From: Eubacteriales bacterium
GTDB taxonomy: Bacteria; Bacillota; Clostridia; Oscillospirales; CAG-272
Length of the DNA stretch: 47,361 nt
Assembly: GCA_045605745.1 (NCBI GenBank)
Contig: JAZUQN010000158.1
Coordinates: 1 to 47,361, forward strand
Direction of reading: 5' to 3'
In this document: positions 1-47,361 of the stretch, one piece after another
Layout: every line of letters starts with the position of its first letter
How positions within the stretch are numbered: position 1 is the stretch's first letter
The notes under the pieces: generated by a model
Told to the model about the DNA's origin: nothing
Databases searched by the model: none
The model's input: the letters and a program-made list of their open reading frames with translations, nothing else
Made by a program: the position numbers and the translations under genes

Positions 1-13
1 ATGCCGCATGGCA

Positions 14-194
14 GTACCTTTGGCGTGACCCAAAGGTACCAAAAGTCACTTAGAGGGAAACTACTTTTCCCTCTAAGGATTCCCTTCCTTTATGTAGCCA
101 ACGCTCCTCTGAAAATGCAATTCTGCATTTTCTAAGGGAGCTGTGCATCACCCTACTCCTCCTTATTGCGCCATGGACGACCGGCGCAATAAGG
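14..194. repeat. array of four perfect stem-loops (14-23/30-39, 49-60/66-77, 111-119/124-132, 161-172/183-194)
   Basis: Inverted repeats read directly: GTACCTTTGG/CCAAAGGTAC, CTTAGAGGGAAA/TTTCCCTCTAAG, GAAAATGCA/TGCATTTTC, CCTTATTGCGCC/GGCGCAATAAGG. The region is non-coding and lies at the window edge. Confidence 0.6.
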
Positions 195-206
195 GTGCAA
201 CTTGCC

Positions 207-300
207 GCACACTGCTTTCGTTTGTGAAAAGCGATTGCTAAGCAGAATTTTCGCAGTGTGCTATTTTTTGTATAATTAAACTCCCCCACAAACTCCTGTT
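207..300 (-). repeat. intergenic repeat family, copy A (inverted orientation)
   Basis: The reverse complement starts AACAGGAGTTTGTGGGGGAG. It contains the arms GCACACTGC (207-215) and GCAGTGTGC (253-261), as in the copies at 13413, 19881 and 43553. Confidence 0.65.
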
Positions 301-404
301 TGATAAAAATTCGTCATTCCGCTATTGAACATTTATCCATATTGTGTTATAATGGGTTGTTAAAACCGTTTGCGGAGGATCTTCTCTTGAATTATAACAG
401 AACT

Positions 405-878
405 ATGACGGCAACAACATATGTTGTCGACCTTAAACAGAAAAAATTGCTGCTTCATATGCACAAAAAATTTTCACAGCTCTACCCTCTCGGAGGACAT
501 ATAGAAGCGGACGAATTGCCGCACGAAGCGGCTCTGCGTGAAGTTTTTGAAGAATCCGGGCTTGCACTCTCGCTGTGTGATGAAAAGGGAAACGCTCTCG
601 ACATATCCGACAGCTTTGTGCTCCCCGCACCCATGTTTTTGCTACACGAAAACAAAAACAAGCCAATTCAGAACCTTGATTTTGTTTATGCGGCCATCTT
701 CCCTGAGGATAAAGACCCTCATGAAGATCTTAAACCGCTTTCCGGTGAAAGTAAAAGCTTTTTCTGGGTAAACAAAGAGGAAATTCACATGGGAAAGGCA
801 ATGCGTAACGGCGAGGAATATTTAATTCCCGGACATATAAAAAGAATCGCGCAGATCGTTGCCGACAAGCTCCTTTGA
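405..878 (+). CDS. NUDIX hydrolase
   Basis: Nudix box GGHIEADELPHEAALREVFEESGL. The ORF-track start at 300 is TTG; I prefer the first in-frame ATG at 405 (MTATTYV). Confidence 0.8.
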   Translation: MTATTYVVDLKQKKLLLHMHKKFSQLYPLGGHIEADELPHEAALREVFEESGLALSLCDEKGNALDISDSFVLPAPMFLLHENKNKPIQNLDFVYAAIFPEDKDPHEDLKPLSGESKSFFWVNKEEIHMGKAMRNGEEYLIPGHIKRIAQIVADKLL

Positions 879-904
879 TACGAGAGATTTGAGGTACAAT
901 TATT

Positions 905-2293
905 ATGCTTAAAAAGTTTTTCGGAGATAGAACCTTTTATAAAAAGGTGTCCGCCATTGCACTGCCAATAATGATACAAAGCGGAATCACAAATTTCGTG
1001 AGTATGCTTGACAACATAATGGTCGGCAGAATAGGGCCTGATGAGATGACAGGAGTTGCCATTGTTAATCAGCTTTTGTTTGTATTCAACCTCTGCGTTT
1101 TCGGCGGTTTTTCGGGAATAGGTATTTTCACAGCCCAATTCTTTGGCAAAGGCGATATGAAAGGGGTCAGAGACAGCCTCCGCTTTAAAGCTTGGGTTGC
1201 GGTTGCGCTTTCTGCCATAGCCTATGGCGTGTTTATTCTTTTTGGTGAGCCGCTTGTGGGGGCTTTTCTGCACGAGAGCGAAAGCGGCGGAGACCTTGAA
1301 GCCATAATGAATTACGGCCTCCAATATATGAAGATCATGCTTATTGGCATTGCTCCCTTTGCCATAACTCAGATGTATTCGAGCACCTTAAGAGAAACAA
1401 ATAAAACACTGCCTCCTATGGTGTTCGGTATTATAGCGGTTTTTGTTAACCTCATTCTCAATTATCTGCTTATATTCGGAAATTTCGGATTTCCAAGACT
1501 TGGTGTTAAAGGTGCCGCCATCGCAACCGTTATATCAAGATATGTTGAAATGGTAACAATAATTGTTTGGACTCACGCTAACCGCCAAAAGAACCCATTT
1601 ATTGTTGGTGTATATCGCTCGCTGAAAGTACCGATAAACATGGCGATGGATATGTCTCTCAAGGGCTTACCCCTGCTTTTGAACGAAGCACTTTGGTCCC
1701 TTGGCGTTACAATGCTTTCCCAGCGTTTTTCAACAAGGGGCTCGGATGTTGTCAGCGCACTTAATATTTGCACAACTCTTTCAAATGTACTCAACATCGT
1801 CTTTATTTCTCTCGGAACGGCGATCTCCATTATCGTTGGAAACCTCCTTGGAGCAAACAAAATGGAAGAGGCAAGAGATACCGACACAAAGCTGCTTGCC
1901 TTTTCGGTTGTCTCCAGCATTTTTGTTGGCGGCCTTATGGCGACTCTTGCCCCTCTCTTTCCACAAATTTACAATGTCACAGATTCAATAAAAAAGCTTG
2001 CTACGTTTTTCATATTGATATCTGCCTGCTACACTCCTATGAATGCTTTTCTGAACGGCGCATATTTCACGCTTCGCTCCGGGGGGAAAACATGGGTAAC
2101 CTTTCTATTTGACAGCATTTATATTTGGGCAGTTAATGTTTTTCTCGCCTTTATTCTGACCAAATTTACCAGTCTTTCTATATACTACATCTACATCATC
2201 TGCTATGGTGTTGATATTATCAAGTGCACAACAGGCTTCCTTCTTGTTCGCAGCAACAGCTGGATGAACAACCTCGTGGGTGAGAAAAGCTGA
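905..2293 (+). CDS. MATE family efflux transporter
   Basis: 462 aa and roughly 12 predicted TM helices. The N-terminus KKVSAIALPIMIQSGITNFVSMLDNIMVGRIG is typical of MatE proteins. Confidence 0.85.
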   Translation: MLKKFFGDRTFYKKVSAIALPIMIQSGITNFVSMLDNIMVGRIGPDEMTGVAIVNQLLFVFNLCVFGGFSGIGIFTAQFFGKGDMKGVRDSLRFKAWVAVALSAIAYGVFILFGEPLVGAFLHESESGGDLEAIMNYGLQYMKIMLIGIAPFAITQMYSSTLRETNKTLPPMVFGIIAVFVNLILNYLLIFGNFGFPRLGVKGAAIATVISRYVEMVTIIVWTHANRQKNPFIVGVYRSLKVPINMAMDMSLKGLPLLLNEALWSLGVTMLSQRFSTRGSDVVSALNICTTLSNVLNIVFISLGTAISIIVGNLLGANKMEEARDTDTKLLAFSVVSSIFVGGLMATLAPLFPQIYNVTDSIKKLATFFILISACYTPMNAFLNGAYFTLRSGGKTWVTFLFDSIYIWAVNVFLAFILTKFTSLSIYYIYIICYGVDIIKCTTGFLLVRSNSWMNNLVGEKS

Positions 2294-2312
2294 CAGCTTT
2301 TTGGCATACTGT

Positions 2313-4979
2313 TCAATAAGAAATATGCTTTGAACCAAAGAGACGAAGTATCGCCTTTCTAAGAAAGTCTACGGGGAAAACCATTAAAGCAAGAACGAGC
2401 GTTGCTCTCAGCTCTATCCATGTAAGAGGAAGAGTTCTTAGTACGCTTCCCCCGAGATAGATAAAACCTATCTGAATGGCAGAAATAAGCAGCATTATAA
2501 TAATAAAGATCTTGTTTTTACCTATTCCCTTAAATAAATTGAGACTGTCTGTTCTTGCGCACAGGCAATTAAAGACGCTTGAAAAGATAAACAATGCAAA
2601 AAATGCCGTTAAAAGATACAGATCGTTTTCTTCATATCTGAAAATACGCACAATATTAGGTGTTTTAAGAAAAGCGAAGCAGAGAATTATTGTAAAAACT
2701 CCCATTGTGATTATTTCAAGAATCATATAGCGATTAAGTATAGCTTCATCTCGCCTTTTTGGCTTTTCAAGCATATATTCATCGGGTGCGTGCTCGCCGG
2801 CAAAGGCAATTCCGCCAAGAGTATCCATTATCACATTTATCCAAAGCATTTGAACAACGGTTACAGGCGAGTCAACTCCGATAAATGGGCCTATCATAGA
2901 AACACCAACAGCGCCAAGATTCATTGTTAGCTGAAGCGAAATGAACTTTCTTATGTTTTTAAATATTCCTCTGCCATAAAGAACGGCCTTGGTTATAGAG
3001 GAAAGATTGCTATCAATAATAATAATGTCCCCGGCTTCTTTTGCCACAAGCGTGCCATTTCCCATTGCAAACCCTATGTCTGCACGCCGCAAAGCCGGGG
3101 CATCGTTTATTCCATCCCCGGTCATTCCAACAACCATTTCTGCCTCTTGAGCAACCCTCACAAGTCGGCTTTTATCAGAGGGCAAAGCCCTTGCAACAAC
3201 CCCGATTCGTGGCAGAAGCTCTGCAAGCTTGGAATCGCAAAGCTTGTGGAGCTCTGCACTTGTTATACAAATATCAACACCGTCTTTAAGTATGCCGCTG
3301 TCCTCGGCTATGCTCCTTGCGGTTTCAAGGCCGTCTCCCGTAACCATAACGACCTGTATGCCTGCACGGCGCAGCTTTTCCACAGATATAGGCGCCTCAC
3401 GCCTGAGCTTATCCGAAAGGTGAACCGCACCAATAAGCCTTAAATTCATTCTTTCCCCGGGCATTGTATCGCTTTCCGCAATCAAAATTATCCTTCCACC
3501 GGCTTTTGCTCGCTCTGAAATGCTCTTCTCAAATTTAGTTGGATTAAAAGGAGCAATACTGCCATCCCCACGAAAGGATGAGGTGACATATGGCAACAGC
3601 TTTTCCGGTGCCCCCTTGATAAGTATCATCCTTTCTTTTCCCGAAATGCGGACAGCAGAAAGCTTTTTATCGCTGTCAAACGGAATACGCTCCTCAACAT
3701 TTACCCATGGAAATCTATCCACATAGGATGAAACGCTCTCAAAAAGTGCAATATCCGTCATATTGCCGCCAGTGGCGTGTCCGTCCTTTGAGAGAACAGA
3801 GGATGTATTATAAAGGCCCGATAGGGCAAACATATCCATTATCCTCATATCCTTTGTGCTTTGAATTGCGCTGCCATCTCCCAAAATATATTCCTTAACC
3901 TTCATTTTCCCCTCTGTAAGAGTGCCGGTTTTATCTGTGAAAAGTATATTCATACTGCCTGCCGCCTCAATACCTACAGGCTTGCGAACCAAGACCTTAT
4001 CGCGAACCATTTTTTTGATATTTGCAGATAGCACAACAGAAATCATAAGAGGAAGGCCCTCCGGCACAGCCACCACCAAAACCGTTAAGCCAAGAGTAAA
4101 GGCGTGGAGAAGCTGAGAAAGCAGATATCTTATATCCCCAAGCTTCATAAGTATCAATGCAGGATGAAAGCTGCTGTCTATCACAAAGGAATTAACAAGA
4201 TATGCAAGGGCAACAAGCACTGCGGCAATATATCCCAGCCTGCTTATAGTTTTTGCAAGCCTTGAAAGGCGAACTCTGAGTGGGCTTTCTCTTGTTTGCT
4301 GTTTTATCTCCCCCGAAATTCCCCCAAGAAATGTTGCATCCCCAACCATAAGTGCCTTAGCTTCACATCTTCCGGATATCACATTACAGCCGCCGATAAG
4401 CGAGTATGGCTGAGACGGATCGGGAGGCAGATCTTCACGATTCCTGCCGCCACCGGGTTCTTTCTTAACCTCTCTGCTCTCCCCCGTCATCATAGATTGA
4501 TCAACTCCCACCTCACCGGATATAACGGCGCAATCGCAGGGTATCTTATCCCCGGCAGAGAGAAGAACAATATCACCAACAACAATTTCCGAAGACGGTA
4601 TCTCATGGACTGCTCCCTCTCTTATCACCCTGCTACGCAGATTTTCGCTTTCTTCCTCCAAACGGCGAAATGCCGCCTCACTGCTATATTCGGAGAATGT
4701 TGAAATAAAGGTTGCAAGAAACACAGAAATGCCTATTCCGATAGTTTCATATATATCCCCACCGCGAATGAGAAACAATATATTAAGAAGCAGAGCAAAT
4801 AAAAGTATCTTTATAACAGGATCTCCCAAATTGGAGAAAAACTGCGCCGCAAACGACTTCTTTTTTTGAGGAGTGAGCTTGTTCTCGCCATATTCTTTCC
4901 GGCTTTTTATAACCTCCTCATATGTAAGGCCCTTTCTAACATCGTTTCTTTCCTTTGCTTTTACCCTTTCAATAACCAT
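2313..4979 (-). CDS. P-type (P2) calcium-translocating ATPase
   Basis: Motifs TGES (actuator), DKTGTLT (phospho-Asp), PEGLP in M4, and TGDGINDAPAL (hinge). 888 aa with N- and C-terminal TM bundles. Confidence 0.9.
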   Translation of the reverse strand: MVIERVKAKERNDVRKGLTYEEVIKSRKEYGENKLTPQKKKSFAAQFFSNLGDPVIKILLFALLLNILFLIRGGDIYETIGIGISVFLATFISTFSEYSSEAAFRRLEEESENLRSRVIREGAVHEIPSSEIVVGDIVLLSAGDKIPCDCAVISGEVGVDQSMMTGESREVKKEPGGGRNREDLPPDPSQPYSLIGGCNVISGRCEAKALMVGDATFLGGISGEIKQQTRESPLRVRLSRLAKTISRLGYIAAVLVALAYLVNSFVIDSSFHPALILMKLGDIRYLLSQLLHAFTLGLTVLVVAVPEGLPLMISVVLSANIKKMVRDKVLVRKPVGIEAAGSMNILFTDKTGTLTEGKMKVKEYILGDGSAIQSTKDMRIMDMFALSGLYNTSSVLSKDGHATGGNMTDIALFESVSSYVDRFPWVNVEERIPFDSDKKLSAVRISGKERMILIKGAPEKLLPYVTSSFRGDGSIAPFNPTKFEKSISERAKAGGRIILIAESDTMPGERMNLRLIGAVHLSDKLRREAPISVEKLRRAGIQVVMVTGDGLETARSIAEDSGILKDGVDICITSAELHKLCDSKLAELLPRIGVVARALPSDKSRLVRVAQEAEMVVGMTGDGINDAPALRRADIGFAMGNGTLVAKEAGDIIIIDSNLSSITKAVLYGRGIFKNIRKFISLQLTMNLGAVGVSMIGPFIGVDSPVTVVQMLWINVIMDTLGGIAFAGEHAPDEYMLEKPKRRDEAILNRYMILEIITMGVFTIILCFAFLKTPNIVRIFRYEENDLYLLTAFFALFIFSSVFNCLCARTDSLNLFKGIGKNKIFIIIMLLISAIQIGFIYLGGSVLRTLPLTWIELRATLVLALMVFPVDFLRKAILRLFGSKHISY

Positions 4980-5054
4980 ATAGCCCCTCCACCTCAGAGT
5001 TTCGTAAATAATACTATATCATATGAAAAAGCAATGCAAAAAATCACGCTATCC

Positions 5055-5083
5055 TTGACACTTCTGCTTTGTTGTGATAAAAT
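5055..5083 (+). promoter_or_regulatory. SigA-type promoter for the Sel1/MIF/birA genes
   Basis: TTGACA (5055-5060), 17-nt spacer, TGaTAAAAT extended -10 (5078-5083). Confidence 0.5.
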
Positions 5084-5132
5084 ATTATGCAGAAATGACG
5101 CCATAATACTCCGAAAGGATTAATATATTTAG

Positions 5133-5861
5133 ATGAATAAGTTAATTTCCGCAAATGCATTATATGCAAAGGGTGAATACGAAAAGGCCGCCGACCTTTA
5201 CCTTGAGCTTGCATATGAAGGCGATCTTGATGCAATGTTCAATATGGGTTATATGCATCAATTCGGCATAGGAGCCAAGCTTGATACAGCAAAGGCTGCC
5301 GATTTTTATGCCGTTGCAGTTTATCTTGAGGGGGGAGATGCAGCCTATAATCTTGCCGTTATGACAATGAACGGCATTGGCGTTAAAAGAGACATTGCCA
5401 AAGCTGTGAGATATATGGAGATAAGCGCAAACAACGGTTGCCCCGAGGCTCAGCTATATCTGGCAACGGCCTGTTCTATCGGATATGTGGGCAATCCAAC
5501 TGTAAGCAATATTTGCAGAATACCCTTTCACAGAGCTGAAAGCAGATACAACTATGCATCTCTCGGCGGCTATATAAATGACGAAGAAAGAGAAATAATA
5601 GAAGAAGAGCGTTGCAGAGCAATAACAGAAAGCCAGATTGATGCCTATCGTTGGCTTTCAATTGTTGCAACTAACAAGGACGAAAATGATGTTTACGCCG
5701 AAACCATACGGGATGCAAAATATCTGTTTGGTCTTTACAACATCGAGGGCGTGGGTTGCCCAATAAACAAAAAGCTGGGGCAGCATTTTATAAAAGAGGC
5801 TGCGCTTGAGGGGTCAAAGGAAGCAAAGCAATTTCTTTTGTCAGAAGAGAAAAATAAATAA
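5133..5861 (+). CDS. Sel1-like (TPR-family) repeat protein
   Basis: Repeated A-x-x-Y/W-...-G-x-G-V/A units, for example MFNMGYMHQFGIGAKLDTAKAADFY and YNLAVMTMNGIGVKRDIAKAVRYM. Confidence 0.7.
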   Translation: MNKLISANALYAKGEYEKAADLYLELAYEGDLDAMFNMGYMHQFGIGAKLDTAKAADFYAVAVYLEGGDAAYNLAVMTMNGIGVKRDIAKAVRYMEISANNGCPEAQLYLATACSIGYVGNPTVSNICRIPFHRAESRYNYASLGGYINDEEREIIEEERCRAITESQIDAYRWLSIVATNKDENDVYAETIRDAKYLFGLYNIEGVGCPINKKLGQHFIKEAALEGSKEAKQFLLSEEKNK

Positions 5862-5874
5862 GGAGAAAAAAACA

Positions 5875-6219
5875 ATGCCTTTTATTAACACCATAACAAC
5901 AAAGAAAATATCCGATGATGAGAGACGCATCATAAAGGCTGAGCTTGGCAGAATAATTGCCGAAATTCCGGGAAAGAGCGAGGAATGGCTGATGCTTGCA
6001 TTTAATGATGATGCTAAAATGTATTTTCGCGGTGATGACAGCAGTGACACAGCATATGTTGAGGTCAGCATTTTCGGCAGTGCTTCCGAGAGTGCTTATG
6101 ATACTCTAACGAGGAGGATCTGCACTCTTTATGAAGAAAAGCTGGGAATAAGAGCCGACCGCATATATGTAAAATATGAAGAATGCAGTCATTGGGGCTG
6201 GAACAAAATGAACTTTTGA
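5875..6219 (+). CDS. MIF / phenylpyruvate tautomerase-like protein (tautomerase superfamily)
   Basis: 114 aa starting MPFINT, so Pro1 follows Met. The C-terminus IRADRIYVKYEECSHWGWNKMNF parallels the MIF sequence ISPDRVYINYYDM..VGWNNSTF. AGGAG RBS at 5861-5865. The ORF-track start at 5806 overlaps the upstream gene. Confidence 0.7.
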   Translation: MPFINTITTKKISDDERRIIKAELGRIIAEIPGKSEEWLMLAFNDDAKMYFRGDDSSDTAYVEVSIFGSASESAYDTLTRRICTLYEEKLGIRADRIYVKYEECSHWGWNKMNF

Positions 6220-6220
6220 T

Positions 6221-7048
6221 ATGATGAAGAAAAGAGCTTCAAATATTTCTCAGCTAAAAGACAGATTGATAGAGTTTGACACACTGCCATCCACAAACGA
6301 ATATTGCAAAAAGGAGCAGGTGAATGGCAAAATTGTTGTTGCAAAAAAGCAGACAAACGGACACGGACGCATGGGCAGGAGCTTTTTTTCAGAGGATGGC
6401 GGACTTTATGTTTCTTTCTGTTATGAGCTGAATGATGTTCTGCCCGAGCACCTTATCCCGATAACAGGAATGTGTGCGGTAGCCGTTATCAGAGCAATTG
6501 TCACTGTTTGCAAAATCAGTCCGTCAATTAAGTGGACAAACGATATTTTACTACAAAACAAAAAGATCTGCGGCATTCTTGCCGAAACAGTTTTTTCCAA
6601 TGATTCGAGTCCCGAAAAGCTCATAATCGGCATTGGAATAAACTTAAACCAAGCAAAGAAAAGCTTTGATGGAGAGCTTAAAAATATAGCTTCTTCCATT
6701 TATGCTTTAACCGGGAAAAGAACAGATAAAAAAGAGCTTTTAAAGGTGCTTGCCTCTGAGGTGGATAAGGCTGCCAAAATTGTCGTCAGTCCCCAAAGTG
6801 AATGCGATCTCAAAAATGAATATGTGAAGGAATACCGCAAAAATTGCATAACCCTTGGCAAAGAAATACACATTTTGAAGCAGTCATTGGCACCAGATGG
6901 CATAGACCCGAAAGTTGCCTTCTCACAAAACAAGGAGCTTTTCCCCACAGCAATTGCGGTCGATATTGATGAAAATTTTGGACTCATAGTCCAAAATCCG
7001 GATAAAACTTTTGAAACAATAGTTTCGGGAGAGGTTAGCGTGAGATGA
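6221..7048 (+). CDS. birA: biotin--[acetyl-CoA-carboxylase] ligase, class I (no N-terminal HTH)
   Basis: GRMGRSFFS (the GRGRxGRxW-type biotin loop), KWTNDILLQNKKICGILAE, and STN near the N-terminus. There is no room for a repressor HTH domain. Confidence 0.85.
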   Translation: MMKKRASNISQLKDRLIEFDTLPSTNEYCKKEQVNGKIVVAKKQTNGHGRMGRSFFSEDGGLYVSFCYELNDVLPEHLIPITGMCAVAVIRAIVTVCKISPSIKWTNDILLQNKKICGILAETVFSNDSSPEKLIIGIGINLNQAKKSFDGELKNIASSIYALTGKRTDKKELLKVLASEVDKAAKIVVSPQSECDLKNEYVKEYRKNCITLGKEIHILKQSLAPDGIDPKVAFSQNKELFPTAIAVDIDENFGLIVQNPDKTFETIVSGEVSVR

Positions 7049-7094
7049 ATAGGTTGTATTAAATCGGTTTTTAACCTGGCTTGGCTATACACAT

Positions 7095-7128
7095 AAAAAA
7101 GAGGCAGATTCAGAATCTGCCTCTTTTT
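7095..7128. terminator. bidirectional intrinsic terminator between birA and cotH-like gene
   Basis: AAAAAAGAGGCAGATTC-a-GAATCTGCCTCTTTTT, with an A-tract and a T-tract flanking a 12-bp stem. Confidence 0.8.
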
Positions 7129-7142
7129 AGCAATTTTATAAA

Positions 7143-8630
7143 TCACTGACCTGAAAAATAGTTGTCAAGCCAAAGATATCTATCCGAAAGCCATTTATAA
7201 AGATGCTTTGAATGTTGGCGATAATTCGCAAGTAAAACAACAACATCCGGCTCTTGATTGATACGGGATCCGAAAATATCCCATCTTTCAAAATTTCGGT
7301 CTATTGCGTTTTTCATTGAGCTTGCGGTATTCTCTGCCACAGAGGAAAGCTCCTTAAAAATCGGCTTTGTCTCCTCCCAGCGAGAAAAAACTTTGTCCTT
7401 AAACCACTGTTGCTTCATAAGGGCAATAAACCACTTGTTTTCCTGCTTTAAGCCAAGTCCGGCACCGTCTGCAACATAAATTCCCTCATGATCACCGCTA
7501 AAAAGTCTGCGGTCATTTCCTGCGGCAAGGTCAAGATCCCAAACAGGACCGAAATAGAGCTTTCCGCCATTCGGCTTTTTATACAAAAAGAATGAAGACC
7601 ATCCAACATCTATATTCAGCATAAATTCCTGAATAAGATACATATCAACTGCAGAATCAAGGTCAACAAGCTCCTCTATCTTCGCCTTGCTTCCACCGTT
7701 TATCGCCCTGTGAACCTCTGAAATATACTCTTTTATGAATTCCATCTGCTCGGTGCCGGCATCACTTTTAACCGTATACATCTGTCCGCCGGCAGTGAAA
7801 TATGTAACACCCTCAAGAGCACCCTCATCGTCATCGGCATATTGGTCAAGCTCTATAAGATATCCTGTGTCAAGCTCATTTGGATCAACGTTAATGTCAA
7901 CACGAGCTTGATGCACCTCAACCTGCTCGCAGAGCAGATACACTCCTTTATATGAGCCGTTTATCATAACCTCAACAAAGCTGCCGGAGGAGGTATACTC
8001 TATTCCGTCGAGCTGTCTTCCGAGATAAAAAGCAAGATAATTGCGAAGCAAGGTTTGATCGCAATGATTTGCAAGCAATATCCAATCCTTCGCTTCTCCT
8101 CTGCCCTGTCCCAAAAGATTCGTCTTTTTGCCAAGCTTTAATCTATAGGATTTTTTCTCCATTTTCCATGTTGCATTACCTCTTCCGCGGAGATCACCCT
8201 CAAGCTCCTCAAAGCAATATTCCTCTTCTGCATTTGAAACAGAAAGCTTGATAGGTGTATATTCGGTTTTTGAGGTCACTTCATCTCCATTTTCCATAGT
8301 AAAAGAAAACAGAGGAAGCTCACTTTTCGGCATGGCAAACTCTGCAAAGATAACGGTGTCACTATCAAAGCTTTCCTTATCTCTCTTTGAGCTGGTAACA
8401 CCGTCACTCCATCCAATAAATTCAAATCCGTCATTTGGCACTGCCATAACCCACTTGGTCTTTTTCCCCTTCCCTAGAGTTTGCTCGGGATATCCCTTTA
8501 CAGACCCGAAATTTTCATTGGCAGAACAATACTGAACACTGACAGTGCTAATTCCTGCATCATTTTCGCCGCATGATATCAAAAGAAAAAGTACAAAGAC
8601 GATAAGACAGTAAAAAAGTCTTTTTTTCAT
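7143..8630 (-). CDS. CotH family protein, predicted lipoprotein
   Basis: Lipobox LLISCGEN after the signal peptide MKKRLFYCLIVFVLFLL. CotH-like motifs KKSYRLKL, LRNYLAFYLGRQL and GPVWDLDLAAGN. GGGAGAG RBS precedes the ATG at 8630, so the track start at 8663 is rejected. Confidence 0.75.
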   Translation of the reverse strand: MKKRLFYCLIVFVLFLLISCGENDAGISTVSVQYCSANENFGSVKGYPEQTLGKGKKTKWVMAVPNDGFEFIGWSDGVTSSKRDKESFDSDTVIFAEFAMPKSELPLFSFTMENGDEVTSKTEYTPIKLSVSNAEEEYCFEELEGDLRGRGNATWKMEKKSYRLKLGKKTNLLGQGRGEAKDWILLANHCDQTLLRNYLAFYLGRQLDGIEYTSSGSFVEVMINGSYKGVYLLCEQVEVHQARVDINVDPNELDTGYLIELDQYADDDEGALEGVTYFTAGGQMYTVKSDAGTEQMEFIKEYISEVHRAINGGSKAKIEELVDLDSAVDMYLIQEFMLNIDVGWSSFFLYKKPNGGKLYFGPVWDLDLAAGNDRRLFSGDHEGIYVADGAGLGLKQENKWFIALMKQQWFKDKVFSRWEETKPIFKELSSVAENTASSMKNAIDRNFERWDIFGSRINQEPDVVVLLANYRQHSKHLYKWLSDRYLWLDNYFSGQ

Positions 8631-8739
8631 ATAAAATCTCTCCCTTCCCGGAGAATTCCACATACATTATATCATCAGCAAAAGAATATGTCAATTTTAT
8701 TTTCAAAAGTCATAAAAAAAACAAAAATTAAACAAACTA

Positions 8740-8767
8740 TTGACACAAAAAAATGTTATATTATAAT
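8740..8767 (+). promoter_or_regulatory. SigA-type promoter of ABC operon
   Basis: TTGACA (8740-8745), 16-nt spacer, TATAAT (8762-8767). Confidence 0.5.
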
Positions 8768-8807
8768 AGTATTGGTATGTAATGTTAAATGATATGGAGG
8801 GATTTTT

Positions 8808-9962
8808 TTGATCGAAGTAAAAAATCTTGTTAAACGATATGGAAATCACACCGCAGTAAACGGCATCAGCTTCACGGTTGAGCCGGGTAAAATCTACGGT
8901 CTTCTTGGTCCAAACGGTGCCGGCAAATCCACAACAATGAATATCATAACCGGCTGTCTTGCCGCAAGTGACGGAACTGTAACAGTTAACGGTCACGATA
9001 TTTTTGAAGATCCAAAAGCAGCCAAAAAATGCATCGGATATCTGCCCGAAATTCCACCGCTTTATATGGATATGACACCGGAGGAATATCTCACATTTGT
9101 TGCAGAGGCAAAAAATGTTAAAAGCGGATATGTGCGCCACGATGTAAATGAGGTCATGGAAACAACCGGCCTTATCGAGATGAAGGATCGCCTTATACGC
9201 AACCTTTCAAAGGGCTATAAGCAAAGAGTTGGAATTGCACAGGCAATGCTCGGCTCCCCGGATATTATAATTCTTGATGAGCCCACAGTTGGCCTTGACC
9301 CAAAACAGATACTTGAAATCCGTGAGCTGATAAGAAAGCTGGGAGAAACAAAAACCGTTATTCTTTCAAGTCACATCCTTGCCGAGATCAGCGCAGTTTG
9401 CGAAAGGGTTATGATAATCTCTCACGGCAATCTTATTGCCAATGATACCTTGGAACACCTTGAAGAGCTCGCCAATCTTTCGGATAAGCTAAAGATAGGT
9501 GTGCGCGGCGACAAAGAAACCATAACTGCAAAGCTAAGGCAGATAGACGGTGTTCTTGACTTTAGCGAGGCTTCGCTTGGCGACGGAGTTATTGATATAA
9601 ATATAGATCTTTGTAAAGACAAGGATATCAGAGACGATATCTTTTTTGCAATGGCTGGCATAAAATGCCCAATTATTTATATGAATTATGAGAAAACAAC
9701 CCTCGAAAACATATTCCTTGCACTGACAGATGATGATATAGCTCCCGATGAAAACGGAACACTCCCATCGGTTGAAGATATCCTTAGCGGCAAGGCAAAA
9801 GCTGAAAAACAGGCTTCCTTTGAAAGCATGAGCGACTCAGAGCTTGAAGCACTTGCCGGCACAGAAGATGACGAGGAGATTGACTCCGAAGAAGAGGACA
9901 AAAATAACGATAATAACAAGGATGCCGACGGTGGCTACAAACCATTGTTTGGCGGAAATTAA
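8808..9962 (+). CDS. ABC transporter ATP-binding protein (ABC-2/GldA-like) with acidic C-terminal tail
   Basis: Walker A GPNGAGKST, signature LSKGYKQR, Walker B IIILDEPT. TTG start with a GGAGG RBS. The last ~80 aa are a D/E/S-rich low-complexity stretch. Confidence 0.9.
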   Translation: MIEVKNLVKRYGNHTAVNGISFTVEPGKIYGLLGPNGAGKSTTMNIITGCLAASDGTVTVNGHDIFEDPKAAKKCIGYLPEIPPLYMDMTPEEYLTFVAEAKNVKSGYVRHDVNEVMETTGLIEMKDRLIRNLSKGYKQRVGIAQAMLGSPDIIILDEPTVGLDPKQILEIRELIRKLGETKTVILSSHILAEISAVCERVMIISHGNLIANDTLEHLEELANLSDKLKIGVRGDKETITAKLRQIDGVLDFSEASLGDGVIDINIDLCKDKDIRDDIFFAMAGIKCPIIYMNYEKTTLENIFLALTDDDIAPDENGTLPSVEDILSGKAKAEKQASFESMSDSELEALAGTEDDEEIDSEEEDKNNDNNKDADGGYKPLFGGN

Positions 9963-9976
9963 GGAGGAAAAAGGAA

Positions 9977-10846
9977 ATGCTTGCAATATTTAAAAGAGAG
10001 TTTAAATCCTTTTTCAACGGTATTATAGGGTGGATATTTATTGCCTTTGTTCTGCTGCTTATGGGCATATTTGTAACGGCTATCAATATCTATTCAGGCT
10101 ATGCATCCTTTGAAAACACGCTTTCAAACATATGGCTTCTCAATGCGTTTATTGTTGCAATCCCATTGCTAACAATGCGTAGCTTTGCCGAAGAAAAAAA
10201 CACAAAAACAGATCAGCTTCTATATTCTCTCCCCATCAGCGTAGGCCAAGTTGTGCTTGGAAAATATCTGGCAATGCTGGCTGTCTTTGCAATTCCGGTT
10301 ATTCTGGTTTCAGTCTATCCATTCATTCTGAGTGCTTTCGGCTATATGGCATATAAGAGTGCATATCTTGCCCTTTTCGGCTTTTTCCTTCTTGGTGCTT
10401 CCCTTATCGCACTTGGAATGTTTATGTCCTCGCTCACAGAAAGTCAGGTGATAGCTGCCATAATCGGATATGTTTCGCTTTTCCTTATGAGCATGATGTA
10501 TATCTTTGTCAGTCTTATACCGAAAAGTGCTGTTGCCTCTCTTGTTTGTCTTATTGCTGTGGCAGCCATCATAGGCATTATTACATATTTGATGACAAAG
10601 AATTACGGCGTGTCTATCGGAGTGTTCCTTGCACTTTCCCTTGCAGTGATACTTTTTTACGCTATAAAGCCCTCTGTATTCTCCGGACTTTTCGGCTCTA
10701 TCCTAACTCATCTTGCACTCTTTGACCGTTTCAACGATCTGTGTGGCGGAATTATCGACATCACAGCTATTGTTTACCTTATCTCATTTGCAGTGTTCTT
10801 TGTTTATCTAACCGTTCAATCGGTTGAAAAACGCCGCTGGAGCTAA
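9977..10846 (+). CDS. ABC-2 type transporter permease (GldF-like)
   Basis: 289 aa and six predicted TM helices, immediately downstream of the ATPase. Confidence 0.75.
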   Translation: MLAIFKREFKSFFNGIIGWIFIAFVLLLMGIFVTAINIYSGYASFENTLSNIWLLNAFIVAIPLLTMRSFAEEKNTKTDQLLYSLPISVGQVVLGKYLAMLAVFAIPVILVSVYPFILSAFGYMAYKSAYLALFGFFLLGASLIALGMFMSSLTESQVIAAIIGYVSLFLMSMMYIFVSLIPKSAVASLVCLIAVAAIIGIITYLMTKNYGVSIGVFLALSLAVILFYAIKPSVFSGLFGSILTHLALFDRFNDLCGGIIDITAIVYLISFAVFFVYLTVQSVEKRRWS

Positions 10847-10859
10847 ACAGAAAGGAGTT

Positions 10860-12344
10860 ATGACGATGTTAAACTTAAATAAAAGAACTAAGATCGGCGC
10901 ATACACTCTTGTTATGGTGACACTGGCTCTTGCAGTGATAGTTGTTATTAACCTTTTGGTTTTAAATGCGCCAACAAAATACACAAAGATAGATGCAACT
11001 CTCCATTCACTATATACTCTGTCCGAAACCACCAAAGAAGCGATACCAAAGATAAATGAGGATATAAACATTTATCTTATATGCTCCGGAGGCACCGACG
11101 AAAGCGGAAGTCCGGTCAATAATCTTCCAAGCCTTTCGATATTTCTCAAAAAGTATTCTGAACTCAATGATAAAATAAAGTTCAGCATTATAGACCCCGT
11201 TGTAAACCCCACCTTTACCGATGCTTATGACGAAAACGGACTTGAAAATTATACCATCGTCGTCGAAAGTGCAAAGAGATTCAAGATAGTTGACTTTTCA
11301 GAGCTTTATTACTATTATGAGCAAAGCGTTGGAAAGGTTGCAACAGAACAGTATCAGAATTTTATGTACTACTATTATTACAGCTATGGTACATATCCAT
11401 CTCTCACTCTTCATTTTGACGGCGAAAACAGAATCACCTCCGCCCTTGACTATGTAACAACAGATCGCATACCTGCCCTTTATGTACTTGAAGGTCATGG
11501 CGAATCTGCCCCTTCTGAAACGCTAAAAAAGAGCATAATCGAGGACAATATGACCCTTGCTTCTATCAATCTGCTTACAACTGCTGTTCCCGAGGATGCA
11601 AGCTGTATCATAATCAACACCCCAACCTCTGATATCAATCCTGATGAAGCAAAAATGCTCTCCGACTATTTGGCAAAGGGTGGAAAACTGTTTATAACAA
11701 CGGTATATAACAGCTTAGAGCTTCCAAACCTTATGGGAGTCCTTGAAGAATACGGACTTTCCGCCTCTCAGGGAATGATTGTTGAGGGCGATGGAAATAG
11801 ACATTATAATAATTTTCCATACGGACTTTTGCCTATAGTCAGCTCAAGCAGCACGCTCACCGCTTCCCTTGCTTCATCATCCTATATATTTATGCCGTTT
11901 GCCCACGGCATAACAAGCGATGACACAAAAGAAGGCATGACATTTGTTCCGCTGTTTTCAACCTCAGATTCCTCCTATACCTTTGATGAGGCAGCCGAAA
12001 CCCTTGAAAAAACCGAAAATTCTGTAGAAGGGCCCTTTGATATCGGAGTTTATGCATATGATGAAAATAGCGCTTCACAAATAATTTGGTGTGCTTCACC
12101 TGCCTTCAGCGATGAAATGAACAGATACACGGGCGGAAACTACCAATATTTCATTTCAATGCTTGGCGGAGTTGTTGAAAGAGACAGAATAGTTTATAAT
12201 ATCCCTGCAAATGATATCTCAACCTCACGACTTATCGTAAGCGAAACTGCTGCAAACCTCTGGAGTGCAATATTCATACTTGTTGTGCCGCTTTCATTTG
12301 CCGTCATCGGATTCTTCCGTTGGCAATCAAGGAGACGCAGATGA
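10860..12344 (+). CDS. GldG-like ABC transport auxiliary component
   Basis: N- and C-terminal TM anchors flank a large extracytoplasmic domain. The position after the GldA/GldF-like genes fits this family. AAAGGAG RBS precedes the ATG at 10860. Confidence 0.65.
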   Translation: MTMLNLNKRTKIGAYTLVMVTLALAVIVVINLLVLNAPTKYTKIDATLHSLYTLSETTKEAIPKINEDINIYLICSGGTDESGSPVNNLPSLSIFLKKYSELNDKIKFSIIDPVVNPTFTDAYDENGLENYTIVVESAKRFKIVDFSELYYYYEQSVGKVATEQYQNFMYYYYYSYGTYPSLTLHFDGENRITSALDYVTTDRIPALYVLEGHGESAPSETLKKSIIEDNMTLASINLLTTAVPEDASCIIINTPTSDINPDEAKMLSDYLAKGGKLFITTVYNSLELPNLMGVLEEYGLSASQGMIVEGDGNRHYNNFPYGLLPIVSSSSTLTASLASSSYIFMPFAHGITSDDTKEGMTFVPLFSTSDSSYTFDEAAETLEKTENSVEGPFDIGVYAYDENSASQIIWCASPAFSDEMNRYTGGNYQYFISMLGGVVERDRIVYNIPANDISTSRLIVSETAANLWSAIFILVVPLSFAVIGFFRWQSRRRR

Positions 12345-13357
12345 AAAGACATATCAAGCTATTTATAATGCTGGGCATTTTGGCTGTGCTTGTTGTGTCG
12401 GCCATTATACAAAAGCAGTTTTTCCCGGCAGAGGTTGAATATGATTATACCGATGACGGAGGCTCAACTCTTCGCTATGCTGCAAACGATGTGAAAGCGG
12501 ATGGTGTAACCGAGCTTTCATATGAAATAAAGGATGAGGTGATCTCCTTTGTTAAAACAGATAGCGGCTGGATGCTCAAGGGCCAAAACGCCCCACAAAT
12601 AAAAACCGACCTTGCCGATGCTATGGTAAAGGCAATTTCAGGGCTTTCAGCAACAAACAAAATCGAGAATGTTGCGAAAGAAAAGCTGGAGGATTACGGT
12701 CTTACTCAGCCTTCTGTCACAGTTAAGGTAAGCGAAGGAAACAAAATAAGCATCTTCCTTTTAGGTGGGTATAATAAGACCACAAAAGAATATTATTTTT
12801 GTGATAAGAATATTCCCGATGTTGTGTTCACGGTTGAAAGCTCGGTATACGATGCTTTCCAGCATAGTATCAGTGATCTGATCGTCCATGAAACACTCCC
12901 GAAAATTGAAGCTGATAGCATAAATAAAATTTCTATCACAGGCGAAAGCGGAGAGATGGTTATTGAAAGTATAAAGACTCCCAACGATGAAAATGAAGAG
13001 GGTTATACATATTCAGCCATTATAACTAAAAACGGCGAGAGTGAAAAATATTCCTATGCTGATTTTTATAAAATAGCTGAGGAAATTTCAAATTGTAATA
13101 TAAATGATTTCGTGGGGGCAGATGAATCGGTGGGGAATGAATATGGTTTTGATAATCCAAAGATCCTAAAAATCGATTATATCGAGCGTCAAAGCATTGA
13201 AGCCGAGGGGGCCGCCGGTGGCTATATTGATACACCCAAAAGCCTTGAGCTAATTCTCGGCAGCACTGCCGAGGATGGCAAAAGCTACTGCAAAACAAGC
13301 GAAAAATCCTGGCTTATCTATAAGCTTTCAACCAAGATTTTTTCTCAAATTGAATAA
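12341..13357 (+). CDS. DUF4340-like membrane-anchored protein
   Basis: ATGA start/stop overlap with the upstream gene. Single N-terminal TM helix plus a beta-rich ectodomain. The call rests mainly on the usual synteny after gldG-like genes. Confidence 0.5.
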   Translation: MKRHIKLFIMLGILAVLVVSAIIQKQFFPAEVEYDYTDDGGSTLRYAANDVKADGVTELSYEIKDEVISFVKTDSGWMLKGQNAPQIKTDLADAMVKAISGLSATNKIENVAKEKLEDYGLTQPSVTVKVSEGNKISIFLLGGYNKTTKEYYFCDKNIPDVVFTVESSVYDAFQHSISDLIVHETLPKIEADSINKISITGESGEMVIESIKTPNDENEEGYTYSAIITKNGESEKYSYADFYKIAEEISNCNINDFVGADESVGNEYGFDNPKILKIDYIERQSIEAEGAAGGYIDTPKSLELILGSTAEDGKSYCKTSEKSWLIYKLSTKIFSQIE

Positions 13358-13363
13358 TTCAAC

Positions 13364-13404
13364 AGCACAGGTAGAGCAAATCGCTCTGCCTGTGCTTATT
13401 ATTC
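13364..13404 (+). terminator. intrinsic terminator of ABC operon
   Basis: AGCACAGGTAGAGC-aaatc-GCTCTGCCTGTGCT followed by TATTATTCT. Confidence 0.7.
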
Positions 13405-13412
13405 TGCTTTCA

Positions 13413-13490
13413 AACAGAAGTTTATCGGGAAGTTGCAGTTTTACAAACAAGAGCACACTGCGAAATTTGTTGTGATACAATTGATAGGTG
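13413..13490 (+). repeat. intergenic repeat family, copy B (truncated, first arm only)
   Basis: AACAGAAGTTTATCGGGAAG...GCACACTGCGAAATTT (13453-13461). It aligns with copy D but lacks the GCAGTGTGC arm. Confidence 0.55.
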
Positions 13491-13531
13491 ACAATTCAAC
13501 ATTTTCCCAAAAAATATCCCTAACTTGTCTA

Positions 13532-13560
13532 TTGCAATATGCGACAATTTGTGATAAAAT
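13532..13560 (+). promoter_or_regulatory. SigA-type promoter of MBOAT operon
   Basis: TTGCAA (13532-13537), 17-nt spacer, TGaTAAAAT (13555-13560). Confidence 0.5.
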
Positions 13561-13594
13561 AAAATGAATAATTATTTCAAAGGAAGAAATTAGA

Positions 13595-15010
13595 ATGATT
13601 TTTTCATCATACCGCTTTATTTTTGGATTTTTTCCAATAGTTTTTGCGGTTTTCTGCTTTTTGAGAACAATTAAAAAACCTTTGCTTATGAAAATTTGGC
13701 TTGTGACAGCATCACTTGCCTTTTATGCCATAGGTCAGGTTGATTTTTTTGTTTTTTTTCTGTTTTCTGTTTTCTTTAATTATCTGCTGATACGCATAAT
13801 TACAGCTTCAAACCAGAAAAAAAGTATTAAGCTCATTTGTCTTTTGCTATCAATTGCAGAAAACTTGGGACTACTGATATATTTCAAATATACAAACTTC
13901 ATCATAGAAAATCTTAACCGTATCCTGGGCACAAGCATAGGTGCTCTCTCTCTTATACTTCCTATAGGCATATCATTTTTCACTTTTCAGATACTCGCCT
14001 CTGTTGTTGCAGCTTATAAAGGAGAGATTGAAAATAAATCACTTGTGGATTATATGCTGTTCATCACATTTTTTCCTCAGCTTATAGTTGGTCCAGTGGT
14101 TATGCACCACGAGCTTCTCCCACAGCTGGAGGATCAGAAGCTCCTTACATATGACAAAAATGACATAATGAAAGGAATTATGCTATTTTCTATCGGTGCA
14201 GCAAAAAAGGTTATCCTTGCCAACCCGATGATAAATTTTGCAACAGCCTTTTATAGCGGTGATATCATATCCTCCGGCAGTGTCTATGCTTGGCTTGGCG
14301 TTATCTCATTTACCTTCGCTTATTATTTTGACTTTTCCGGATATGTGGATATGGCAAGAGGTCTTGGCCAGCTTTTCGGTATAAGGCTCCCCATAAACTT
14401 TGATTCTCCCTATAAAGCCCGGGATTTTGCCGATTTCTGGAGACGCTGGAATATAACCATATCCCGTTTTTTCAACGATACTGTTTTCAGCAATCTATTT
14501 GGTTTTGGTGACAGAATACCAAAGCTTATCTTTGCAACTCTTGCAACCTTTCTCGTTTCGGGAATTTGGCACGGCGCAGCGTGGCATTACATAATCTGGG
14601 GGCTTGTCTGCGGCATACTCGTTGCCATTTCCAACATTATGACTCTATATCGAATTAAGCTGCCTACCTTTATTTCATGCAGCATCACTTTTATTGTTAT
14701 GATGCTTGTGCGAGTATTATTTGATGCAGAGTGCATGACAGACGCTCTTCTGGTATACGGCAAGCTGTTTTCCTTTGATGGCGGCATCGGTACCCTTGTC
14801 ACCACTGTCACAGAGAATGTTTCTCTTATCCTGACCATAATTGCTTCCGCAGTCATCTGCTTCTGCTTTGAAAACGCAAATTCGCTTTGTCCCGAACAAG
14901 GAGAAGGCAAAAAATTAGGGGCACTGCATATAGTCTTTGCCGCATTTCTACTGGTTCTCTCTCTTGTTAATATGTCAAGCGTTTCAACATTTCTTTATTT
15001 CAATTTTTAA
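13595..15010 (+). CDS. MBOAT family O-acyltransferase (DltB/AlgI-like)
   Basis: 471 aa polytopic protein with MBOAT-type motifs (FWRRWNITISRFF, SGIWHGAAWHY including the conserved His). Confidence 0.85.
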   Translation: MIFSSYRFIFGFFPIVFAVFCFLRTIKKPLLMKIWLVTASLAFYAIGQVDFFVFFLFSVFFNYLLIRIITASNQKKSIKLICLLLSIAENLGLLIYFKYTNFIIENLNRILGTSIGALSLILPIGISFFTFQILASVVAAYKGEIENKSLVDYMLFITFFPQLIVGPVVMHHELLPQLEDQKLLTYDKNDIMKGIMLFSIGAAKKVILANPMINFATAFYSGDIISSGSVYAWLGVISFTFAYYFDFSGYVDMARGLGQLFGIRLPINFDSPYKARDFADFWRRWNITISRFFNDTVFSNLFGFGDRIPKLIFATLATFLVSGIWHGAAWHYIIWGLVCGILVAISNIMTLYRIKLPTFISCSITFIVMMLVRVLFDAECMTDALLVYGKLFSFDGGIGTLVTTVTENVSLILTIIASAVICFCFENANSLCPEQGEGKKLGALHIVFAAFLLVLSLVNMSSVSTFLYFNF

Positions 15011-15019
15011 GGGGATAAA

Positions 15020-16852
15020 ATGTCACTTAAAAAACAATTATCAATTTTTGCGGCAGCGTGCCTTGTTTTTGCACTGCTCTATGCCGCATTCAACGCTCTG
15101 ATCGATCCTTTTGGGGTGTTTGGAGACATTATCTTTGATTATTATGAATACAATATGACCCAAAATCCGCGAGTTGCCAAGATCGCTTATATTGAAAAGA
15201 ACAGCGAAAAATATGATTCATATATCTTTGGCTGTTCAAAGTCCTCCTCATATTCTGTGGAGGAGCTTAACGAATATCTTGATGCAAGCTTTTTCAATAT
15301 GTTTGCCTATGGCGGTGACCTTGCAGATATTGAAAAAATGGCTGCATATGTTATCGGAAACAAAGAGGTAAAAAACCTTGTGCTCGCCATAGGGCCTGAG
15401 GCGGCATATCGCTATGACAGCGAAGAGGATTCCATTAAGGATAATTTGCACTGCAAAGTCGATAAAAATATAAATCCGCTTTTGTTCTATGGAAAGTATC
15501 TTTTTCTCAACCCAGCCTACGCCCTTGACAAGATAGATTCTTATTTTAAAAGATCCTACCTTCCCGATGCCTCAAATGTTTTTATCCCCGAAAGCGGTGC
15601 TTATAACAAGAGTCGCAGAGATGCAATGTCCATCTCTCATATTGATACCTATTATTCGGATATGGCAGGGGCAGAATTTAATATGACTCATCCTCGTCCG
15701 CTTGATTATATTGATGAGGCAATATCGTCGGTTGAAGCCATAAAAAATGCCTGCGACATGGCAGGTATAAATTTCATTCTCATCGGATCTCCCATGTATG
15801 ACGGCGAAATCGCCTGCTATGACCCATATGAAATTGCTGAGCTAACAACAAAGCTCGCCAATGTCACCGAATTTTATAATTTCTGGGGCTACAACGCTTT
15901 TTCTCATGACGCCCGCTATTTCTATGACGGATATCATTTCAGAAATGCTGTTGGCAGTGCGGCCCTCGGCTATATTTTCGGAAACGAAAATATTTATATC
16001 CCCAAAAGCTTTGGCAGAATAACAAGCTCTGAAAGTGTTGATTTTGACCTTGTCCAAATGAACAATGAGTCCTTTGGCAAAGACGAGTTACTTGAAACGC
16101 AAATTCCAATTCTTATGTATCATGCACTCACCGAAAAGGAGGAGGAAGCAAGCTCCACCATCATCACTGTTTCTGCATTTGAAGAACAGATCTCTGCCAT
16201 CAGTGAGGAAGGATATACTGCAGTTTTCCTTGGGAATCTTATCTCCTATGTGGAAAATGGTGAGCCACTTCCCGAAAAACCTATAGTAATCACCTTTGAT
16301 GACGGATATACATCAAATCTCAGCCTTGCATTGCCTATACTGCAAAAATACGGTCAGTGCGCAACTACAAATGTTATCGGTGTAAGTATAGGAAAGGACA
16401 CATACAAGGACACGGGCAAAGAAATGTTCTCCCATTTCAGCCTCAAGGAAGCTAAAAAAGCACATGAAATGGGCATTTTCGATTTCCAATCGCACACATA
16501 TGATATGCACCAAAATTCCTATGACAGCGACCCGAGAGACGGTGTATTGCCAAAGTCGGGGGAAAAGGAAAAGGATTATATAGAGGCTCTTAAAAATGAT
16601 TTTGAACACTCAAAATCACAGCTTGAAGACGGTATTGGCAATAAGGTTTTTGCCATAGCATATCCTCACGGAAAATATACCGAGCTTACCGATGTGGTTC
16701 TCATGCAAAGCGGTGCAAAGGTCAGCATTTCCGTGGAGCCCGGAGTAAATTATATACTGAAAGGCTTGCCTCAATCACTAAGAGGCCTTTGCCGATTTAA
16801 TATGACAAATGAAATAAGCGGAGAAGAGCTTATAAAAATGATAACCCAATAG
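15020..16852 (+). CDS. fusion protein: DltD/SGNH-like N-domain + NodB-type polysaccharide deacetylase C-domain
   Basis: N-terminal TM anchor. The C-terminal half has NodB motifs ITFDDGY and SHTYDMH. The N-terminal half has FGCSKSS and DGYHF, which resemble the DltD Ser and Asp..His motifs; that part of the call is tentative. Confidence 0.65.
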   Translation: MSLKKQLSIFAAACLVFALLYAAFNALIDPFGVFGDIIFDYYEYNMTQNPRVAKIAYIEKNSEKYDSYIFGCSKSSSYSVEELNEYLDASFFNMFAYGGDLADIEKMAAYVIGNKEVKNLVLAIGPEAAYRYDSEEDSIKDNLHCKVDKNINPLLFYGKYLFLNPAYALDKIDSYFKRSYLPDASNVFIPESGAYNKSRRDAMSISHIDTYYSDMAGAEFNMTHPRPLDYIDEAISSVEAIKNACDMAGINFILIGSPMYDGEIACYDPYEIAELTTKLANVTEFYNFWGYNAFSHDARYFYDGYHFRNAVGSAALGYIFGNENIYIPKSFGRITSSESVDFDLVQMNNESFGKDELLETQIPILMYHALTEKEEEASSTIITVSAFEEQISAISEEGYTAVFLGNLISYVENGEPLPEKPIVITFDDGYTSNLSLALPILQKYGQCATTNVIGVSIGKDTYKDTGKEMFSHFSLKEAKKAHEMGIFDFQSHTYDMHQNSYDSDPRDGVLPKSGEKEKDYIEALKNDFEHSKSQLEDGIGNKVFAIAYPHGKYTELTDVVLMQSGAKVSISVEPGVNYILKGLPQSLRGLCRFNMTNEISGEELIKMITQ

Positions 16853-16868
16853 TCGAGAGGAGAAAGAA

Positions 16869-17102
16869 ATGACAACAAAAGAAATATTGCTGAACTTTTT
16901 TGAAAAGGAAAAAAAGATAAACGGAATTGATGAAAACACAGACCTATTTAAAGAGGGCCATGTCAACTCCCTTTTCGCCCTTGAAATGGTGGTCTTTCTT
17001 GAAAAAACCTTTTCACTTAAAATCCCCAGAAAGGAAATGAATAAGGCAAATTTCACAAGCGTTGGCGCAATGGCGGCACTTGTTGAAAGGCTGAAAAAAT
17101 AA
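16869..17102 (+). CDS. acyl/peptidyl carrier protein (DltC-like)
   Basis: 77 aa with GHVNSLFALEMVVFLE, a candidate phosphopantetheine Ser at codon 34 (16968-16970). Confidence 0.7.
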   Translation: MTTKEILLNFFEKEKKINGIDENTDLFKEGHVNSLFALEMVVFLEKTFSLKIPRKEMNKANFTSVGAMAALVERLKK

Positions 17103-17103
17103 A

Positions 17104-18129
17104 ATGGCAAAAGAAGCAAAAATCAAATGTCTCGTTTTTGACCTGGACTGCACCATCTGGGATGGCGTGCTATCTGAAGGCGGTGGAAAGAGGCTGATAG
17201 AGGGTATGCGTGAATTTATCCTTGAGCTTGACAGGCGTGGGATAATTATGAGCATTGCATCAAAGAATGATTTTGATGCGGCAATGGCAAATCTTCGTAG
17301 GTTTGGGCTTGAGGAATATTTTCTTTGTCCCTCTATCGGATGGGGTGCAAAATCAGATTCGATAAAAAGCATCATATTAGATCTTGGCATAAAGCCGGGA
17401 GCTGTTGCCTTTATTGACGATAATCCCTTTGAGCGTGACGAGGTGGCATTTGCACTGCCCGATGTGAGAACATATGATGCGGCCTGCTTTAAAACACTGA
17501 CAGGGCTTGATGAATTTACCCCCGTGTTCATAACCGAAGATGCAAAAAACAGAAGAAATATGTATCGGGCAGACTATAGACGAAAGGCAGATGAAGCCTC
17601 CTTTGGCGGCTCTGCAGAGGAATTTCTCAAAACTCTCGGAATGAAGCTCCAAATTTTGCCCGTTTGCGAAGATGACCTACAAAGAGTTCATGAGCTGACA
17701 CTCCGCACACATCAGCTAAACTCAACCGGATACACATATGATTTTGAACAGCTCAAAGCCCTTATCGATTCTGACAGTCATATTTTCCTGATAGCTTCTT
17801 TAAAGGATAAATACGGTGACAGTGGCAAGGTTGGCATTATGCTTTTGGAAAAGCATCCGGAGCATTATGCTCTCAAGCTGCTCATTGTTTCATGCAGAGT
17901 TATGTCAAGGGGAATCGGAACTGCGCTTTTAACATATGCAGTTAGGCGGGCAAACCAAGATGGAAAAAAGCTGTTTGCTGAGTTTAAGGAAACCGAGCAC
18001 AACAGAATAATGTATATCACATATAAAATGATGGGATTTGATGAGGTAAGTGAAAAGGGCGATGACATACTTCTCAGGTACGCAGAGGATGAGATCCCCT
18101 CTTTTCCGCCCTATCTTGAAATAGAATAA
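17104..18129 (+). CDS. HAD-IIIC family / FkbH-like protein
   Basis: HAD motif I FDLDCTIWDG, motif II IASKN, motif IV FIDDNPFERDEV. The C-terminal domain has VSCRVMSRGIG, typical of FkbH-like loaders. Confidence 0.75.
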   Translation: MAKEAKIKCLVFDLDCTIWDGVLSEGGGKRLIEGMREFILELDRRGIIMSIASKNDFDAAMANLRRFGLEEYFLCPSIGWGAKSDSIKSIILDLGIKPGAVAFIDDNPFERDEVAFALPDVRTYDAACFKTLTGLDEFTPVFITEDAKNRRNMYRADYRRKADEASFGGSAEEFLKTLGMKLQILPVCEDDLQRVHELTLRTHQLNSTGYTYDFEQLKALIDSDSHIFLIASLKDKYGDSGKVGIMLLEKHPEHYALKLLIVSCRVMSRGIGTALLTYAVRRANQDGKKLFAEFKETEHNRIMYITYKMMGFDEVSEKGDDILLRYAEDEIPSFPPYLEIE

Positions 18130-19808
18130 TGAAACGTATTTTAGTTTTTATTTGCATAGCTTTTTCTCTTTTTTTCTGTTCTTGCGAAAATCGCTCTCCT
18201 TTCCCGGTAAATAACACAAATTCTCCACAAAGTAAGAATAATCATACCTCCTCCATAAATATCACTGAGGTAGGTGTTAGTATATGCGGCGAAAGCATTA
18301 ATATCCAGAAGGATGCAGGCGGCAGTGGCTTCACCCTATATCTTCCGGCGTTTTCGGGAGATGCAGTATGGATTCTGCCCCATAAAACATTGATTATGGG
18401 CAAAGAAGCTTCAAGTGGTGACAGTGCAGATGTGCTATATAGTGCATCTAAGATAGAAATTGCAGGACAAAGCGTCAAAATAATGCGCTCCGCCAATATC
18501 CCTTCGCTGTTTTTAAATTCTGATGAGGGCACTATGTCAAACATAGATAATAGTCCCGATCATTCCTACGGAACTCCGGGAGATTTTTCCCTCATCTCAT
18601 CCGATGGCGAGCTCCTTTCGGCAGGAAGGCTTAAAAAGATTCGCGGCAGAGGAAATGCCACATGGCACGGAACGGAGAAAAAGCCTTATCAAATTGAATT
18701 TTCATCTTCTGTGTCAATTTTAGGTCTTGCCAAGTCCAAAAAATATATTTTGCTTGCAAATTATTATGACCCTTCTCTTATGCGCAACAGCATCGCCTTT
18801 GACATTGCTAAGATATCGGAAGATTATTCAGTTTCAGGCGAGCCAATTGACCTTTATGCCTGCGGTGAATATCTTGGGGCTTATCTTATTTGTGAAAAAA
18901 TCGATATTTCGGAAAACAAGATTGATATTTTTGATCTTGAAAAGGCAACCGAAAAAGAAAATGCCGAAAATCTTGAAAATTATGAGCGCGGCGGTAGTGT
19001 TTTGGGCACAGAGAACGGAAGCTCAAAATGGTTTAGCTTGCCAAATGACCCTGCCGACATAAGCGGAGGCTATCTATTAGAGGTCGAATATACCGAGCGA
19101 TATCCTGAGGAGGTAAGCGGATTTGTTACAAGCAGAGGCTTGCCCGTTGCAATTGTATCTCCAAAATATGCATCAAAAGCGCAGGTAGAATACATAAAAA
19201 ATTTCTTTTGTGATTTTGAGGATGCCTTGTATTCGCCAACCGGTTATAATGAAAAGGGCAAGCATTACAGCGAATATGCTGATATAGATTCGATTATATT
19301 CAGATATTTATTTGAGGAATTTGCCCTGAACATAGATGGTGGTATTTCAAGCTTTCACATCTATAAGGACACCGATAAAAATGGGGGAGAGCTGATTTTT
19401 TCCTGCGTTTGGGACTATGACTGCTCCTTTGGAAATTATAATAAGCATGCTGATCTGACATCCTTTGAAACCCTTTTCACAGGAGAGAGCGAAAGGCGAA
19501 ATCAAGGGGCGATGCCTTCATATTTCAACGCAATGCTGGGACATGATGAGATTGTATCGAGAGTTAGAGATTATTATAAAAATATATTCAGAAAAGGAGC
19601 TTTAGAGGCGCTTGCAGACATCGATCGCCGATTTGAATACATAAAAGCATCAGCAGAAATGGATGCATGGCTTTATTCTTCTTTTTCTGCTCACAGCTTT
19701 TATGGAGCAAACTGTGGAAGTACTCCAAGTGAGGCCTGTAATTATTTAAAGGATTTCATAAGCGGACGAATCAAATTTTTCGATATGCATTTCGGATATG
19801 ACGGATAA
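18129..19808 (+). CDS. CotH family protein, predicted lipoprotein (second paralog)
   Basis: Lipobox LFFCSCEN. CotH-like motifs KKPYQIEF, MRNSIAFDIA and CVWDYDCSFGN. TAATG overlap with the upstream stop. Confidence 0.75.
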   Translation: MKRILVFICIAFSLFFCSCENRSPFPVNNTNSPQSKNNHTSSINITEVGVSICGESINIQKDAGGSGFTLYLPAFSGDAVWILPHKTLIMGKEASSGDSADVLYSASKIEIAGQSVKIMRSANIPSLFLNSDEGTMSNIDNSPDHSYGTPGDFSLISSDGELLSAGRLKKIRGRGNATWHGTEKKPYQIEFSSSVSILGLAKSKKYILLANYYDPSLMRNSIAFDIAKISEDYSVSGEPIDLYACGEYLGAYLICEKIDISENKIDIFDLEKATEKENAENLENYERGGSVLGTENGSSKWFSLPNDPADISGGYLLEVEYTERYPEEVSGFVTSRGLPVAIVSPKYASKAQVEYIKNFFCDFEDALYSPTGYNEKGKHYSEYADIDSIIFRYLFEEFALNIDGGISSFHIYKDTDKNGGELIFSCVWDYDCSFGNYNKHADLTSFETLFTGESERRNQGAMPSYFNAMLGHDEIVSRVRDYYKNIFRKGALEALADIDRRFEYIKASAEMDAWLYSSFSAHSFYGANCGSTPSEACNYLKDFISGRIKFFDMHFGYDG

Positions 19809-19835
19809 TCCCGATATTACGATGATAACAAATAA

Positions 19836-19868
19836 AATGGCTGAGACAAAGACTCAGCCATTTTTGAT
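19836..19868 (+). terminator. intrinsic terminator of MBOAT/CotH operon
   Basis: AATGGCTGAG-acaaaga-CTCAGCCATT followed by TTTTGATTTT. Confidence 0.75.
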
Positions 19869-19880
19869 TTTGCTTTGCTA

Positions 19881-20003
19881 AACAGGAGTTTATGGGGAAA
19901 TTGGGGTTTGACAAACAATAGCACACTGCTTTCGTATGCGGTGAGCAATTGCACATAAAAGTTTCGCAGTGTGCTTGCCTATGTTTCCCCGATAAATCAA
20001 AAT
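19881..20003 (+). repeat. intergenic repeat family, copy C (full length)
   Basis: AACAGGAGTTTATGGGG ... GCACACTGC (19921-19929) ... GCAGTGTGC (19966-19974) ... CCCCGATAAATCAAAAT. The ends are imperfect inverted repeats (GTTTATGGGG versus CCCGATAAAT). Confidence 0.7.
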
Positions 20004-20019
20004 TTGTTTGCTTCCGACT

Positions 20020-20051
20020 AAAAGAGGCTGATTCATAAATCAGCCTCTTTT
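20020..20051. terminator. bidirectional intrinsic terminator ending the minus-strand cluster
   Basis: AAAAGAGGCTGATT-cata-AATCAGCCTCTTTT, directly abutting the stop codon at 20055. Confidence 0.8.
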
Positions 20052-20054
20052 ATT

Positions 20055-21155
20055 TTATAATACCTTTTCAAGCCACTCAACCGCTGCTACAACATATTGC
20101 TTCAGTGATTCAGTATTTACCATAACAACAAGTGCTGCCCAAAGCAGATTGTTTATAAGGCTGAAGAACCACTTATTGTGTCTTGCAAAAATATTAACCT
20201 TATATTGGAATCTCTTTACAAGCGATGCCAACTTATTTTCAAGCGTCTTCTTATTAAAATCGACAATATAAAGATACTGCTTTTTGCTCTGCGGATCTTC
20301 AAAGCAAGGTTCATCCTCAATAACAGGATGTCGAATAAGAAAACTGTTAATATCCTTGAAATGGTCCTTGAAATTATCCATTGTATCCGAATCAAAAATG
20401 TTAAGCGCCTTGCCAAGACCGGCAACATACATTCTGATCCTTATCCAGCGAATATAGAAAATTATAAGTGTGATTGCTTTTAGCGCAGGAATAAATGTAA
20501 GGAGCAGACCAAGACTGTTTATGATAAACTCAATTGTGGGCTTTTCTGCTGCTGCAGCAAGCTCGCCCGCAAGCCAAGTGTCAAGAAAATACTTTGCTCC
20601 AAAGAACACCGCTATCAAGGGCAGAATAATTCTGATAAGCACATTGACAAAATGATGTCCGAATTTTGTATTGAACACCTTGGAGTTTTTATCCTTTACA
20701 ACCTCTATCTCCTCATCTCTGCGATTTCTGGTCATCTGACAGTTGATAAAGAAGCTGTCAAGAGTTCCATCAAGAAATGTTTTGTAAAACTCCTCTATAT
20801 CTGCCGGAGTTTCATAATCATCCTCGAAAAAGCTTTTGATAAACCCAACCGGCAAGAGCTCTTCGTTAAATTTCACAAAATAGTTATCGATAATGCGAGT
20901 AGTTACACCATTCAGCTTTTTCGGCTTATCGTGATTGATCATATAATAATACGGATCGTTGTTGAAATAGTCCAAAAATTCTTCATATGTATTTGCATCA
21001 ACACACTTATTCTGCCTTATGCTAAGCAATACATTATCTGATTCGTTGGAATGGCTCTCATATTCATTTCTCGCAATTTTATTATAGAGCCACTTATATG
21101 CCTGCTTCTTGACATAGTTAGTCACTCTGCGATCCCTGGATGTAATCGAGTACAT
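20055..21155 (-). CDS. hypothetical polytopic membrane protein (366 aa), last gene of cluster
   Basis: GAAGGAG RBS. A ~165-aa soluble N-domain is followed by hydrophobic helices (FVNVLIRIILPLIAVFFGA, IINSLGLLLTFIPALKAITLIIFYI, WFFSLINNLLWAALVVMV). I recognise no family motif. Confidence 0.7.
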   Translation of the reverse strand: MYSITSRDRRVTNYVKKQAYKWLYNKIARNEYESHSNESDNVLLSIRQNKCVDANTYEEFLDYFNNDPYYYMINHDKPKKLNGVTTRIIDNYFVKFNEELLPVGFIKSFFEDDYETPADIEEFYKTFLDGTLDSFFINCQMTRNRRDEEIEVVKDKNSKVFNTKFGHHFVNVLIRIILPLIAVFFGAKYFLDTWLAGELAAAAEKPTIEFIINSLGLLLTFIPALKAITLIIFYIRWIRIRMYVAGLGKALNIFDSDTMDNFKDHFKDINSFLIRHPVIEDEPCFEDPQSKKQYLYIVDFNKKTLENKLASLVKRFQYKVNIFARHNKWFFSLINNLLWAALVVMVNTESLKQYVVAAVEWLEKVL

Positions 21156-21204
21156 TTATAATGTCTCCTTCGTTTGTTATTTTTTATACTTTGTTTTTAT
21201 TGCT

Positions 21205-23721
21205 TCATGGAGCTTTTTCTGCTCCGGTATCAGGCGCAGAGGTGCTTTCGGGCGCATCTGTGCTTTCTTCTGTAGATTCTTCAGCTGTTTCATCATTAGC
21301 ATCACTTTCAGGGACACTGTCTAAAGCCTCAGTATCTGTGCCTCTATCAGTGTCTGTGTCAGTTGATATGCCACTGTCATCTCCTCCAAAAAGGTTTTCA
21401 GGCTCTTTCTTTGTATCAGTGCTGATATCCGTTGTGTCAGATTCACTTTCAGAATCTGCTCCGGAAATCACATCCGAAACTGCAGGAGTATCAGTCCCAC
21501 CCACAACGTCGGTATCCTTTGGAGCACCGCCGCCGAAAAGCCCGAATTTGACCACAACAATAGCAACCAAAACAGCCACAATTGCCACGCCCACAACTAT
21601 TGGTGCAATGGGTGCGGATTTTCCAATGACAACCGGAATATCGCTTTTATGTGAGCAATAGTTTTTCCAAACTTTCGATAGCATTTCAGCAAAAGCTTTA
21701 GTGTTTTTGCCGCAATTTCGTGTATCAATGCCGGCAATTCGATTTGTGATGCTATCCGAAAGCGCCTCTGGCATATTTTCAATACCTTTTAGCCTTAGTC
21801 TAACAATATTTGAAACTGCATTTGTGCACGCCAATGCTACTTCAAGCTCAAGATTATCATATGCCTCGCAATTTTCACCGAAGACAAATTTTATAAGCTC
21901 AATCATAACTGCATTTAACGGCAGATATGCAGCCATAAATTTAACAGAGGTAACAAGGTCAATTTTCCCTACCACAAGGGCAACCTGAATTATGAAATCA
22001 CCACCGTGCATCCTGCAAATATCATCAACAATATTCAAATGAGGCGAGTTTTCATCAGGCTTTGCATAAAGAACATACTGCTCAACGGCATTCTTTAAAG
22101 TGTGCTTATCATTTGCAAACAATTTACAAACGTTGCTGAGCGCAACAACAGTGTCAGGTGACTTTGGTGTGTTGAGAGCTTCTCTATATGCGCCAAGCAC
22201 CCTCATCTTCTCCTCGATTGTAACGCCCGTAGGTCTTTCAATCTTTGGAGGATAGGTTTCATTATGCTTTTTAAGATATACGCCTGCCATAGATTTGATG
22301 TAAGGTGCCATATCATAGCCCTTGGCCTTGGCATCCTCCAAGATCTTGCCGCATCCATCAACGAGCCACGCTCTTGCATTTGCAAGCCTGTCATCGGTAA
22401 TATGCTCGTGCGGAACATTAGGACGCTGCATCATATCTGCTACGGTTTTCTCAACATCGTTCTTTAAAGCTTCGATTTCGGCAATTCTGTTTTGCACAGC
22501 CGAAGCCATAGCGTTAAATGCTCTGTAAAACTCAACCTTATAGAAGGCTGCAGAGCTGTCTTCAAGAGGCTTAAAACTGTTTTTCAGCTTTCCGATAAGA
22601 GCATCATCAAGCTTTTGAACCTTAAAAAATTCAACAAAAATATCACGAATAGCTACAAATGCACTTTCCGGACACATCGCACAAAGCTTTTTAATGCCCA
22701 GTGTGTTCTTTTTAAGGAGTGATTGGTGGTCGATCATTTCATCAACACTTCCTATAGAAAACGGCTTAAATCCGTCAAAGTGTCCCGAGAGATTTTGCAA
22801 AACAAAATTCGGTATATCCTTGCTTGTTGGATTTTCCAGAGTGATAAGATACTCATCAAGCAGCTTTTCACAAAGATCAGCATCATTTTTTACATAGGCC
22901 CTGAAAAACTCCACAAACTGCTTTGGCTTATAGTTTGAACCGAAGCCATTGCAAAAGATATCATATTCTGCAAAAAGCTTTCCAACCTCTTCCGCACTAT
23001 CCCTCATCGCTCCAACAAGATGACTGACTATTCCGGTAAATTCCGGAATAACTGCCCCTTCATACGCAGAATCGTTTAAAGGAATCCTGACACCGCTTGC
23101 ATTTTTTGCCAAGCTGAGTGGCAGAATGCGAACTCTGAAGCTTTCAGCATCCGGAACACCTGTTATAAACGAGCAAGATTTTTTAAGAGTCGGCGGCATA
23201 TATCTGAAAAGCTTATACATCAAAATGCGAGCATACTCATTGCTATAAAGCTCGTCACTGACTGCGATAATAATGCTCTCGCCATTATAGATACGAGCAA
23301 GTATTTCAGTTGCAGCCTGAGCCGACATAGGAATATTATCGGAGCCTTTTGCATAGAGCTCTATATCCACTCCGCCAATAGCTCCGGGCATTTCTCCTTG
23401 GCGCAAGGCATCAATCGTGCCCTGCTCTGCAAACATCGCAAGCAAATTTTCTTCAAAATTTTTGCTTTGATAATAGCCTTTGACAGCCTTTTGATATATT
23501 CCGTGGATATAATATGCCTCGCGGTTATAGCTTGTGTCCTTTTTGGCACTAAAGAACAAGGGCTGATTGCTGTTTGCTCCAAAGGTCATAAAGCCATAGG
23601 CATCAATATTTGCATTAATATTAATTTTTATCAGCTCTCTGACTCTTGCCGCCTCATTTTGATCATCGGCAAAGAGCACACCATAGCCATTATTCTTGTC
23701 ACTTCCAAAAATAAATTGCAT
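21205..23721 (-). CDS. hypothetical 838-aa tail-anchored protein with acidic S/T/D-rich C-terminal tail
   Basis: No signal peptide. A ~700-aa mostly helical region is followed by a single TM helix (IAPIVVGVAIVAVLVAIVVV, about 21550-21618). A 114-aa D/E/S/T-rich tail follows (21208-21549). Confidence 0.75.
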   Translation of the reverse strand: MQFIFGSDKNNGYGVLFADDQNEAARVRELIKININANIDAYGFMTFGANSNQPLFFSAKKDTSYNREAYYIHGIYQKAVKGYYQSKNFEENLLAMFAEQGTIDALRQGEMPGAIGGVDIELYAKGSDNIPMSAQAATEILARIYNGESIIIAVSDELYSNEYARILMYKLFRYMPPTLKKSCSFITGVPDAESFRVRILPLSLAKNASGVRIPLNDSAYEGAVIPEFTGIVSHLVGAMRDSAEEVGKLFAEYDIFCNGFGSNYKPKQFVEFFRAYVKNDADLCEKLLDEYLITLENPTSKDIPNFVLQNLSGHFDGFKPFSIGSVDEMIDHQSLLKKNTLGIKKLCAMCPESAFVAIRDIFVEFFKVQKLDDALIGKLKNSFKPLEDSSAAFYKVEFYRAFNAMASAVQNRIAEIEALKNDVEKTVADMMQRPNVPHEHITDDRLANARAWLVDGCGKILEDAKAKGYDMAPYIKSMAGVYLKKHNETYPPKIERPTGVTIEEKMRVLGAYREALNTPKSPDTVVALSNVCKLFANDKHTLKNAVEQYVLYAKPDENSPHLNIVDDICRMHGGDFIIQVALVVGKIDLVTSVKFMAAYLPLNAVMIELIKFVFGENCEAYDNLELEVALACTNAVSNIVRLRLKGIENMPEALSDSITNRIAGIDTRNCGKNTKAFAEMLSKVWKNYCSHKSDIPVVIGKSAPIAPIVVGVAIVAVLVAIVVVKFGLFGGGAPKDTDVVGGTDTPAVSDVISGADSESESDTTDISTDTKKEPENLFGGDDSGISTDTDTDRGTDTEALDSVPESDANDETAEESTEESTDAPESTSAPDTGAEKAP

Positions 23722-23782
23722 ATTTTCCCCTTTCTGTTTGCCAAAGCTAAAATGCTATAGCAAACAATGGTTAATATTATCT

Positions 23783-25366
23783 TTAAATAATACGGTCGGT
23801 TCTGAGGATTCTGAGGAACGGAAGACCTGCAAGGAAACCGTGATGGATTACAGGAGCACCGGCCGAGCCCTCATCTGCCTCTTTTGCCGCATCGCATCCA
23901 TAAGGGGCAACGGGAATAAAATATTTTTCAACTCCTGCTGCGCCCACATTCAAATTGTTAAGAACTCCATAAAGAGCAGGATTCTGCTGCATAAGATATT
24001 GATTGGAAAAATGATTTATCATATCATATTCCTGCTGCTGCCAATTTGAGCCACCAAAGAAGTTGACCTCACTCTTTGTCATAATTACATTGAACATTTG
24101 ATCTGTGTTTGGACGGCCGCGAAGAGCATCAACCTTGTTTGCAACATATATGATACTTCCAAAGCGCTTGCGATCCGGAAAGGACATATGCCAAGCAAGG
24201 CTCTGGCTAAGATCCATAATATTGAAGCGCACGTTTTCCTCGGGTGCCGGCAGCATCTCGTCGATTTGCTCGGGCGGCAGGAAGAACATAACATGACGAG
24301 CACGTGTAATAACTCGTCTGGACTTATAAACATAGTCATCATCGGTACCTGCACCGTTTATAAATTTCTCTCCCGGCCAGTCGATAAAGGAATAGATAGT
24401 GTCTTTAACCTTCAGGTTAAGAATTGGCACATTTTCAAAGTCGGTTTTAACCGGTGCAAGACCTGCATTAAATCTGCCGATATTGTTCATAAACGCATTC
24501 AGGTTAAAATCGTTGGTAAGAGTTGATGTTGCGATCTTCATATCGCTTATAAATGGCTGCTTTGAAAGAACGGTGTTAAGCAGTGCAAGAAGATATGATG
24601 TCTTTCCGGCAGAGTGTGAACCAAGGAGCACAACCGGCTTCATTTTATAATAGCCGAACTCCATTGGAAATTCCTTGCCGCAGAAGCGGCAGCACTTTTT
24701 AAGTCTGCCCCAAACTCCGCCATGCTTAACAAACAGAATATCGGGAACATGATAGCCTTCAATGCCGTTATTACAGGAGCTATAGATGCAAACCTTAAGA
24801 TCAAGGCTGTCTTTTGGCTCTGAGTTCATTCTGTTTTCATAGATGTGGGTGAGAATTTTTATTGCAGTTCTGACAAACTCATCGTCAATACTGATATCTC
24901 CCACAAGCTTATCCGAAACGCCGAAAAGCACATGATAAAGAGTGCTTATCTGAGAAAGCTGAAGAGGAGTTATGCTGCCAAAATTGTTTTCATCAACAGC
25001 ATCCTGAAGCTGATCAAGAATGGCATTAAGCTCTTTAGCGTTATATCCGGATTTTGAAAGTATGTATTCATAAAGGATCTTTCCGTTTACAAGAAATGAG
25101 AAAGCGGTATCATTAAAGCCGGGGCCTCCGGGATTTCCACATTCAAGAAGTTGGGGAGAATCATGCTTATTGGATTTGAGAATAACCTCCTCATCCACAT
25201 AATACTTAAATTTAACCTGTCTCACCGCTTCTTCATCATTTGTATTGTTATAAAGCAGGGGCAAAACATATTCTGACATATCAAAGGCCACATCATAGCC
25301 AAGGAAACGCTCGCCGCAATTAGGGCAAATTATATCATGCATAAATAAACTCCTGTCTGCCGCCAA
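23783..25366 (-). CDS. zinc-ribbon-containing P-loop GTPase (TRAFAC-like motifs)
   Basis: CPNC at codons 14-17 (25316-25327) and CCRFC at 225-229. G1 GSHSAGKTS (24596-24622), G3 DWPG (24371-24382), G4 NKVD (24128-24139). Confidence 0.75.
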   Translation of the reverse strand: MAADRSLFMHDIICPNCGERFLGYDVAFDMSEYVLPLLYNNTNDEEAVRQVKFKYYVDEEVILKSNKHDSPQLLECGNPGGPGFNDTAFSFLVNGKILYEYILSKSGYNAKELNAILDQLQDAVDENNFGSITPLQLSQISTLYHVLFGVSDKLVGDISIDDEFVRTAIKILTHIYENRMNSEPKDSLDLKVCIYSSCNNGIEGYHVPDILFVKHGGVWGRLKKCCRFCGKEFPMEFGYYKMKPVVLLGSHSAGKTSYLLALLNTVLSKQPFISDMKIATSTLTNDFNLNAFMNNIGRFNAGLAPVKTDFENVPILNLKVKDTIYSFIDWPGEKFINGAGTDDDYVYKSRRVITRARHVMFFLPPEQIDEMLPAPEENVRFNIMDLSQSLAWHMSFPDRKRFGSIIYVANKVDALRGRPNTDQMFNVIMTKSEVNFFGGSNWQQQEYDMINHFSNQYLMQQNPALYGVLNNLNVGAAGVEKYFIPVAPYGCDAAKEADEGSAGAPVIHHGFLAGLPFLRILRTDRII

Positions 25367-25399
25367 GGGCGGCTTTTTTTATTTTTACTTAAAAGTTGA

Positions 25400-26062
25400 T
25401 CAGTTTCCTATAAGCGACGAGAGATAAACCACGTCATTTATCTGATTTTTATCAAATTCCTTATCAAGATAATATGTTGAGCCGCCCGGCAGAACCGAAT
25501 AAACCTTTTCGTTGTCAAAGCTGCTGACAATAACTCGGCGTTTGTCGCCGGCATCCTTAAAGGAAAGGGTTTGATAATTCTTTTTAGCCAGCTTGTCAAA
25601 AAGACTTGGCTGTGTGAGATCATATTCTATTTTTTTATCCGGGTCTATGGCAAATACCTTTGGCTCAAAGGATTTTTCGCCGTAAACACAGACTAAAAAC
25701 ACCTTATTGATATCTGTCACCGGGAAGCGCATTTGCTGAACAAAGAATATACCGCCTCCGCTGTTAAGTTGATATTTATTGATCCAGCACTTATTCTGAT
25801 TTGCCGGATTATTATAATAGGCTTCTATATTGCTGATCCTGTTTTGGGGCGATGAAATATCGAACATCTGTCGGTTGATCCACTGTATTATTTCATCCTG
25901 TGTGAAAATAGTGTCACGAAGCAGCTGACTTTCCGGAATAGTACAGCAAAACACTGTACAGCTCGGCAAAGGAGCTCCGTTTTCATATTTCCACTTCCAG
26001 CTCAGATTGACCTCAAGATGATCCTCTGTTGCCCCAGAAGTAACCATTAAATTTTCAAACAT
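25400..26062 (-). CDS. hypothetical protein (220 aa)
   Basis: Clean ORF in the operon with no TM helix or signal peptide. It looks beta-rich and has no motif I recognise. Confidence 0.65.
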   Translation of the reverse strand: MFENLMVTSGATEDHLEVNLSWKWKYENGAPLPSCTVFCCTIPESQLLRDTIFTQDEIIQWINRQMFDISSPQNRISNIEAYYNNPANQNKCWINKYQLNSGGGIFFVQQMRFPVTDINKVFLVCVYGEKSFEPKVFAIDPDKKIEYDLTQPSLFDKLAKKNYQTLSFKDAGDKRRVIVSSFDNEKVYSVLPGGSTYYLDKEFDKNQINDVVYLSSLIGN

Positions 26063-26116
26063 TTATGGGTTCACATCCTTTTTAGTGTATTTATAAGAAA
26101 TGTTCTCTGCTATCGA

Positions 26117-27766
26117 TCAAAACACTAAATATTTACCGATTCTCTGGCTGATATCAACAGAAAACGTACCGCCAACAGAGAAGCTGTATGTATAATCCTT
26201 GCAGAATGAGGGAACAACCGAAAACAGCGGGTCAAAGGAAGATGTTTCGTATGTATACTGTTTTTCGTTTTCAGCCCCAAGCGTGGAAACATATCTGTCA
26301 TAAGCTCCCTTAATAACATTGCATATCTCAAAATCATCTGCCGCATTAATAAGACGGTGAGCTGCAAAGGAAAGGAAGTTGTCCGAATCAATGTTAACAG
26401 CTTTGTTAAAGGCAAGCTCTCTCTTGAGCGAATCAATCTTTCCAAGCATTTCTCTTGAATATGATATCTGAGGCTCAAAACAGGAGGGATTCTGCTCAAT
26501 ATATTCTATAACTTCCTTCCAAAATTCCTGTTTTTTTAGCTCTCCGTCATAATCAATATATCGCCTTATATATTCGGGCAGGTCCACTTCAACATTGTTA
26601 TCGGTCTTGATAAATTGCTGAATTGCGTAATACTTTGCTTCGATCGCCTTTGTGTGAGCTTCGATATAATTATTAAGAAGCATAAGAACTTCGCCATATA
26701 TATTGGGAGAATGATACTGCTTCGCCTTATCAAATATAGATCTCGCAGCCTCAACAACCATAAGCTCGGTGAATCTCTTGTGCATTCGGAGGTTCACCTT
26801 TAAGGTAAGCTCAACAACCTTGTCACCGCCAAATCCGTTTAAATCATAGCACTGATTGAAATAATTTTGCAGGCACATCTCTTCGCTGACCTTAACGGTT
26901 GTAACACGGGGGATCATTTTAACTGCGTGCTCAAGTCTGCGCATCAGCGCCGTATTATCTGTTACATTCACCTGTCTATAGAAAAACTCATCGCAGAACG
27001 CTGTAATATCGACCTTATTAAACGGAGCTGCATTGCAATACAGCTTATACACATAATATCGCAAAAAGTCCATTTTATCATCATTATATGATGCTGAGAG
27101 AGTTGACCAGAATATTTCCTCTCTTGCTTCCATCTCTTTTTTGCCCTCTTCGGGAAAAGCGAGAATATTAGCCTCAACCAAGCTGTTTGTGGCACTGAAA
27201 TTCATTTCTACGCTTTGTCCGATACGCTTTGAGTGGTTAAGAAGAAGAGCACCGCAAATGTTATCAATAATCTTCGATTCTTGATGTTTTCTTTTTGCAA
27301 AAGCATAAATACGTACCCTCTCGGAAAGTCCTTTGCCCTCAAGCGCTCTCATATAGGAGCCGGCTTTTTCCTTATCCTCAGGCATAGTAAGTGCAAGCAT
27401 CAGTCGGTCGCCATGCTCCATAAAGCCACCGCTTGATAGTGTCTTCACAGCCAGGGAAACCGCCTCGGATATATCATTATCCTCATAATCAAACACGAGA
27501 ACAAAGCAGGTACTTGTATGCTGACCAAAACGGTATGCCGGTCTTTGACGGAGATAGTCGCCAAGACCGCTGTCACCTGCTGCACTAAGCTCAAAATCAG
27601 CTTTATCAAATGCATTTTTGCTGATATAATGCTCAACGCTGCCCTGCAGCTGACCGCTATAATAAGCATCCTTTGCAAAATTCAAAAGAACTATATAATA
27701 ATTCTCATCAGCGTTAAAGCTGCCTGCCCCAACGCCAAAAACATTTCCATATAATTTACTAAACAT
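26117..27766 (-). CDS. hypothetical protein (549 aa); possible degenerate tubulin-like N-domain
   Basis: Clean ORF. The N-terminus NVFGVGAGS ... CFVLVFDYEDND has strand-loop spacing like the T1/T4 elements of the neighbouring tubulin-like protein but lacks the glycine signature. This is speculative. Confidence 0.65.
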   Translation of the reverse strand: MFSKLYGNVFGVGAGSFNADENYYIVLLNFAKDAYYSGQLQGSVEHYISKNAFDKADFELSAAGDSGLGDYLRQRPAYRFGQHTSTCFVLVFDYEDNDISEAVSLAVKTLSSGGFMEHGDRLMLALTMPEDKEKAGSYMRALEGKGLSERVRIYAFAKRKHQESKIIDNICGALLLNHSKRIGQSVEMNFSATNSLVEANILAFPEEGKKEMEAREEIFWSTLSASYNDDKMDFLRYYVYKLYCNAAPFNKVDITAFCDEFFYRQVNVTDNTALMRRLEHAVKMIPRVTTVKVSEEMCLQNYFNQCYDLNGFGGDKVVELTLKVNLRMHKRFTELMVVEAARSIFDKAKQYHSPNIYGEVLMLLNNYIEAHTKAIEAKYYAIQQFIKTDNNVEVDLPEYIRRYIDYDGELKKQEFWKEVIEYIEQNPSCFEPQISYSREMLGKIDSLKRELAFNKAVNIDSDNFLSFAAHRLINAADDFEICNVIKGAYDRYVSTLGAENEKQYTYETSSFDPLFSVVPSFCKDYTYSFSVGGTFSVDISQRIGKYLVF

Positions 27767-27821
27767 ATAAATACACCAAGCCTTTAGGCAAATTAAAAAT
27801 TCAGATAAAAATCAAGTGAGA

Positions 27822-28538
27822 TTAAATGATATTTACAAAATCCATAAGTGAGAAATTGCAGAAAAATCTGAATATATATGAATTTTCTGCAAGAGAAGAA
27901 AGAAGCGCATTATATTGTTCTATAAGTCCATATTCAACAACGACGCTAAGCGCAAGGCAGATGATCCATGTGTAAGCAAATGCACTGATAACTCCAAGAA
28001 CAAAGCCAAGAATACCATTTGCCTGTTTAAGCACAGGAAGCTTAACAAGTCCGCCCACAATTATCTTAACGATGATCATAGCAATGTAAGCGGCGACAAA
28101 TACAAGCACACATCCGATAGCAGAAGCAAGTGTCTCTGCAACCGGAAGAGCAATTTCATTTGCAAAATTTTCAAGGTCCGCCTCTGTAGCAACGGTCATT
28201 TTGCCAAAAACAGCTTTAAGAGCATCGATGTTTGCGCCTGTTCTGTCGAGAAGATCAACAAAGCCCTCCGGGAGCTTTTCAAACAGATCGCTTATGCTGA
28301 GAGCTCCGTCGCCTTCACCCATAAGCTTTTTTAGAAGTCCCTTTACAACCCCTGTTACGTGGCTCTGAAGAGGCTCACCAAGAAAAAGCCTGCCAACCTT
28401 TGGGCCAAACAAATATGCCGAAGCAAAGGTTACAACGGTTGTTAGAAGATTCAAAATTGTTTTGCATCCTCTTTTGGTGTTGACAAATATCACAAGCAGT
28501 ATAAATGCCACCAAAATAATATCAAGAATCCAGTTCAT
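27822..28538 (-). CDS. CvpA family membrane protein
   Basis: MNWILDIILVAFILLVIFVNTKRG is a typical CvpA N-terminus, and the protein has four or five TM helices. AAAGGAG RBS precedes the ATG at 28538, so the track start at 28628 is rejected. Confidence 0.7.
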   Translation of the reverse strand: MNWILDIILVAFILLVIFVNTKRGCKTILNLLTTVVTFASAYLFGPKVGRLFLGEPLQSHVTGVVKGLLKKLMGEGDGALSISDLFEKLPEGFVDLLDRTGANIDALKAVFGKMTVATEADLENFANEIALPVAETLASAIGCVLVFVAAYIAMIIVKIIVGGLVKLPVLKQANGILGFVLGVISAFAYTWIICLALSVVVEYGLIEQYNALLSSLAENSYIFRFFCNFSLMDFVNII

Positions 28539-28561
28539 GAGAAGCTCCTTTCGATTGTGTA

Positions 28562-28598
28562 TGTCAAAAAATCTATAAAATCGGCACAGAATGCCGAA
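28562..28598 (-). terminator. weak terminator-like hairpin upstream of the cvpA-like gene
   Basis: On the minus strand: TCGGCA-ttctg-TGCCGA followed by TTTTATAGATTTTTT. The stem is only 6 bp. Confidence 0.3.
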
Positions 28599-28697
28599 TT
28601 TTATCCTAATCAATATCAAATTTAACAAGGATTCGCGGCATGGCGCTTTTACAAAAGCACAATATCGCCAAGCCTTATTTTTCCTTAATTACGCTTA

Positions 28698-28728
28698 CTC
28701 CTACAGGCGCAAAATGCGCCTGTAGGAG
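28698..28728 (-). other. 14-bp GC-rich stem-loop just downstream of the tubulin-like gene
   Basis: CTCCTACAGGCGCA-aaa-TGCGCCTGTAGGAG with no U-tract on either strand. It could be an RNA processing or stability element, or a partial terminator. Confidence 0.5.
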
Positions 28729-28761
28729 ATGAACGTAATTATTGATCGGCAAAAATCAATA

Positions 28762-31700
28762 TTAGAATGCAAACAGCTTCATAATATCTGTAACTGCCTT
28801 GAGTATCTCGCCATAGAATTCCTTGCGAGCCTCTTCTTCCTTTGTAAGGATGTTACCGTTGAGGCGTCTTGTCTCAACAGCACCGATAATGGTGTCACAG
28901 CGATTCTTGATATTATCATAAGATGTCTTCAGAGTTTCGTAAGCAGCATCGTCGCCGTTTGCGATATTTCTCTGAATTGTCTTAACTCTCTCATCAAGCA
29001 GAGCCTTGTGCTCCTTATAGCTTTCAAGCTTAACCATAGCATCGCAAACAGCCATTTCCATATATTCAACCTGCCAAGCAATGCTGTTATTATCCTGAAC
29101 ATCAAACATAGAAACGATGTTATAAGGAGTATCGCCAAGCTTATATTTCCATGCGCCTCTCTCAGCAAATACAAGTCCGAAGAGCATATATTTTGCAAGA
29201 TCACGGCGTGTGGACATACCAACACGAATGTCATCAGCAGCCTTAACGGGCTTGAGGAAGTTTTCTTTATAATATTCAACCTCATCCTCGAGAGCACGGA
29301 GCAGCTTCATCTGGTTGCGGAGCAGGCAAACTGCTGTTTCCTCATCTGCAGCTGCATTACCAACCCTGCCAATGATATGACGCTCTTCGCATTCAAAGCT
29401 TGCCTTGATCTTAGCAAAGAGGTTCTTGTCGATCATAATATTGCCCTTTTCATCTGTGTTTGAAGGATCCTCGATATACTTCTTAACAAACACATCAATA
29501 GTTACAAGGCTGCGTCCGTCCGAAACATTGGGCTTGTTCTTAATAAGGTTAACTATCCAAGTTCCAACATCGCTCTGACTGATAATACCGTGTCTCTTTG
29601 CATACTTAACAACCGCTCTAACATTATCCATAAGCTTTGTTTCGGAAGCGTTTGAATATTCGATTGCCCCCTGTCTTGTGCGGAACCACTGACTGGGTAC
29701 CATAAGAGCAGGATAATCCTTCATAGCAGGCTTTGTTGCAGCGTGCTCGTTGATATGAACTCCGGGCATATCCAGCTTATTATACTGCTCCTCATATTCG
29801 ATAAGGTCTGCATGGATCCAGATAGGCATCTTAGCATAGAGAGTGTAGCTATAGATAGCGTTCTGGTCAGGACTCCAGTAAATATTCTTATTGTTGTCTG
29901 TCTTAACAAACAGATCGTTAAACTTAGTACCCCAGCCGGAAGCGTCTGCCTCGGCATTGAAGCCATCGGGAAGAACGAGATACTGATAGCAAAGAGGAGC
30001 AACGTGCTTAAACTCAAAGTGAGGAGTTTCCCAAACATTGCACATAGGAGCAGCGTTATAATTGATAACATTGATAAGTCTCTGAATAACTGTCTCCTTA
30101 TATGCATCGGTCTGACCTGCATAAGCCTCATCAAAATAGTCGATCATCTTTCTGTTGACCACATCAGAGAATGGCTCATAATTCTTTATGAACTTACGGA
30201 ATGCCTCAGCAGCCTTTGACATACCGGGAGGGCAATTGTCGGTGAGCTGCCATGCAGCACGGTTGTTGATTATCTCATATGTAAGAGCAGCAGCAAACTG
30301 TGCAGGTGCATTTTCGCCAAGTCTTCTCATCTTTGAGGAAACAGTGTTCATAACAGAGCTCTTGAGTGCATCAAACTCGGGATCTGTAAGACTAAAGATG
30401 CTTGTGGGATCCTTTTCTGCAGTCTCGCTGAGCTTAGCTGATGCAGTAACAGCATTTTCAGCGAGGATATCGTTGATCTTAGAGAAGATATCAACGCAGC
30501 CAAGATAATCACGGTCGAGGCTAAGCTTAACTCTATAAGCAACGCCGCGAGCCTTGTTAAGGTCAACATAGTATTCAGCGATAAGAGAATCGCAAAGTCT
30601 AATCTTAAATCTTGTTACAAATGTATCCTTGAGAAGCGACTTAAAGCTATCAAGATTGCTGTTAAATTTACCAAGCTTCTGCATAGTCTGAGCAAGCTCA
30701 AGTCTCTGGCGATCATGCTCTGCCAAGGTCTGCTCATATCTTGCCTTCAGCGCAACTGCAGCATCTGCATAGCCGATAAGCTTTTCATAGAAGCCCTGAA
30801 CATTTCCGCCGCTCTTAGAATTTGTTGTAAGAAGCTTTTCGAGATAGTATGGACCCTTCTGAGGATCTGCATAGATAAGACCTGCTCTTCTGTTTGCCTC
30901 TGCAACGATCTGCTCGATAGTGCTGTTGTCTTTATCAAAGGCTTCAATAGCCTTAGTAACCTCTGCCTCAAGGGGAACTGTGTGCTCATTTGTGAGAATA
31001 GAGCCCTTTGTCCATCTTGTGTCAGCATCGGAATGAATGTTGTCGATAACGGCAGCAAGTCTTCTTGCGCAAGTTTCGATAACATCGCTGGGCTTAATAA
31101 GACCACTTTCAAAAGCATCAACATCAGCCTGTGTCAGGCTCTGAACGTTAGCCTTCAGCAGTGCATTTGCCTTCTTGCCCATTTCGCCAACAAGCTGCTC
31201 GATAATAGCCTCTGTTGGGAACTTGATGGAGGAAGCACCGATAAGGTTATAGTGGTAGTTTCCGTATTCCGGGAAATGAACATCGGGATTCTTCATAACT
31301 GTGCTGAGAGCTGTTGCTGTGTTTACATGGAAGGAGCCGGCTGTAAAGAAGTCGGTGATAGAACCGCTCTTGTCGCCGTCGATCTTACCTTTAACACTTG
31401 TACACTGGTTAACAAGGTCCTCAACGCAAACGGAAATAGCCTTTTCTTGAGGATCTGTCATAACGATAGCACCTGCGATCTTACCGCCAACAAGTGTGCA
31501 CTGAGTGAAGATAGGATCCTGAGAAGAAAATTCGCCAACAGGTTCCGGATAGAGAGCATCAAATGTCTCGCCTGAGGTCTTGAGGTTCATGTAATAGTCA
31601 ATCTCCTTGAGTGCCGCATAACCGTTTCTGTAAGCAGCTTCCTTATTGGAGATTCCGCTATAGGAGTTAGGAAGATATACATGACCGAACAGACGGAGCT

Positions 31701-32334
31701 TATTTCCGGGGATACCCAGATCTCTGACAACTGCTCTAACGATATAAGGAACGTCGATAACAAGACCACTTCCGCTACCGCCGCCGATACCTGCAACAAC
31801 GTGTACATCGAGAGTTGTTGTGCTGAAGTCCTTAAGGTGGGAGATTGCGTTTCTTATAGAGTTATAGATGTCTCCGAAGAGGTTAAGATCCATAACTGTG
31901 AGACGGCCTGCAAGTCTAACCTGGTTCGCACCGATACCTGTAAGTGCCTGTGTAAAGCCCTCGGGAATAATAGAACCGATGGGCTTAGGACGAAATTCAT
32001 TCTTTGCAGCAAGAATGCTTCCAACAGCACTGTTATCGAGCAAAGGAATTTCGGTTGTTGTCAGAAGACCGGACTTGATAGCCTTTTCACGATCCTCCTT
32101 GTCGGTATCAAGAGAAAGTACGCTAAGAAAACCTGGGTCGATCTTACCGAGACGGTCATTAAGCTCTCTCTTAAGTCTGAGAGTTGTCTTAAGACCCATA
32201 CCTCCAAGACCGATTACGAGAATACGGGAAGTGTGGTTGCCTGTGAAACCGCCTTCCTTTTCGATGACGCCCATAGAATTAACGTCAAGTTCTTTGAGTT
32301 CATTAAGAGAACTCTCGCTAAAGTACATTGGCAT
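28762..32334 (-). CDS. giant tubulin/FtsZ-like GTPase domain protein (1190 aa)
   Basis: T1-like GLGGMG (32194-32211), T2-like LDTD (codons 75-78; compare FtsZ NTD), and T4 signature GIGGGSGSG (31765-31791; compare tubulin GGGTGSG and FtsZ GGGTGTG). These lie within a Rossmann-like strand pattern (RILVIGLGG.., DVHVVAGIGGG..). An ~850-aa helical extension follows. Confidence 0.8.
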   Translation of the reverse strand: MPMYFSESSLNELKELDVNSMGVIEKEGGFTGNHTSRILVIGLGGMGLKTTLRLKRELNDRLGKIDPGFLSVLSLDTDKEDREKAIKSGLLTTTEIPLLDNSAVGSILAAKNEFRPKPIGSIIPEGFTQALTGIGANQVRLAGRLTVMDLNLFGDIYNSIRNAISHLKDFSTTTLDVHVVAGIGGGSGSGLVIDVPYIVRAVVRDLGIPGNKLRLFGHVYLPNSYSGISNKEAAYRNGYAALKEIDYYMNLKTSGETFDALYPEPVGEFSSQDPIFTQCTLVGGKIAGAIVMTDPQEKAISVCVEDLVNQCTSVKGKIDGDKSGSITDFFTAGSFHVNTATALSTVMKNPDVHFPEYGNYHYNLIGASSIKFPTEAIIEQLVGEMGKKANALLKANVQSLTQADVDAFESGLIKPSDVIETCARRLAAVIDNIHSDADTRWTKGSILTNEHTVPLEAEVTKAIEAFDKDNSTIEQIVAEANRRAGLIYADPQKGPYYLEKLLTTNSKSGGNVQGFYEKLIGYADAAVALKARYEQTLAEHDRQRLELAQTMQKLGKFNSNLDSFKSLLKDTFVTRFKIRLCDSLIAEYYVDLNKARGVAYRVKLSLDRDYLGCVDIFSKINDILAENAVTASAKLSETAEKDPTSIFSLTDPEFDALKSSVMNTVSSKMRRLGENAPAQFAAALTYEIINNRAAWQLTDNCPPGMSKAAEAFRKFIKNYEPFSDVVNRKMIDYFDEAYAGQTDAYKETVIQRLINVINYNAAPMCNVWETPHFEFKHVAPLCYQYLVLPDGFNAEADASGWGTKFNDLFVKTDNNKNIYWSPDQNAIYSYTLYAKMPIWIHADLIEYEEQYNKLDMPGVHINEHAATKPAMKDYPALMVPSQWFRTRQGAIEYSNASETKLMDNVRAVVKYAKRHGIISQSDVGTWIVNLIKNKPNVSDGRSLVTIDVFVKKYIEDPSNTDEKGNIMIDKNLFAKIKASFECEERHIIGRVGNAAADEETAVCLLRNQMKLLRALEDEVEYYKENFLKPVKAADDIRVGMSTRRDLAKYMLFGLVFAERGAWKYKLGDTPYNIVSMFDVQDNNSIAWQVEYMEMAVCDAMVKLESYKEHKALLDERVKTIQRNIANGDDAAYETLKTSYDNIKNRCDTIIGAVETRRLNGNILTKEEEARKEFYGEILKAVTDIMKLFAF

Positions 32335-32362
32335 AGCTTATTACCTCCGAAGTATATTTAAA

Positions 32363-34915
32363 TTAAAAATAGCTTTCTGTTTGCTGGAATGCGTGGCTGT
32401 TTCCGAATGTGAGAGTGTAGTTTCCATCAAAGGTTCTCACAGAGACATTGCCGGATTTAAAGATATGAACGCGGGGAGCCTTCTTTTTATTGGTGGGATC
32501 CTTTGAAATGATCTTAAATGACTTTTTAAAAGGAATACCTGTTAAGGTTATGTTATCTGCATAGCTTTCGATAAAGGTTCTCAGGTCATTTTCATTCATA
32601 GTTCCGTATTGAGGATTACTGTAACCGGGAGTTGTGAGTATTTGTCTCATAGACATAACAGGCTTTGAGTTTTTCTTGCCGGAAAGTCTTGGAATAGCAT
32701 ATACAACCTCGGTTGTCTGATATGATTCACCGTCAACTTTTTCAAGCTTGATCTTAAAGGCCATGGAAATGATCTTTTTGTGGTTGACGAAGAGAAATGC
32801 GAGAACCGCAAGGACTGCAAGAACCAAAACCACAACGATTATTGTAACCAGCACCGGAACAAGAGACTTAACCGACACCTTAATTGTATAAACATACTCT
32901 GCGCCGTCACCATCGGTCACAATAAGGGAAATAATACTTGAACCGAAATCACCGGACTTGATTGTAAGCTTTTCACCTGTAATGCTTGCAGTGATAGCAG
33001 AATCGCCCTCAAGCTTAACATTATAGCTAAGCGGATCTCCGTCAGAATCGCTGAATATACCTGCAAAATCGATTATCTCTTCAAAGCTGCCGGAGAACGC
33101 ACTCTTCTCTATCTTATTCTTGAGAGTTCCGTTCATGCGAATCTGAGAAGCGATAAAGTCTATCTCAACGGCCTCAGACTCAACAGCGACAACATCAAGA
33201 TGACCAACCTTAGCCTTAAAGGTATACTTACCTACCGAAGCAGGAATATATGACTGAACATACTCTCCGCCCTCAAACCGAGCCATATCGATATCGATCT
33301 TTTCAACCTCTGCGCCGTCCTTTGAAACGACAAGTGTCAGATTCTGAGAGGTGATATAGGCCGGGATCGAAGCAGAAGCCGAGCCTGTCACAGGGTCAAC
33401 GAATTTGAGAGAAACATCAGGGTCACCCTCAACATCGGGGTCGTTCACAGCAGAAACAACAAGCTTAGGTCCAACAACATTAATGTTGGCCTCACTCACT
33501 ATCTCATACTGAGAATGCTTTAAAAGTGTCTTTATAACATATTCACCGGGAGCAGCAAAATCCAGCTCGTAAACATATCCGTTTCCGTTTTTATTGAGAG
33601 TTCCGTTAACGGTTTTCTCATTGCCGCCGCCAACCAAGTGATAAATAACACTTGAAGAAGCACCCTCGTCAGGAGAATAAAGACCAACAGAATCAAGATG
33701 GATATTGTTTTCGGAATTATAAAGTGTGGCTTCAAAGCCAAACTTGTTGCCCACATATACATCATCTGCAGGAATGTTATCACGAACAGCAAGGCCGAAA
33801 AGGAATATCTTTCTTTCGATAACAGTGCTTTGCTCACCTGTTACAAGCACCTTCCAATCTCCGCCCTCGGGAGCAAGGAGCTTAACGGTTGCAGAATGTG
33901 CCATGCCTGTATAGTTTACAATGCAAAGATCCTTTTCGATTTTGTTCTTTGTAGGATTCTCAATGTCAATATCAGCAACAACATTTCCTGCAGGGTTCAA
34001 AACCTTTATGGTCTTGAGACGAGCACCGCTGGAAAGACTGATATTAGCTTCTTTAACTGCATTTGCGTAAATATTTATAACACGCTCTGATACCTCGCTT
34101 GGAGAAACAGCAAAGGATTCCTTATCCTCATCCAGCTTGGTATTCTCAAAGAGGTATGTATATATCTCCGAAAAAGCATCCGAGATCTGATTTGCATTTT
34201 CGATTATCTTTATGTTATTAGTCTTATCAACGCTGTCAACGCCGTGAAGCTTTGCAAGAAAGCTCTTGTCAATATTTCCCTTTCCTCCTGCATCAAGACC
34301 GATAGAATAAAGCTGAACTCCGGCATCCTTAAGCTTTGTGGCACTTGCAAAGGCTTTGTTTTCAGAAGCTTTCTCGGCAGCAGCACCTTCCTTAAGGTCT
34401 ATCTTTCCGTCCGTAAAGAGGATAACCGCCTTCTTCTCGCAATTTGAAGAAGAGAGAATTGCATTGGCTGCGCTGTCAAGAGCAAGACCGATATCGGTAT
34501 AGGAAACATAATTCCAGCAAGCAATTCCGGGAACAAGGTCTTGGCCTGCAGCATTATCCTTGTCATTTTTATCAAGGAGAATATCCTGCATATACTGCAT
34601 ATATTCGCCAAGGCCGCTCTCCTCGGAGACATTCACCTTATCAAGAACGGTGCATATCTCGTGATGATAGGGGATGATCTTTACATACATATTCGTCTGA
34701 GGGGAGCAGTTGAAAACAAACTGCTGCGCCGCCTCAACAGAAAGACGGCCTCCCGATTCTGTTAGAGGATCCGAATATCTTGCCATCGATCCGCTGACGT
34801 CGAAAAGCAAAACCACCTCAACATCATCAGAAGCTTCTGCCGCAATAGGAAGTGCCATACACACAAGCACTGCCGCAAACAGGATTAAACAGGCGATTTT
34901 TCTAAAGTGATTCAT
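32363..34915 (-). CDS. secreted vWA (MIDAS) domain protein with Ig-like repeats, one TM helix and a 140-aa cytoplasmic tail
   Basis: Signal peptide MNHFRKIACLILFAAVLVCMALPIAAEA. MIDAS DVSGS (34787-34801) and ILFTDGK. A long beta-rich region is followed by the TM helix LVPVLVTIIVVVLVLAVLAVLAFLFV (about 32786-32863) and the tail (32366-32785). Confidence 0.8.
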   Translation of the reverse strand: MNHFRKIACLILFAAVLVCMALPIAAEASDDVEVVLLFDVSGSMARYSDPLTESGGRLSVEAAQQFVFNCSPQTNMYVKIIPYHHEICTVLDKVNVSEESGLGEYMQYMQDILLDKNDKDNAAGQDLVPGIACWNYVSYTDIGLALDSAANAILSSSNCEKKAVILFTDGKIDLKEGAAAEKASENKAFASATKLKDAGVQLYSIGLDAGGKGNIDKSFLAKLHGVDSVDKTNNIKIIENANQISDAFSEIYTYLFENTKLDEDKESFAVSPSEVSERVINIYANAVKEANISLSSGARLKTIKVLNPAGNVVADIDIENPTKNKIEKDLCIVNYTGMAHSATVKLLAPEGGDWKVLVTGEQSTVIERKIFLFGLAVRDNIPADDVYVGNKFGFEATLYNSENNIHLDSVGLYSPDEGASSSVIYHLVGGGNEKTVNGTLNKNGNGYVYELDFAAPGEYVIKTLLKHSQYEIVSEANINVVGPKLVVSAVNDPDVEGDPDVSLKFVDPVTGSASASIPAYITSQNLTLVVSKDGAEVEKIDIDMARFEGGEYVQSYIPASVGKYTFKAKVGHLDVVAVESEAVEIDFIASQIRMNGTLKNKIEKSAFSGSFEEIIDFAGIFSDSDGDPLSYNVKLEGDSAITASITGEKLTIKSGDFGSSIISLIVTDGDGAEYVYTIKVSVKSLVPVLVTIIVVVLVLAVLAVLAFLFVNHKKIISMAFKIKLEKVDGESYQTTEVVYAIPRLSGKKNSKPVMSMRQILTTPGYSNPQYGTMNENDLRTFIESYADNITLTGIPFKKSFKIISKDPTNKKKAPRVHIFKSGNVSVRTFDGNYTLTFGNSHAFQQTESYF

Positions 34916-34977
34916 TAAACTGATTCCTTTCGTTTGTTTGAGCTAAAATTTGATATGCTGAAAATGGTATAAAATCC

Positions 34978-35005
34978 GCTCGTTTTTGAAAATTTAAAAA
35001 CGAGC
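34978..35005 (-). promoter_or_regulatory. terminator-like hairpin inside the 5' leader of the cluster
   Basis: On the minus strand: GCTCGTTTTT-aaattttc-AAAAACGAGC followed by GGATTTTAT. It lies between the promoter and the vWA start codon. Confidence 0.4.
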
Positions 35006-35031
35006 AAGGTTTCATACAATTATTATTCAAT

Positions 35032-35061
35032 ATTATATCATACAATTCCACTATTTGTCAA
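35032..35061 (-). promoter_or_regulatory. SigA-type promoter of vWA/tubulin-like cluster
   Basis: On the minus strand: TTGACA (35056-35061), 18-nt spacer, TGaTATAAT (-10 at 35032-35037). Confidence 0.55.
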
Positions 35062-35263
35062 TAGAAAATCGTCATTTGGGGACATTATTTTCCTTACTTT
35101 TACATCTATAGTGAATTTTAAACAATTTCTTTCTCTCATTTTCGACAATCCAAACAACAAATTTGCATAAAAATTCATTTTTCACTATTTCTTTTGCTTA
35201 TGCTTTTGAAATACATAAAAAAGCCGATATAATTACAGCAGCCAATAAATGTTATCAAAACTA

Positions 35264-35292
35264 TTGACAAAGAGTTTTTTGTGTGCTATACT
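35264..35292 (+). promoter_or_regulatory. SigA-type promoter of T-box/trpB
   Basis: TTGACA (35264-35269), 17-nt spacer, TGcTATACT (35287-35292). Confidence 0.6.
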
Positions 35293-35298
35293 ACACTA

Positions 35299-35584
35299 AA
35301 CCGATGAGGAAGAATAGTAGCCATATTTAGCTTTGCATAGAGAACTGCCGACGGTGGAAGGGCAGTGAAAGCACTGTGGTGAATGGACTTTCGAGGGTGG
35401 ATCGAGGTGCGGAGAGAGCGGCTTTCTTTCCTATCGCGTAGACTCCAACGGCGGCTATCCGTTATCAAGAGCAGGCATATGATCGTATGCAAAAAGAGAG
35501 CTTCTTTTGAAGCTAAGTTCGGGTGGCACCGCGGATTTTGATTATTCGTCCCGAGTATCCTTTGATACTCGGGATTTTATATTT
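35299..35584 (+). promoter_or_regulatory. T-box leader, tryptophan-specific (specifier UGG)
   Basis: Stem I GA motif GATGAGGAAGAATAGTA, the AGAGA box (35339-35343), and specifier-loop GAA-TGG-A (UGG at 35384-35386). The T-box sequence is AAGTTCGGGTGGCACCGCGG (35515-35534). The terminator is CCCGAGTATC/GATACTCGGG plus ATTTTAT (35549-35584). Confidence 0.85.
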
Positions 35585-35677
35585 CGGAGGTTTTTGATAT
35601 GATCCTTGACAGGCGATGGCGAGCTTTTTAAAGCAACCCTAAAGCAACTTTTTCAAGAATTTTGGAGGATAATGATC

Positions 35678-36898
35678 ATGGAGTTTAAAGGCGTTAATTT
35701 TGATACATATTTTAATAACTACCCGGACAAAAACGGATATTTCGGCAAATACGGCGGCGTATATGTTGATGAAAAGCTAAAGGCCGCAATGGCAGAGATA
35801 ACCGAAGCATATTATTCTATCTGCCAATCAAGAAAATTCATTGCAGAGCTTCGCAGAATAAGAAAGGAATTTCAGGGCAGACCAACACCCGTCACCCACC
35901 TTGAAAGACTTTCGGATGCCCTTGGGGGCAAGGTTCAGCTCTATGCAAAGAGAGAGGATCTGAATCATTCGGGTGCTCACAAGCTCAATCACTGCATGGG
36001 TGAGGCACTTCTTGCAAAATATATGGGCAAAAAGAAGGTCATTGCCGAGACAGGCGCAGGTCAACACGGCGTTGCTCTCGCAACGGCGGCAGCTTATTTC
36101 GGCCTTGAATGTGACATTTATATGGGCTCTGTTGACATAAAAAAGCAGGCTCCAAATGTTGCAAGAATGAAAATTCTCGGTGCAAATGTTATCGAGGTGA
36201 CTCACGGTCTGAAAACTCTCAAAGAAGCGGTTGATGCAGCATTTGATGCATACAGCAAGGAATATAAAGAATCTATCTATTGCATCGGAAGCGTTCTCGG
36301 TCCGCATCCATTCCCGATGATGGTCAGAGATTTCCAGAGCGTAGTCGGAATCGAAGCAAAAGAGCAGTTCATTGAAATGACAGGTCATCTGCCTTCTGCT
36401 ATAGTTGCCTGTGTTGGCGGAGGATCGAATGCAGCAGGGCTTTTCGCAGGATTTTTGAATGATCCCGTTGATATATACGGCATAGAGCCTCTTGGCAGAG
36501 GTCCGAAGCTCGGTGATCATGCCGCAAGCCTTAAATACGGCACAGAAGGAATAATGCACGGCTTCAACAGCATTATGCTTAAGGATGAAAACGGCGAGCC
36601 TGCACCGGTATATTCCGTTGCCAGCGGTCTTGACTATCCATCCTCAGGCCCCGAGCACGCATTTCTCCAGGAGATCGGCAGAGTTAAATATGACGTTATC
36701 GACGATGAGGAAACCATCGACGCATTCTTCAGGCTTGCTCGCCTTGAAGGTATTATCCCTGCTATCGAAAGTTCCCACGCCGTTGCATACGGAATGAAGC
36801 TTGCAAAAACAATGGAGCACGGCTCTATCCTCATCAATCTTTCGGGCAGAGGCGACAAGGATATGGACTTTGTCATCGAAAATTATGGGATCAGATGA
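35678..36898 (+). CDS. trpB: tryptophan synthase beta chain (stand-alone)
   Basis: PLP-Lys motif [19 protein letters not shown], and [16 protein letters not shown] lies 9 nt upstream of the ATG at 35678. No trpA is adjacent. Confidence 0.85.
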
Positions 36899-36936
36899 TC
36901 CGAGACCTTCTCGTATACTTAATTTTAACAAAACCC

Positions 36937-36965
36937 TTGACAAATCGGACAAGGTATAGTATAAT
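36937..36965 (+). promoter_or_regulatory. consensus SigA promoter of glnN
   Basis: TTGACA (36937-36942), 17-nt spacer, TATAAT (36960-36965). Confidence 0.6.
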
Positions 36966-36983
36966 TCTATAAAGCAGACTGAA

Positions 36984-37014
36984 GTGTCGCGGAAATCTCT
37001 CTTTTCTGCGACAC
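36984..37014 (+). promoter_or_regulatory. leader stem-loop between the glnN promoter and RBS
   Basis: GTGTCGCgGAAA...TTTCtGCGACAC (7 + 4 bp with one mismatch) followed by TTTAACCTTTT. Confidence 0.35.
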
Positions 37015-37038
37015 TTTAACCTTTTAAGGAGATATAAA

Positions 37039-39132
37039 ATGAGCAAAGTAACCGAAATGTTCGGATCTATGGTTTTCAACGAAACCGTTATGCGTGAAAA
37101 ACTGCCAAAGGAAATGTATAAGAAGATGCAGGCAACCTTGCGCAAGGGAAAAAGACTCGATATCGAAACTGCCAATGTTGTCGCAAACGCAATGAAGGAT
37201 TGGGCAATCGAAAGAGGTGCAACACATTTCACCCATTGGTTTCAGCCAATGACCGGCGTTACCGCAGAAAAGCACGATAGCTTTATCGAGCTTGCGGGCG
37301 ATGGCAGGATCATAATGGAATTTACCGGCAAAGAGCTGGTAAGCGGTGAATCTGACGCTTCGTCATTCCCTTCCGGCGGGCTTCGTGCAACCTTTGAGGC
37401 AAGAGGCTATACCGCTTGGGACCCCACATCCTATGCCTTTGTTAAGGACAACACCCTTTACATACCAACCGCATTCTGCTCTTTCGGCGGCGAAGCTCTT
37501 GACGGTAAAACGCCTCTTCTTCGTTCAATGGAGGCACTTAACAGAGAGGCTCTCCGAATTCTTCGCCTTTTCGGAAACGACAGTGTTACCGCCGTCAGAT
37601 CAACAGTTGGCGCAGAGCAGGAATATTTCCTTATCGATTCCGAGGCATTTCATAATCGCCCCGACCTTGTTTACACGGGTAGAACCCTTTTTGGTGCGAA
37701 GGCACCAAAAGGTCAGGAGCTTGACGATCATTATTTCGGCATAATAAAACCAAGAGTTAAGGATTTTATGGCAGAGCTTGATGAAGAGCTTTGGAAGGTT
37801 GGAGTGCCGGCCAAAACAGAGCATAACGAGGGCGCACCTTGCCAGCACGAGCTTGCTCCAATTTTTGCAACAACAAACATCGGTGCCGATAACAATCAGC
37901 TCATAATGGAGCTTATGCAAAAGATTGCAAGAAAGCACGGCATGGTTTGCCTGCTTCACGAAAAGCCCTTTAAAGGCATTGCGGGAAGCGGAAAGCACAA
38001 CAACTGGTCGCTTTCAACCGACAGCGGCGCAAATCTGCTTGAGCCGGGAGACACCCCCTTTGAAAATGCACAGTTTCTACTGTTTCTCACTGCAGTTATA
38101 AAGGCTGTTGACGATTATCAGGAGCTACTAAGAATTTCTGTTGCTTCTGCCGGAAACGACCACCGTCTTGGTGCAGCGGAGGCTCCTCCGGCTGTTGTTT
38201 CCATGTTCCTTGGAGATGAAATATCTGCAGTTCTTGATGCTATTGAAAACGAAGGTAGCATTGGTACAAAGGATAGGGAAATGATGAAGATAGGTGTTCA
38301 TGTCCTGCCTAAATTTCCCAAGGCTTCATCTGATAGAAATCGCACATCACCTTTCGCATTTACAGGAAATAAATTTGAATTCAGAATGCTTGGTGCATCC
38401 GCTTCTATTGCTGATGCAAATATAGTGCTGAACACTGCAGTTGCAGAGGTTCTCAAAAAATTTGCCGATGAGCTGGAAGGCGCAATAGACTTCAACACCG
38501 TTCTTCACGAGCTTATAAAGAGAACGGTTAAAGAACACAAGCGCATCCTGTTTAACGGCAACGGCTATGACGGATCTTGGCCTCTTGAAGCTGAAAAGCG
38601 CGGACTTTCAAATCTTAAAACAACTCCCGATGCTCTCGATCACTATCTGGACGAGAAAAATGTGAAGCTGTTTATCGAAAACAAAGTGTTTAGCGAGACA
38701 GAGCTTCGTGCACGCCATGCAATTCATCTTGAAAGATATACAAAAGTGCTTAATATTGAGGCAAGAACAATGGTCGATATGGTTCGCAGTGACATTCTTC
38801 CTGCCTGTGCAAAATACATTCGTCAGCTTTCCGAAACTGCCGAGAGTGTTAAAAGCTTTATCGGGGGCGCCGATCTTTCCTTTGAAGAGGAAACCGTTGC
38901 AGAGATCACAGAGCTTTCTGCAAAATCCTTCAACCTCATCAAAATGCTGGAGGGCGCAAATGGCGAGGCAAAGAGCATAAAATGTCCAAAAGAGAGAGCA
39001 GAAGCTTACCGAGACAGCGTTCTGCCCATAATGGAGGAGCTCAGAGGAGCTATAGATAAGCTTGAAACCCTTGTGTCAACAGAGCTTTGGCCATACCCCT
39101 CTTATGGCAAGATACTTTTCGGAGTTAAATAA
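37039..39132 (+). CDS. glnN: glutamine synthetase type III
   Basis: 697 aa. The N-terminus MSKVTEMFGSMVFNE...ATHFTHWFQPMTG and the overall length are typical of GSIII from Clostridia and Bacteroides. Confidence 0.85.
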   Translation: MSKVTEMFGSMVFNETVMREKLPKEMYKKMQATLRKGKRLDIETANVVANAMKDWAIERGATHFTHWFQPMTGVTAEKHDSFIELAGDGRIIMEFTGKELVSGESDASSFPSGGLRATFEARGYTAWDPTSYAFVKDNTLYIPTAFCSFGGEALDGKTPLLRSMEALNREALRILRLFGNDSVTAVRSTVGAEQEYFLIDSEAFHNRPDLVYTGRTLFGAKAPKGQELDDHYFGIIKPRVKDFMAELDEELWKVGVPAKTEHNEGAPCQHELAPIFATTNIGADNNQLIMELMQKIARKHGMVCLLHEKPFKGIAGSGKHNNWSLSTDSGANLLEPGDTPFENAQFLLFLTAVIKAVDDYQELLRISVASAGNDHRLGAAEAPPAVVSMFLGDEISAVLDAIENEGSIGTKDREMMKIGVHVLPKFPKASSDRNRTSPFAFTGNKFEFRMLGASASIADANIVLNTAVAEVLKKFADELEGAIDFNTVLHELIKRTVKEHKRILFNGNGYDGSWPLEAEKRGLSNLKTTPDALDHYLDEKNVKLFIENKVFSETELRARHAIHLERYTKVLNIEARTMVDMVRSDILPACAKYIRQLSETAESVKSFIGGADLSFEEETVAEITELSAKSFNLIKMLEGANGEAKSIKCPKERAEAYRDSVLPIMEELRGAIDKLETLVSTELWPYPSYGKILFGVK

Positions 39133-39164
39133 TAAGTATATATCAAGTGGTGGGTGGTTAACAA

Positions 39165-39860
39165 ATGTCGAAAACCGGAAAAATAATTTCAAAAAGCTTT
39201 AAGGCACTCATTTATCTGGTTGTTGTCATTGTCAATGCCATTGTGCTTTGGCGTGTGCTATTTTCAGGGGATCCCTCATCTATAAAGCCGATTCTTGCAA
39301 ATGAGCATACCGTGGCTGCTTATGAGCAGCATGGTAAGAATTTAAAGATTCATGTGCAGGAGCAAAGAACGATAAGCTCAAGCGGCAAATTCTCTGTCAC
39401 CGACTGTGTCTTCATTCCCGAAGCAAAGCAGATACAGATAACGGTCAGATATAATAACAGCACCCTAAAGCATCTTAAAAATGACTATGCGCTTAGCACA
39501 GTACCGGACAGAAAGAATGAGCTTTTTGATATAACTATAGTTAAAACAACCGATCTTACTCCTGATAATCCAAATGATAACACAGATAAATCCACCCTTT
39601 CAGAACAGCGTTTTCATCCCTCGGGAGAGGCAAAATCTGCATATAAAACCCTATATAGCTACCGCAAATTTATTTTTGACGGTATTACATACGAAGATGC
39701 CGTTGGAATGTTTGTTGATATCTACTATATAGAAGACGCAGATTATTCCCATCCCCCATATGATGCACTTTGCATCTATGATGCGCTTATGCCCATAGAA
39801 GAAAAATCTCTTTCGGGCTCGGATATAAGGGCAATAAAAAACTATTCAAAGAAAAATTAA
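39165..39860 (+). CDS. hypothetical membrane-anchored protein (231 aa)
   Basis: Single N-terminal TM helix (ALIYLVVVIVNAIVLWRVLF) plus an extracytoplasmic domain, with no motif I recognise. Confidence 0.6.
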   Translation: MSKTGKIISKSFKALIYLVVVIVNAIVLWRVLFSGDPSSIKPILANEHTVAAYEQHGKNLKIHVQEQRTISSSGKFSVTDCVFIPEAKQIQITVRYNNSTLKHLKNDYALSTVPDRKNELFDITIVKTTDLTPDNPNDNTDKSTLSEQRFHPSGEAKSAYKTLYSYRKFIFDGITYEDAVGMFVDIYYIEDADYSHPPYDALCIYDALMPIEEKSLSGSDIRAIKNYSKKN

Positions 39861-39869
39861 TCAAATCTA

Positions 39870-39907
39870 TTGGGCTGTAGCATAATTCTGCCGCAGCCCA
39901 AATTTTT
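39870..39907 (+). terminator. intrinsic terminator
   Basis: TTGGGCTG...CAGCCCAA followed by TTTTT. Confidence 0.55.
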
Positions 39908-39936
39908 GACCCTCGTTTAAAAGAAAGGAGAAAGCA

Positions 39937-41532
39937 ATGGCACTGTTCTCAAAACTGAAAAATAATCTACACCTTATTATTTTCGGTGTGTTTTCCATCT
40001 TCCAATGCCTCATAATAGACAAGATAGTGTTATTTGGTGACGACTACTATTATACCACCTTTTTTTACGAGGGCGCTGAGCATTTTATATCCGAAAATGT
40101 GTATCACTGGATGAACACAAACGGCAGAGCCTTTGTTCATCTTCTTGATGAAATCCTCCTTTTTGGAGGCACTATAACTGCATGGAAAATTTTTGCCGCA
40201 ATATGCATTCCGCTTATTGCACTTTTATGCGCACTCATAGCCTCCGCCGCCTATAAAAATGGTATAAAAACGGCGGAGTTCAAAATTTCTCTGATAATTT
40301 CATGTATCTCAATATCATTTATCAGCATTCTGATCGCCCATCAAACACTTTATTGGGCAACAGGGTTTTTAAACTATGTTTTCCCTATTCTTATGACGCT
40401 TCTGCTATTCTATTTCACAGAGCGCGCTTTTATAAGGGAAAACTTCCCTCTCTATATTATCCCCCTCGCACTTTTTGCCTGTGCCACAACAGAGCAAAAT
40501 GCCTTTGCCTCACTCTGCATCCTCATTTTCTACGGTGCAAGAATGCTGATGGCCAAAAAAAAGCCGGGCATTTGTTTCTATATTGCTATATCACTTGGCA
40601 TCGTTGGCTTTGTCTCGCTTTTTGCCGCGCCGGGCAACGCGGTCAGAACCACATATTATGCAGACTTTTACTCCCTGCCGTTTTTTGAGAGAATTTTTAA
40701 TAACATACAAAGAATTTTATCCCTTATTTTCAAAAAATCAGGCTCTGTCCGAGCCCTTGTAATCTTCTTCGGTGCATCTGCCGTCTATGCTTTGAAGATA
40801 AAAAAACTCGTTATAAGATGGACGGTTACATCCGTCAATGCAATCAGTGCAGTTTTTCTGATCTGCCTTGCGCATCTCGGCAGATTTGAAGGTGCGGCAG
40901 CTATTGCTTCTCTTATCGCCTTCGTCCTTGATATGCTTATGTCGCTCGCTGTATCCTTTGTTTCAAAGGATATTTCTGTAGCATTTTTCACTATAATGGG
41001 AGCAGCTATGCAGGGCGCAATGCTTATCTCCCCTGAAATGGGACCAAGAACTCTTATCGTAACCGTAATATTTTTGATAATTCCCTGCTCCCATTTTGTG
41101 ATGTACTCTAAAAGCCCGACTATTTCTATGTTTGTTCTTGCCGCTTTGCTTATGTTTATGACCGAGATCGGTATTATAGTTGGCAGTGCTCTGCTTCTAT
41201 TGCTGATTTTGGCGGTAGCAATGAAAACAGTTAAAAAAGCAAGAGGCCATGGTGCTGTATTTGCCGTTCTCATTTTAGCCGTACTTATGTGTGATTCGCT
41301 TATGGCACTTCTGTCAGGCTATTCCCAAAACTATGCTTTTCACAAAGAAAACGCAGTGCTCCTCTCCGAATATAAGCAATCTATAGAAAACGGTGGAGAT
41401 CACATTTTAATTCAAAAATACCTGCCAAACGGAACTCACAAATATACAATGCCCTATGATGATCCATATCATATGCATTGGTTTAAGATAGCTAAAAAGC
41501 TCCCAATCGACACCCAAATTATATATGAATGA
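39937..41532 (+). CDS. polytopic membrane protein, possibly a GT-C-type glycosyltransferase (DUF6056-like)
   Basis: 531 aa with more than 10 TM helices. An FGDDYYY acidic motif after TM1 resembles GT-C enzymes. The family assignment comes from memory only. Confidence 0.4.
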   Translation: MALFSKLKNNLHLIIFGVFSIFQCLIIDKIVLFGDDYYYTTFFYEGAEHFISENVYHWMNTNGRAFVHLLDEILLFGGTITAWKIFAAICIPLIALLCALIASAAYKNGIKTAEFKISLIISCISISFISILIAHQTLYWATGFLNYVFPILMTLLLFYFTERAFIRENFPLYIIPLALFACATTEQNAFASLCILIFYGARMLMAKKKPGICFYIAISLGIVGFVSLFAAPGNAVRTTYYADFYSLPFFERIFNNIQRILSLIFKKSGSVRALVIFFGASAVYALKIKKLVIRWTVTSVNAISAVFLICLAHLGRFEGAAAIASLIAFVLDMLMSLAVSFVSKDISVAFFTIMGAAMQGAMLISPEMGPRTLIVTVIFLIIPCSHFVMYSKSPTISMFVLAALLMFMTEIGIIVGSALLLLLILAVAMKTVKKARGHGAVFAVLILAVLMCDSLMALLSGYSQNYAFHKENAVLLSEYKQSIENGGDHILIQKYLPNGTHKYTMPYDDPYHMHWFKIAKKLPIDTQIIYE

Positions 41533-41539
41533 TCCCCTC

Positions 41540-41568
41540 TTGAAAAATCGGGAATTCTGTTGTATAAT
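41540..41568 (+). promoter_or_regulatory. SigA-type promoter of the two-component operon
   Basis: TTGAAA (41540-41545), 17-nt spacer, TATAAT (41563-41568). Confidence 0.5.
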
Positions 41569-41606
41569 TGAATAAACTTAAAAATCATGGAGAATAGGAG
41601 AATGAT

Positions 41607-42290
41607 ATGATTTTTTGTGTTGAGGATGACAATGGCATCAGAAATATGATGATATATACTCTCAGGGTGGCAGGATTTGAAGCCGATGGCTTTTCAGACA
41701 GCTCGGCACTGTATTTGGCGCTTCAAAATGATACTCCGGAGCTGATAATGCTGGACATAATGCTCCCCGGAGAGGACGGAATTTCAATACTATCAAAGCT
41801 TCGTTCAAATACTGCAACAGCGGACATTCCGATTATAATGGCAACCGCCAAGGGCACCGAATATGACAAGGTCTGTGGACTTGATATGGGTGCAGATGAC
41901 TACCTTGCTAAGCCATTTGGCATGATGGAAATGGTTTCGAGAGTTAAAGCGGTTTTGCGCAGATCAAGACCAAAAAGCTCACAGCAACAAAAAAAGCTTC
42001 TATGCCAAGGCAACCTTGAGCTTGATCTTGAACAGTATACCGTCAAAGCCGATGGCGAGCGTGTTCAGCTCACCTTTAAGGAATTTGAGCTTCTTCGTTT
42101 GTTTATGCAGAACCCGGGAAGAGTTTATACAAGAGATCAGCTGCTCTCCTCTGTTTGGGGAGTGGATTTTATGGGAGAAACCAGAACTGTTGATGTACAT
42201 ATCGGAACCCTTAGAGAAAAGCTAGGCTCATGCAGTGACTATATCGAAACCGTGCGTGGAGTCGGCTATCGATTAGATAAAAAGATTTGA
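41607..42290 (+). CDS. OmpR/PhoB-family response regulator (PhoP-like)
   Basis: Receiver domain (VEDD.., MLDIMLPGEDG, ATAKG) plus a winged-helix domain (TVDVHIGTLREKL, VRGVGYRL). Confidence 0.85.
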   Translation: MIFCVEDDNGIRNMMIYTLRVAGFEADGFSDSSALYLALQNDTPELIMLDIMLPGEDGISILSKLRSNTATADIPIIMATAKGTEYDKVCGLDMGADDYLAKPFGMMEMVSRVKAVLRRSRPKSSQQQKKLLCQGNLELDLEQYTVKADGERVQLTFKEFELLRLFMQNPGRVYTRDQLLSSVWGVDFMGETRTVDVHIGTLREKLGSCSDYIETVRGVGYRLDKKI

Positions 42291-42388
42291 GATTATTGAT
42301 CTAAAAAGTATTTCAATTTTGTTTATTTTATTTCCCGTGCAGTGATTTTAGCGATATCATTTCAGAAAAATACGGAGGATATCTTGCA

Positions 42389-43504
42389 ATGCCATATTTT
42401 CTTGCTATATTTCTTTTATTCATCGTAATCACCGTATCCCTTTCGTTTGCCTTAGCATATAAAAAATCGCTAAGGGAAGCCTTAGAAAAGCTGAAGCTAT
42501 CAAAGGACAGTCTCAATATTGCCTCGGATAGAATGAATGAAGGACTTGTAATGCTTGACGAGAATTTCATAATAACAAGCCTTAACCGAAAAGCAATGGA
42601 GCTGCTTCAAACAGGCACAAACTGTGTTGGAAGCGATATAAGAAGGGTTGCACATCAGCTGGTTGGCGAGGAGCTTTTTGACCGTGCTAAGGGCGGCGAG
42701 CATATCGAAAAGCTCACCGATTTCAACAATCTCGAATACCAGATAAAAATCAGTTCAATCGTATCAGACGGTAAATTCAGTGGGTATGTGCTGCTTATTT
42801 TCGATGCCACCGACAGAGAACGCTCTGAGCAGATACGAAAAGAATTCACTGCAAATGTCTCCCATGAGCTTAAAACACCGCTCCACTCGATTCTTGGCTG
42901 TGCCGAGCTTCTGCAAAGCGGCATGGTCAAGCCTGAGGATGCTGAACAGTTTTCGGGACAAATCTATTCTGAAGCTAAAAGAATGGTGCGCCTTATCGAT
43001 GACATTATGAATCTTTCAAGGCTTGATGAGGGAGCGGTCAATATGCAAAGGGCGGATGTTGACCTTCTTGAGCTTGCAGGAGCAACCGTAAGCAGCCTTG
43101 AAAATGAGGCAAAAGCGGCAAAGGTTACCTTGGAGATAAACGGAGAAAGTGCAAAGCTGAGAGGTATTCCACAGCTGCTTGGCGGTATAATACTCAATCT
43201 TTGCGACAACGCCATAAAATATAACCGTGAAAACGGAAAGGTATGCGTCTCTGTAAAAAATGAGGACGGCTCGGTTGTTCTGAGCGTATCAGACACGGGA
43301 ATAGGTATTCCAAGCGAGCATCAAACAAGAGTTTTTGAGCGTTTTTACAGAGTTGATAAAAGCCACTCGAAAGAGGTTGGAGGAACAGGTCTTGGTCTTT
43401 CTATCGTCAAGCATTCTGCACGCTTGCACGGAGCGAAAATAGAAATGCAGAGTGTTTTTGGAGAAGGAACAACAATTACATTAAAATTTCCAAAATCAAT
43501 GTAA
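42389..43504 (+). CDS. sensor histidine kinase (PhoR-like)
   Basis: N-terminal TM helix, PAS-like segment, H-box FTANVSHELKTPL, N-box LCDNAIKYN, G-boxes DTGIGIP and GGTGLGLSIV. Confidence 0.85.
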   Translation: MPYFLAIFLLFIVITVSLSFALAYKKSLREALEKLKLSKDSLNIASDRMNEGLVMLDENFIITSLNRKAMELLQTGTNCVGSDIRRVAHQLVGEELFDRAKGGEHIEKLTDFNNLEYQIKISSIVSDGKFSGYVLLIFDATDRERSEQIRKEFTANVSHELKTPLHSILGCAELLQSGMVKPEDAEQFSGQIYSEAKRMVRLIDDIMNLSRLDEGAVNMQRADVDLLELAGATVSSLENEAKAAKVTLEINGESAKLRGIPQLLGGIILNLCDNAIKYNRENGKVCVSVKNEDGSVVLSVSDTGIGIPSEHQTRVFERFYRVDKSHSKEVGGTGLGLSIVKHSARLHGAKIEMQSVFGEGTTITLKFPKSM

Positions 43505-43511
43505 AAACAAA

Positions 43512-43548
43512 GTGCTGAGCCCAACAAAACGGCTCGGCACTTTGTTAT
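43512..43548 (+). terminator. intrinsic terminator of the two-component operon
   Basis: GTGCTGAGCC-caacaaaac-GGCTCGGCAC followed by TTTGTTATTT. Confidence 0.7.
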
Positions 43549-43552
43549 TTAA

Positions 43553-43671
43553 AACAGGAGTTTATGGGGGAGTGTTTTCACAAACAAAAGCACACTGCGA
43601 AATTTCTGTGGGACAATCGGCTATCACAGACGAGAGCAGTGTGCTATTATATGTACCCGATAAATCAAAAT
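43553..43671 (+). repeat. intergenic repeat family, copy D (full length)
   Basis: AACAGGAGTTTATGGGGGAG ... GCACACTGC (43590-43598) ... GCAGTGTGC (43636-43644) ... CCCGATAAATCAAAAT (43656-43671). Confidence 0.7.
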
Positions 43672-43769
43672 CCACCACATCCAATCAACCATTTTAACAC
43701 AAGTTATGACCTTTTTCCCTTTATAATAAATTTCTCTTGAAAAAAATCCTTTTTTAAGGTATCATATAT

Positions 43770-44999
43770 GTGAAAGTGGGTGATATTTTGACATTGCCAA
43801 AGGATGTTCAACTTGCCTTAGATCTCCTCTCATTGAATAAATTTGAAGCCTATATCGTCGGTGGCTGCCTTAGAAACACCCTTATGGGAAAGCTCCCAAA
43901 CGATTGGGATATGACCACCTCTGCATTGCCCAGCGAAACAGCAGACATCTTTGCCGCTCAAGGCTATCATGTTATAGAAACCGGTCTTAAGCACGGAACA
44001 GTTACCGTTATTATAAATAATCTCCCCCTTGAAATAACAACCTTTAGAATAGACGGCCAATATTCCGATTCTCGCCATCCGGATTCCGTTTCCTTTACAA
44101 GAAGTCTCAGCGAAGATCTTGCAAGAAGGGATTTTACAGTCAACGCCATGGCATATAATCCGATCACTGGAATCGTAGATCTCTTTGGTGGAATGGATGA
44201 TCTTGAAAAGAAAACCTTGCGAGCTGTTGGAAACGCAGAAAAAAGATTTACTGAGGATGCTCTCAGAATACTGCGCGCATTTAGGTTTTCATCAGAGCAC
44301 GGATTTTGTATTGAAACGGATACACTGGTAGCAGCAAAAAACTGCCGTCAAGGTCTGCTTGCAATTTCAAGAGAGAGGATATATTCCGAGCTTTATCGCA
44401 CACTTATGGGAGATTTTGCCGCAAATGCTATGAAAGAGATCATATCCGCAGGTATTCTTGAATGTATTTTTAAAGACTATTCCGAAAAGCTTAGCCCAAG
44501 ATACGAAATTCTTGAGCATCTGCCAAAAAAATCATCTGTCCGTTTTGCTTGCCTATTTGAAAAATTCCCATCTGAAGCCGCACTTGTTGCCATCAATTCT
44601 CTTAAAATGAGCAATGCCGAGAAAATCGGTATCAAGCAAACGCTCTCCGCCTTGAAATATTTTGAGACAAATCACATTAAAAACGCTATAGAGGCACGTC
44701 AATATCTGCAAAAATACGGCGAGCACGCCTTGGATGCACTTGATATTGCAAATGCAAAAAACGAAAATGCAAAAGAAACTATAAATCTTCTCAAAGTTGC
44801 CGAGGGTGAAAATTTTCCCAGAAATATCTCACAGCTCTGCATCACAGGTAGCGATATAATCAAATTAGGGTCTGAAGGAAGGATGACAGGAGAAATACTA
44901 ACCTTTTTGCTTGCCGAAGCTACGATAAATCCGGAGCTTAACAAAAAGGAAACACTGATATCCCTTGCAAAAAAATATATTTTGGAGAATAAAAAATGA
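43770..44999 (+). CDS. cca: CCA-adding tRNA nucleotidyltransferase
   Basis: GGCLRNTLMG..NDWDMTT (Pol-beta NT motif) and RRDFTVNAMAY. The start (GTG at 43770) is uncertain. Confidence 0.8.
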   Translation: MKVGDILTLPKDVQLALDLLSLNKFEAYIVGGCLRNTLMGKLPNDWDMTTSALPSETADIFAAQGYHVIETGLKHGTVTVIINNLPLEITTFRIDGQYSDSRHPDSVSFTRSLSEDLARRDFTVNAMAYNPITGIVDLFGGMDDLEKKTLRAVGNAEKRFTEDALRILRAFRFSSEHGFCIETDTLVAAKNCRQGLLAISRERIYSELYRTLMGDFAANAMKEIISAGILECIFKDYSEKLSPRYEILEHLPKKSSVRFACLFEKFPSEAALVAINSLKMSNAEKIGIKQTLSALKYFETNHIKNAIEARQYLQKYGEHALDALDIANAKNENAKETINLLKVAEGENFPRNISQLCITGSDIIKLGSEGRMTGEILTFLLAEATINPELNKKETLISLAKKYILENKK

Positions 45000-45454
45000 G
45001 TATAACAACCATAGATGAGATAAAAAATACAAACGGACGCATAATCGGCATTGACTTTGGCGAGGTGAGAACAGGAGTTGCAATTTCGGATGCAAGCCGT
45101 TTTTTGGCTTCGGGAATAGGCTATGTCAAGGTTGGCGGCATAGGTAAAACAGCAGAAAAAATTGCAGAAATTGCTAAGGAGAAAGGTGCAAGTGCAATTG
45201 TTGTGGGCTGTCCTATCAATATGAACGGCAGTGAAGGACCAAGAGCTGAGCGATGCAGAGATTTTGCCGAAAGAGTCTCAGAGCTTACCTCTCTTCCCTG
45301 CGCAATGATCGACGAGCGCATGACCACAATGGCGGCATCACGCTTTCTTAACGAAACGAACACCAGAGGTGCCAAGCGAAAAACCGTTATCGATACACTT
45401 TCGGCTCAAATTATACTTCAAAATTTTCTTGACAGACTAAAAAATATGTCATAA
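44996..45454 (+). CDS. ruvX: Holliday junction resolvase-like RuvX/YqgF
   Basis: IIGIDFGEVRTGVAISD, IVVGCPINMNGSEGP and DERMTT motifs. ATGA overlap with cca. Confidence 0.85.
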   Translation: MSITTIDEIKNTNGRIIGIDFGEVRTGVAISDASRFLASGIGYVKVGGIGKTAEKIAEIAKEKGASAIVVGCPINMNGSEGPRAERCRDFAERVSELTSLPCAMIDERMTTMAASRFLNETNTRGAKRKTVIDTLSAQIILQNFLDRLKNMS

Positions 45455-45479
45455 TCTGTTTTTCGACAAATTTTGTGAA

Positions 45480-45534
45480 TTTACATAGATTTTACAAAAC
45501 CTTGATTTTATATTTTACCTTGATTTGGTATGAT
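45480..45534 (+). promoter_or_regulatory. Pho-box-like phased repeats plus -10 element upstream of the Na/Pi cotransporter
   Basis: TTTACA (45480), TTTACA (45491), TTGATT (45502) and TTTACC (45514) at 11-12-bp phasing occupy the -35 region. TGgTATGAT extended -10 at 45526-45534. Confidence 0.5.
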
Positions 45535-45569
45535 ATACCCGACAAATTTATTGTAAAGGAACAAAATGT

Positions 45570-47318
45570 ATGACAATTTTTGACGCATTATCTCTCATAG
45601 GAGGCCTTAGCCTTTTCCTCTTTGGTATGACTATAATGGGACAGGCACTTGAGCGACGCGCAGGTGCAAAGCTTAGTGCTATCCTTGGAAAGCTTACATC
45701 CGGAAAGCTTGCAGGTTTTCTGACAGGACTTGGCGTTACCGCTGTTATCCAAAGCTCATCTGCAACAACCGTAATGGTGGTGGGCTTTGTTAACTCGGGC
45801 CTTATGTCTCTAAAGCAAGCGATAAATGTAATAATGGGCGCAAATGTAGGTACAACCGTTACCGCTTGGATTCTCAGCCTTGGCGGAATTTCAGGAGATA
45901 ACCTATTTATAACACTTCTAAAGCCAACCTCTTTTACGCCTATTCTTGCACTTATCGGTATAGTATTCTTCATGTTCTGCAAGAGCAGTAAAAAGAAGGA
46001 TGTTGGAATGATCTTGTTGGGCTTTGCAACCCTTATGTTCGGCATGGATACAATGTCTGCAGCGGTTAGCGGCCTTAAGGATGTACCCGCCTTCACAAGC
46101 TTCTTCACCATGTTTACAAATCCTGTGCTCGGTATGATTGCAGGTGCCTTGCTCACAGCAATTATTCAGTCAAGCTCTGCATCTGTGGGTATTCTTCAGG
46201 CTCTTGCACTTTCGGGTCTTGTGCCATACGGCGCCGCAATTCCGATCATTATGGGTCAGAATATCGGTACCTGTGTAACAGCAATGCTTTCTTCTATAGG
46301 AGCAAATAAAAATGCTAAGCGTGCGGCTGTGGTTCATCTTTCCTTCAATGTTATCGGAACTGTTGTGTGGCTCGCTGTTTTTGGAATAATTCAAGCAATC
46401 GTCAATCCCACAATTCTCAGTGAAAATGCAACTGCTGCCGGCATTGCAGTCTGCCACTCTATATTTAATATTCTTTGCACTATCCTGCTCTTGCCGTTAT
46501 CCTCGCTTCTTGAAAAGCTGGCAAACAAAATCGTGCCGGACTCCAAAAATAAGCCCGAGGAAAAGCAAGCTATACTTGACGAGCGTCTTCTCACCACACC
46601 GGCAGTTGCGCTTGAGCGTTGCCGAGTACTGACTGCGCAGATGGCAGAGGTTGCTACCAAGGCTTTAAAGGATTCACTCACTGCACTTACAGATTACACC
46701 CCCGCACTTGCCGAAAAGGTTAGAGAAGCTGAGGACGAGAGTGATAATTATGAGGATGTTCTCGGAACCTATCTTGTTAAGCTCAGCAGCTTGCAGATTG
46801 GAGACACCGACAGTGCCGAGGCGGCAAAGCTGCTTAGAGTTATAGGGGATTTTGAAAGAATTTCGGACCATAGCGTAAATGTTGTTGAATCTGCCGAGGA
46901 GCTGATGGAAAAAGATTTTGCATTTTCGGATGACGCAAAGAAGGAGCTGAAGATTCTTTCGGATGCGGTAAATGAAATTCTTGATCTCTCCCTTAAATCC
47001 TTTGTCGATAACGATATGGAGGCGGCAGCAAAGGTTGAACCGCTTGAGCAGGTCATAGATAATCTTAAAGAAAAGCTTCGCTTAAATCACATTCGCAGAA
47101 TGCAGATGGGCGATTGCACAATAGAGGCAGGCTTTGTTTGGTCAGATCTTTTGACTAATCTTGAAAGAACATCAGACCACTGCTCAAATATTGCAGGTTG
47201 CGTGGTTGACACCCTCCACGGAAATCTTGATCTTCATGAATCCCTGCGTGAATTTCGCAGAGACAGCGAGGAATATGACCGAGAATATAAGGCATACAGC
47301 AAAAAATACTCTGTTTGA
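45570..47318 (+). CDS. Na/Pi cotransporter family protein with C-terminal PhoU-like domain
   Basis: Duplicated TAVIQSSSATTVM and TAIIQSSSASVGIL Na/Pi-II motifs. The helical C-terminal half has GDFERISDH and LERTSDHCSNI PhoU-type repeats. Confidence 0.85.
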   Translation: MTIFDALSLIGGLSLFLFGMTIMGQALERRAGAKLSAILGKLTSGKLAGFLTGLGVTAVIQSSSATTVMVVGFVNSGLMSLKQAINVIMGANVGTTVTAWILSLGGISGDNLFITLLKPTSFTPILALIGIVFFMFCKSSKKKDVGMILLGFATLMFGMDTMSAAVSGLKDVPAFTSFFTMFTNPVLGMIAGALLTAIIQSSSASVGILQALALSGLVPYGAAIPIIMGQNIGTCVTAMLSSIGANKNAKRAAVVHLSFNVIGTVVWLAVFGIIQAIVNPTILSENATAAGIAVCHSIFNILCTILLLPLSSLLEKLANKIVPDSKNKPEEKQAILDERLLTTPAVALERCRVLTAQMAEVATKALKDSLTALTDYTPALAEKVREAEDESDNYEDVLGTYLVKLSSLQIGDTDSAEAAKLLRVIGDFERISDHSVNVVESAEELMEKDFAFSDDAKKELKILSDAVNEILDLSLKSFVDNDMEAAAKVEPLEQVIDNLKEKLRLNHIRRMQMGDCTIEAGFVWSDLLTNLERTSDHCSNIAGCVVDTLHGNLDLHESLREFRRDSEEYDREYKAYSKKYSV

Positions 47319-47361
47319 TCATAGAAACTATAAAGGTGGGTTCACCCCACGTTAATCGGGC

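Follow-up and report, generated by a model that had tools for sequence, protein, structure and literature searches.

MBOAT-SGNH pairs acylate envelope polymers in several described systems, including PatA/PatB, which acts on peptidoglycan, AlgI/AlgJ/AlgX and the Bacillus PatA1/PatB1-type pairs. The FxYxxF acyl-shuttle motif has been defined and its mechanism established for PatA and DltX; characterised AlgI/PatA-like MBOATs take acetyl-CoA, and MBOAT-SGNH O-acetyltransferase pairs are stated to work without a carrier protein (PMC12148441). FkbH enzymes, together with an FkbK-ACP-FkbI set, convert 1,3-bisphosphoglycerate (1,3-BPG) into glyceryl-ACP and then hydroxymalonyl-ACP (PMC7489565, PMC5355916). 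We found no description in the literature linking FkbH or glyceryl-ACP with an MBOAT, an SGNH protein, a polysaccharide or a wall polymer, in agreement with a preliminary description of the present locus, which regarded such chemistry as uncharacterised for envelope polymers.

Here we describe an operon from an uncultured gut Clostridia bacterium that probably adds a glycerate-derived group, rather than acetate or D-alanine, to a wall polymer, because an MBOAT acyl-transfer machine, of a type whose usual product is acetylated cell-wall sugar, is joined in it to the FkbH and carrier pair with which antibiotic pathways form a glycerate thioester. If this is true, MBOAT-SGNH acylation fed by an FkbH-loaded carrier would be a previously undescribed arrangement.

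Layout of the operon

The window, the whole stretch of DNA that was analysed, is 47,361 nucleotides long. Positions 13595-19808 of its forward strand form a single transcription unit of five tightly packed genes, encoding an MBOAT, an SGNH-CE4 fusion, a carrier protein, FkbH and CotH (Table 1). The first four had been recognised as open reading frames with gaps of 1-16 nt, and all were confirmed, with intergenic gaps of 9, 16 and 1 nt. The preliminary description, however, ended the operon at 18129 and overlooked the co-transcribed CotH gene, whose start codon shares 1 nt with the FkbH stop codon (TAATG). CotH also lies 3' of the cassette in 77%-identical relatives with different flanks and is missing from the more distant cassettes compared; it is a lineage-specific accessory gene. 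As previously noted, no AMP-binding domain of the DltA type occurs among the scanned ORFs of at least 150 aa (overlapping shadow ORFs excluded), a scan that covered the 47-kb window. No PKS or NRPS was found at the operon.

Table 1. Features of the operon and its boundaries, in window coordinates
Feature	Position (nt)	Strand	Basis
Terminator-like hairpin closing the upstream ABC/DUF4340 unit	13364-13396	+	14-bp stem, 8 GC pairs, T-rich tail
Promoter-like site TTGCAA-17-TAAAAT, extended TG	13532-13560	+	Consensus match only (consensus scan)
AAGGAAG ribosome-binding site	13581-13587	+	Read in sequence
AlgI/PatA-type MBOAT, 471 aa	13595-15010	+	PF03062, E 1.6e-25
MBOAT catalytic His326 (predicted)	14570-14572	+	WHG histidine aligned with DltB His336
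C-terminal acyl-shuttle hexapeptide FLYFNF (FxYxxF); Tyr468 predicted acyl acceptor	14990-15007	+	Last six residues before stop
SGNH-CE4 fusion protein, 610 aa	15020-16852	+	
N-terminal TM anchor (aa 3-28) and SGNH acyltransferase domain, DltD-like fold	15020-16069	+	AF2, Foldseek
SGNH key residues Ser73, Asn93, Asp303, His306	15236, 15296, 15926, 15935	+	
CE4 polysaccharide de-N-acetylase domain, PgaB/IcaB/PplD type	16082-16852	+	PF01522, E 5.9e-15, aa 416-566 of 610
FkbJ/ZmaD-type ACP, 77 aa	16869-17102	+	PF00550, 22.7 bits (cut-off 20.8)
ACP phosphopantetheine-attachment Ser34 in GHVNSLFAL	16968-16970	+	
FkbH-family HAD-IIIC phosphatase/glyceryl transferase, 341 aa	17104-18129	+	TIGR01686, 255.6 bits (cut-off 146.65)
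FkbH motifs DLDCT and SCRV (holding Cys264), starts	17140, 17890	+	
CotH-family protein, secreted or lipoprotein, 559 aa, co-transcribed	18129-19808	+	PF08757, E 7.9e-26
Terminator-like hairpin at operon end	19834-19864	+	12-bp stem, then T run

The acyltransferase, its partner and the loading pair

The MBOAT had been called DltB/AlgI-like, and only the second half of that label stood. Among annotated proteins, it is closest to generic MBOAT O-acyltransferases, with which it shares 30-38% identity across 80-93% of its length, whereas it matches DltB at 25-30% identity over just ~50% of the length and scores 145.6 bits on the DltB model TIGR04091 against a cut-off of 375. Hydropathy indicates two extra hydrophobic helices at the C terminus (aa 404-469). 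The protein ends in FLYF[NQ]F or FLYMEF in 11 of 11 cassette orthologues, and with the window protein included, FxYxxF is terminal in all 12 Clostridia-type cassette MBOATs. In a HMMER alignment, the DltC-docking helix of DltB (M302, V305, I306, M309, K312) is ~7 residues shorter in the window MBOAT, and the DltC-contact residues are not kept, the R317 equivalent alone being retained; because this helix is not conserved, docking of the ACP on the MBOAT is only a prediction. The MBOAT is not of the DltB clade, and the fused FxYxxF motif is absent from DltB.

Several of these features also suit an ordinary acetyl-CoA O-acetylation pair like PatA/PatB or PatA1/PatB1, in which the MBOAT and SGNH-CE4 protein would acetylate and also deacetylate, with ACP-FkbH a mere neighbour making glyceryl-ACP for an unlinked acceptor. 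The nearest annotated relatives are of the AlgI/PatA type, the residues with which DltB docks DltC are not conserved, and a fused shuttle motif is typical of acetyl-CoA MBOATs (PMC12148441). Additionally, homologous MBOAT and SGNH pairs occur in Bacilli without ACP or FkbH, inside wall-polysaccharide loci. What weighs on the other side is the distribution of the four genes, discussed below.

The second protein had been described as a membrane-anchored DltD-like/NodB fusion; the anchor and the PF01522 domain were upheld, and the likeness to DltD is at the level of fold only. AF2 gave a pLDDT of 92 when the whole protein was modelled and of 83 for the SGNH domain by itself, for which Foldseek returned DltD as top PDB match, followed by GDSL lipases and PatB. 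The DltD match is a weak fold match (E ~1e-3, TM 0.41-0.45), and neither Pfam nor a PDB profile gave a DltD sequence match to this domain. The HMM assignment proposed in the preliminary description succeeded for MBOAT, PP-binding and FkbH, and left DltD without a Pfam hit. S73, N93, D303 and H306 are invariant, even among relatives sharing 15-17% identity.

The preliminary description also overlooked the full PgaB-type catalytic residue set of the CE4 domain. His368, Asp427, Asp428, His492 and His497 are all invariant and align with PgaB H55, D114, D115, H184 and H189, and Foldseek matched the domain to PplD, PgaB, IcaB and BpsB (E 1e-17 to 1e-12, target-normalised TM ~0.8). Because all of these residues are kept, the domain is probably catalytically active.

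The identification of an FkbH-like HAD-IIIC enzyme with DLDCT, SKN, DDNPFE and SCRV motifs was corroborated by TIGR01686 and by TIGR01681. Across 23 homologues, D13, L14, D15 and T17 of DLDCT, S53-K54-N55, D105-D106 and S263-C264-R265-V266 are invariant, and C16 alone varies within these motifs. On TIGR01686, an FkbH from a PKS/NRPS cluster scores 285.7 bits and one from a zwittermicin-type cluster, 48% identical to the window enzyme, scores 262.2; identity to these is 45-52%, and to FkbH enzymes of hydroxymalonyl/methoxymalonyl-ACP cassettes ~48-52%. FkbH neighbours in the compared PKS-type loci are FkbK-ACP-FkbI. Seventy positions are at least 90% conserved both in cassette FkbH proteins and in the rest, which are mostly PKS-type as judged by ACP spacing, and only three (187, 221 and 228) are group-specific. 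At conserved positions, the window FkbH is indistinguishable from bona fide glyceryl-ACP-forming enzymes.

Those three positions, and a ~270-aa extra domain on a Sinorhizobium meliloti version, could point to a relay in which the ACP carries something other than plain glycerate, either from another acyl phosphate or through a change after loading, giving, for example, a lactyl, glycolyl or phosphoglyceryl group; FkbH substrate choice is not readable from sequence. Nevertheless, all catalytic motifs and the 70 other positions are common to PKS-cluster FkbH enzymes, the module has no gene for a modifying enzyme and, to our knowledge, 1,3-BPG is the substrate of every FkbH homologue studied biochemically. 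We consider a different acyl group quite unlikely.

The 77-aa carrier with an NSL site was likewise verified, with PF00550 above cut-off and the serine at position 34. It shares 29-51% identity with ACPs encoded close to FkbH at non-cassette loci (the one checked being a PKS cluster) and has the VNSLFA[LM] serine motif in common with FkbJ-type ACPs. Its weak score on the DltC model (27.5 bits), and the possibility that DltA lies elsewhere in a genome of which just 47 kb is visible, might suggest a Dlt-type system in which a distant ligase loads the carrier with D-alanine or another amino acid and FkbH is only a phosphatase. This seems very improbable, as the DltC score falls below the cut-off of 68 whereas other ACP models reach 40 bits, the serine motif is of the FkbJ type, and ACP and FkbH lie 1 nt apart and are paired by themselves in another genome (L010). 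Further, FkbH retains its transferase half and SCRV cysteine besides the HAD half, and the MBOAT falls outside the DltB clade.

Recurrence of the module and the proposed relay

MBOAT, SGNH-CE4, ACP and FkbH genes occur together at ~20 loci in Clostridia/Bacillota, amid unrelated flanks, in an order that is constant in all but one (L029, where the MBOAT/SGNH-CE4 pair is inverted) and with gaps that, outside the window, are mostly <100 nt. A reverse look-up that began with SGNH-CE4 proteins, three divergent ones at 43-45% identity, found the full module at all three. The four genes are a strict module across many genomes. One locus, L003, has SGNH-CE4, ACP and FkbH, with no MBOAT in the 5.7 kb upstream of SGNH-CE4 and 8 kb downstream of FkbH that were fetched. 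An analogous set of MBOAT, SGNH partner, ACP and FkbH-domain protein lies on S. meliloti pSymB; its MBOAT ends in FLYQGF and its FkbH domain scores 287.8 bits, within an architecture that, with the additional domain, is unlike that of the window FkbH. The combination recurs independently. This recurrence, the adjacency of the four genes at loci with unrelated flanks, their close spacing in the window and the reverse look-up all count against an acetyl-CoA pair beside an unlinked ACP-FkbH. So does the content of the module, which encodes no FkbI/FkbK dehydrogenase, methyltransferase, ketosynthase (KS), FabH-like enzyme or condensation domain, and hence no other consumer of glyceryl-ACP. We regard such a pair as unlikely.

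The relay of glyceryl units to a wall polymer, to which we give slightly better than even chances, would proceed as follows. In the cytoplasm, FkbH would take 1,3-BPG, its HAD-IIIC half (DxDxT) stripping the 3-phosphate, hold the glyceryl unit on Cys264 and pass it to the phosphopantetheine on ACP Ser34, yielding glyceryl-S-ACP; strong homology points to this step. The thioester would then reach the MBOAT from its cytoplasmic side, neither oxidised nor condensed, since the enzymes for either are missing from the module. MBOAT His326 would move the acyl group to Tyr468 of the fused FLYFNF at the outer face, from which SGNH Ser73, with the Asp303/His306 pair, would accept it and transfer it to a GlcNAc-containing wall polymer. 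Finally, the fused CE4 domain would remove N-acetyl groups from GlcNAc in that polymer, which is why we propose that deacetylation and glycerylation are coupled. The acceptor would most likely be peptidoglycan or a polymer that contains GlcNAc, either a secondary wall polysaccharide or one of the teichoic type.

The preliminary description had suggested a carrier-MBOAT relay bringing a glyceryl or other non-amino-acyl group to an envelope polymer. Given the FkbH/ACP homology and the strict module, this is the best-supported hypothesis; its Dlt-like framing did not survive. Counting against the relay are the acetyl-CoA use of characterised members of the MBOAT's group, the Bacilli pairs, the poor conservation of the DltC-docking helix, the partial sets at L010 and L003, and the weak DltD fold match.

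Comparison with known systems

The operon shares with PatA/PatB-type systems the MBOAT subtype, with two extra C-terminal helices and an FxYxxF end, as well as the catalytic histidine and the use of a second, membrane-anchored protein as SGNH transferase. Those pairs use acetyl-CoA without a carrier, whereas here there is an ACP with an FkbH loader, and the SGNH protein bears a CE4 deacetylase domain.

The FkbH/FkbJ modules that make glyceryl-ACP for polyketides (ZmaN/ZmaD, OzmB, Tmn16, Mad7/Mad8) have a homologous FkbH and ACP pair, at 45-52% and 29-51% identity, with shared catalytic motifs and ACP VNSLFA. Unlike them, the window operon has no FkbI/FkbK, O-methyltransferase, FabH-like enzyme or PKS/NRPS, and its predicted consumer is a membrane acyltransferase for an envelope polymer. 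PgaB, IcaB, BpsB and PplD, CE family 4 enzymes that de-N-acetylate PNAG or the linkage GlcNAc of rhamnopolysaccharide, share the CE4 fold and its residues for catalysis and metal binding (His, Asp-Asp and His-x4-His), but the window CE4 domain follows an SGNH acyltransferase in one polypeptide and belongs to an acylation operon.

AlmEFG, which modifies Vibrio cholerae lipid A with glycine, is also a carrier-protein-dependent envelope modification outside Dlt; it works through a DltA-like ligase and an LpxL-type acyltransferase on the cytoplasmic face, without MBOAT, SGNH or FkbH.

In the Dlt pathway (DltA, DltB, DltC, DltD and DltX), which D-alanylates teichoic acids, as in the predicted relay, a small carrier protein is charged by a loader in the cytoplasm, the acyl group crosses the membrane through an MBOAT onto an FxYxxF tyrosine, and a membrane-anchored SGNH protein with a DltD-like fold hands it on to the polymer. 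In contrast, the window loader would be FkbH, using an acyl phosphate without ATP adenylation, in place of DltA; glyceryl is predicted as the acyl group instead of D-alanyl; and the MBOAT has the shuttle motif fused to it, where Dlt uses the DltX microprotein. The MBOAT lies outside the DltB clade, the ACP is FkbJ-type, and the SGNH domain, without sequence similarity to DltD, is fused to CE4. The resemblance to Dlt is one of analogy, not descent.

Operon layout and the carrier-protein loader

The four packed plus-strand reading frames that the preliminary description had reported are all present in the ORF list, exactly where it placed them. They encode an MBOAT protein, a membrane-anchored SGNH domain fused to a CE4 de-N-acetylase (SGNH-CE4), an acyl carrier protein (ACP) and an FkbH-family enzyme, which together form the cassette discussed here, followed by a CotH-family gene. 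Hairpins lie on both sides and a promoter-like site precedes the first gene, and we therefore take the transcription unit to be 13595-19808. Its GC content is unremarkable, and Rfam, at gathering threshold, detected no riboswitch or leader upstream.

Features of the operon and its boundaries, in window coordinates
Feature	Position	Strand	Assignment or remark
Terminator-like hairpin	13364-13396		closes upstream ABC-transporter/DUF4340 genes
Promoter-like site	13532-13560		AAGGAAG ribosome-binding site precedes first ATG
Gene 1, MBOAT, 471 aa	13595-15010	+	PF03062, E 1.6e-25
Gene 2, SGNH-CE4, 610 aa	15020-16852	+	CE4/NodB at aa 416-566; PF01522, 55.8 bits (cut-off 23.1)
Gene 3, ACP, 77 aa	16869-17102	+	PP-binding carrier protein
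Gene 4, FkbH, 341 aa	17104-18129	+	TIGR01686 plus HAD-IIIC TIGR01681
Gene 5, CotH-family, 559 aa	18129-19808	+	signal peptide; start shares 1 base with previous stop
Second hairpin	19834-19864		operon end

The CotH gene, co-transcribed here, also accompanies the cassette in relatives that are 77% identical. As it is missing from all cassettes except those of close relatives, we rejected it as a core part and treat it as a lineage-specific accessory gene. The minus strand carries another CotH gene (7143-8663; E 2.9e-47), which also has a Flg_new_2 repeat and sits 5 kb before the operon, so the window encodes two secreted CotH proteins. Between them, directly upstream of the operon and separated from it by the terminator-like hairpin, is a GldA/F/G-like ABC set (8808-13357) comprising an ATPase, a permease, an ABC_transp_aux protein with DUF7088 and a DUF4340 protein. 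On the other side, eight large minus-strand genes (20055-34915), most without a Pfam match, include a 1190-aa Tubulin_2 protein (E 2e-40), a Colicin_V-domain protein and one of 527 aa that matches DO-GTPase2 weakly; this block looks like a tubulin-like/GTPase island. Beyond it, a T-box leader (RF00230, 110 bits in Rfam; 35295-35556) precedes a gene for a PLP-dependent enzyme (35606-36898).

The most securely assigned member of the cassette is FkbH, which scores 255.6 bits against TIGR01686 (cut-off 146.65) and 54.6 bits against the HAD-IIIC model TIGR01681 (cut-off 35.75). The HAD-IIIC and SCRV motifs noticed in the preliminary description hold up in an alignment of 23 homologues, where D13, D15 and T17 of the DxDxT motif (residues 13-17), S53-K54-N55, D105-D106 and S263-C264-R265-V266 are invariant; all of these except K54 are also at least 90% conserved in FkbH proteins from outside the cassette. 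The SCRV cysteine is presumably catalytic, as in OzmB and FkbH. When 18 cassette proteins were compared with 69 others, 70 positions reached at least 90% conservation in each group and just three were group-specific. A search for structures by sequence matched only the HAD half of BF1531 (3slr). Over its full length the window enzyme is 48% identical to the FkbH of an NRPS/PKS cluster on a Bacillus thuringiensis plasmid, whose gene order is that of the zwittermicin cluster; there, ZmaN, ZmaD, ZmaG and ZmaE are the hydroxymalonyl-ACP enzymes (PMC5355916).

The ACP gene lies directly upstream of FkbH, with 1 nt between them, and its product and the ACPs of FkbH cassettes are homologues. It is 29-51% identical to ACPs encoded near non-cassette FkbH genes and shares with them the motif VNSLFA[LM] around the phosphopantetheine serine. 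Because this motif is common to them, the NSL site picked out in the preliminary description can be read as a hallmark of FkbH-partner ACPs. Against the DltC model NF003464 the window ACP reaches 27.5 bits (cut-off 68), and other ACP models score higher. The absence of a DltA-type enzyme, also remarked on at the outset, was confirmed: no AMP-binding domain occurs in the scanned window ORFs of at least 150 aa, and none was found in the cassette loci of other genomes. A distant DltA that loads this ACP with D-alanine is very improbable.

Which acyl group the ACP would carry is suggested by the enzymes around it. The FkbI-type acyl-CoA dehydrogenase and FkbK-type 3-hydroxyacyl-CoA dehydrogenase are both missing from the window operon and present in L018, a comparison locus from another genome. 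The module further contains no methyltransferase, ketosynthase, FabH-like enzyme or dehydrogenase. On strong homology, the cytoplasmic part of the pathway is expected to stop at glyceryl-S-ACP; that the ACP carries some other acyl unit is quite unlikely.

An MBOAT with a fused shuttle motif and an SGNH-deacetylase partner

Profile searches matched MBOAT, PP-binding and FkbH (TIGR01686) models to the proteins for which the preliminary description had proposed them, but its DltD assignment drew no Pfam match, and of its DltB/AlgI-like reading of the MBOAT only the AlgI side held up on closer comparison. The sole NCBIfam match of the MBOAT is the DltB equivalog TIGR04091, far below cut-off (145.6 bits against 375), and its sole PDB sequence matches are DltB structures; these hits, supportive at first sight, reflect the contents of those libraries. 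In tblastn searches of annotated plasmids, generic AlgI/PatA-type MBOATs aligned along 80-93% of the length with 30-38% identity (E as low as 1e-68), and annotated DltB genes at 25-30% over about 50% of the MBOAT (E 1e-15 to 1e-23). The AlgI/PatA type is clearly closer, and we rejected a DltB identity.

Features of the protein itself point the same way. His326, within WHG, aligns with the catalytic His336 of DltB, but the protein is about 60 residues longer, with extra C-terminal hydrophobic segments at aa 404-429 and 439-469, and its last residues are FLYFNF; each of the 11 cassette orthologues examined terminates in FLYF[NQ]F or FLYMEF. By sequence this terminus is the FxYxxF acyl-shuttle motif, which is carried by the DltX microprotein in Dlt and is C-terminally fused in PatA and other acetyl-CoA MBOATs, and whose tyrosine forms the covalent acyl intermediate used by the SGNH partner (PMC12148441). 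The window has no separate DltX-like small ORF with FxYxxF; the motif is fused to the MBOAT. We also mapped the residues through which DltB contacts DltC (M302, V305, I306, M309, K312 and R317). Compared with DltB, the docking helix of the window MBOAT is about 7 residues shorter and retains just the R317 equivalent, so the ACP, if it docks on this MBOAT, does not do so by the DltB solution.

The adjacent gene encodes the DltD-like/NodB fusion of the preliminary description, of which the CE4/NodB fusion and the DltD-like fold stood and the sequence link to DltD did not. The first 350 residues matched no Pfam family, a Pfam search at E up to 10 with five orthologues found no DltD, and neither did a PDB profile search; membership of DltD by sequence was therefore rejected and only the likeness of fold remains. 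In an AlphaFold2 model built with 32 homologues (pLDDT 92), the best PDB fold matches of the N-terminal domain are DltD structures, both within the whole protein and when the domain is re-predicted alone (E 8e-4 to 1.5e-3, probability 1.0, with a modest TM of 0.41-0.45), followed by GDSL lipases and PatB. S73, N93, D303 and H306 are invariant even in remote relatives only 15-17% identical, which adjoin MBOATs in Bacilli and Sinorhizobium meliloti, and we read them as the SGNH catalytic signature. The CE4 domain matches PplD, PgaB, IcaB and BpsB in Foldseek (E 1e-17 to 1e-12, target-normalised TM about 0.8), and its invariant H368, D427, D428, H492 and H497 align with H55, D114, D115, H184 and H189 of PgaB. 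From these matches the domain looks catalytically competent and is predicted to be a de-N-acetylase. With an N-terminal transmembrane helix at aa 3-28, SGNH-CE4 is, to judge from its sequence, a membrane-anchored extracytoplasmic SGNH transferase with a fused deacetylase. A plasmid search with the SGNH domain found no such fusion in an annotated isolate.

Recurrence of the module in other genomes

A scan for FkbH homologues, with one genome per species and contexts separated by tblastn with the window proteins, gave 80 loci. Fourteen of these, all from Clostridia or Bacillota, carry MBOAT, SGNH-CE4, ACP and FkbH together. More than 60, from Paenibacillus, Streptomyces, Sorangium, cyanobacteria, Acidobacteria and others, lack the four genes, and in most of them about 1.2-1.5 kb separates FkbH from an ACP gene upstream. 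At the Paenibacillus pini locus, inside a PKS/NRPS cluster, the order 3-hydroxyacyl-CoA dehydrogenase, ACP, acyl-CoA dehydrogenase, FkbH is the classical FkbK-FkbJ-FkbI-FkbH arrangement. SGNH-CE4 and FkbH each have more than 2000 homologue clusters, with PKS-type enzymes included in the FkbH set. The cassette occurs in many metagenome-assembled Clostridia from gut, rumen and digesters, its nearest relatives being mostly from gut and rumen; the flanking genes are entirely different and never polysaccharide-synthesis genes. All three divergent SGNH-CE4 proteins (43-45% identical) used as alternative starting points have an MBOAT upstream and ACP and FkbH downstream, and five loci from earlier contig look-ups (L001-L005) also carry cassette genes.

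The strongest computational argument that ACP and FkbH serve the MBOAT-SGNH pair is independent recurrence on pSymB of S. meliloti. The gene order there is the same: the MBOAT terminates in FLYQGF, and after it come an SGNH-like protein of 409 aa, an ACP of 83 aa and a protein of 628 aa whose C-terminal 330 residues score 287.8 bits against the FkbH model. This cassette lacks a CE4 domain and its FkbH is built differently; the FkbH frame is split in strain 1021 and intact (628 aa) in ml56. It adjoins AI-2 (lsr) uptake genes in both strains (in 1021 at about 634.8-640 kb of NC_003078.1), and the ml56 SGNH partner is annotated as a 'TonB-dependent receptor', which looks like a misannotation.

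Three observations count against such linkage. First, Bacilli with homologues of the SGNH partner have the MBOAT and SGNH pair only, in wall-polysaccharide loci without ACP or FkbH. Second, at one locus (L010) the ACP-FkbH pair stands by itself amid housekeeping genes (Rex, UvrA, UvrB). Finally, L003 has SGNH-CE4, ACP and FkbH with no MBOAT in the fetched span of 5.7 kb upstream of SGNH-CE4 and 8 kb downstream of FkbH. A rival reading, an acetyl-CoA system of the PatA/PatB kind with ACP-FkbH as an unrelated neighbour, is one that we consider unlikely. Non-Dlt MBOAT/SGNH pathways have been described as lacking a carrier protein (PMC12148441). That the window operon encodes ACP and FkbH argues for the ACP as the probable acyl donor of its MBOAT.

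Several comparison loci merit a description of their own. L003 and L004 come from Clostridiales Family XIII and, like L010, represent incomplete versions of the module; upstream in L003, divergent genes encode proteins of 760 and 326 aa that bear no annotation. Plasmid p5 of B. thuringiensis BT-59 encodes an MBOAT with a terminal FLYFNF and, as its partner, an SGNH protein of 357 aa; after them come a transposase-like ORF and, on the opposite strand, a 112-aa HAD-IIIC remnant. The arrangement resembles a decayed cassette, and we rejected it as a culturable example, the cassette being broken by an IS element. In Candidatus Enterenecus (L001 and L002), a 4'-phosphopantetheinyl transferase (ACPS) is divergently encoded just upstream of the cassette, with a GT2-GtrA fusion and a 627-aa protein without a Pfam match downstream; these neighbours suggest a tie to extracytoplasmic glycosylation of a wall polymer.

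A proposed pathway and its relation to known systems

We propose that FkbH would convert 1,3-bisphosphoglycerate to glyceryl-S-ACP, that the glyceryl group would pass via MBOAT His326 to Tyr468 of the fused shuttle motif, and that SGNH Ser73 would take it up to esterify, or possibly amidate, a polymer from whose GlcNAc the fused CE4 would remove the N-acetyl group. Two considerations, that polysaccharide-synthesis genes never flank the cassette and that GlcNAc is the target of CE4 relatives, make a ubiquitous wall polymer the most likely acceptor; reasoning from this context, it would be peptidoglycan, a GlcNAc-bearing secondary polymer or a teichoic acid. The obligatory fusion of an active-looking CE4 to an SGNH transferase also raises the idea of an extracellular acyl swap, in which CE4 strips the N-acetyl from GlcNAc of peptidoglycan or a wall polysaccharide, and glycerate relayed from glyceryl-ACP is then attached by SGNH to the exposed amine or to a hydroxyl next to it. 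This idea is speculative and unlikely, although if true it would yield N-glyceroyl-glucosamine, a post-assembly recoding of a wall glycan common in gut Clostridia, and the first AlgI/PatA-type MBOAT shown to draw its acyl group from a carrier protein.

To our knowledge, the only established donors for bacterial MBOAT-SGNH envelope acylation are acetyl-CoA and D-alanyl-DltC. The proposed glyceryl pathway, if correct, would add a third type, an ACP-bound hydroxy-acyl thioester derived from glycolysis, and with it a new polar, non-cationic wall substituent. It would also imply that MBOATs of the AlgI/PatA type can be rewired to accept acyl groups from a carrier protein, and would bring a secondary-metabolism building block (FkbH with its ACP) into the chemistry of the cell envelope. 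Because the module is common, its product could affect commensal walls, in resistance to lysozyme or antimicrobial peptides, phage adsorption or recognition by the host, and the S. meliloti pSymB set offers a genetically tractable test bed. We found no literature, within incomplete coverage, linking FkbH or glyceryl-ACP to MBOAT, SGNH, DltB/DltD/AlgI, wall polymers or meliloti, in keeping with the first impression that this chemistry had not been characterised for envelope polymers.

Each part of the module is of a known kind and the novelty lies in the combination: what we infer to be new is the pairing of an AlgI/PatA-type MBOAT with a donor on a carrier protein, together with FkbH as the loader and a fused CE4, a proposal that goes beyond domain identity and synteny. 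Compared with Dlt, the window operon has no counterpart of the DltA-type ligase, the DltB-clade MBOAT, DltC or the DltX microprotein; its carrier is not DltC, falling below the NF003464 cut-off and having a serine motif of the FkbJ type. With systems of the PatA/PatB type it shares an MBOAT with a catalytic His and a C-terminal FxYxxF on two extra hydrophobic segments and, next to it, a membrane-anchored SGNH transferase that has a Ser/His(/Asp) set, but those systems use acetyl-CoA and no carrier protein, whereas this operon encodes ACP and FkbH. The loader agrees with the FkbH family in exceeding the TIGR01686 cut-off and in its HAD motifs, SCRV cysteine and adjacent ACP, but the hydroxymalonyl/methoxymalonyl-ACP pathway (FkbG-K, ZmaD/E/G/N) has FkbI and FkbK dehydrogenases that the operon lacks. 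Finally, the predicted deacetylase domain shares with CE4 enzymes of the PgaB/IcaB type the catalytic Asp, the Asp-His-His metal triad and the His acid.

Follow-up and report, generated by a model that had tools for sequence, protein, structure and literature searches.

Makarova and Koonin (2010, PMC2875224) defined and named an operon class in which FtsZl1 is encoded together with a vWA protein bearing a MIDAS motif, a diverged GTPase that has a Cys-rich domain, and transmembrane (TM) proteins. FtsZl1 coexists with normal FtsZ, and its operons were predicted to encode a membrane-associated complex for membrane remodelling. Kaur et al. (2020, PMC7159879) described a Firmicutes version with a coiled-coil tubulin, a vWA-YtkA fusion, a zinc-ribbon DO-GTPase, and a GAP1 protein with a polar C-terminal extension. 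Their systems have two tubulin and two vWA genes and were predicted to act in biological conflict. In a 2024 paper, DO-GTPases are described as having a predicted role in membrane-related stresses. We found no experimental work on any member of the class in the literature searched.

Here, we analyzed a window of 47,361 nucleotides from a Eubacteriales bacterium, in which an eight-gene cluster had been proposed as an undescribed system. Because the 2010 and 2020 papers describe the class computationally, the word "undescribed" is not supported, and the cluster very probably belongs to the published FtsZl1-vWA-GTPase, or GAP1-N2-type DO-GTPase, class. The accompanying statement that the gene complement has no functional characterization does hold for the literature searched: the function assigned to this architecture there is a predicted one.

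A conserved chromosomal cassette

At one end of the eight co-directional minus-strand genes (20055-34915) lies a predicted sigma-A promoter with a perfect consensus, and at the other end a terminator hairpin. See Table 1 for all features. An ORF check of the window returned the same coordinates and lengths as the original prediction, with gaps from g1 to g8 of 28, 133, 55, 54, 33, 61, and 49 nt for the ORFs as first called. The start of g3 was then corrected to the ATG at 28538-28536, which has an AAAGGAG ribosome-binding site before it; this gives 238 aa (homologues have 236-239 aa) and recovers the predicted 223-nt gap. Met9 is most likely the true start of g6, giving 519 rather than 527 aa, since it is the public-collection call and 29 of 29 aligned homologues open with MHDIICP.

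Table 1. Genes and putative regulatory elements of the cluster, in order of transcription
Feature	Position	Strand	Description
Promoter, putative	35032..35061	-	sigma-A type; TTGACA, 18 nt with TG, TATAAT; serves cluster
Leader hairpin	34976..35007	-	12 bp, U-rich tail; terminator-like scan match and sequence
g1	32363..34915	-	850 aa; vWA/Ig-repeat type-I membrane protein; core
g2	28762..32334	-	1190 aa; Tubulin_2 (FtsZl1) GTPase domain 39-388; core
Hairpin	28698..28728	-	perfect 13 bp, no T-run, right after g2 stop; read from sequence
Terminator-like hairpin	28581..28597	-	T-run; within 223-nt g2-g3 gap; scan match and sequence
g3	27822..28538	-	238 aa from ATG; CvpA/Colicin_V-family membrane protein; optional
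g4	26117..27766	-	549 aa; cytoplasmic, family without Pfam or PDB relatives; core
g5	25400..26062	-	220 aa; cytoplasmic, family without Pfam or PDB relatives; core
g6	23783..25342	-	519 aa from Met9; TRAFAC-class GTPase, DO-GTPase2 type; core
g7	21205..23721	-	838 aa; GAP1-position protein, bitopic, ~700 aa cytoplasmic; core
g8	20055..21155	-	366 aa; cytoplasmic N-domain and ~3 TM helices; core
Terminator hairpin	20019..20052	.	palindromic, 15 bp, abuts g8 stop; scan match and minus-strand reading

The gene order recurs in MAGs of the uncultured Clostridia type, at ~20 independent loci whose flanks differ each time, and this conservation places the arrangement beyond chance juxtaposition. Seven genes (g1, g2, g4, g5, g6, g7, and g8) form a core with the same order, tight spacing, and 20-65% identity. 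The neighbourhood co-occurrence check therefore agrees with the prediction of one conserved unit, and the cluster is a genuine chromosomal cassette that is conserved among uncultured gut Clostridia. Optional members are the CvpA-like gene and a second tubulin gene, the latter in three loci (L004, L017, and L018) that are directly syntenic with the window. Other additions are specific to a locus, namely a subtilase (L004), a duplication of g7 (L028), and an HTH regulator (L032). Because such accessory genes vary between loci, the cassette resembles an accessory or conflict module.

The distribution is sparse and patchy (~13 of 185,579 species representatives), and no homologues were found in plasmid, phage, and IMG/VR collections. 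The cassette is flanked on the chromosome by housekeeping or envelope genes rather than by defence islands; in the window, the neighbours are the envelope genes MBOAT, polysaccharide deacetylase, CotH, and DUF6056. By mean identity, g6 (46%) and g2 (42%) are the two most conserved proteins, the surface protein g1 (33%) diverges faster than these enzymes, and the fastest evolving are g4 (25%) and g7 (20%). Kaur et al. (PMC7159879) ascribe such a pattern of fast divergence to sensor components.

Protein components

The GTPase g6 has a Walker A (GSHSAGKT), a Walker B (DWPGE), NKVD, and two CxxC knuckles. In the homologue alignment, CPxC, CCRxC, GSHxxGKTS, DWPGE, and NKxD are invariant, including the Walker-B Glu that is a DO-GTPase hallmark according to Kaur et al. 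(PMC7159879). The two invariant knuckles, ~210 residues apart, bracket an N-terminal module of ~230 aa. Pfam DO-GTPase2 matches g6 with an E value of 2e-5 and 24.7 bits, against a cut-off of 27, and PF19993 is found on ~20 of 71 clusters of g6 homologues. The AF2 model has a pLDDT of 87.5, Foldseek returned 169 GTPase matches at E<=1e-3, and the TRAFAC fold is thereby confirmed at the level of the predicted structure. Motifs, model, and Foldseek matches all fit the zinc-containing GTPase first proposed. PADLOC and PHROGs gave no match to the cluster except a faint, sub-threshold LeoA match to g6 (E=0.0026).

The 1190-aa protein g2 had been assigned to the FtsZ/tubulin superfamily, and profile searches uphold this fold. 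Pfam Tubulin_2 matches with an E value of 2e-40, the T1 (GLGGMG) and T4 (GGGSGSG) motifs are invariant across 6 homologues, and the family profile has FtsZ as its best PDB match, via T1 and T4. The g2 paralogues in L004 match PF00091 as well. Downstream of the GTPase domain lies a helical or coiled-coil extension of ~800 aa; no TM helix is predicted, and neither FtsZ_C nor Tubulin_C is present. Since the fold and T1/T4 are common to FtsZ and TubZ/PhuZ, GTP-dependent polymerisation of g2 is plausible.

As predicted, g1 is a secreted type-I membrane protein. It consists of a signal peptide, an extracellular vWA domain with an intact MIDAS motif (DVSGS) C-terminal to the signal peptide, Ig-like beta-sandwich repeats (residues ~270-690), a TM helix (692-710), and, by composition and TM prediction, a basic cytoplasmic tail of ~140 aa. 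VWA_2 scores 18.4 bits in the window protein, below the Pfam threshold of 27, and the g1 homologues exceed the Pfam VWA threshold. Further Pfam matches are to Big_9 and, faintly, YtkA and Filamin; none was found to FN3. The gene is syntenic in ~15 loci.

The two cytoplasmic proteins g4 and g5 also keep fixed positions. None of 16 g4 family members matches Pfam, no PDB relative was found, and g4 shows no relation to the cluster's own tubulin or vWA families; its gene is always followed by g5 and preceded by the gene for tubulin or for CvpA. The g5 family (16 members) likewise has no Pfam or PDB relatives, shows conserved WxW, YS, and P motifs, and is always upstream of the GTPase gene, with two extra genes between them in L004.

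Always directly downstream of the GTPase gene is g7. Its cytoplasmic part has an alpha/beta N-region plus two helical regions (AF2 pLDDT 66), followed by a TM helix (705-723) and an acidic, Ser/Thr-rich tail of 115 aa that is predicted to be extracellular. Helix and tail are kept in every full-length homologue examined. The acidic tail was thus correctly noted, and with 115 aa after the helix the protein is not strictly tail-anchored. Pfam GAP1 models match neither g7 nor 54 family members. Comparison with a bona fide GAP1-N2 protein gave a profile-profile probability of 0.6% and a weak collinear motif match, and in the divergent locus L032 the cassette includes a bona fide GAP1-N2 protein, encoded by a separate gene after g8. 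Given this low probability and the separate gene, g7 may represent a family distinct from GAP1-N2.

The last gene, g8, whose membership had been called less certain, is present after g7 in essentially all loci whose sequence reaches that far. Described originally as polytopic, the protein has ~3 TM helices and also a soluble, conserved, cytoplasmic N-domain of ~165 aa, after which come a TM hairpin, a third TM helix, and a C-terminus predicted to be outside. Long homologues in L022 and L023 have a C-terminal F5/8-type-C discoidin domain past the last TM helix (E=9.8e-9).

The CvpA-family identity of g3 is clear from Pfam Colicin_V (E=5e-12; 46.4 bits against a cut-off of 29.3). A cvpA-like gene is found at this position in the window and in seven retrieved loci (L014/L015, L019, L022, L023, L025, and L030) and is absent from L001, L002, L016, L020, L027, and L028. 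Its membership had been called less certain; the gene is part of the unit in a subset of loci and is not core. CvpA-family proteins are membrane-integrity factors.

A proposed sensor, switch, and polymer

We consider it probable, with some reserve, that the cluster is a cassette of the published class built from a membrane-spanning sensor, a GTPase switch, and an FtsZ-like polymer. Here, g1, g7, and g8 would span the membrane. Outside, g1 would display its vWA domain and Ig-like repeats, g7 its acidic tail, and g8, in some relatives, a sugar-binding discoidin domain; inside would lie the basic tail of g1, ~700 aa of g7, and the N-domain of g8. Together with its downstream partner g7, g6 would form a nucleotide-gated switch that permits g2 to assemble into, or disassemble from, a sub-membrane polymer, with g4 and g5 as family-specific adaptors and the CvpA-like g3 as an optional membrane accessory. 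The output would be a change in envelope or membrane state on an external signal, for instance a phage, a competitor, or damage to the wall. The analysis establishes gene content, folds, synteny, relative evolutionary rates, and predicted topology; from these we infer all protein-protein contacts, which way the signal runs, that g2 polymerises, and what the system does biologically. The general sensor-switch-polymer logic seems to us slightly better than an even bet, and a conflict or defence role specifically is a tentative suggestion that falls short of even. Counted for the favoured explanation were the folds and motifs of g2 and g6, the membrane topology, the synteny, the evolutionary rates, the fit to both published descriptions, the syntenic two-tubulin loci, and the GAP1-N2 protein of L032. 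Counted against it were the missing Pfam GAP1 and FN3 matches, the low profile-profile probability for g7, the single tubulin and vWA genes, the lack of a PADLOC/PHROGs match beyond the faint LeoA one, the lack of a recognisable toxic effector, and flanks that are not defence islands.

Alternatively, the cluster could encode a housekeeping machine, a cytoskeleton for membrane remodelling, vesicle formation, or the positioning of surface structures as Makarova and Koonin proposed, in which the FtsZ-like polymer shapes the membrane and the vWA/Ig protein anchors it to wall or matrix. A link to envelope biogenesis or differentiation in these Clostridia is possible, and such a machine would agree with the published prediction for FtsZl1 operons (PMC2875224) and the 2024 description of DO-GTPases. 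Four membrane proteins, envelope-gene neighbours in place of a defence island, and the lack of any recognisable toxic effector domain (nuclease, TIR, or SLATT) in the cluster are consistent with it. The membrane-integrity role of the CvpA family points the same way. However, the very sparse distribution would be odd for a housekeeping function, each genome has its own flanks, evolution is fast in the surface-exposed and GAP1-like parts, and the accessory genes vary from locus to locus. We regard this alternative as less likely than the favoured explanation.

Promoter, hairpins, and transcription

The strong SigA-type promoter originally proposed (35061 to 35032) is the sole 12/12 consensus match in the 16-kb region 19700-35700 and has an extended TG; we infer that it serves the cluster. 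The hairpin in the 5' leader of g1, ~18 nt past the predicted transcription start, matches no Rfam family and could be a leader attenuator or 5' stabiliser. At the other end, the hairpin at 20019-20052 does abut the last stop codon, as claimed, and its T-run is long on the plus strand. It can be called bidirectional only in a weak sense, since on the minus strand a 10-bp GC-containing core is followed by just 4 U. Read this way, it is a predicted strong terminator for the convergent plus-strand gene and a weaker one for the cluster.

Two hairpins lie in the g2-g3 gap, and they were counted against putative transcription as one unit. The one with a T-run may be an internal attenuator. The same gap, promoter-like hexamers near g3, and the optional nature of the CvpA gene would also suit two or three unrelated co-oriented operons, such as vWA plus tubulin, cvpA, and a GTPase block. 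However, seven core genes keep their order and spacing at 20-65% identity across ~20 loci with unrelated flanks, and the very divergent L032 still keeps the vWA/Ig, tubulin, GTPase, and g8 genes together, so we judge separate operons highly improbable.

Comparison with related systems

Division FtsZ and TubZ/PhuZ share with g2 the tubulin/FtsZ GTPase fold and T1 and T4, yet a divergent cell-division FtsZ or TubZ/PhuZ-type DNA segregation system is effectively refuted: g2 is of the Tubulin_2 family, without FtsZ_C or Tubulin_C and with an 800-aa extension, there are no FtsA, SepF, Min, or TubR partners and no centromere, the flanks are chromosomal housekeeping genes, no homologues were found in the plasmid, phage, and IMG/VR collections, and FtsZl1 occurs beside normal FtsZ (PMC2875224). 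In the original prediction the cluster did not look like either system and had no phage or plasmid genes, and the PADLOC/PHROGs, plasmid, phage, and IMG/VR searches agree.

The MoxR-vWA "ternary" conflict systems (PMC7159879) follow an analogous logic: an NTPase switch works with a vWA partner and with a fast-evolving third component, which is proposed to sense the invader. In contrast, the window has no AAA+ MoxR and no enzymatic effector; its switch is a TRAFAC GTPase, and its vWA domain is extracellular.

Like the window, FtsZl1 operons (PMC2875224) have FtsZl1 adjoining a MIDAS vWA protein with a signal peptide or TM helix, a diverged P-loop GTPase that carries a Cys-rich module in addition to Walker A, Walker B, and NKxD, and several lineage-specific TM proteins. 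The window differs in having no OmpA-family or protein-kinase partner, and the 2010 paper does not resolve counterparts of g4, g5, g7, and g8.

The GAP1-N2 DO-GTPase systems (PMC7159879) share a DO-GTPase2-type GTPase with the Walker-B Glu and N-terminal zinc knuckles, a tubulin with a long helical or coiled-coil C-terminus, vWA plus Ig/YtkA-like beta-sandwich domains, and many TM segments with extracellular domains. In the window, by contrast, tubulin and vWA are each encoded by a single gene where the published systems have a pair, the zinc site consists of widely separated CxxC knuckles rather than two compact ribbons, and no FN3 match was found. Furthermore, g7 is not recognised by the Pfam GAP1-N2 model and carries a TM helix ahead of its polar tail, and the published text names neither the conserved proteins g4, g5, and g8 nor the optional CvpA protein. 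Judged from its sequence, the window very probably holds a single-tubulin, CvpA-containing variant of this class.

A conserved gene cassette in uncultured Clostridia

An ORF check of the window returned all eight minus-strand genes of the cluster (g1 to g8) exactly where the original prediction had placed them, and the measured intergenic gaps are likewise 28-61 nt with one longer gap, of 223 nt between g2 and g3. The g3 gene starts at an ATG located 3' of an AAAGGAG ribosome-binding site, giving a product of 238 aa; its homologues span 236-239 aa. The start of g6 is most likely Met9, giving 519 aa, which agrees with the public gene call, and the MHDIICP N-terminus is present in 29/29 aligned homologues. 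The base composition of the cluster (38-45% GC) is no different from that of the remaining window.

We found loci by searches seeded with g2, g6, and g7 and then read their gene contexts. About 20 independent loci share the order vWA, Tubulin_2, optional CvpA, g4, g5, GTPase, g7, g8, and the genes thus form a conserved unit, as had been proposed. The cvpA-like gene and the last gene had been considered doubtful members, and synteny across these loci shows that both belong. Specifically, g8 is part of the core and CvpA is a recurrent optional component, found in the window and in the retrieved loci L014/L015, L019, L022, L023, L025, and L030. There is one Tubulin_2 gene per locus, as in the window, or two in the syntenic relatives L004, L017, and L018. 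Every locus is from a MAG of an uncultured Clostridia-type bacterium (Eubacteriales, Ruminococcus, Defluviitaleaceae, Turicibacter), and the flanks change from genome to genome. Mean identity to the window is highest for g6 (46%) and g2 (42%) and lowest for g4 (25%) and g7 (20%), and g1 diverges faster than the cluster enzymes. The glutamine synthetase III encoded in the window has its best identity, 66-67%, to uncultured gut Eubacteriales MAGs among species representatives.

A pattern scan detected the g6-type GTPase in only ~13 of 185,579 species representatives. No g6 homologue was present in plasmid, phage, or IMG/VR collections, and carriage by mobile elements was rejected on this basis. 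Distant Tubulin_2 loci in other phyla (L005-L012) contain none of the other seven families and represent different operon types.

Some loci carry additional genes. In L004 (Turicibacter), a gene for an 863-aa protein whose N-terminal part contains TM helices and which carries a subtilase domain (Peptidase_S8, E=1e-44) sits between g5 and the GTPase, together with a 172-aa ORF; the subtilase may act in proteolytic processing or as an effector. The two-tubulin cassette of L017 is followed by six further co-directional genes (112-833 aa) with no Pfam match, which may be an extension of the system.

Transcription signals and neighboring genes

The promoter proposed for the cluster matches the consensus at 12/12 positions, as no other site in 16 kb does, and has an extended TG. 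The bidirectional terminator proposed at the last stop codon stands in part: a 15-bp hairpin touches the g8 stop and is a strong terminator for the convergent plus-strand gene, but it is weaker on the cluster strand, with 4 U. A leader hairpin only ~18 nt downstream of where transcription is predicted to start could be an attenuator or a 5' mRNA stabilizer. Rfam gave no family at this hairpin or inside the whole cluster. Two further hairpins in the g2-g3 gap might separate the expression levels of the first two genes from the rest. Genes of the envelope or spore-coat type are found nearby, namely two CotH-kinase-family genes, an MBOAT acyltransferase, and a polysaccharide deacetylase. On the other side is a T-box leader (RF00230; 110 bits, gathering score 93), which points away from the cluster promoter and has no relation to the cluster. 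Coordinates are listed in the table.

Coordinates of features in the window and in homologous loci
Locus	Feature	Position	Strand	Description
Window	Cluster promoter	35061->35032	-	
Window	Leader hairpin	34976-35007	-	12-bp stem with U-rich tail
Window	Hairpin	28698-28728	-	Perfect 13-bp stem directly after the tubulin stop, without a T-run
Window	Hairpin	28581-28597	-	Terminator-like stem with T-run, directly 5' of the ribosome-binding site of the cvpA-like gene
Window	g3 start codon	28538-28536	-	ATG
Window	Terminator hairpin	20019-20052		At the g8 stop
Window	T-box leader	35295-35556	+	Upstream of the PLP-dependent enzyme gene
Window	T-box terminator hairpin	35548-35575		
Window	PLP-dependent enzyme gene	35606-36898	+	
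Window	Gene upstream of cluster	7143-8663	-	Envelope/spore-coat type
Window	Gene upstream of cluster	13595-16852	+	Envelope/spore-coat type
Window	Gene upstream of cluster	18129-19808	+	Envelope/spore-coat type
L004	Subtilase gene	16219-18810	+	
L017	Six downstream genes	15851-21758	+	
L022	Long g8 form	11631-13358	+	Discoidin C-terminus
L023	Long g8 form	14077-16002	+	Discoidin C-terminus
L028	g7 paralogue	11618-13237	+	540 aa
L028	g7 paralogue	14537-16471	+	645 aa
L032	GAP1-N2 gene	15729-19094	+	After g8
L032	HTH_3/TPR regulator	19136-20218	+	Next after the GAP1-N2 gene

Two unrelated GTPases

The proposed membership of g2 in the FtsZ/tubulin superfamily was borne out by Pfam. The Tubulin_2 model (PF13809) matches residues 39-388 over model positions 1-353 of 356, at 139.6 bits against a cut-off of 27 (E=2e-40), and also matches all syntenic g2 homologues; the g2 paralogues of L004 match PF00091 too. 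The T1 (GLGGMG, 42-47) and T4 (GGGSGSG, 184-190) motifs are both invariant in 6 homologues. When the g2 family profile was compared with the PDB, the best sequence was FtsZ, via T1 and T4, both of which are collinear with FtsZ 9v7v. As a candidate for the T7 catalytic residue, which GTP-dependent polymerization would need to have supplied in trans, g2 has the invariant block NGYAALKExD (237-246). The remaining ~800 residues of g2 gave no match.

The g6 protein scored 24.7 bits against DO-GTPase2 (PF19993), just below the cut-off of 27 (E=2e-5). Precomputed PF19993 matches are present on ~20 of the 71 g6 homologue clusters, and the L017 homologue has an unmarked match. The motifs CPxC, CCRxC, GSHxxGKTS, DWPGE, NKxD, and the C-terminal PVAPYG...GLPLL are kept across the family, and the Walker B motif with its Glu, DWPGE, is invariant in 29 g6-family sequences. 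An AF2 model (pLDDT 87.5) yielded 169 Foldseek matches, all to TRAFAC G domains over ~250-300 residues. The predicted structure is thus that of a TRAFAC-class GTPase fold with a Walker-B Glu. Two invariant CxxC knuckles, C6/C9 and C218/C221 (519-aa numbering), are ~210 residues apart, each in or beside a beta-hairpin of the model, and may make up a single split zinc ribbon. Foldseek found no structural match for the N-terminal module of ~230 residues between the knuckles.

The downstream protein g7 is GAP1-like by position and architecture

The g7 gene lies directly downstream of the GTPase in every locus read. In its product, a cytoplasmic part of ~700 residues is followed by a single TM helix and then by an acidic tail rich in Ser/Thr, a layout that is the same in every full-length homologue examined. 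The tail comprises 115 aa, with 32 Asp/Glu and 31 Ser/Thr, and similar tails are found in all of these homologues; as it has few Lys/Arg, it is predicted to be outside the cell. Only the first ~200 residues of g7 are conserved among homologues. The AF2 model has an alpha/beta N-terminal region and two helical regions at a mean pLDDT of only 66, and a Foldseek search with it returned only generic helical repeats.

We rejected g7 as a canonical GAP1, as Pfam was negative for g7, its relatives, and the syntenic homologues. GAP1-N2 (PF20013) has no match in g7 at E<=10 and none at E<=0.01 in 54 g7-family members, which were gathered by searching 1.84 billion representatives exhaustively with a profile. 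As a positive control for the model, a 1121-aa protein of L032 passed it (34.8 bits; cut-off 24). When the g7 family was compared with this control, the hhalign probability was only 0.6%. A short collinear motif match pairs g7 131-191 with 164-243 of the control, and a broadened g7 N-terminal HMM picked out this collinear segment again (7.8 bits; E ~1e-4 in a one-sequence search). Because this short motif match is the only one to a bona fide GAP1-N2 protein, we describe g7 as GAP1-like by position and architecture, with homology to GAP1 unproven.

L032 is the most divergent locus. Its GAP1-N2 protein lacks TM helices and carries a polar tail of ~140 aa, and the gene for it follows the g8 homologue, so g7-like and true GAP1-N2 proteins coexist in one locus; an HTH_3/TPR regulator is encoded next. 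In L028 (Defluviitaleaceae), two g7 paralogues, seen as stop-to-stop ORF translations, surround g8.

Membrane proteins and proteins without relatives

Features of the g1 protein are a signal peptide, a MIDAS motif (DVSGS), repeats of the Ig-like type, a single TM helix, and a basic tail of ~140 aa in the cytoplasm. Its vWA match in Pfam is below threshold in the window protein and above threshold in homologues. The ectodomain repeats of g1 and its homologues match Big_9, Filamin, and TIG, and there is a faint YtkA match (E=0.39); FN3 had no Pfam match. Neither Pfam nor profile comparison found a second vWA protein among the eight families. The g3 protein is a member of the CvpA/Colicin_V family (PF02674; 46.4 bits against a cut-off of 29.3) with three predicted TM helices.

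The g8 protein has a conserved N-terminal domain of ~165 aa and about three TM helices. Long forms in L022 and L023 end in an F5/8-type-C (discoidin) domain (E=9.8e-9). Since this domain is carbohydrate-binding, the g8 C-terminus is probably outside and glycan-facing. A SLATT-type pore effector was rejected for g8, as none of 16 members has a Pfam SLATT match and two carry the external discoidin domain instead.

No Pfam or PDB relatives were found for g4 or g5 in 16 members of each, and profile comparisons show both to be unrelated to any other cluster family. A degenerate second tubulin or second vWA protein was rejected for g4 (hhalign probability of 0.6% against the tubulin family), and all-against-all comparison of the eight family profiles revealed no hidden paralogy. 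Against the PDB, the g4, g5, g7, and g8 profiles gave compositional matches only.

A predicted membrane-spanning apparatus

All protein interactions and the biological role of the cassette are what we infer from these data. The cassette would encode a membrane-spanning apparatus in which three proteins reach outside, through the vWA/Ig region of g1, the acidic tail of g7, and the C-terminus of g8, with the two unrelated GTPases g2 and g6 on the cytoplasmic side. It is likely that g6 and g7 form a nucleotide-gated switch, given the co-evolution and adjacency described by Kaur et al. (PMC7159879) and the adjacency in every locus here. The polymer-forming output would likely be g2, and g4 and g5 may serve as dedicated adaptors.

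The sparse distribution, changing flanks, and variable accessory genes, together with the fast evolution of g7, g4, and the surface-exposed g1, point more towards an accessory or conflict role. We also keep alive the explanation that the cassette is a membrane-remodeling machine, which is favored by the lack of a toxic effector domain, the lack of a defense-island context, and the envelope-type neighbors in the window. A further reading, which we consider rather unlikely, is a transmembrane immune or surveillance device. Here, capture by the vWA/Ig region would act through a DO-GTPase/GAP1-like switch that makes g2 assemble into a sub-membrane polymer, which would itself be the effector. The external tails of g7 and g8 would join the g1 MIDAS vWA/Ig region in ligand capture, and the polymer might keep phages from entering or assembling, or might bring the cell to arrest. 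If true, this would be the first tubulin-superfamily polymer acting as a bacterial immune effector, and g4, g5, g7, and g8 would constitute new protein families specific to the device.

To our knowledge, FtsZl1/Tubulin_2 has been the largest part of the tubulin superfamily without a known function since 2010. Our analysis adds a compact seven-gene core (g1, g2, and g4 to g8) defined in gut Clostridia, its optional parts (a second tubulin gene, CvpA, and subtilase), a predicted topology with three externally exposed proteins, a high-confidence GTPase model, and four partner families (g4, g5, g7, and g8) without Pfam or PDB relatives. The window locus alone does not make the function of the class newly testable; the defined core is a minimal construct for testing GTP-gated polymerization, protection from phages or competitors, and membrane remodeling.

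Comparison with published systems

The cluster had been put forward as an undescribed system. This does not hold, as the combination was already published as a computational prediction in 2010 and 2020, and the system type itself is not discovered here. Makarova & Koonin 2010 (PMC2875224) defined FtsZl1 and its operons. In these, FtsZl1 is accompanied by a vWA protein whose MIDAS is intact and which bears a signal peptide or TM helix, by a diverged GTPase, and by TM proteins specific to individual lineages. The GTPase shows Walker A/B and a signature of the TxKD type, and in some cases a DnaJ-like Cys-rich domain is fused to it; the authors proposed membrane remodeling. Kaur et al. 2020 (PMC7159879) named the DO-GTPase, with its Walker-B Glu and one or two N-terminal zinc ribbons, and GAP1, the partner of three globular domains encoded directly downstream. 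Their Firmicutes tubulin theme, of the GAP1-N2 type, combines two genes for tubulins with C-terminal coiled coils, a vWA-YtkA fusion, another vWA protein that is multi-TM and has its vWA domain outside, a GAP1 whose C-terminal extension is polar, and a protein with rapidly evolving FNIII repeats. GAP1-N2-type systems were predicted to be conflict systems near the membrane, and the supplement lists organisms without loci.

In a 2023 phylogeny, Tubulin_2 proteins serve as an uncharacterized divergent outgroup, and a 2024 paper still describes DO-GTPases as "predicted" to act in membrane stress. We found no experimental study of the function of this cassette class in the literature searched. None of the catalogued defense systems in PADLOC-DB 2.0 matched, the sole hit being LeoA against the g6 P-loop (E=0.0026, 14.9 bits), and NCBIfam and PHROGs gave nothing useful for the cluster proteins.

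The cluster in the window resembles the tubulin theme of Kaur et al. in its GTPase hallmarks, in where g7 lies and in the polar tail of g7, in a tubulin that has a helical extension, and in a vWA protein with Ig/YtkA-like domains, and two-tubulin relatives are directly syntenic with it. Unlike that theme, which has two of each, it carries a single tubulin gene and a single vWA gene; it also contains a CvpA-like gene, and its g7 fails the GAP1-N2 model. The window holds a single-tubulin, CvpA-containing variant of a published kind of system, in an uncultured gut Clostridia bacterium.

Follow-up and report, generated by a model that had tools for sequence, protein, structure and literature searches.

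The sixth gene of a membrane-associated eight-gene operon encodes a GTPase that probably serves as the nucleotide switch of this operon, gating a tubulin-like polymer via a zinc-clamped lobe; we put the probability of this reading at about 70%. The operon lies in the window, that is, the entire stretch of 47,361 nucleotides from an Eubacteriales bacterium that was analyzed here. Motif conservation and a structural model together show a protein with the TRAFAC GTPase fold and intact G1, G3, and G4 motifs, predicted to be guanine-specific. The class of systems to which it belongs has already been described in silico, as FtsZl1 proteins and neighboring DO-GTPases are known from genome comparisons since 2010 and 2020; what is new at the level of sequence is a putative split zinc site, together with four partner proteins that belong to no known family. 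Searches of the literature and PDB revealed no solved structure, biochemical assay, phenotype, or other experimental work for any member. The window contains a compact, well-delimited eight-gene version, with a confident model of the GTPase, invariant residues, and about 20 syntenic relatives.

Gene structure and conserved motifs

The open reading frame at 23783–25366 that the earlier note had pointed out does exist, but it is encoded by the minus strand and its TTG is probably not the start. The plus-strand reading of the same interval was rejected, its translation being riddled with stop codons. Translated from the TTG, the frame comprises 527 codons and contains GSHSAGKTS, DWPG(E), and NKVD, as well as cysteines at codons 14/17, 193/198, and 225/226/229. 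The true start is almost certainly, judging by sequence context, the ATG at 25342 (codon 9 of the TTG frame), because AGGAG is situated 7 nt upstream of it and most homologs open with MHDIICP at this point; the TTG candidate sits within a GC-rich intergenic hairpin. The protein therefore has 519 residues, and residue numbers in the earlier note exceed ours by eight (K255 and D413 become K247 and D405). All features are listed in Table 1.

Table 1. Features of the GTPase gene and the surrounding cassette, listed from upstream to downstream on the coding strand (positions in the window).
Feature	Position	Strand	Description and basis
Promoter-like TTGACA-18-TATAAT	35032..35061	-	Upstream of the vWA gene; 12/12, with TG; consensus match only
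vWA protein, 850 aa	32363..34915	-	Signal peptide, extracellular vWA, Ig-like region, one TM segment, cytoplasmic tail of ~140 aa
Tubulin-like protein, 1190 aa	28762..32334	-	Tubulin_2 = FtsZl1 family, Pfam E 2e-40
CvpA/Colicin_V-like membrane protein	27822..28538	-	Pfam E 5e-12; listed ORF reaches 28628
X549	26117..27766	-	Conserved cassette gene, matches no known family
Y220	25400..26062	-	Conserved cassette gene, matches no known family
Shine-Dalgarno AGGAG	25350..25354	-	7 nt upstream of ATG 25342; read from sequence
GTPase CDS	23783..25342	-	519 aa + stop; ORF list, RBS, 64-member family
First zinc knuckle (putative), C6-P-N-C9-G	25313..25327	-	Within MHDIICPxCG; fixed residues 64/64
Inter-knuckle insert, residues 22–200	24743..25279	-	~180 aa, mostly helical by AF2 secondary structure
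Second zinc knuckle (putative), C217-C218-R-F-C221-G	24677..24694	-	C218 and C221 64/64, C217 56/64
G1/P-loop GSHSAGKTS, residues 241–249	24596..24622	-	Residue conservation
Probable switch I (G2), K299-T300-D-F	24437..24448	-	K299 and T300 invariant, 64/64; G2 inferred from position
G3/Walker B DWPGE, residues 321–325	24368..24382	-	Family-defining Glu325; conservation, DO-GTPase definition (PMC7159879)
G4 NKVD, residues 402–405	24128..24139	-	Guanine-specificity motif; N402, K403, and D405 invariant, 64/64
APYG, residues 479–482	23897..23908	-	Candidate G5 equivalent, following the last core strand
Conserved C-terminal helix FLAGLPFLRILRTDRII	23786..23836	-	Alignment; preceded by a linker of variable length
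Z838	21205..23721	-	Directly downstream partner, fast-evolving; cytoplasmic domain of ~700 aa, one TM segment, acidic/polar tail
W366	20055..21155	-	Last cassette gene; membrane protein with 2–4 TM segments, no known family
Terminator-like hairpin	19834..19864	-	Downstream of W366; consensus match only

In a word-index search, 64 further proteins of the family came up at 32–70% identity, of which 63 are full length. The conservation counts given here refer to an alignment of 64 full-length family members, the window protein included. The claim that this is a GTPase with G1, G3, and G4 motifs was confirmed, the motif residues being retained in 62 to 64 of the 64 sequences. In the P-loop, G241, S242, K247, T248, and S249 are identical throughout and G246 is kept in 62 sequences. 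Within DWPGE, residues D321, W322, G324, and E325 are invariant (64/64), and P323 is found in 63 sequences. The same holds for APYG, with P480 and G482 in all members and Y481 in all but one. The C-terminal helix (residues 507–515) is modeled by AF2 at high pLDDT.

Fold and family of the GTPase

The AF2 model of the GTPase, built on a 35-sequence alignment, is a single compact body (pLDDT 87.6, pTM 0.87). The listed top Foldseek matches among PDB and viral models are all GTPases (aEF1A/EF-Tu, G-alpha, Arf, Ras-like), with E-values from 4e-6 to 1e-4 and probability 1.0. The query-normalized TM-scores of these matches, 0.2–0.27 at 9–16% identity, are low because the G domain alone aligns. The window protein shares the G-domain fold and the order of motifs with EF-Tu/aEF1A, G-alpha, and Arf; in contrast, the N-terminal module, with its putative zinc site and helices, and the C-terminal helix found no PDB counterpart with Foldseek. 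The position of Ras Gln61 is occupied by Glu. Sequence searches of PDB with the single GTPase sequence and with the family profile returned no useful match.

The assignment to TRAFAC-class GTPases, made previously from the motifs, is thus supported by the Foldseek matches together with the conserved G motifs. Both checks that the earlier note had proposed, structural classification and conservation of cysteines, yielded a GTPase and not an ATPase fold and four conserved knuckle cysteines; hence, the observation stands.

DO-GTPases, or double-GTPases, are TRAFAC GTPases that have a conserved Walker B Glu and often one or two N-terminal zinc ribbons (Kaur et al., 2020; PMC7159879). By sequence, the GTPase domain of the family groups with DO-GTPase2, the window protein itself falling just below the Pfam cutoff: it scores 24.7 bits (E 2e-5) with the DO-GTPase2 profile (PF19993), for which the cutoff is 27 bits. 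The same profile matches 30 of 35 family members at E ≤ 0.01 (best E 8.4e-9), and DO-GTPase1 matches only four of them; at the first knuckle, Zn_ribbon_3 gives matches in 4/35. The Walker B hallmark of DO-GTPases, a Glu directly after DxxG, is present (E325, 64/64). A PADLOC candidate, the dynamin-like defense GTPase LeoA, was rejected, as the match is confined to a 44-residue P-loop stretch with E 0.0026. NCBIfam yielded zero matches for all eight cassette proteins.

The eight-gene cassette

The operon is transcribed from the minus strand in the order vWA850, Tub1190, CvpA-like, X549, Y220, GTPase, Z838, and W366. In the vWA domain of the first protein, the DxSxS motif is present as DVSGS (residues 39–43). 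The Ig-like region of this protein produces faint matches to Big_9, Filamin, and YtkA (E 0.39 for YtkA), and its cytoplasmic tail measures 128–146 aa throughout the relatives. Tub1190 conserves the nucleotide-binding glycine motifs GLGGxG and GxGGGxGSG and is extended at its C-terminus by about 800 aa; a PDB sequence search with this protein gave nothing useful. The CvpA-like gene is optional, since among the related loci it was observed only in L008, L009, L011, and L016, and its homologs begin aligning at query residues 23–33.

The gene directly downstream of the GTPase in the related loci always encodes a protein of about 800 aa with a TM segment and a polar tail. All relatives of Z have one C-terminal TM segment, followed by a tail of 34–305 aa that is 55–81% polar; the topology of W is likewise kept, with 2–4 TM segments throughout the relatives. 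Z838 is a candidate for a GAP1-like protein. Pfam detected neither GAP1-N2 nor GAP1-C in Z, X, Y, W, vWA, or their orthologs from five loci, the sole GAP1-M signal being a faint match (E 0.039) in one of 15 Z proteins. Similarly, there was no Pfam match to fn3/FNIII repeats in X, Y, Z, W, vWA, or their relatives. When 1.84 billion representative proteins were searched exhaustively with a profile of Z, only about 65 true relatives emerged, alongside low-complexity matches to the tail; the distant relatives found in this way are also devoid of GAP1 domains. The AF2 model of Z, based on a 5-sequence alignment, is poor (pLDDT 66, pTM 0.41), and its Foldseek matches are non-significant helical repeats. 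An all-against-all hhalign comparison of the cassette families identified no hidden second GTPase and no other paralogy.

Comparison with described systems

FtsZl1 operons were described as combining vWA proteins with an intact MIDAS, a diverged P-loop GTPase, and many membrane proteins (Makarova and Koonin, 2010, Biol Direct; PMC2875224). The GTPases of these operons carry motifs of the Walker A, Walker B, and [NT]KxD types and, in some cases, a fused Cys-rich domain; the function proposed for the operons is membrane remodeling (PMC2875224). FtsZl1 was linked to Tubulin_2 in PMC9871819. By sequence, the window operon is a member of this FtsZl1-vWA-GTPase class on all counts of the 2010 description: its Tubulin_2 gene is linked to a MIDAS-bearing vWA gene and to a P-loop GTPase with NKxD. 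The likeness extends to the diverged state of the GTPase, the Cys-rich element, and the membrane proteins without a family, whereas the OmpA and protein-kinase genes of the described operons are absent from the window cassette. Further, the Cys-rich fusion was likened in PMC2875224 to the DnaJ cysteine-rich domain, while the knuckles of the window protein (CPxCG/CxxCG) are of the zinc-ribbon type and split.

Such operons were later placed among the GAP1-N2-type GTPase-centric conflict systems (Kaur, Burroughs, Iyer, and Aravind, eLife 2020; PMC7159879). The defining partners in these systems are an FNIII-repeat protein and GAP1, which consists of N2, M, and C domains and whose gene follows that of the GTPase; the DO-GTPases of these systems have two N-terminal zinc ribbons (PMC7159879). 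In the tubulin theme of Firmicutes, there are two tubulin-domain genes with a C-terminal coiled-coil and a pair of vWA proteins, one fused to YtkA and the other bearing TM segments, with its vWA domain outside the cell (PMC7159879).

The window cassette matches idiosyncratic details of this theme. Its GTPase has the Glu after DxxG and a putative N-terminal zinc-ribbon element; the Tubulin_2 protein has a long, presumably helical C-terminus; the extracellular vWA domain, TM segment, and faint YtkA/Ig signal are combined in one protein; the downstream protein, Z838, has a C-terminal TM segment and a highly polar tail; and two tubulin genes are present in a relative, L003. Hence, the pairing of a tubulin-like protein with a GTPase, which had been regarded as unusual in the earlier note, is not so: it recurs in at least 12 related loci and has already been published as the hallmark both of FtsZl1-vWA-GTPase operons and of the tubulin theme among DO-GTPases (PMC2875224; PMC7159879).

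On the other hand, the window carries a single tubulin gene and a single vWA gene where the theme has a pair of either kind, its GTPase scores below the Pfam threshold for DO-GTPase2, and one putative split Cys site with an insert of about 200 aa takes the place of two ribbons. None of X549, Y220, and W366 corresponds to a component described for GAP1-N2 systems. The idea that the gene belongs to a GTPase-centered conflict system, considered previously, therefore holds in part: the GTPase domain agrees with it (DO-GTPase2 in 30/35 members, Walker B Glu), but GAP1-N2, GAP1-C, and FNIII are undetected by HMMs in the window cassette.

Proposed mechanism and biological role

In the proposed mechanism, the putative Cys4 site would staple residues 1–21 to the hairpin at 210–225, just ahead of strand beta1, and the helical insert of about 180 aa would thereby be fixed to the G domain as a rigid lobe, beside the P-loop/switch region, where it would offer a docking surface. 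Switch I (KT300DF) and switch II (DWPGE325) would report the GTP/GDP state, which would control binding of the lobe and switch surface to the membrane-anchored Z838 and/or the tubulin-like protein. Partner binding, in turn, would decide whether the tubulin-like polymer assembles at the membrane. The upstream signal may come from the extracellular vWA/Ig sensor, with its conserved cytoplasmic tail as the likely transmitter. The biological purpose could be either a threshold switch in conflict or defense (Kaur et al., 2020) or membrane remodeling (Makarova and Koonin, 2010).

The sparse distribution of the cassette, its variable flanks, and its fast-evolving partners favor a conflict role. Subfamily-specific patterns were found at only 15 loci among 185,579 species genomes, and each of these loci belongs to an uncultured member of Clostridia or Eubacteriales that came from termites or an animal gut. 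The order of the cassette genes is kept in at least 12 related loci, on contigs carrying homologs at 27–68% identity. None of the genes flanking the cassette in the window recurs beside any other copy examined, and tblastn of the GTPase against plasmids gave no match. When the window is compared with the closest locus (L006), the slowest-evolving cassette gene is the GTPase (68% identity), followed by Tub (62%), Y (50%), W (47%), vWA (40%), and X (38%), and the fastest is the immediate downstream neighbor Z (30%).

The absence of a recognizable effector and the ordinary chromosomal setting, in contrast, favor a cellular role. The same switch might then operate in a lineage-specific housekeeping machine of Clostridia, involved in envelope or membrane remodeling, sporulation, or cell shape, and not in a conflict system. 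The locus lies on the chromosome amid ordinary genes, mobile-element genes are absent from its vicinity, and its promoter-like site is a perfect match of the sigma-70 type; no toxin-like effector is recognizable in the cassette and PADLOC reports no matching system; conservation is high for both the GTPase and the tubulin-like protein. In the window, the cassette is bordered by genes of the envelope or spore-coat type (CotH, deacetylase, MBOAT), SpoVT adjoins it in L001, and membrane remodeling is what Makarova and Koonin proposed. Nevertheless, we consider this reading rather unlikely, given a distribution as sparse as the one above, flanking genes that differ at every locus examined, and the fast evolution of the outward-facing and partner components Z, X, and vWA, which is typical of conflict systems.

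More doubtful still is a broader reading of the whole cassette, according to which it would be a distinct transmembrane signaling and cytoskeletal apparatus, separate from DO-GTPase systems of the GAP1/FNIII type. Here, the single split ribbon would clamp a lobe that binds partners onto the G domain, X549, Y220, Z838, and W366 would represent four new families, and the GTPase would itself license or nucleate the polymerization of FtsZl1 upon a signal from the extracellular vWA sensor.

The putative split zinc module

The lobe of the proposed switch would depend on four cysteines, C6, C9, C218, and C221, all of which are invariant (64/64), as are P7 and G10. We infer that they form one putative Cys4 zinc site, because of the cysteine pattern, its invariance, and the compactness of the model. 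The earlier observation that pairs of cysteines bracket a helical insert was thus borne out by the alignment and by the AF2 secondary structure; two further cysteines pointed out there (193/198 in the former numbering) are not conserved, C185 being found in only 10 of 64 sequences and position 190 being commonly occupied by residues other than Cys. The spacing between the knuckles is 200–238 aa in all 64 homologs. In the AF2 model, short strands flank the knuckles (residues 3–5 and 12–14 for the first, 210–217 for the second), and the second knuckle ends about 10 residues ahead of strand beta1 (232–241), which enters the P-loop. The CPxCG/CxxCG pattern and the predicted flanking strands fit a zinc ribbon. 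Four invariant cysteines point to a single site, interrupted by about 200 residues, instead of two ribbons, which is a modest new structural detail.

It is improbable, in our opinion, that the four cysteines do not share a site and that the knuckles are remnants of two zinc ribbons with other ligands, such as His2 or Asp3, or bind no metal. Two N-terminal ribbons were indeed described for this class by Kaur et al. (PMC7159879), and H2 and D3 are also invariant (64/64), so that MHDIICPxCG is constant at every fixed position. But the number of invariant cysteines is only four, with C217 open to substitution, and neither knuckle has a second conserved set of ligands close by. Moreover, both knuckles share the pattern CxxCG-x-x-F on predicted hairpins, as would be the case for two halves of one ribbon, and the model forms one compact body with pTM 0.87.

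Two distant relatives at 26–27% identity, L017 and L019, have a degenerate P-loop, G3, and G4 but keep the CCxxC knuckle and every fixed residue of MHDIICPxCG; both are situated outside the cassette, L017 standing alone. As the knuckles are kept where the G motifs decay, the N-terminal module is more constrained than the nucleotide site in the wider family. The fact that the putative zinc module outlasts the GTPase motifs, as well as the contrast between the slowest-evolving GTPase and its fastest-evolving downstream partner, is useful for the design of experiments and leaves the current picture of FtsZl1/DO-GTPase systems unchanged. A scaffold or pseudo-GTPase, with its main function in the N-terminal module and dispensable GTP hydrolysis, might be suspected from the knuckles retained in L017 and L019, but it is very unlikely for the cassette, as the degenerate relatives are located elsewhere and the nucleotide-binding residues, including the Walker B Glu, are conserved across the cassette-linked family (64/64, with 62 for G246 and 63 for P323).

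Variation among cassette proteins

The vWA protein is almost uniform in the length of its cytoplasmic tail, which measures 128–146 aa in 10 of 10 relatives, against an extracellular part ranging between about 660 and 1100 aa. Such a contrast suggests that the tail is a conserved intracellular signalling domain. Three further cassette proteins, X549, Y220, and W366, match no family in Pfam, NCBIfam, or PADLOC. Y220 carries the conserved motifs WxW, FCC, and LVCVY.

The CvpA/Colicin_V-like gene is found in only a subset of cassettes, namely those of the window and of contigs L008, L009, L011, and L016. Since alignments with homologs of its product begin at query residues 23–33, the true start of the gene is probably the ATG at 28538 rather than the TTG at 28628. 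The number of Tubulin_2 genes also varies: contig L003 has two side by side (929–7540; 991 and 1183 aa), matching the paired arrangement that Kaur et al. reported in Firmicutes, whereas the window has one.

Distant relatives of the GTPase (26–27% identity) are encoded on contigs L017 (3708–5261) and L019 (1736–3004). Both retain the MHDIICPxCG motif and the CCPxC knuckle, and in both the P-loop, G3, and G4 motifs are degenerate; the L017 relative appears to be solitary, not part of any cassette. Another homolog, P0065 (638 aa; contig L005, 4541–6457), has an insertion of collagen-like G-X-Y repeats, situated in the variable linker that precedes the conserved C-terminal helix.

Intergenic and flanking regions

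The TTG chosen by the ORF finder as the GTPase start falls within a GC-rich hairpin. When read on the plus strand, this hairpin is terminator-like, and no plus-strand gene in the window ends at it.

Features of the cassette and its surroundings in the window
Feature	Position	Strand	Remark
CvpA/Colicin_V-like membrane gene	27822–28628	-	optional cassette member
GC-rich hairpin, GCCGCCAAGGGCGGC	25359–25373		inside the 57-nt gap from the Y220 stop to the GTPase ATG
vWA protein cytoplasmic tail	residues about 705–850 (gene 32363–34915)	-	
X549	26117–27766	-	conserved in cassette, many loci
Y220	25400–26062	-	conserved in cassette, many loci
W366	20055–21155	-	conserved in cassette, many loci
Two CotH-kinase-like genes, MBOAT gene, polysaccharide deacetylase gene	7143–8663, 18129–19808, 13595–16852	-, +, +	
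ABC transporter plus accessory genes (ABC_transp_aux, DUF4340)	8808–13357		
T-box leader RF00230	35295–35556	+	110 bits vs. gathering score 93

The CotH-kinase-like, MBOAT, and polysaccharide deacetylase genes are all located downstream of the cassette. At its other end, the T-box leader lies a short way past the cassette promoter region and precedes a gene for a PALP-fold enzyme (35606–36898).
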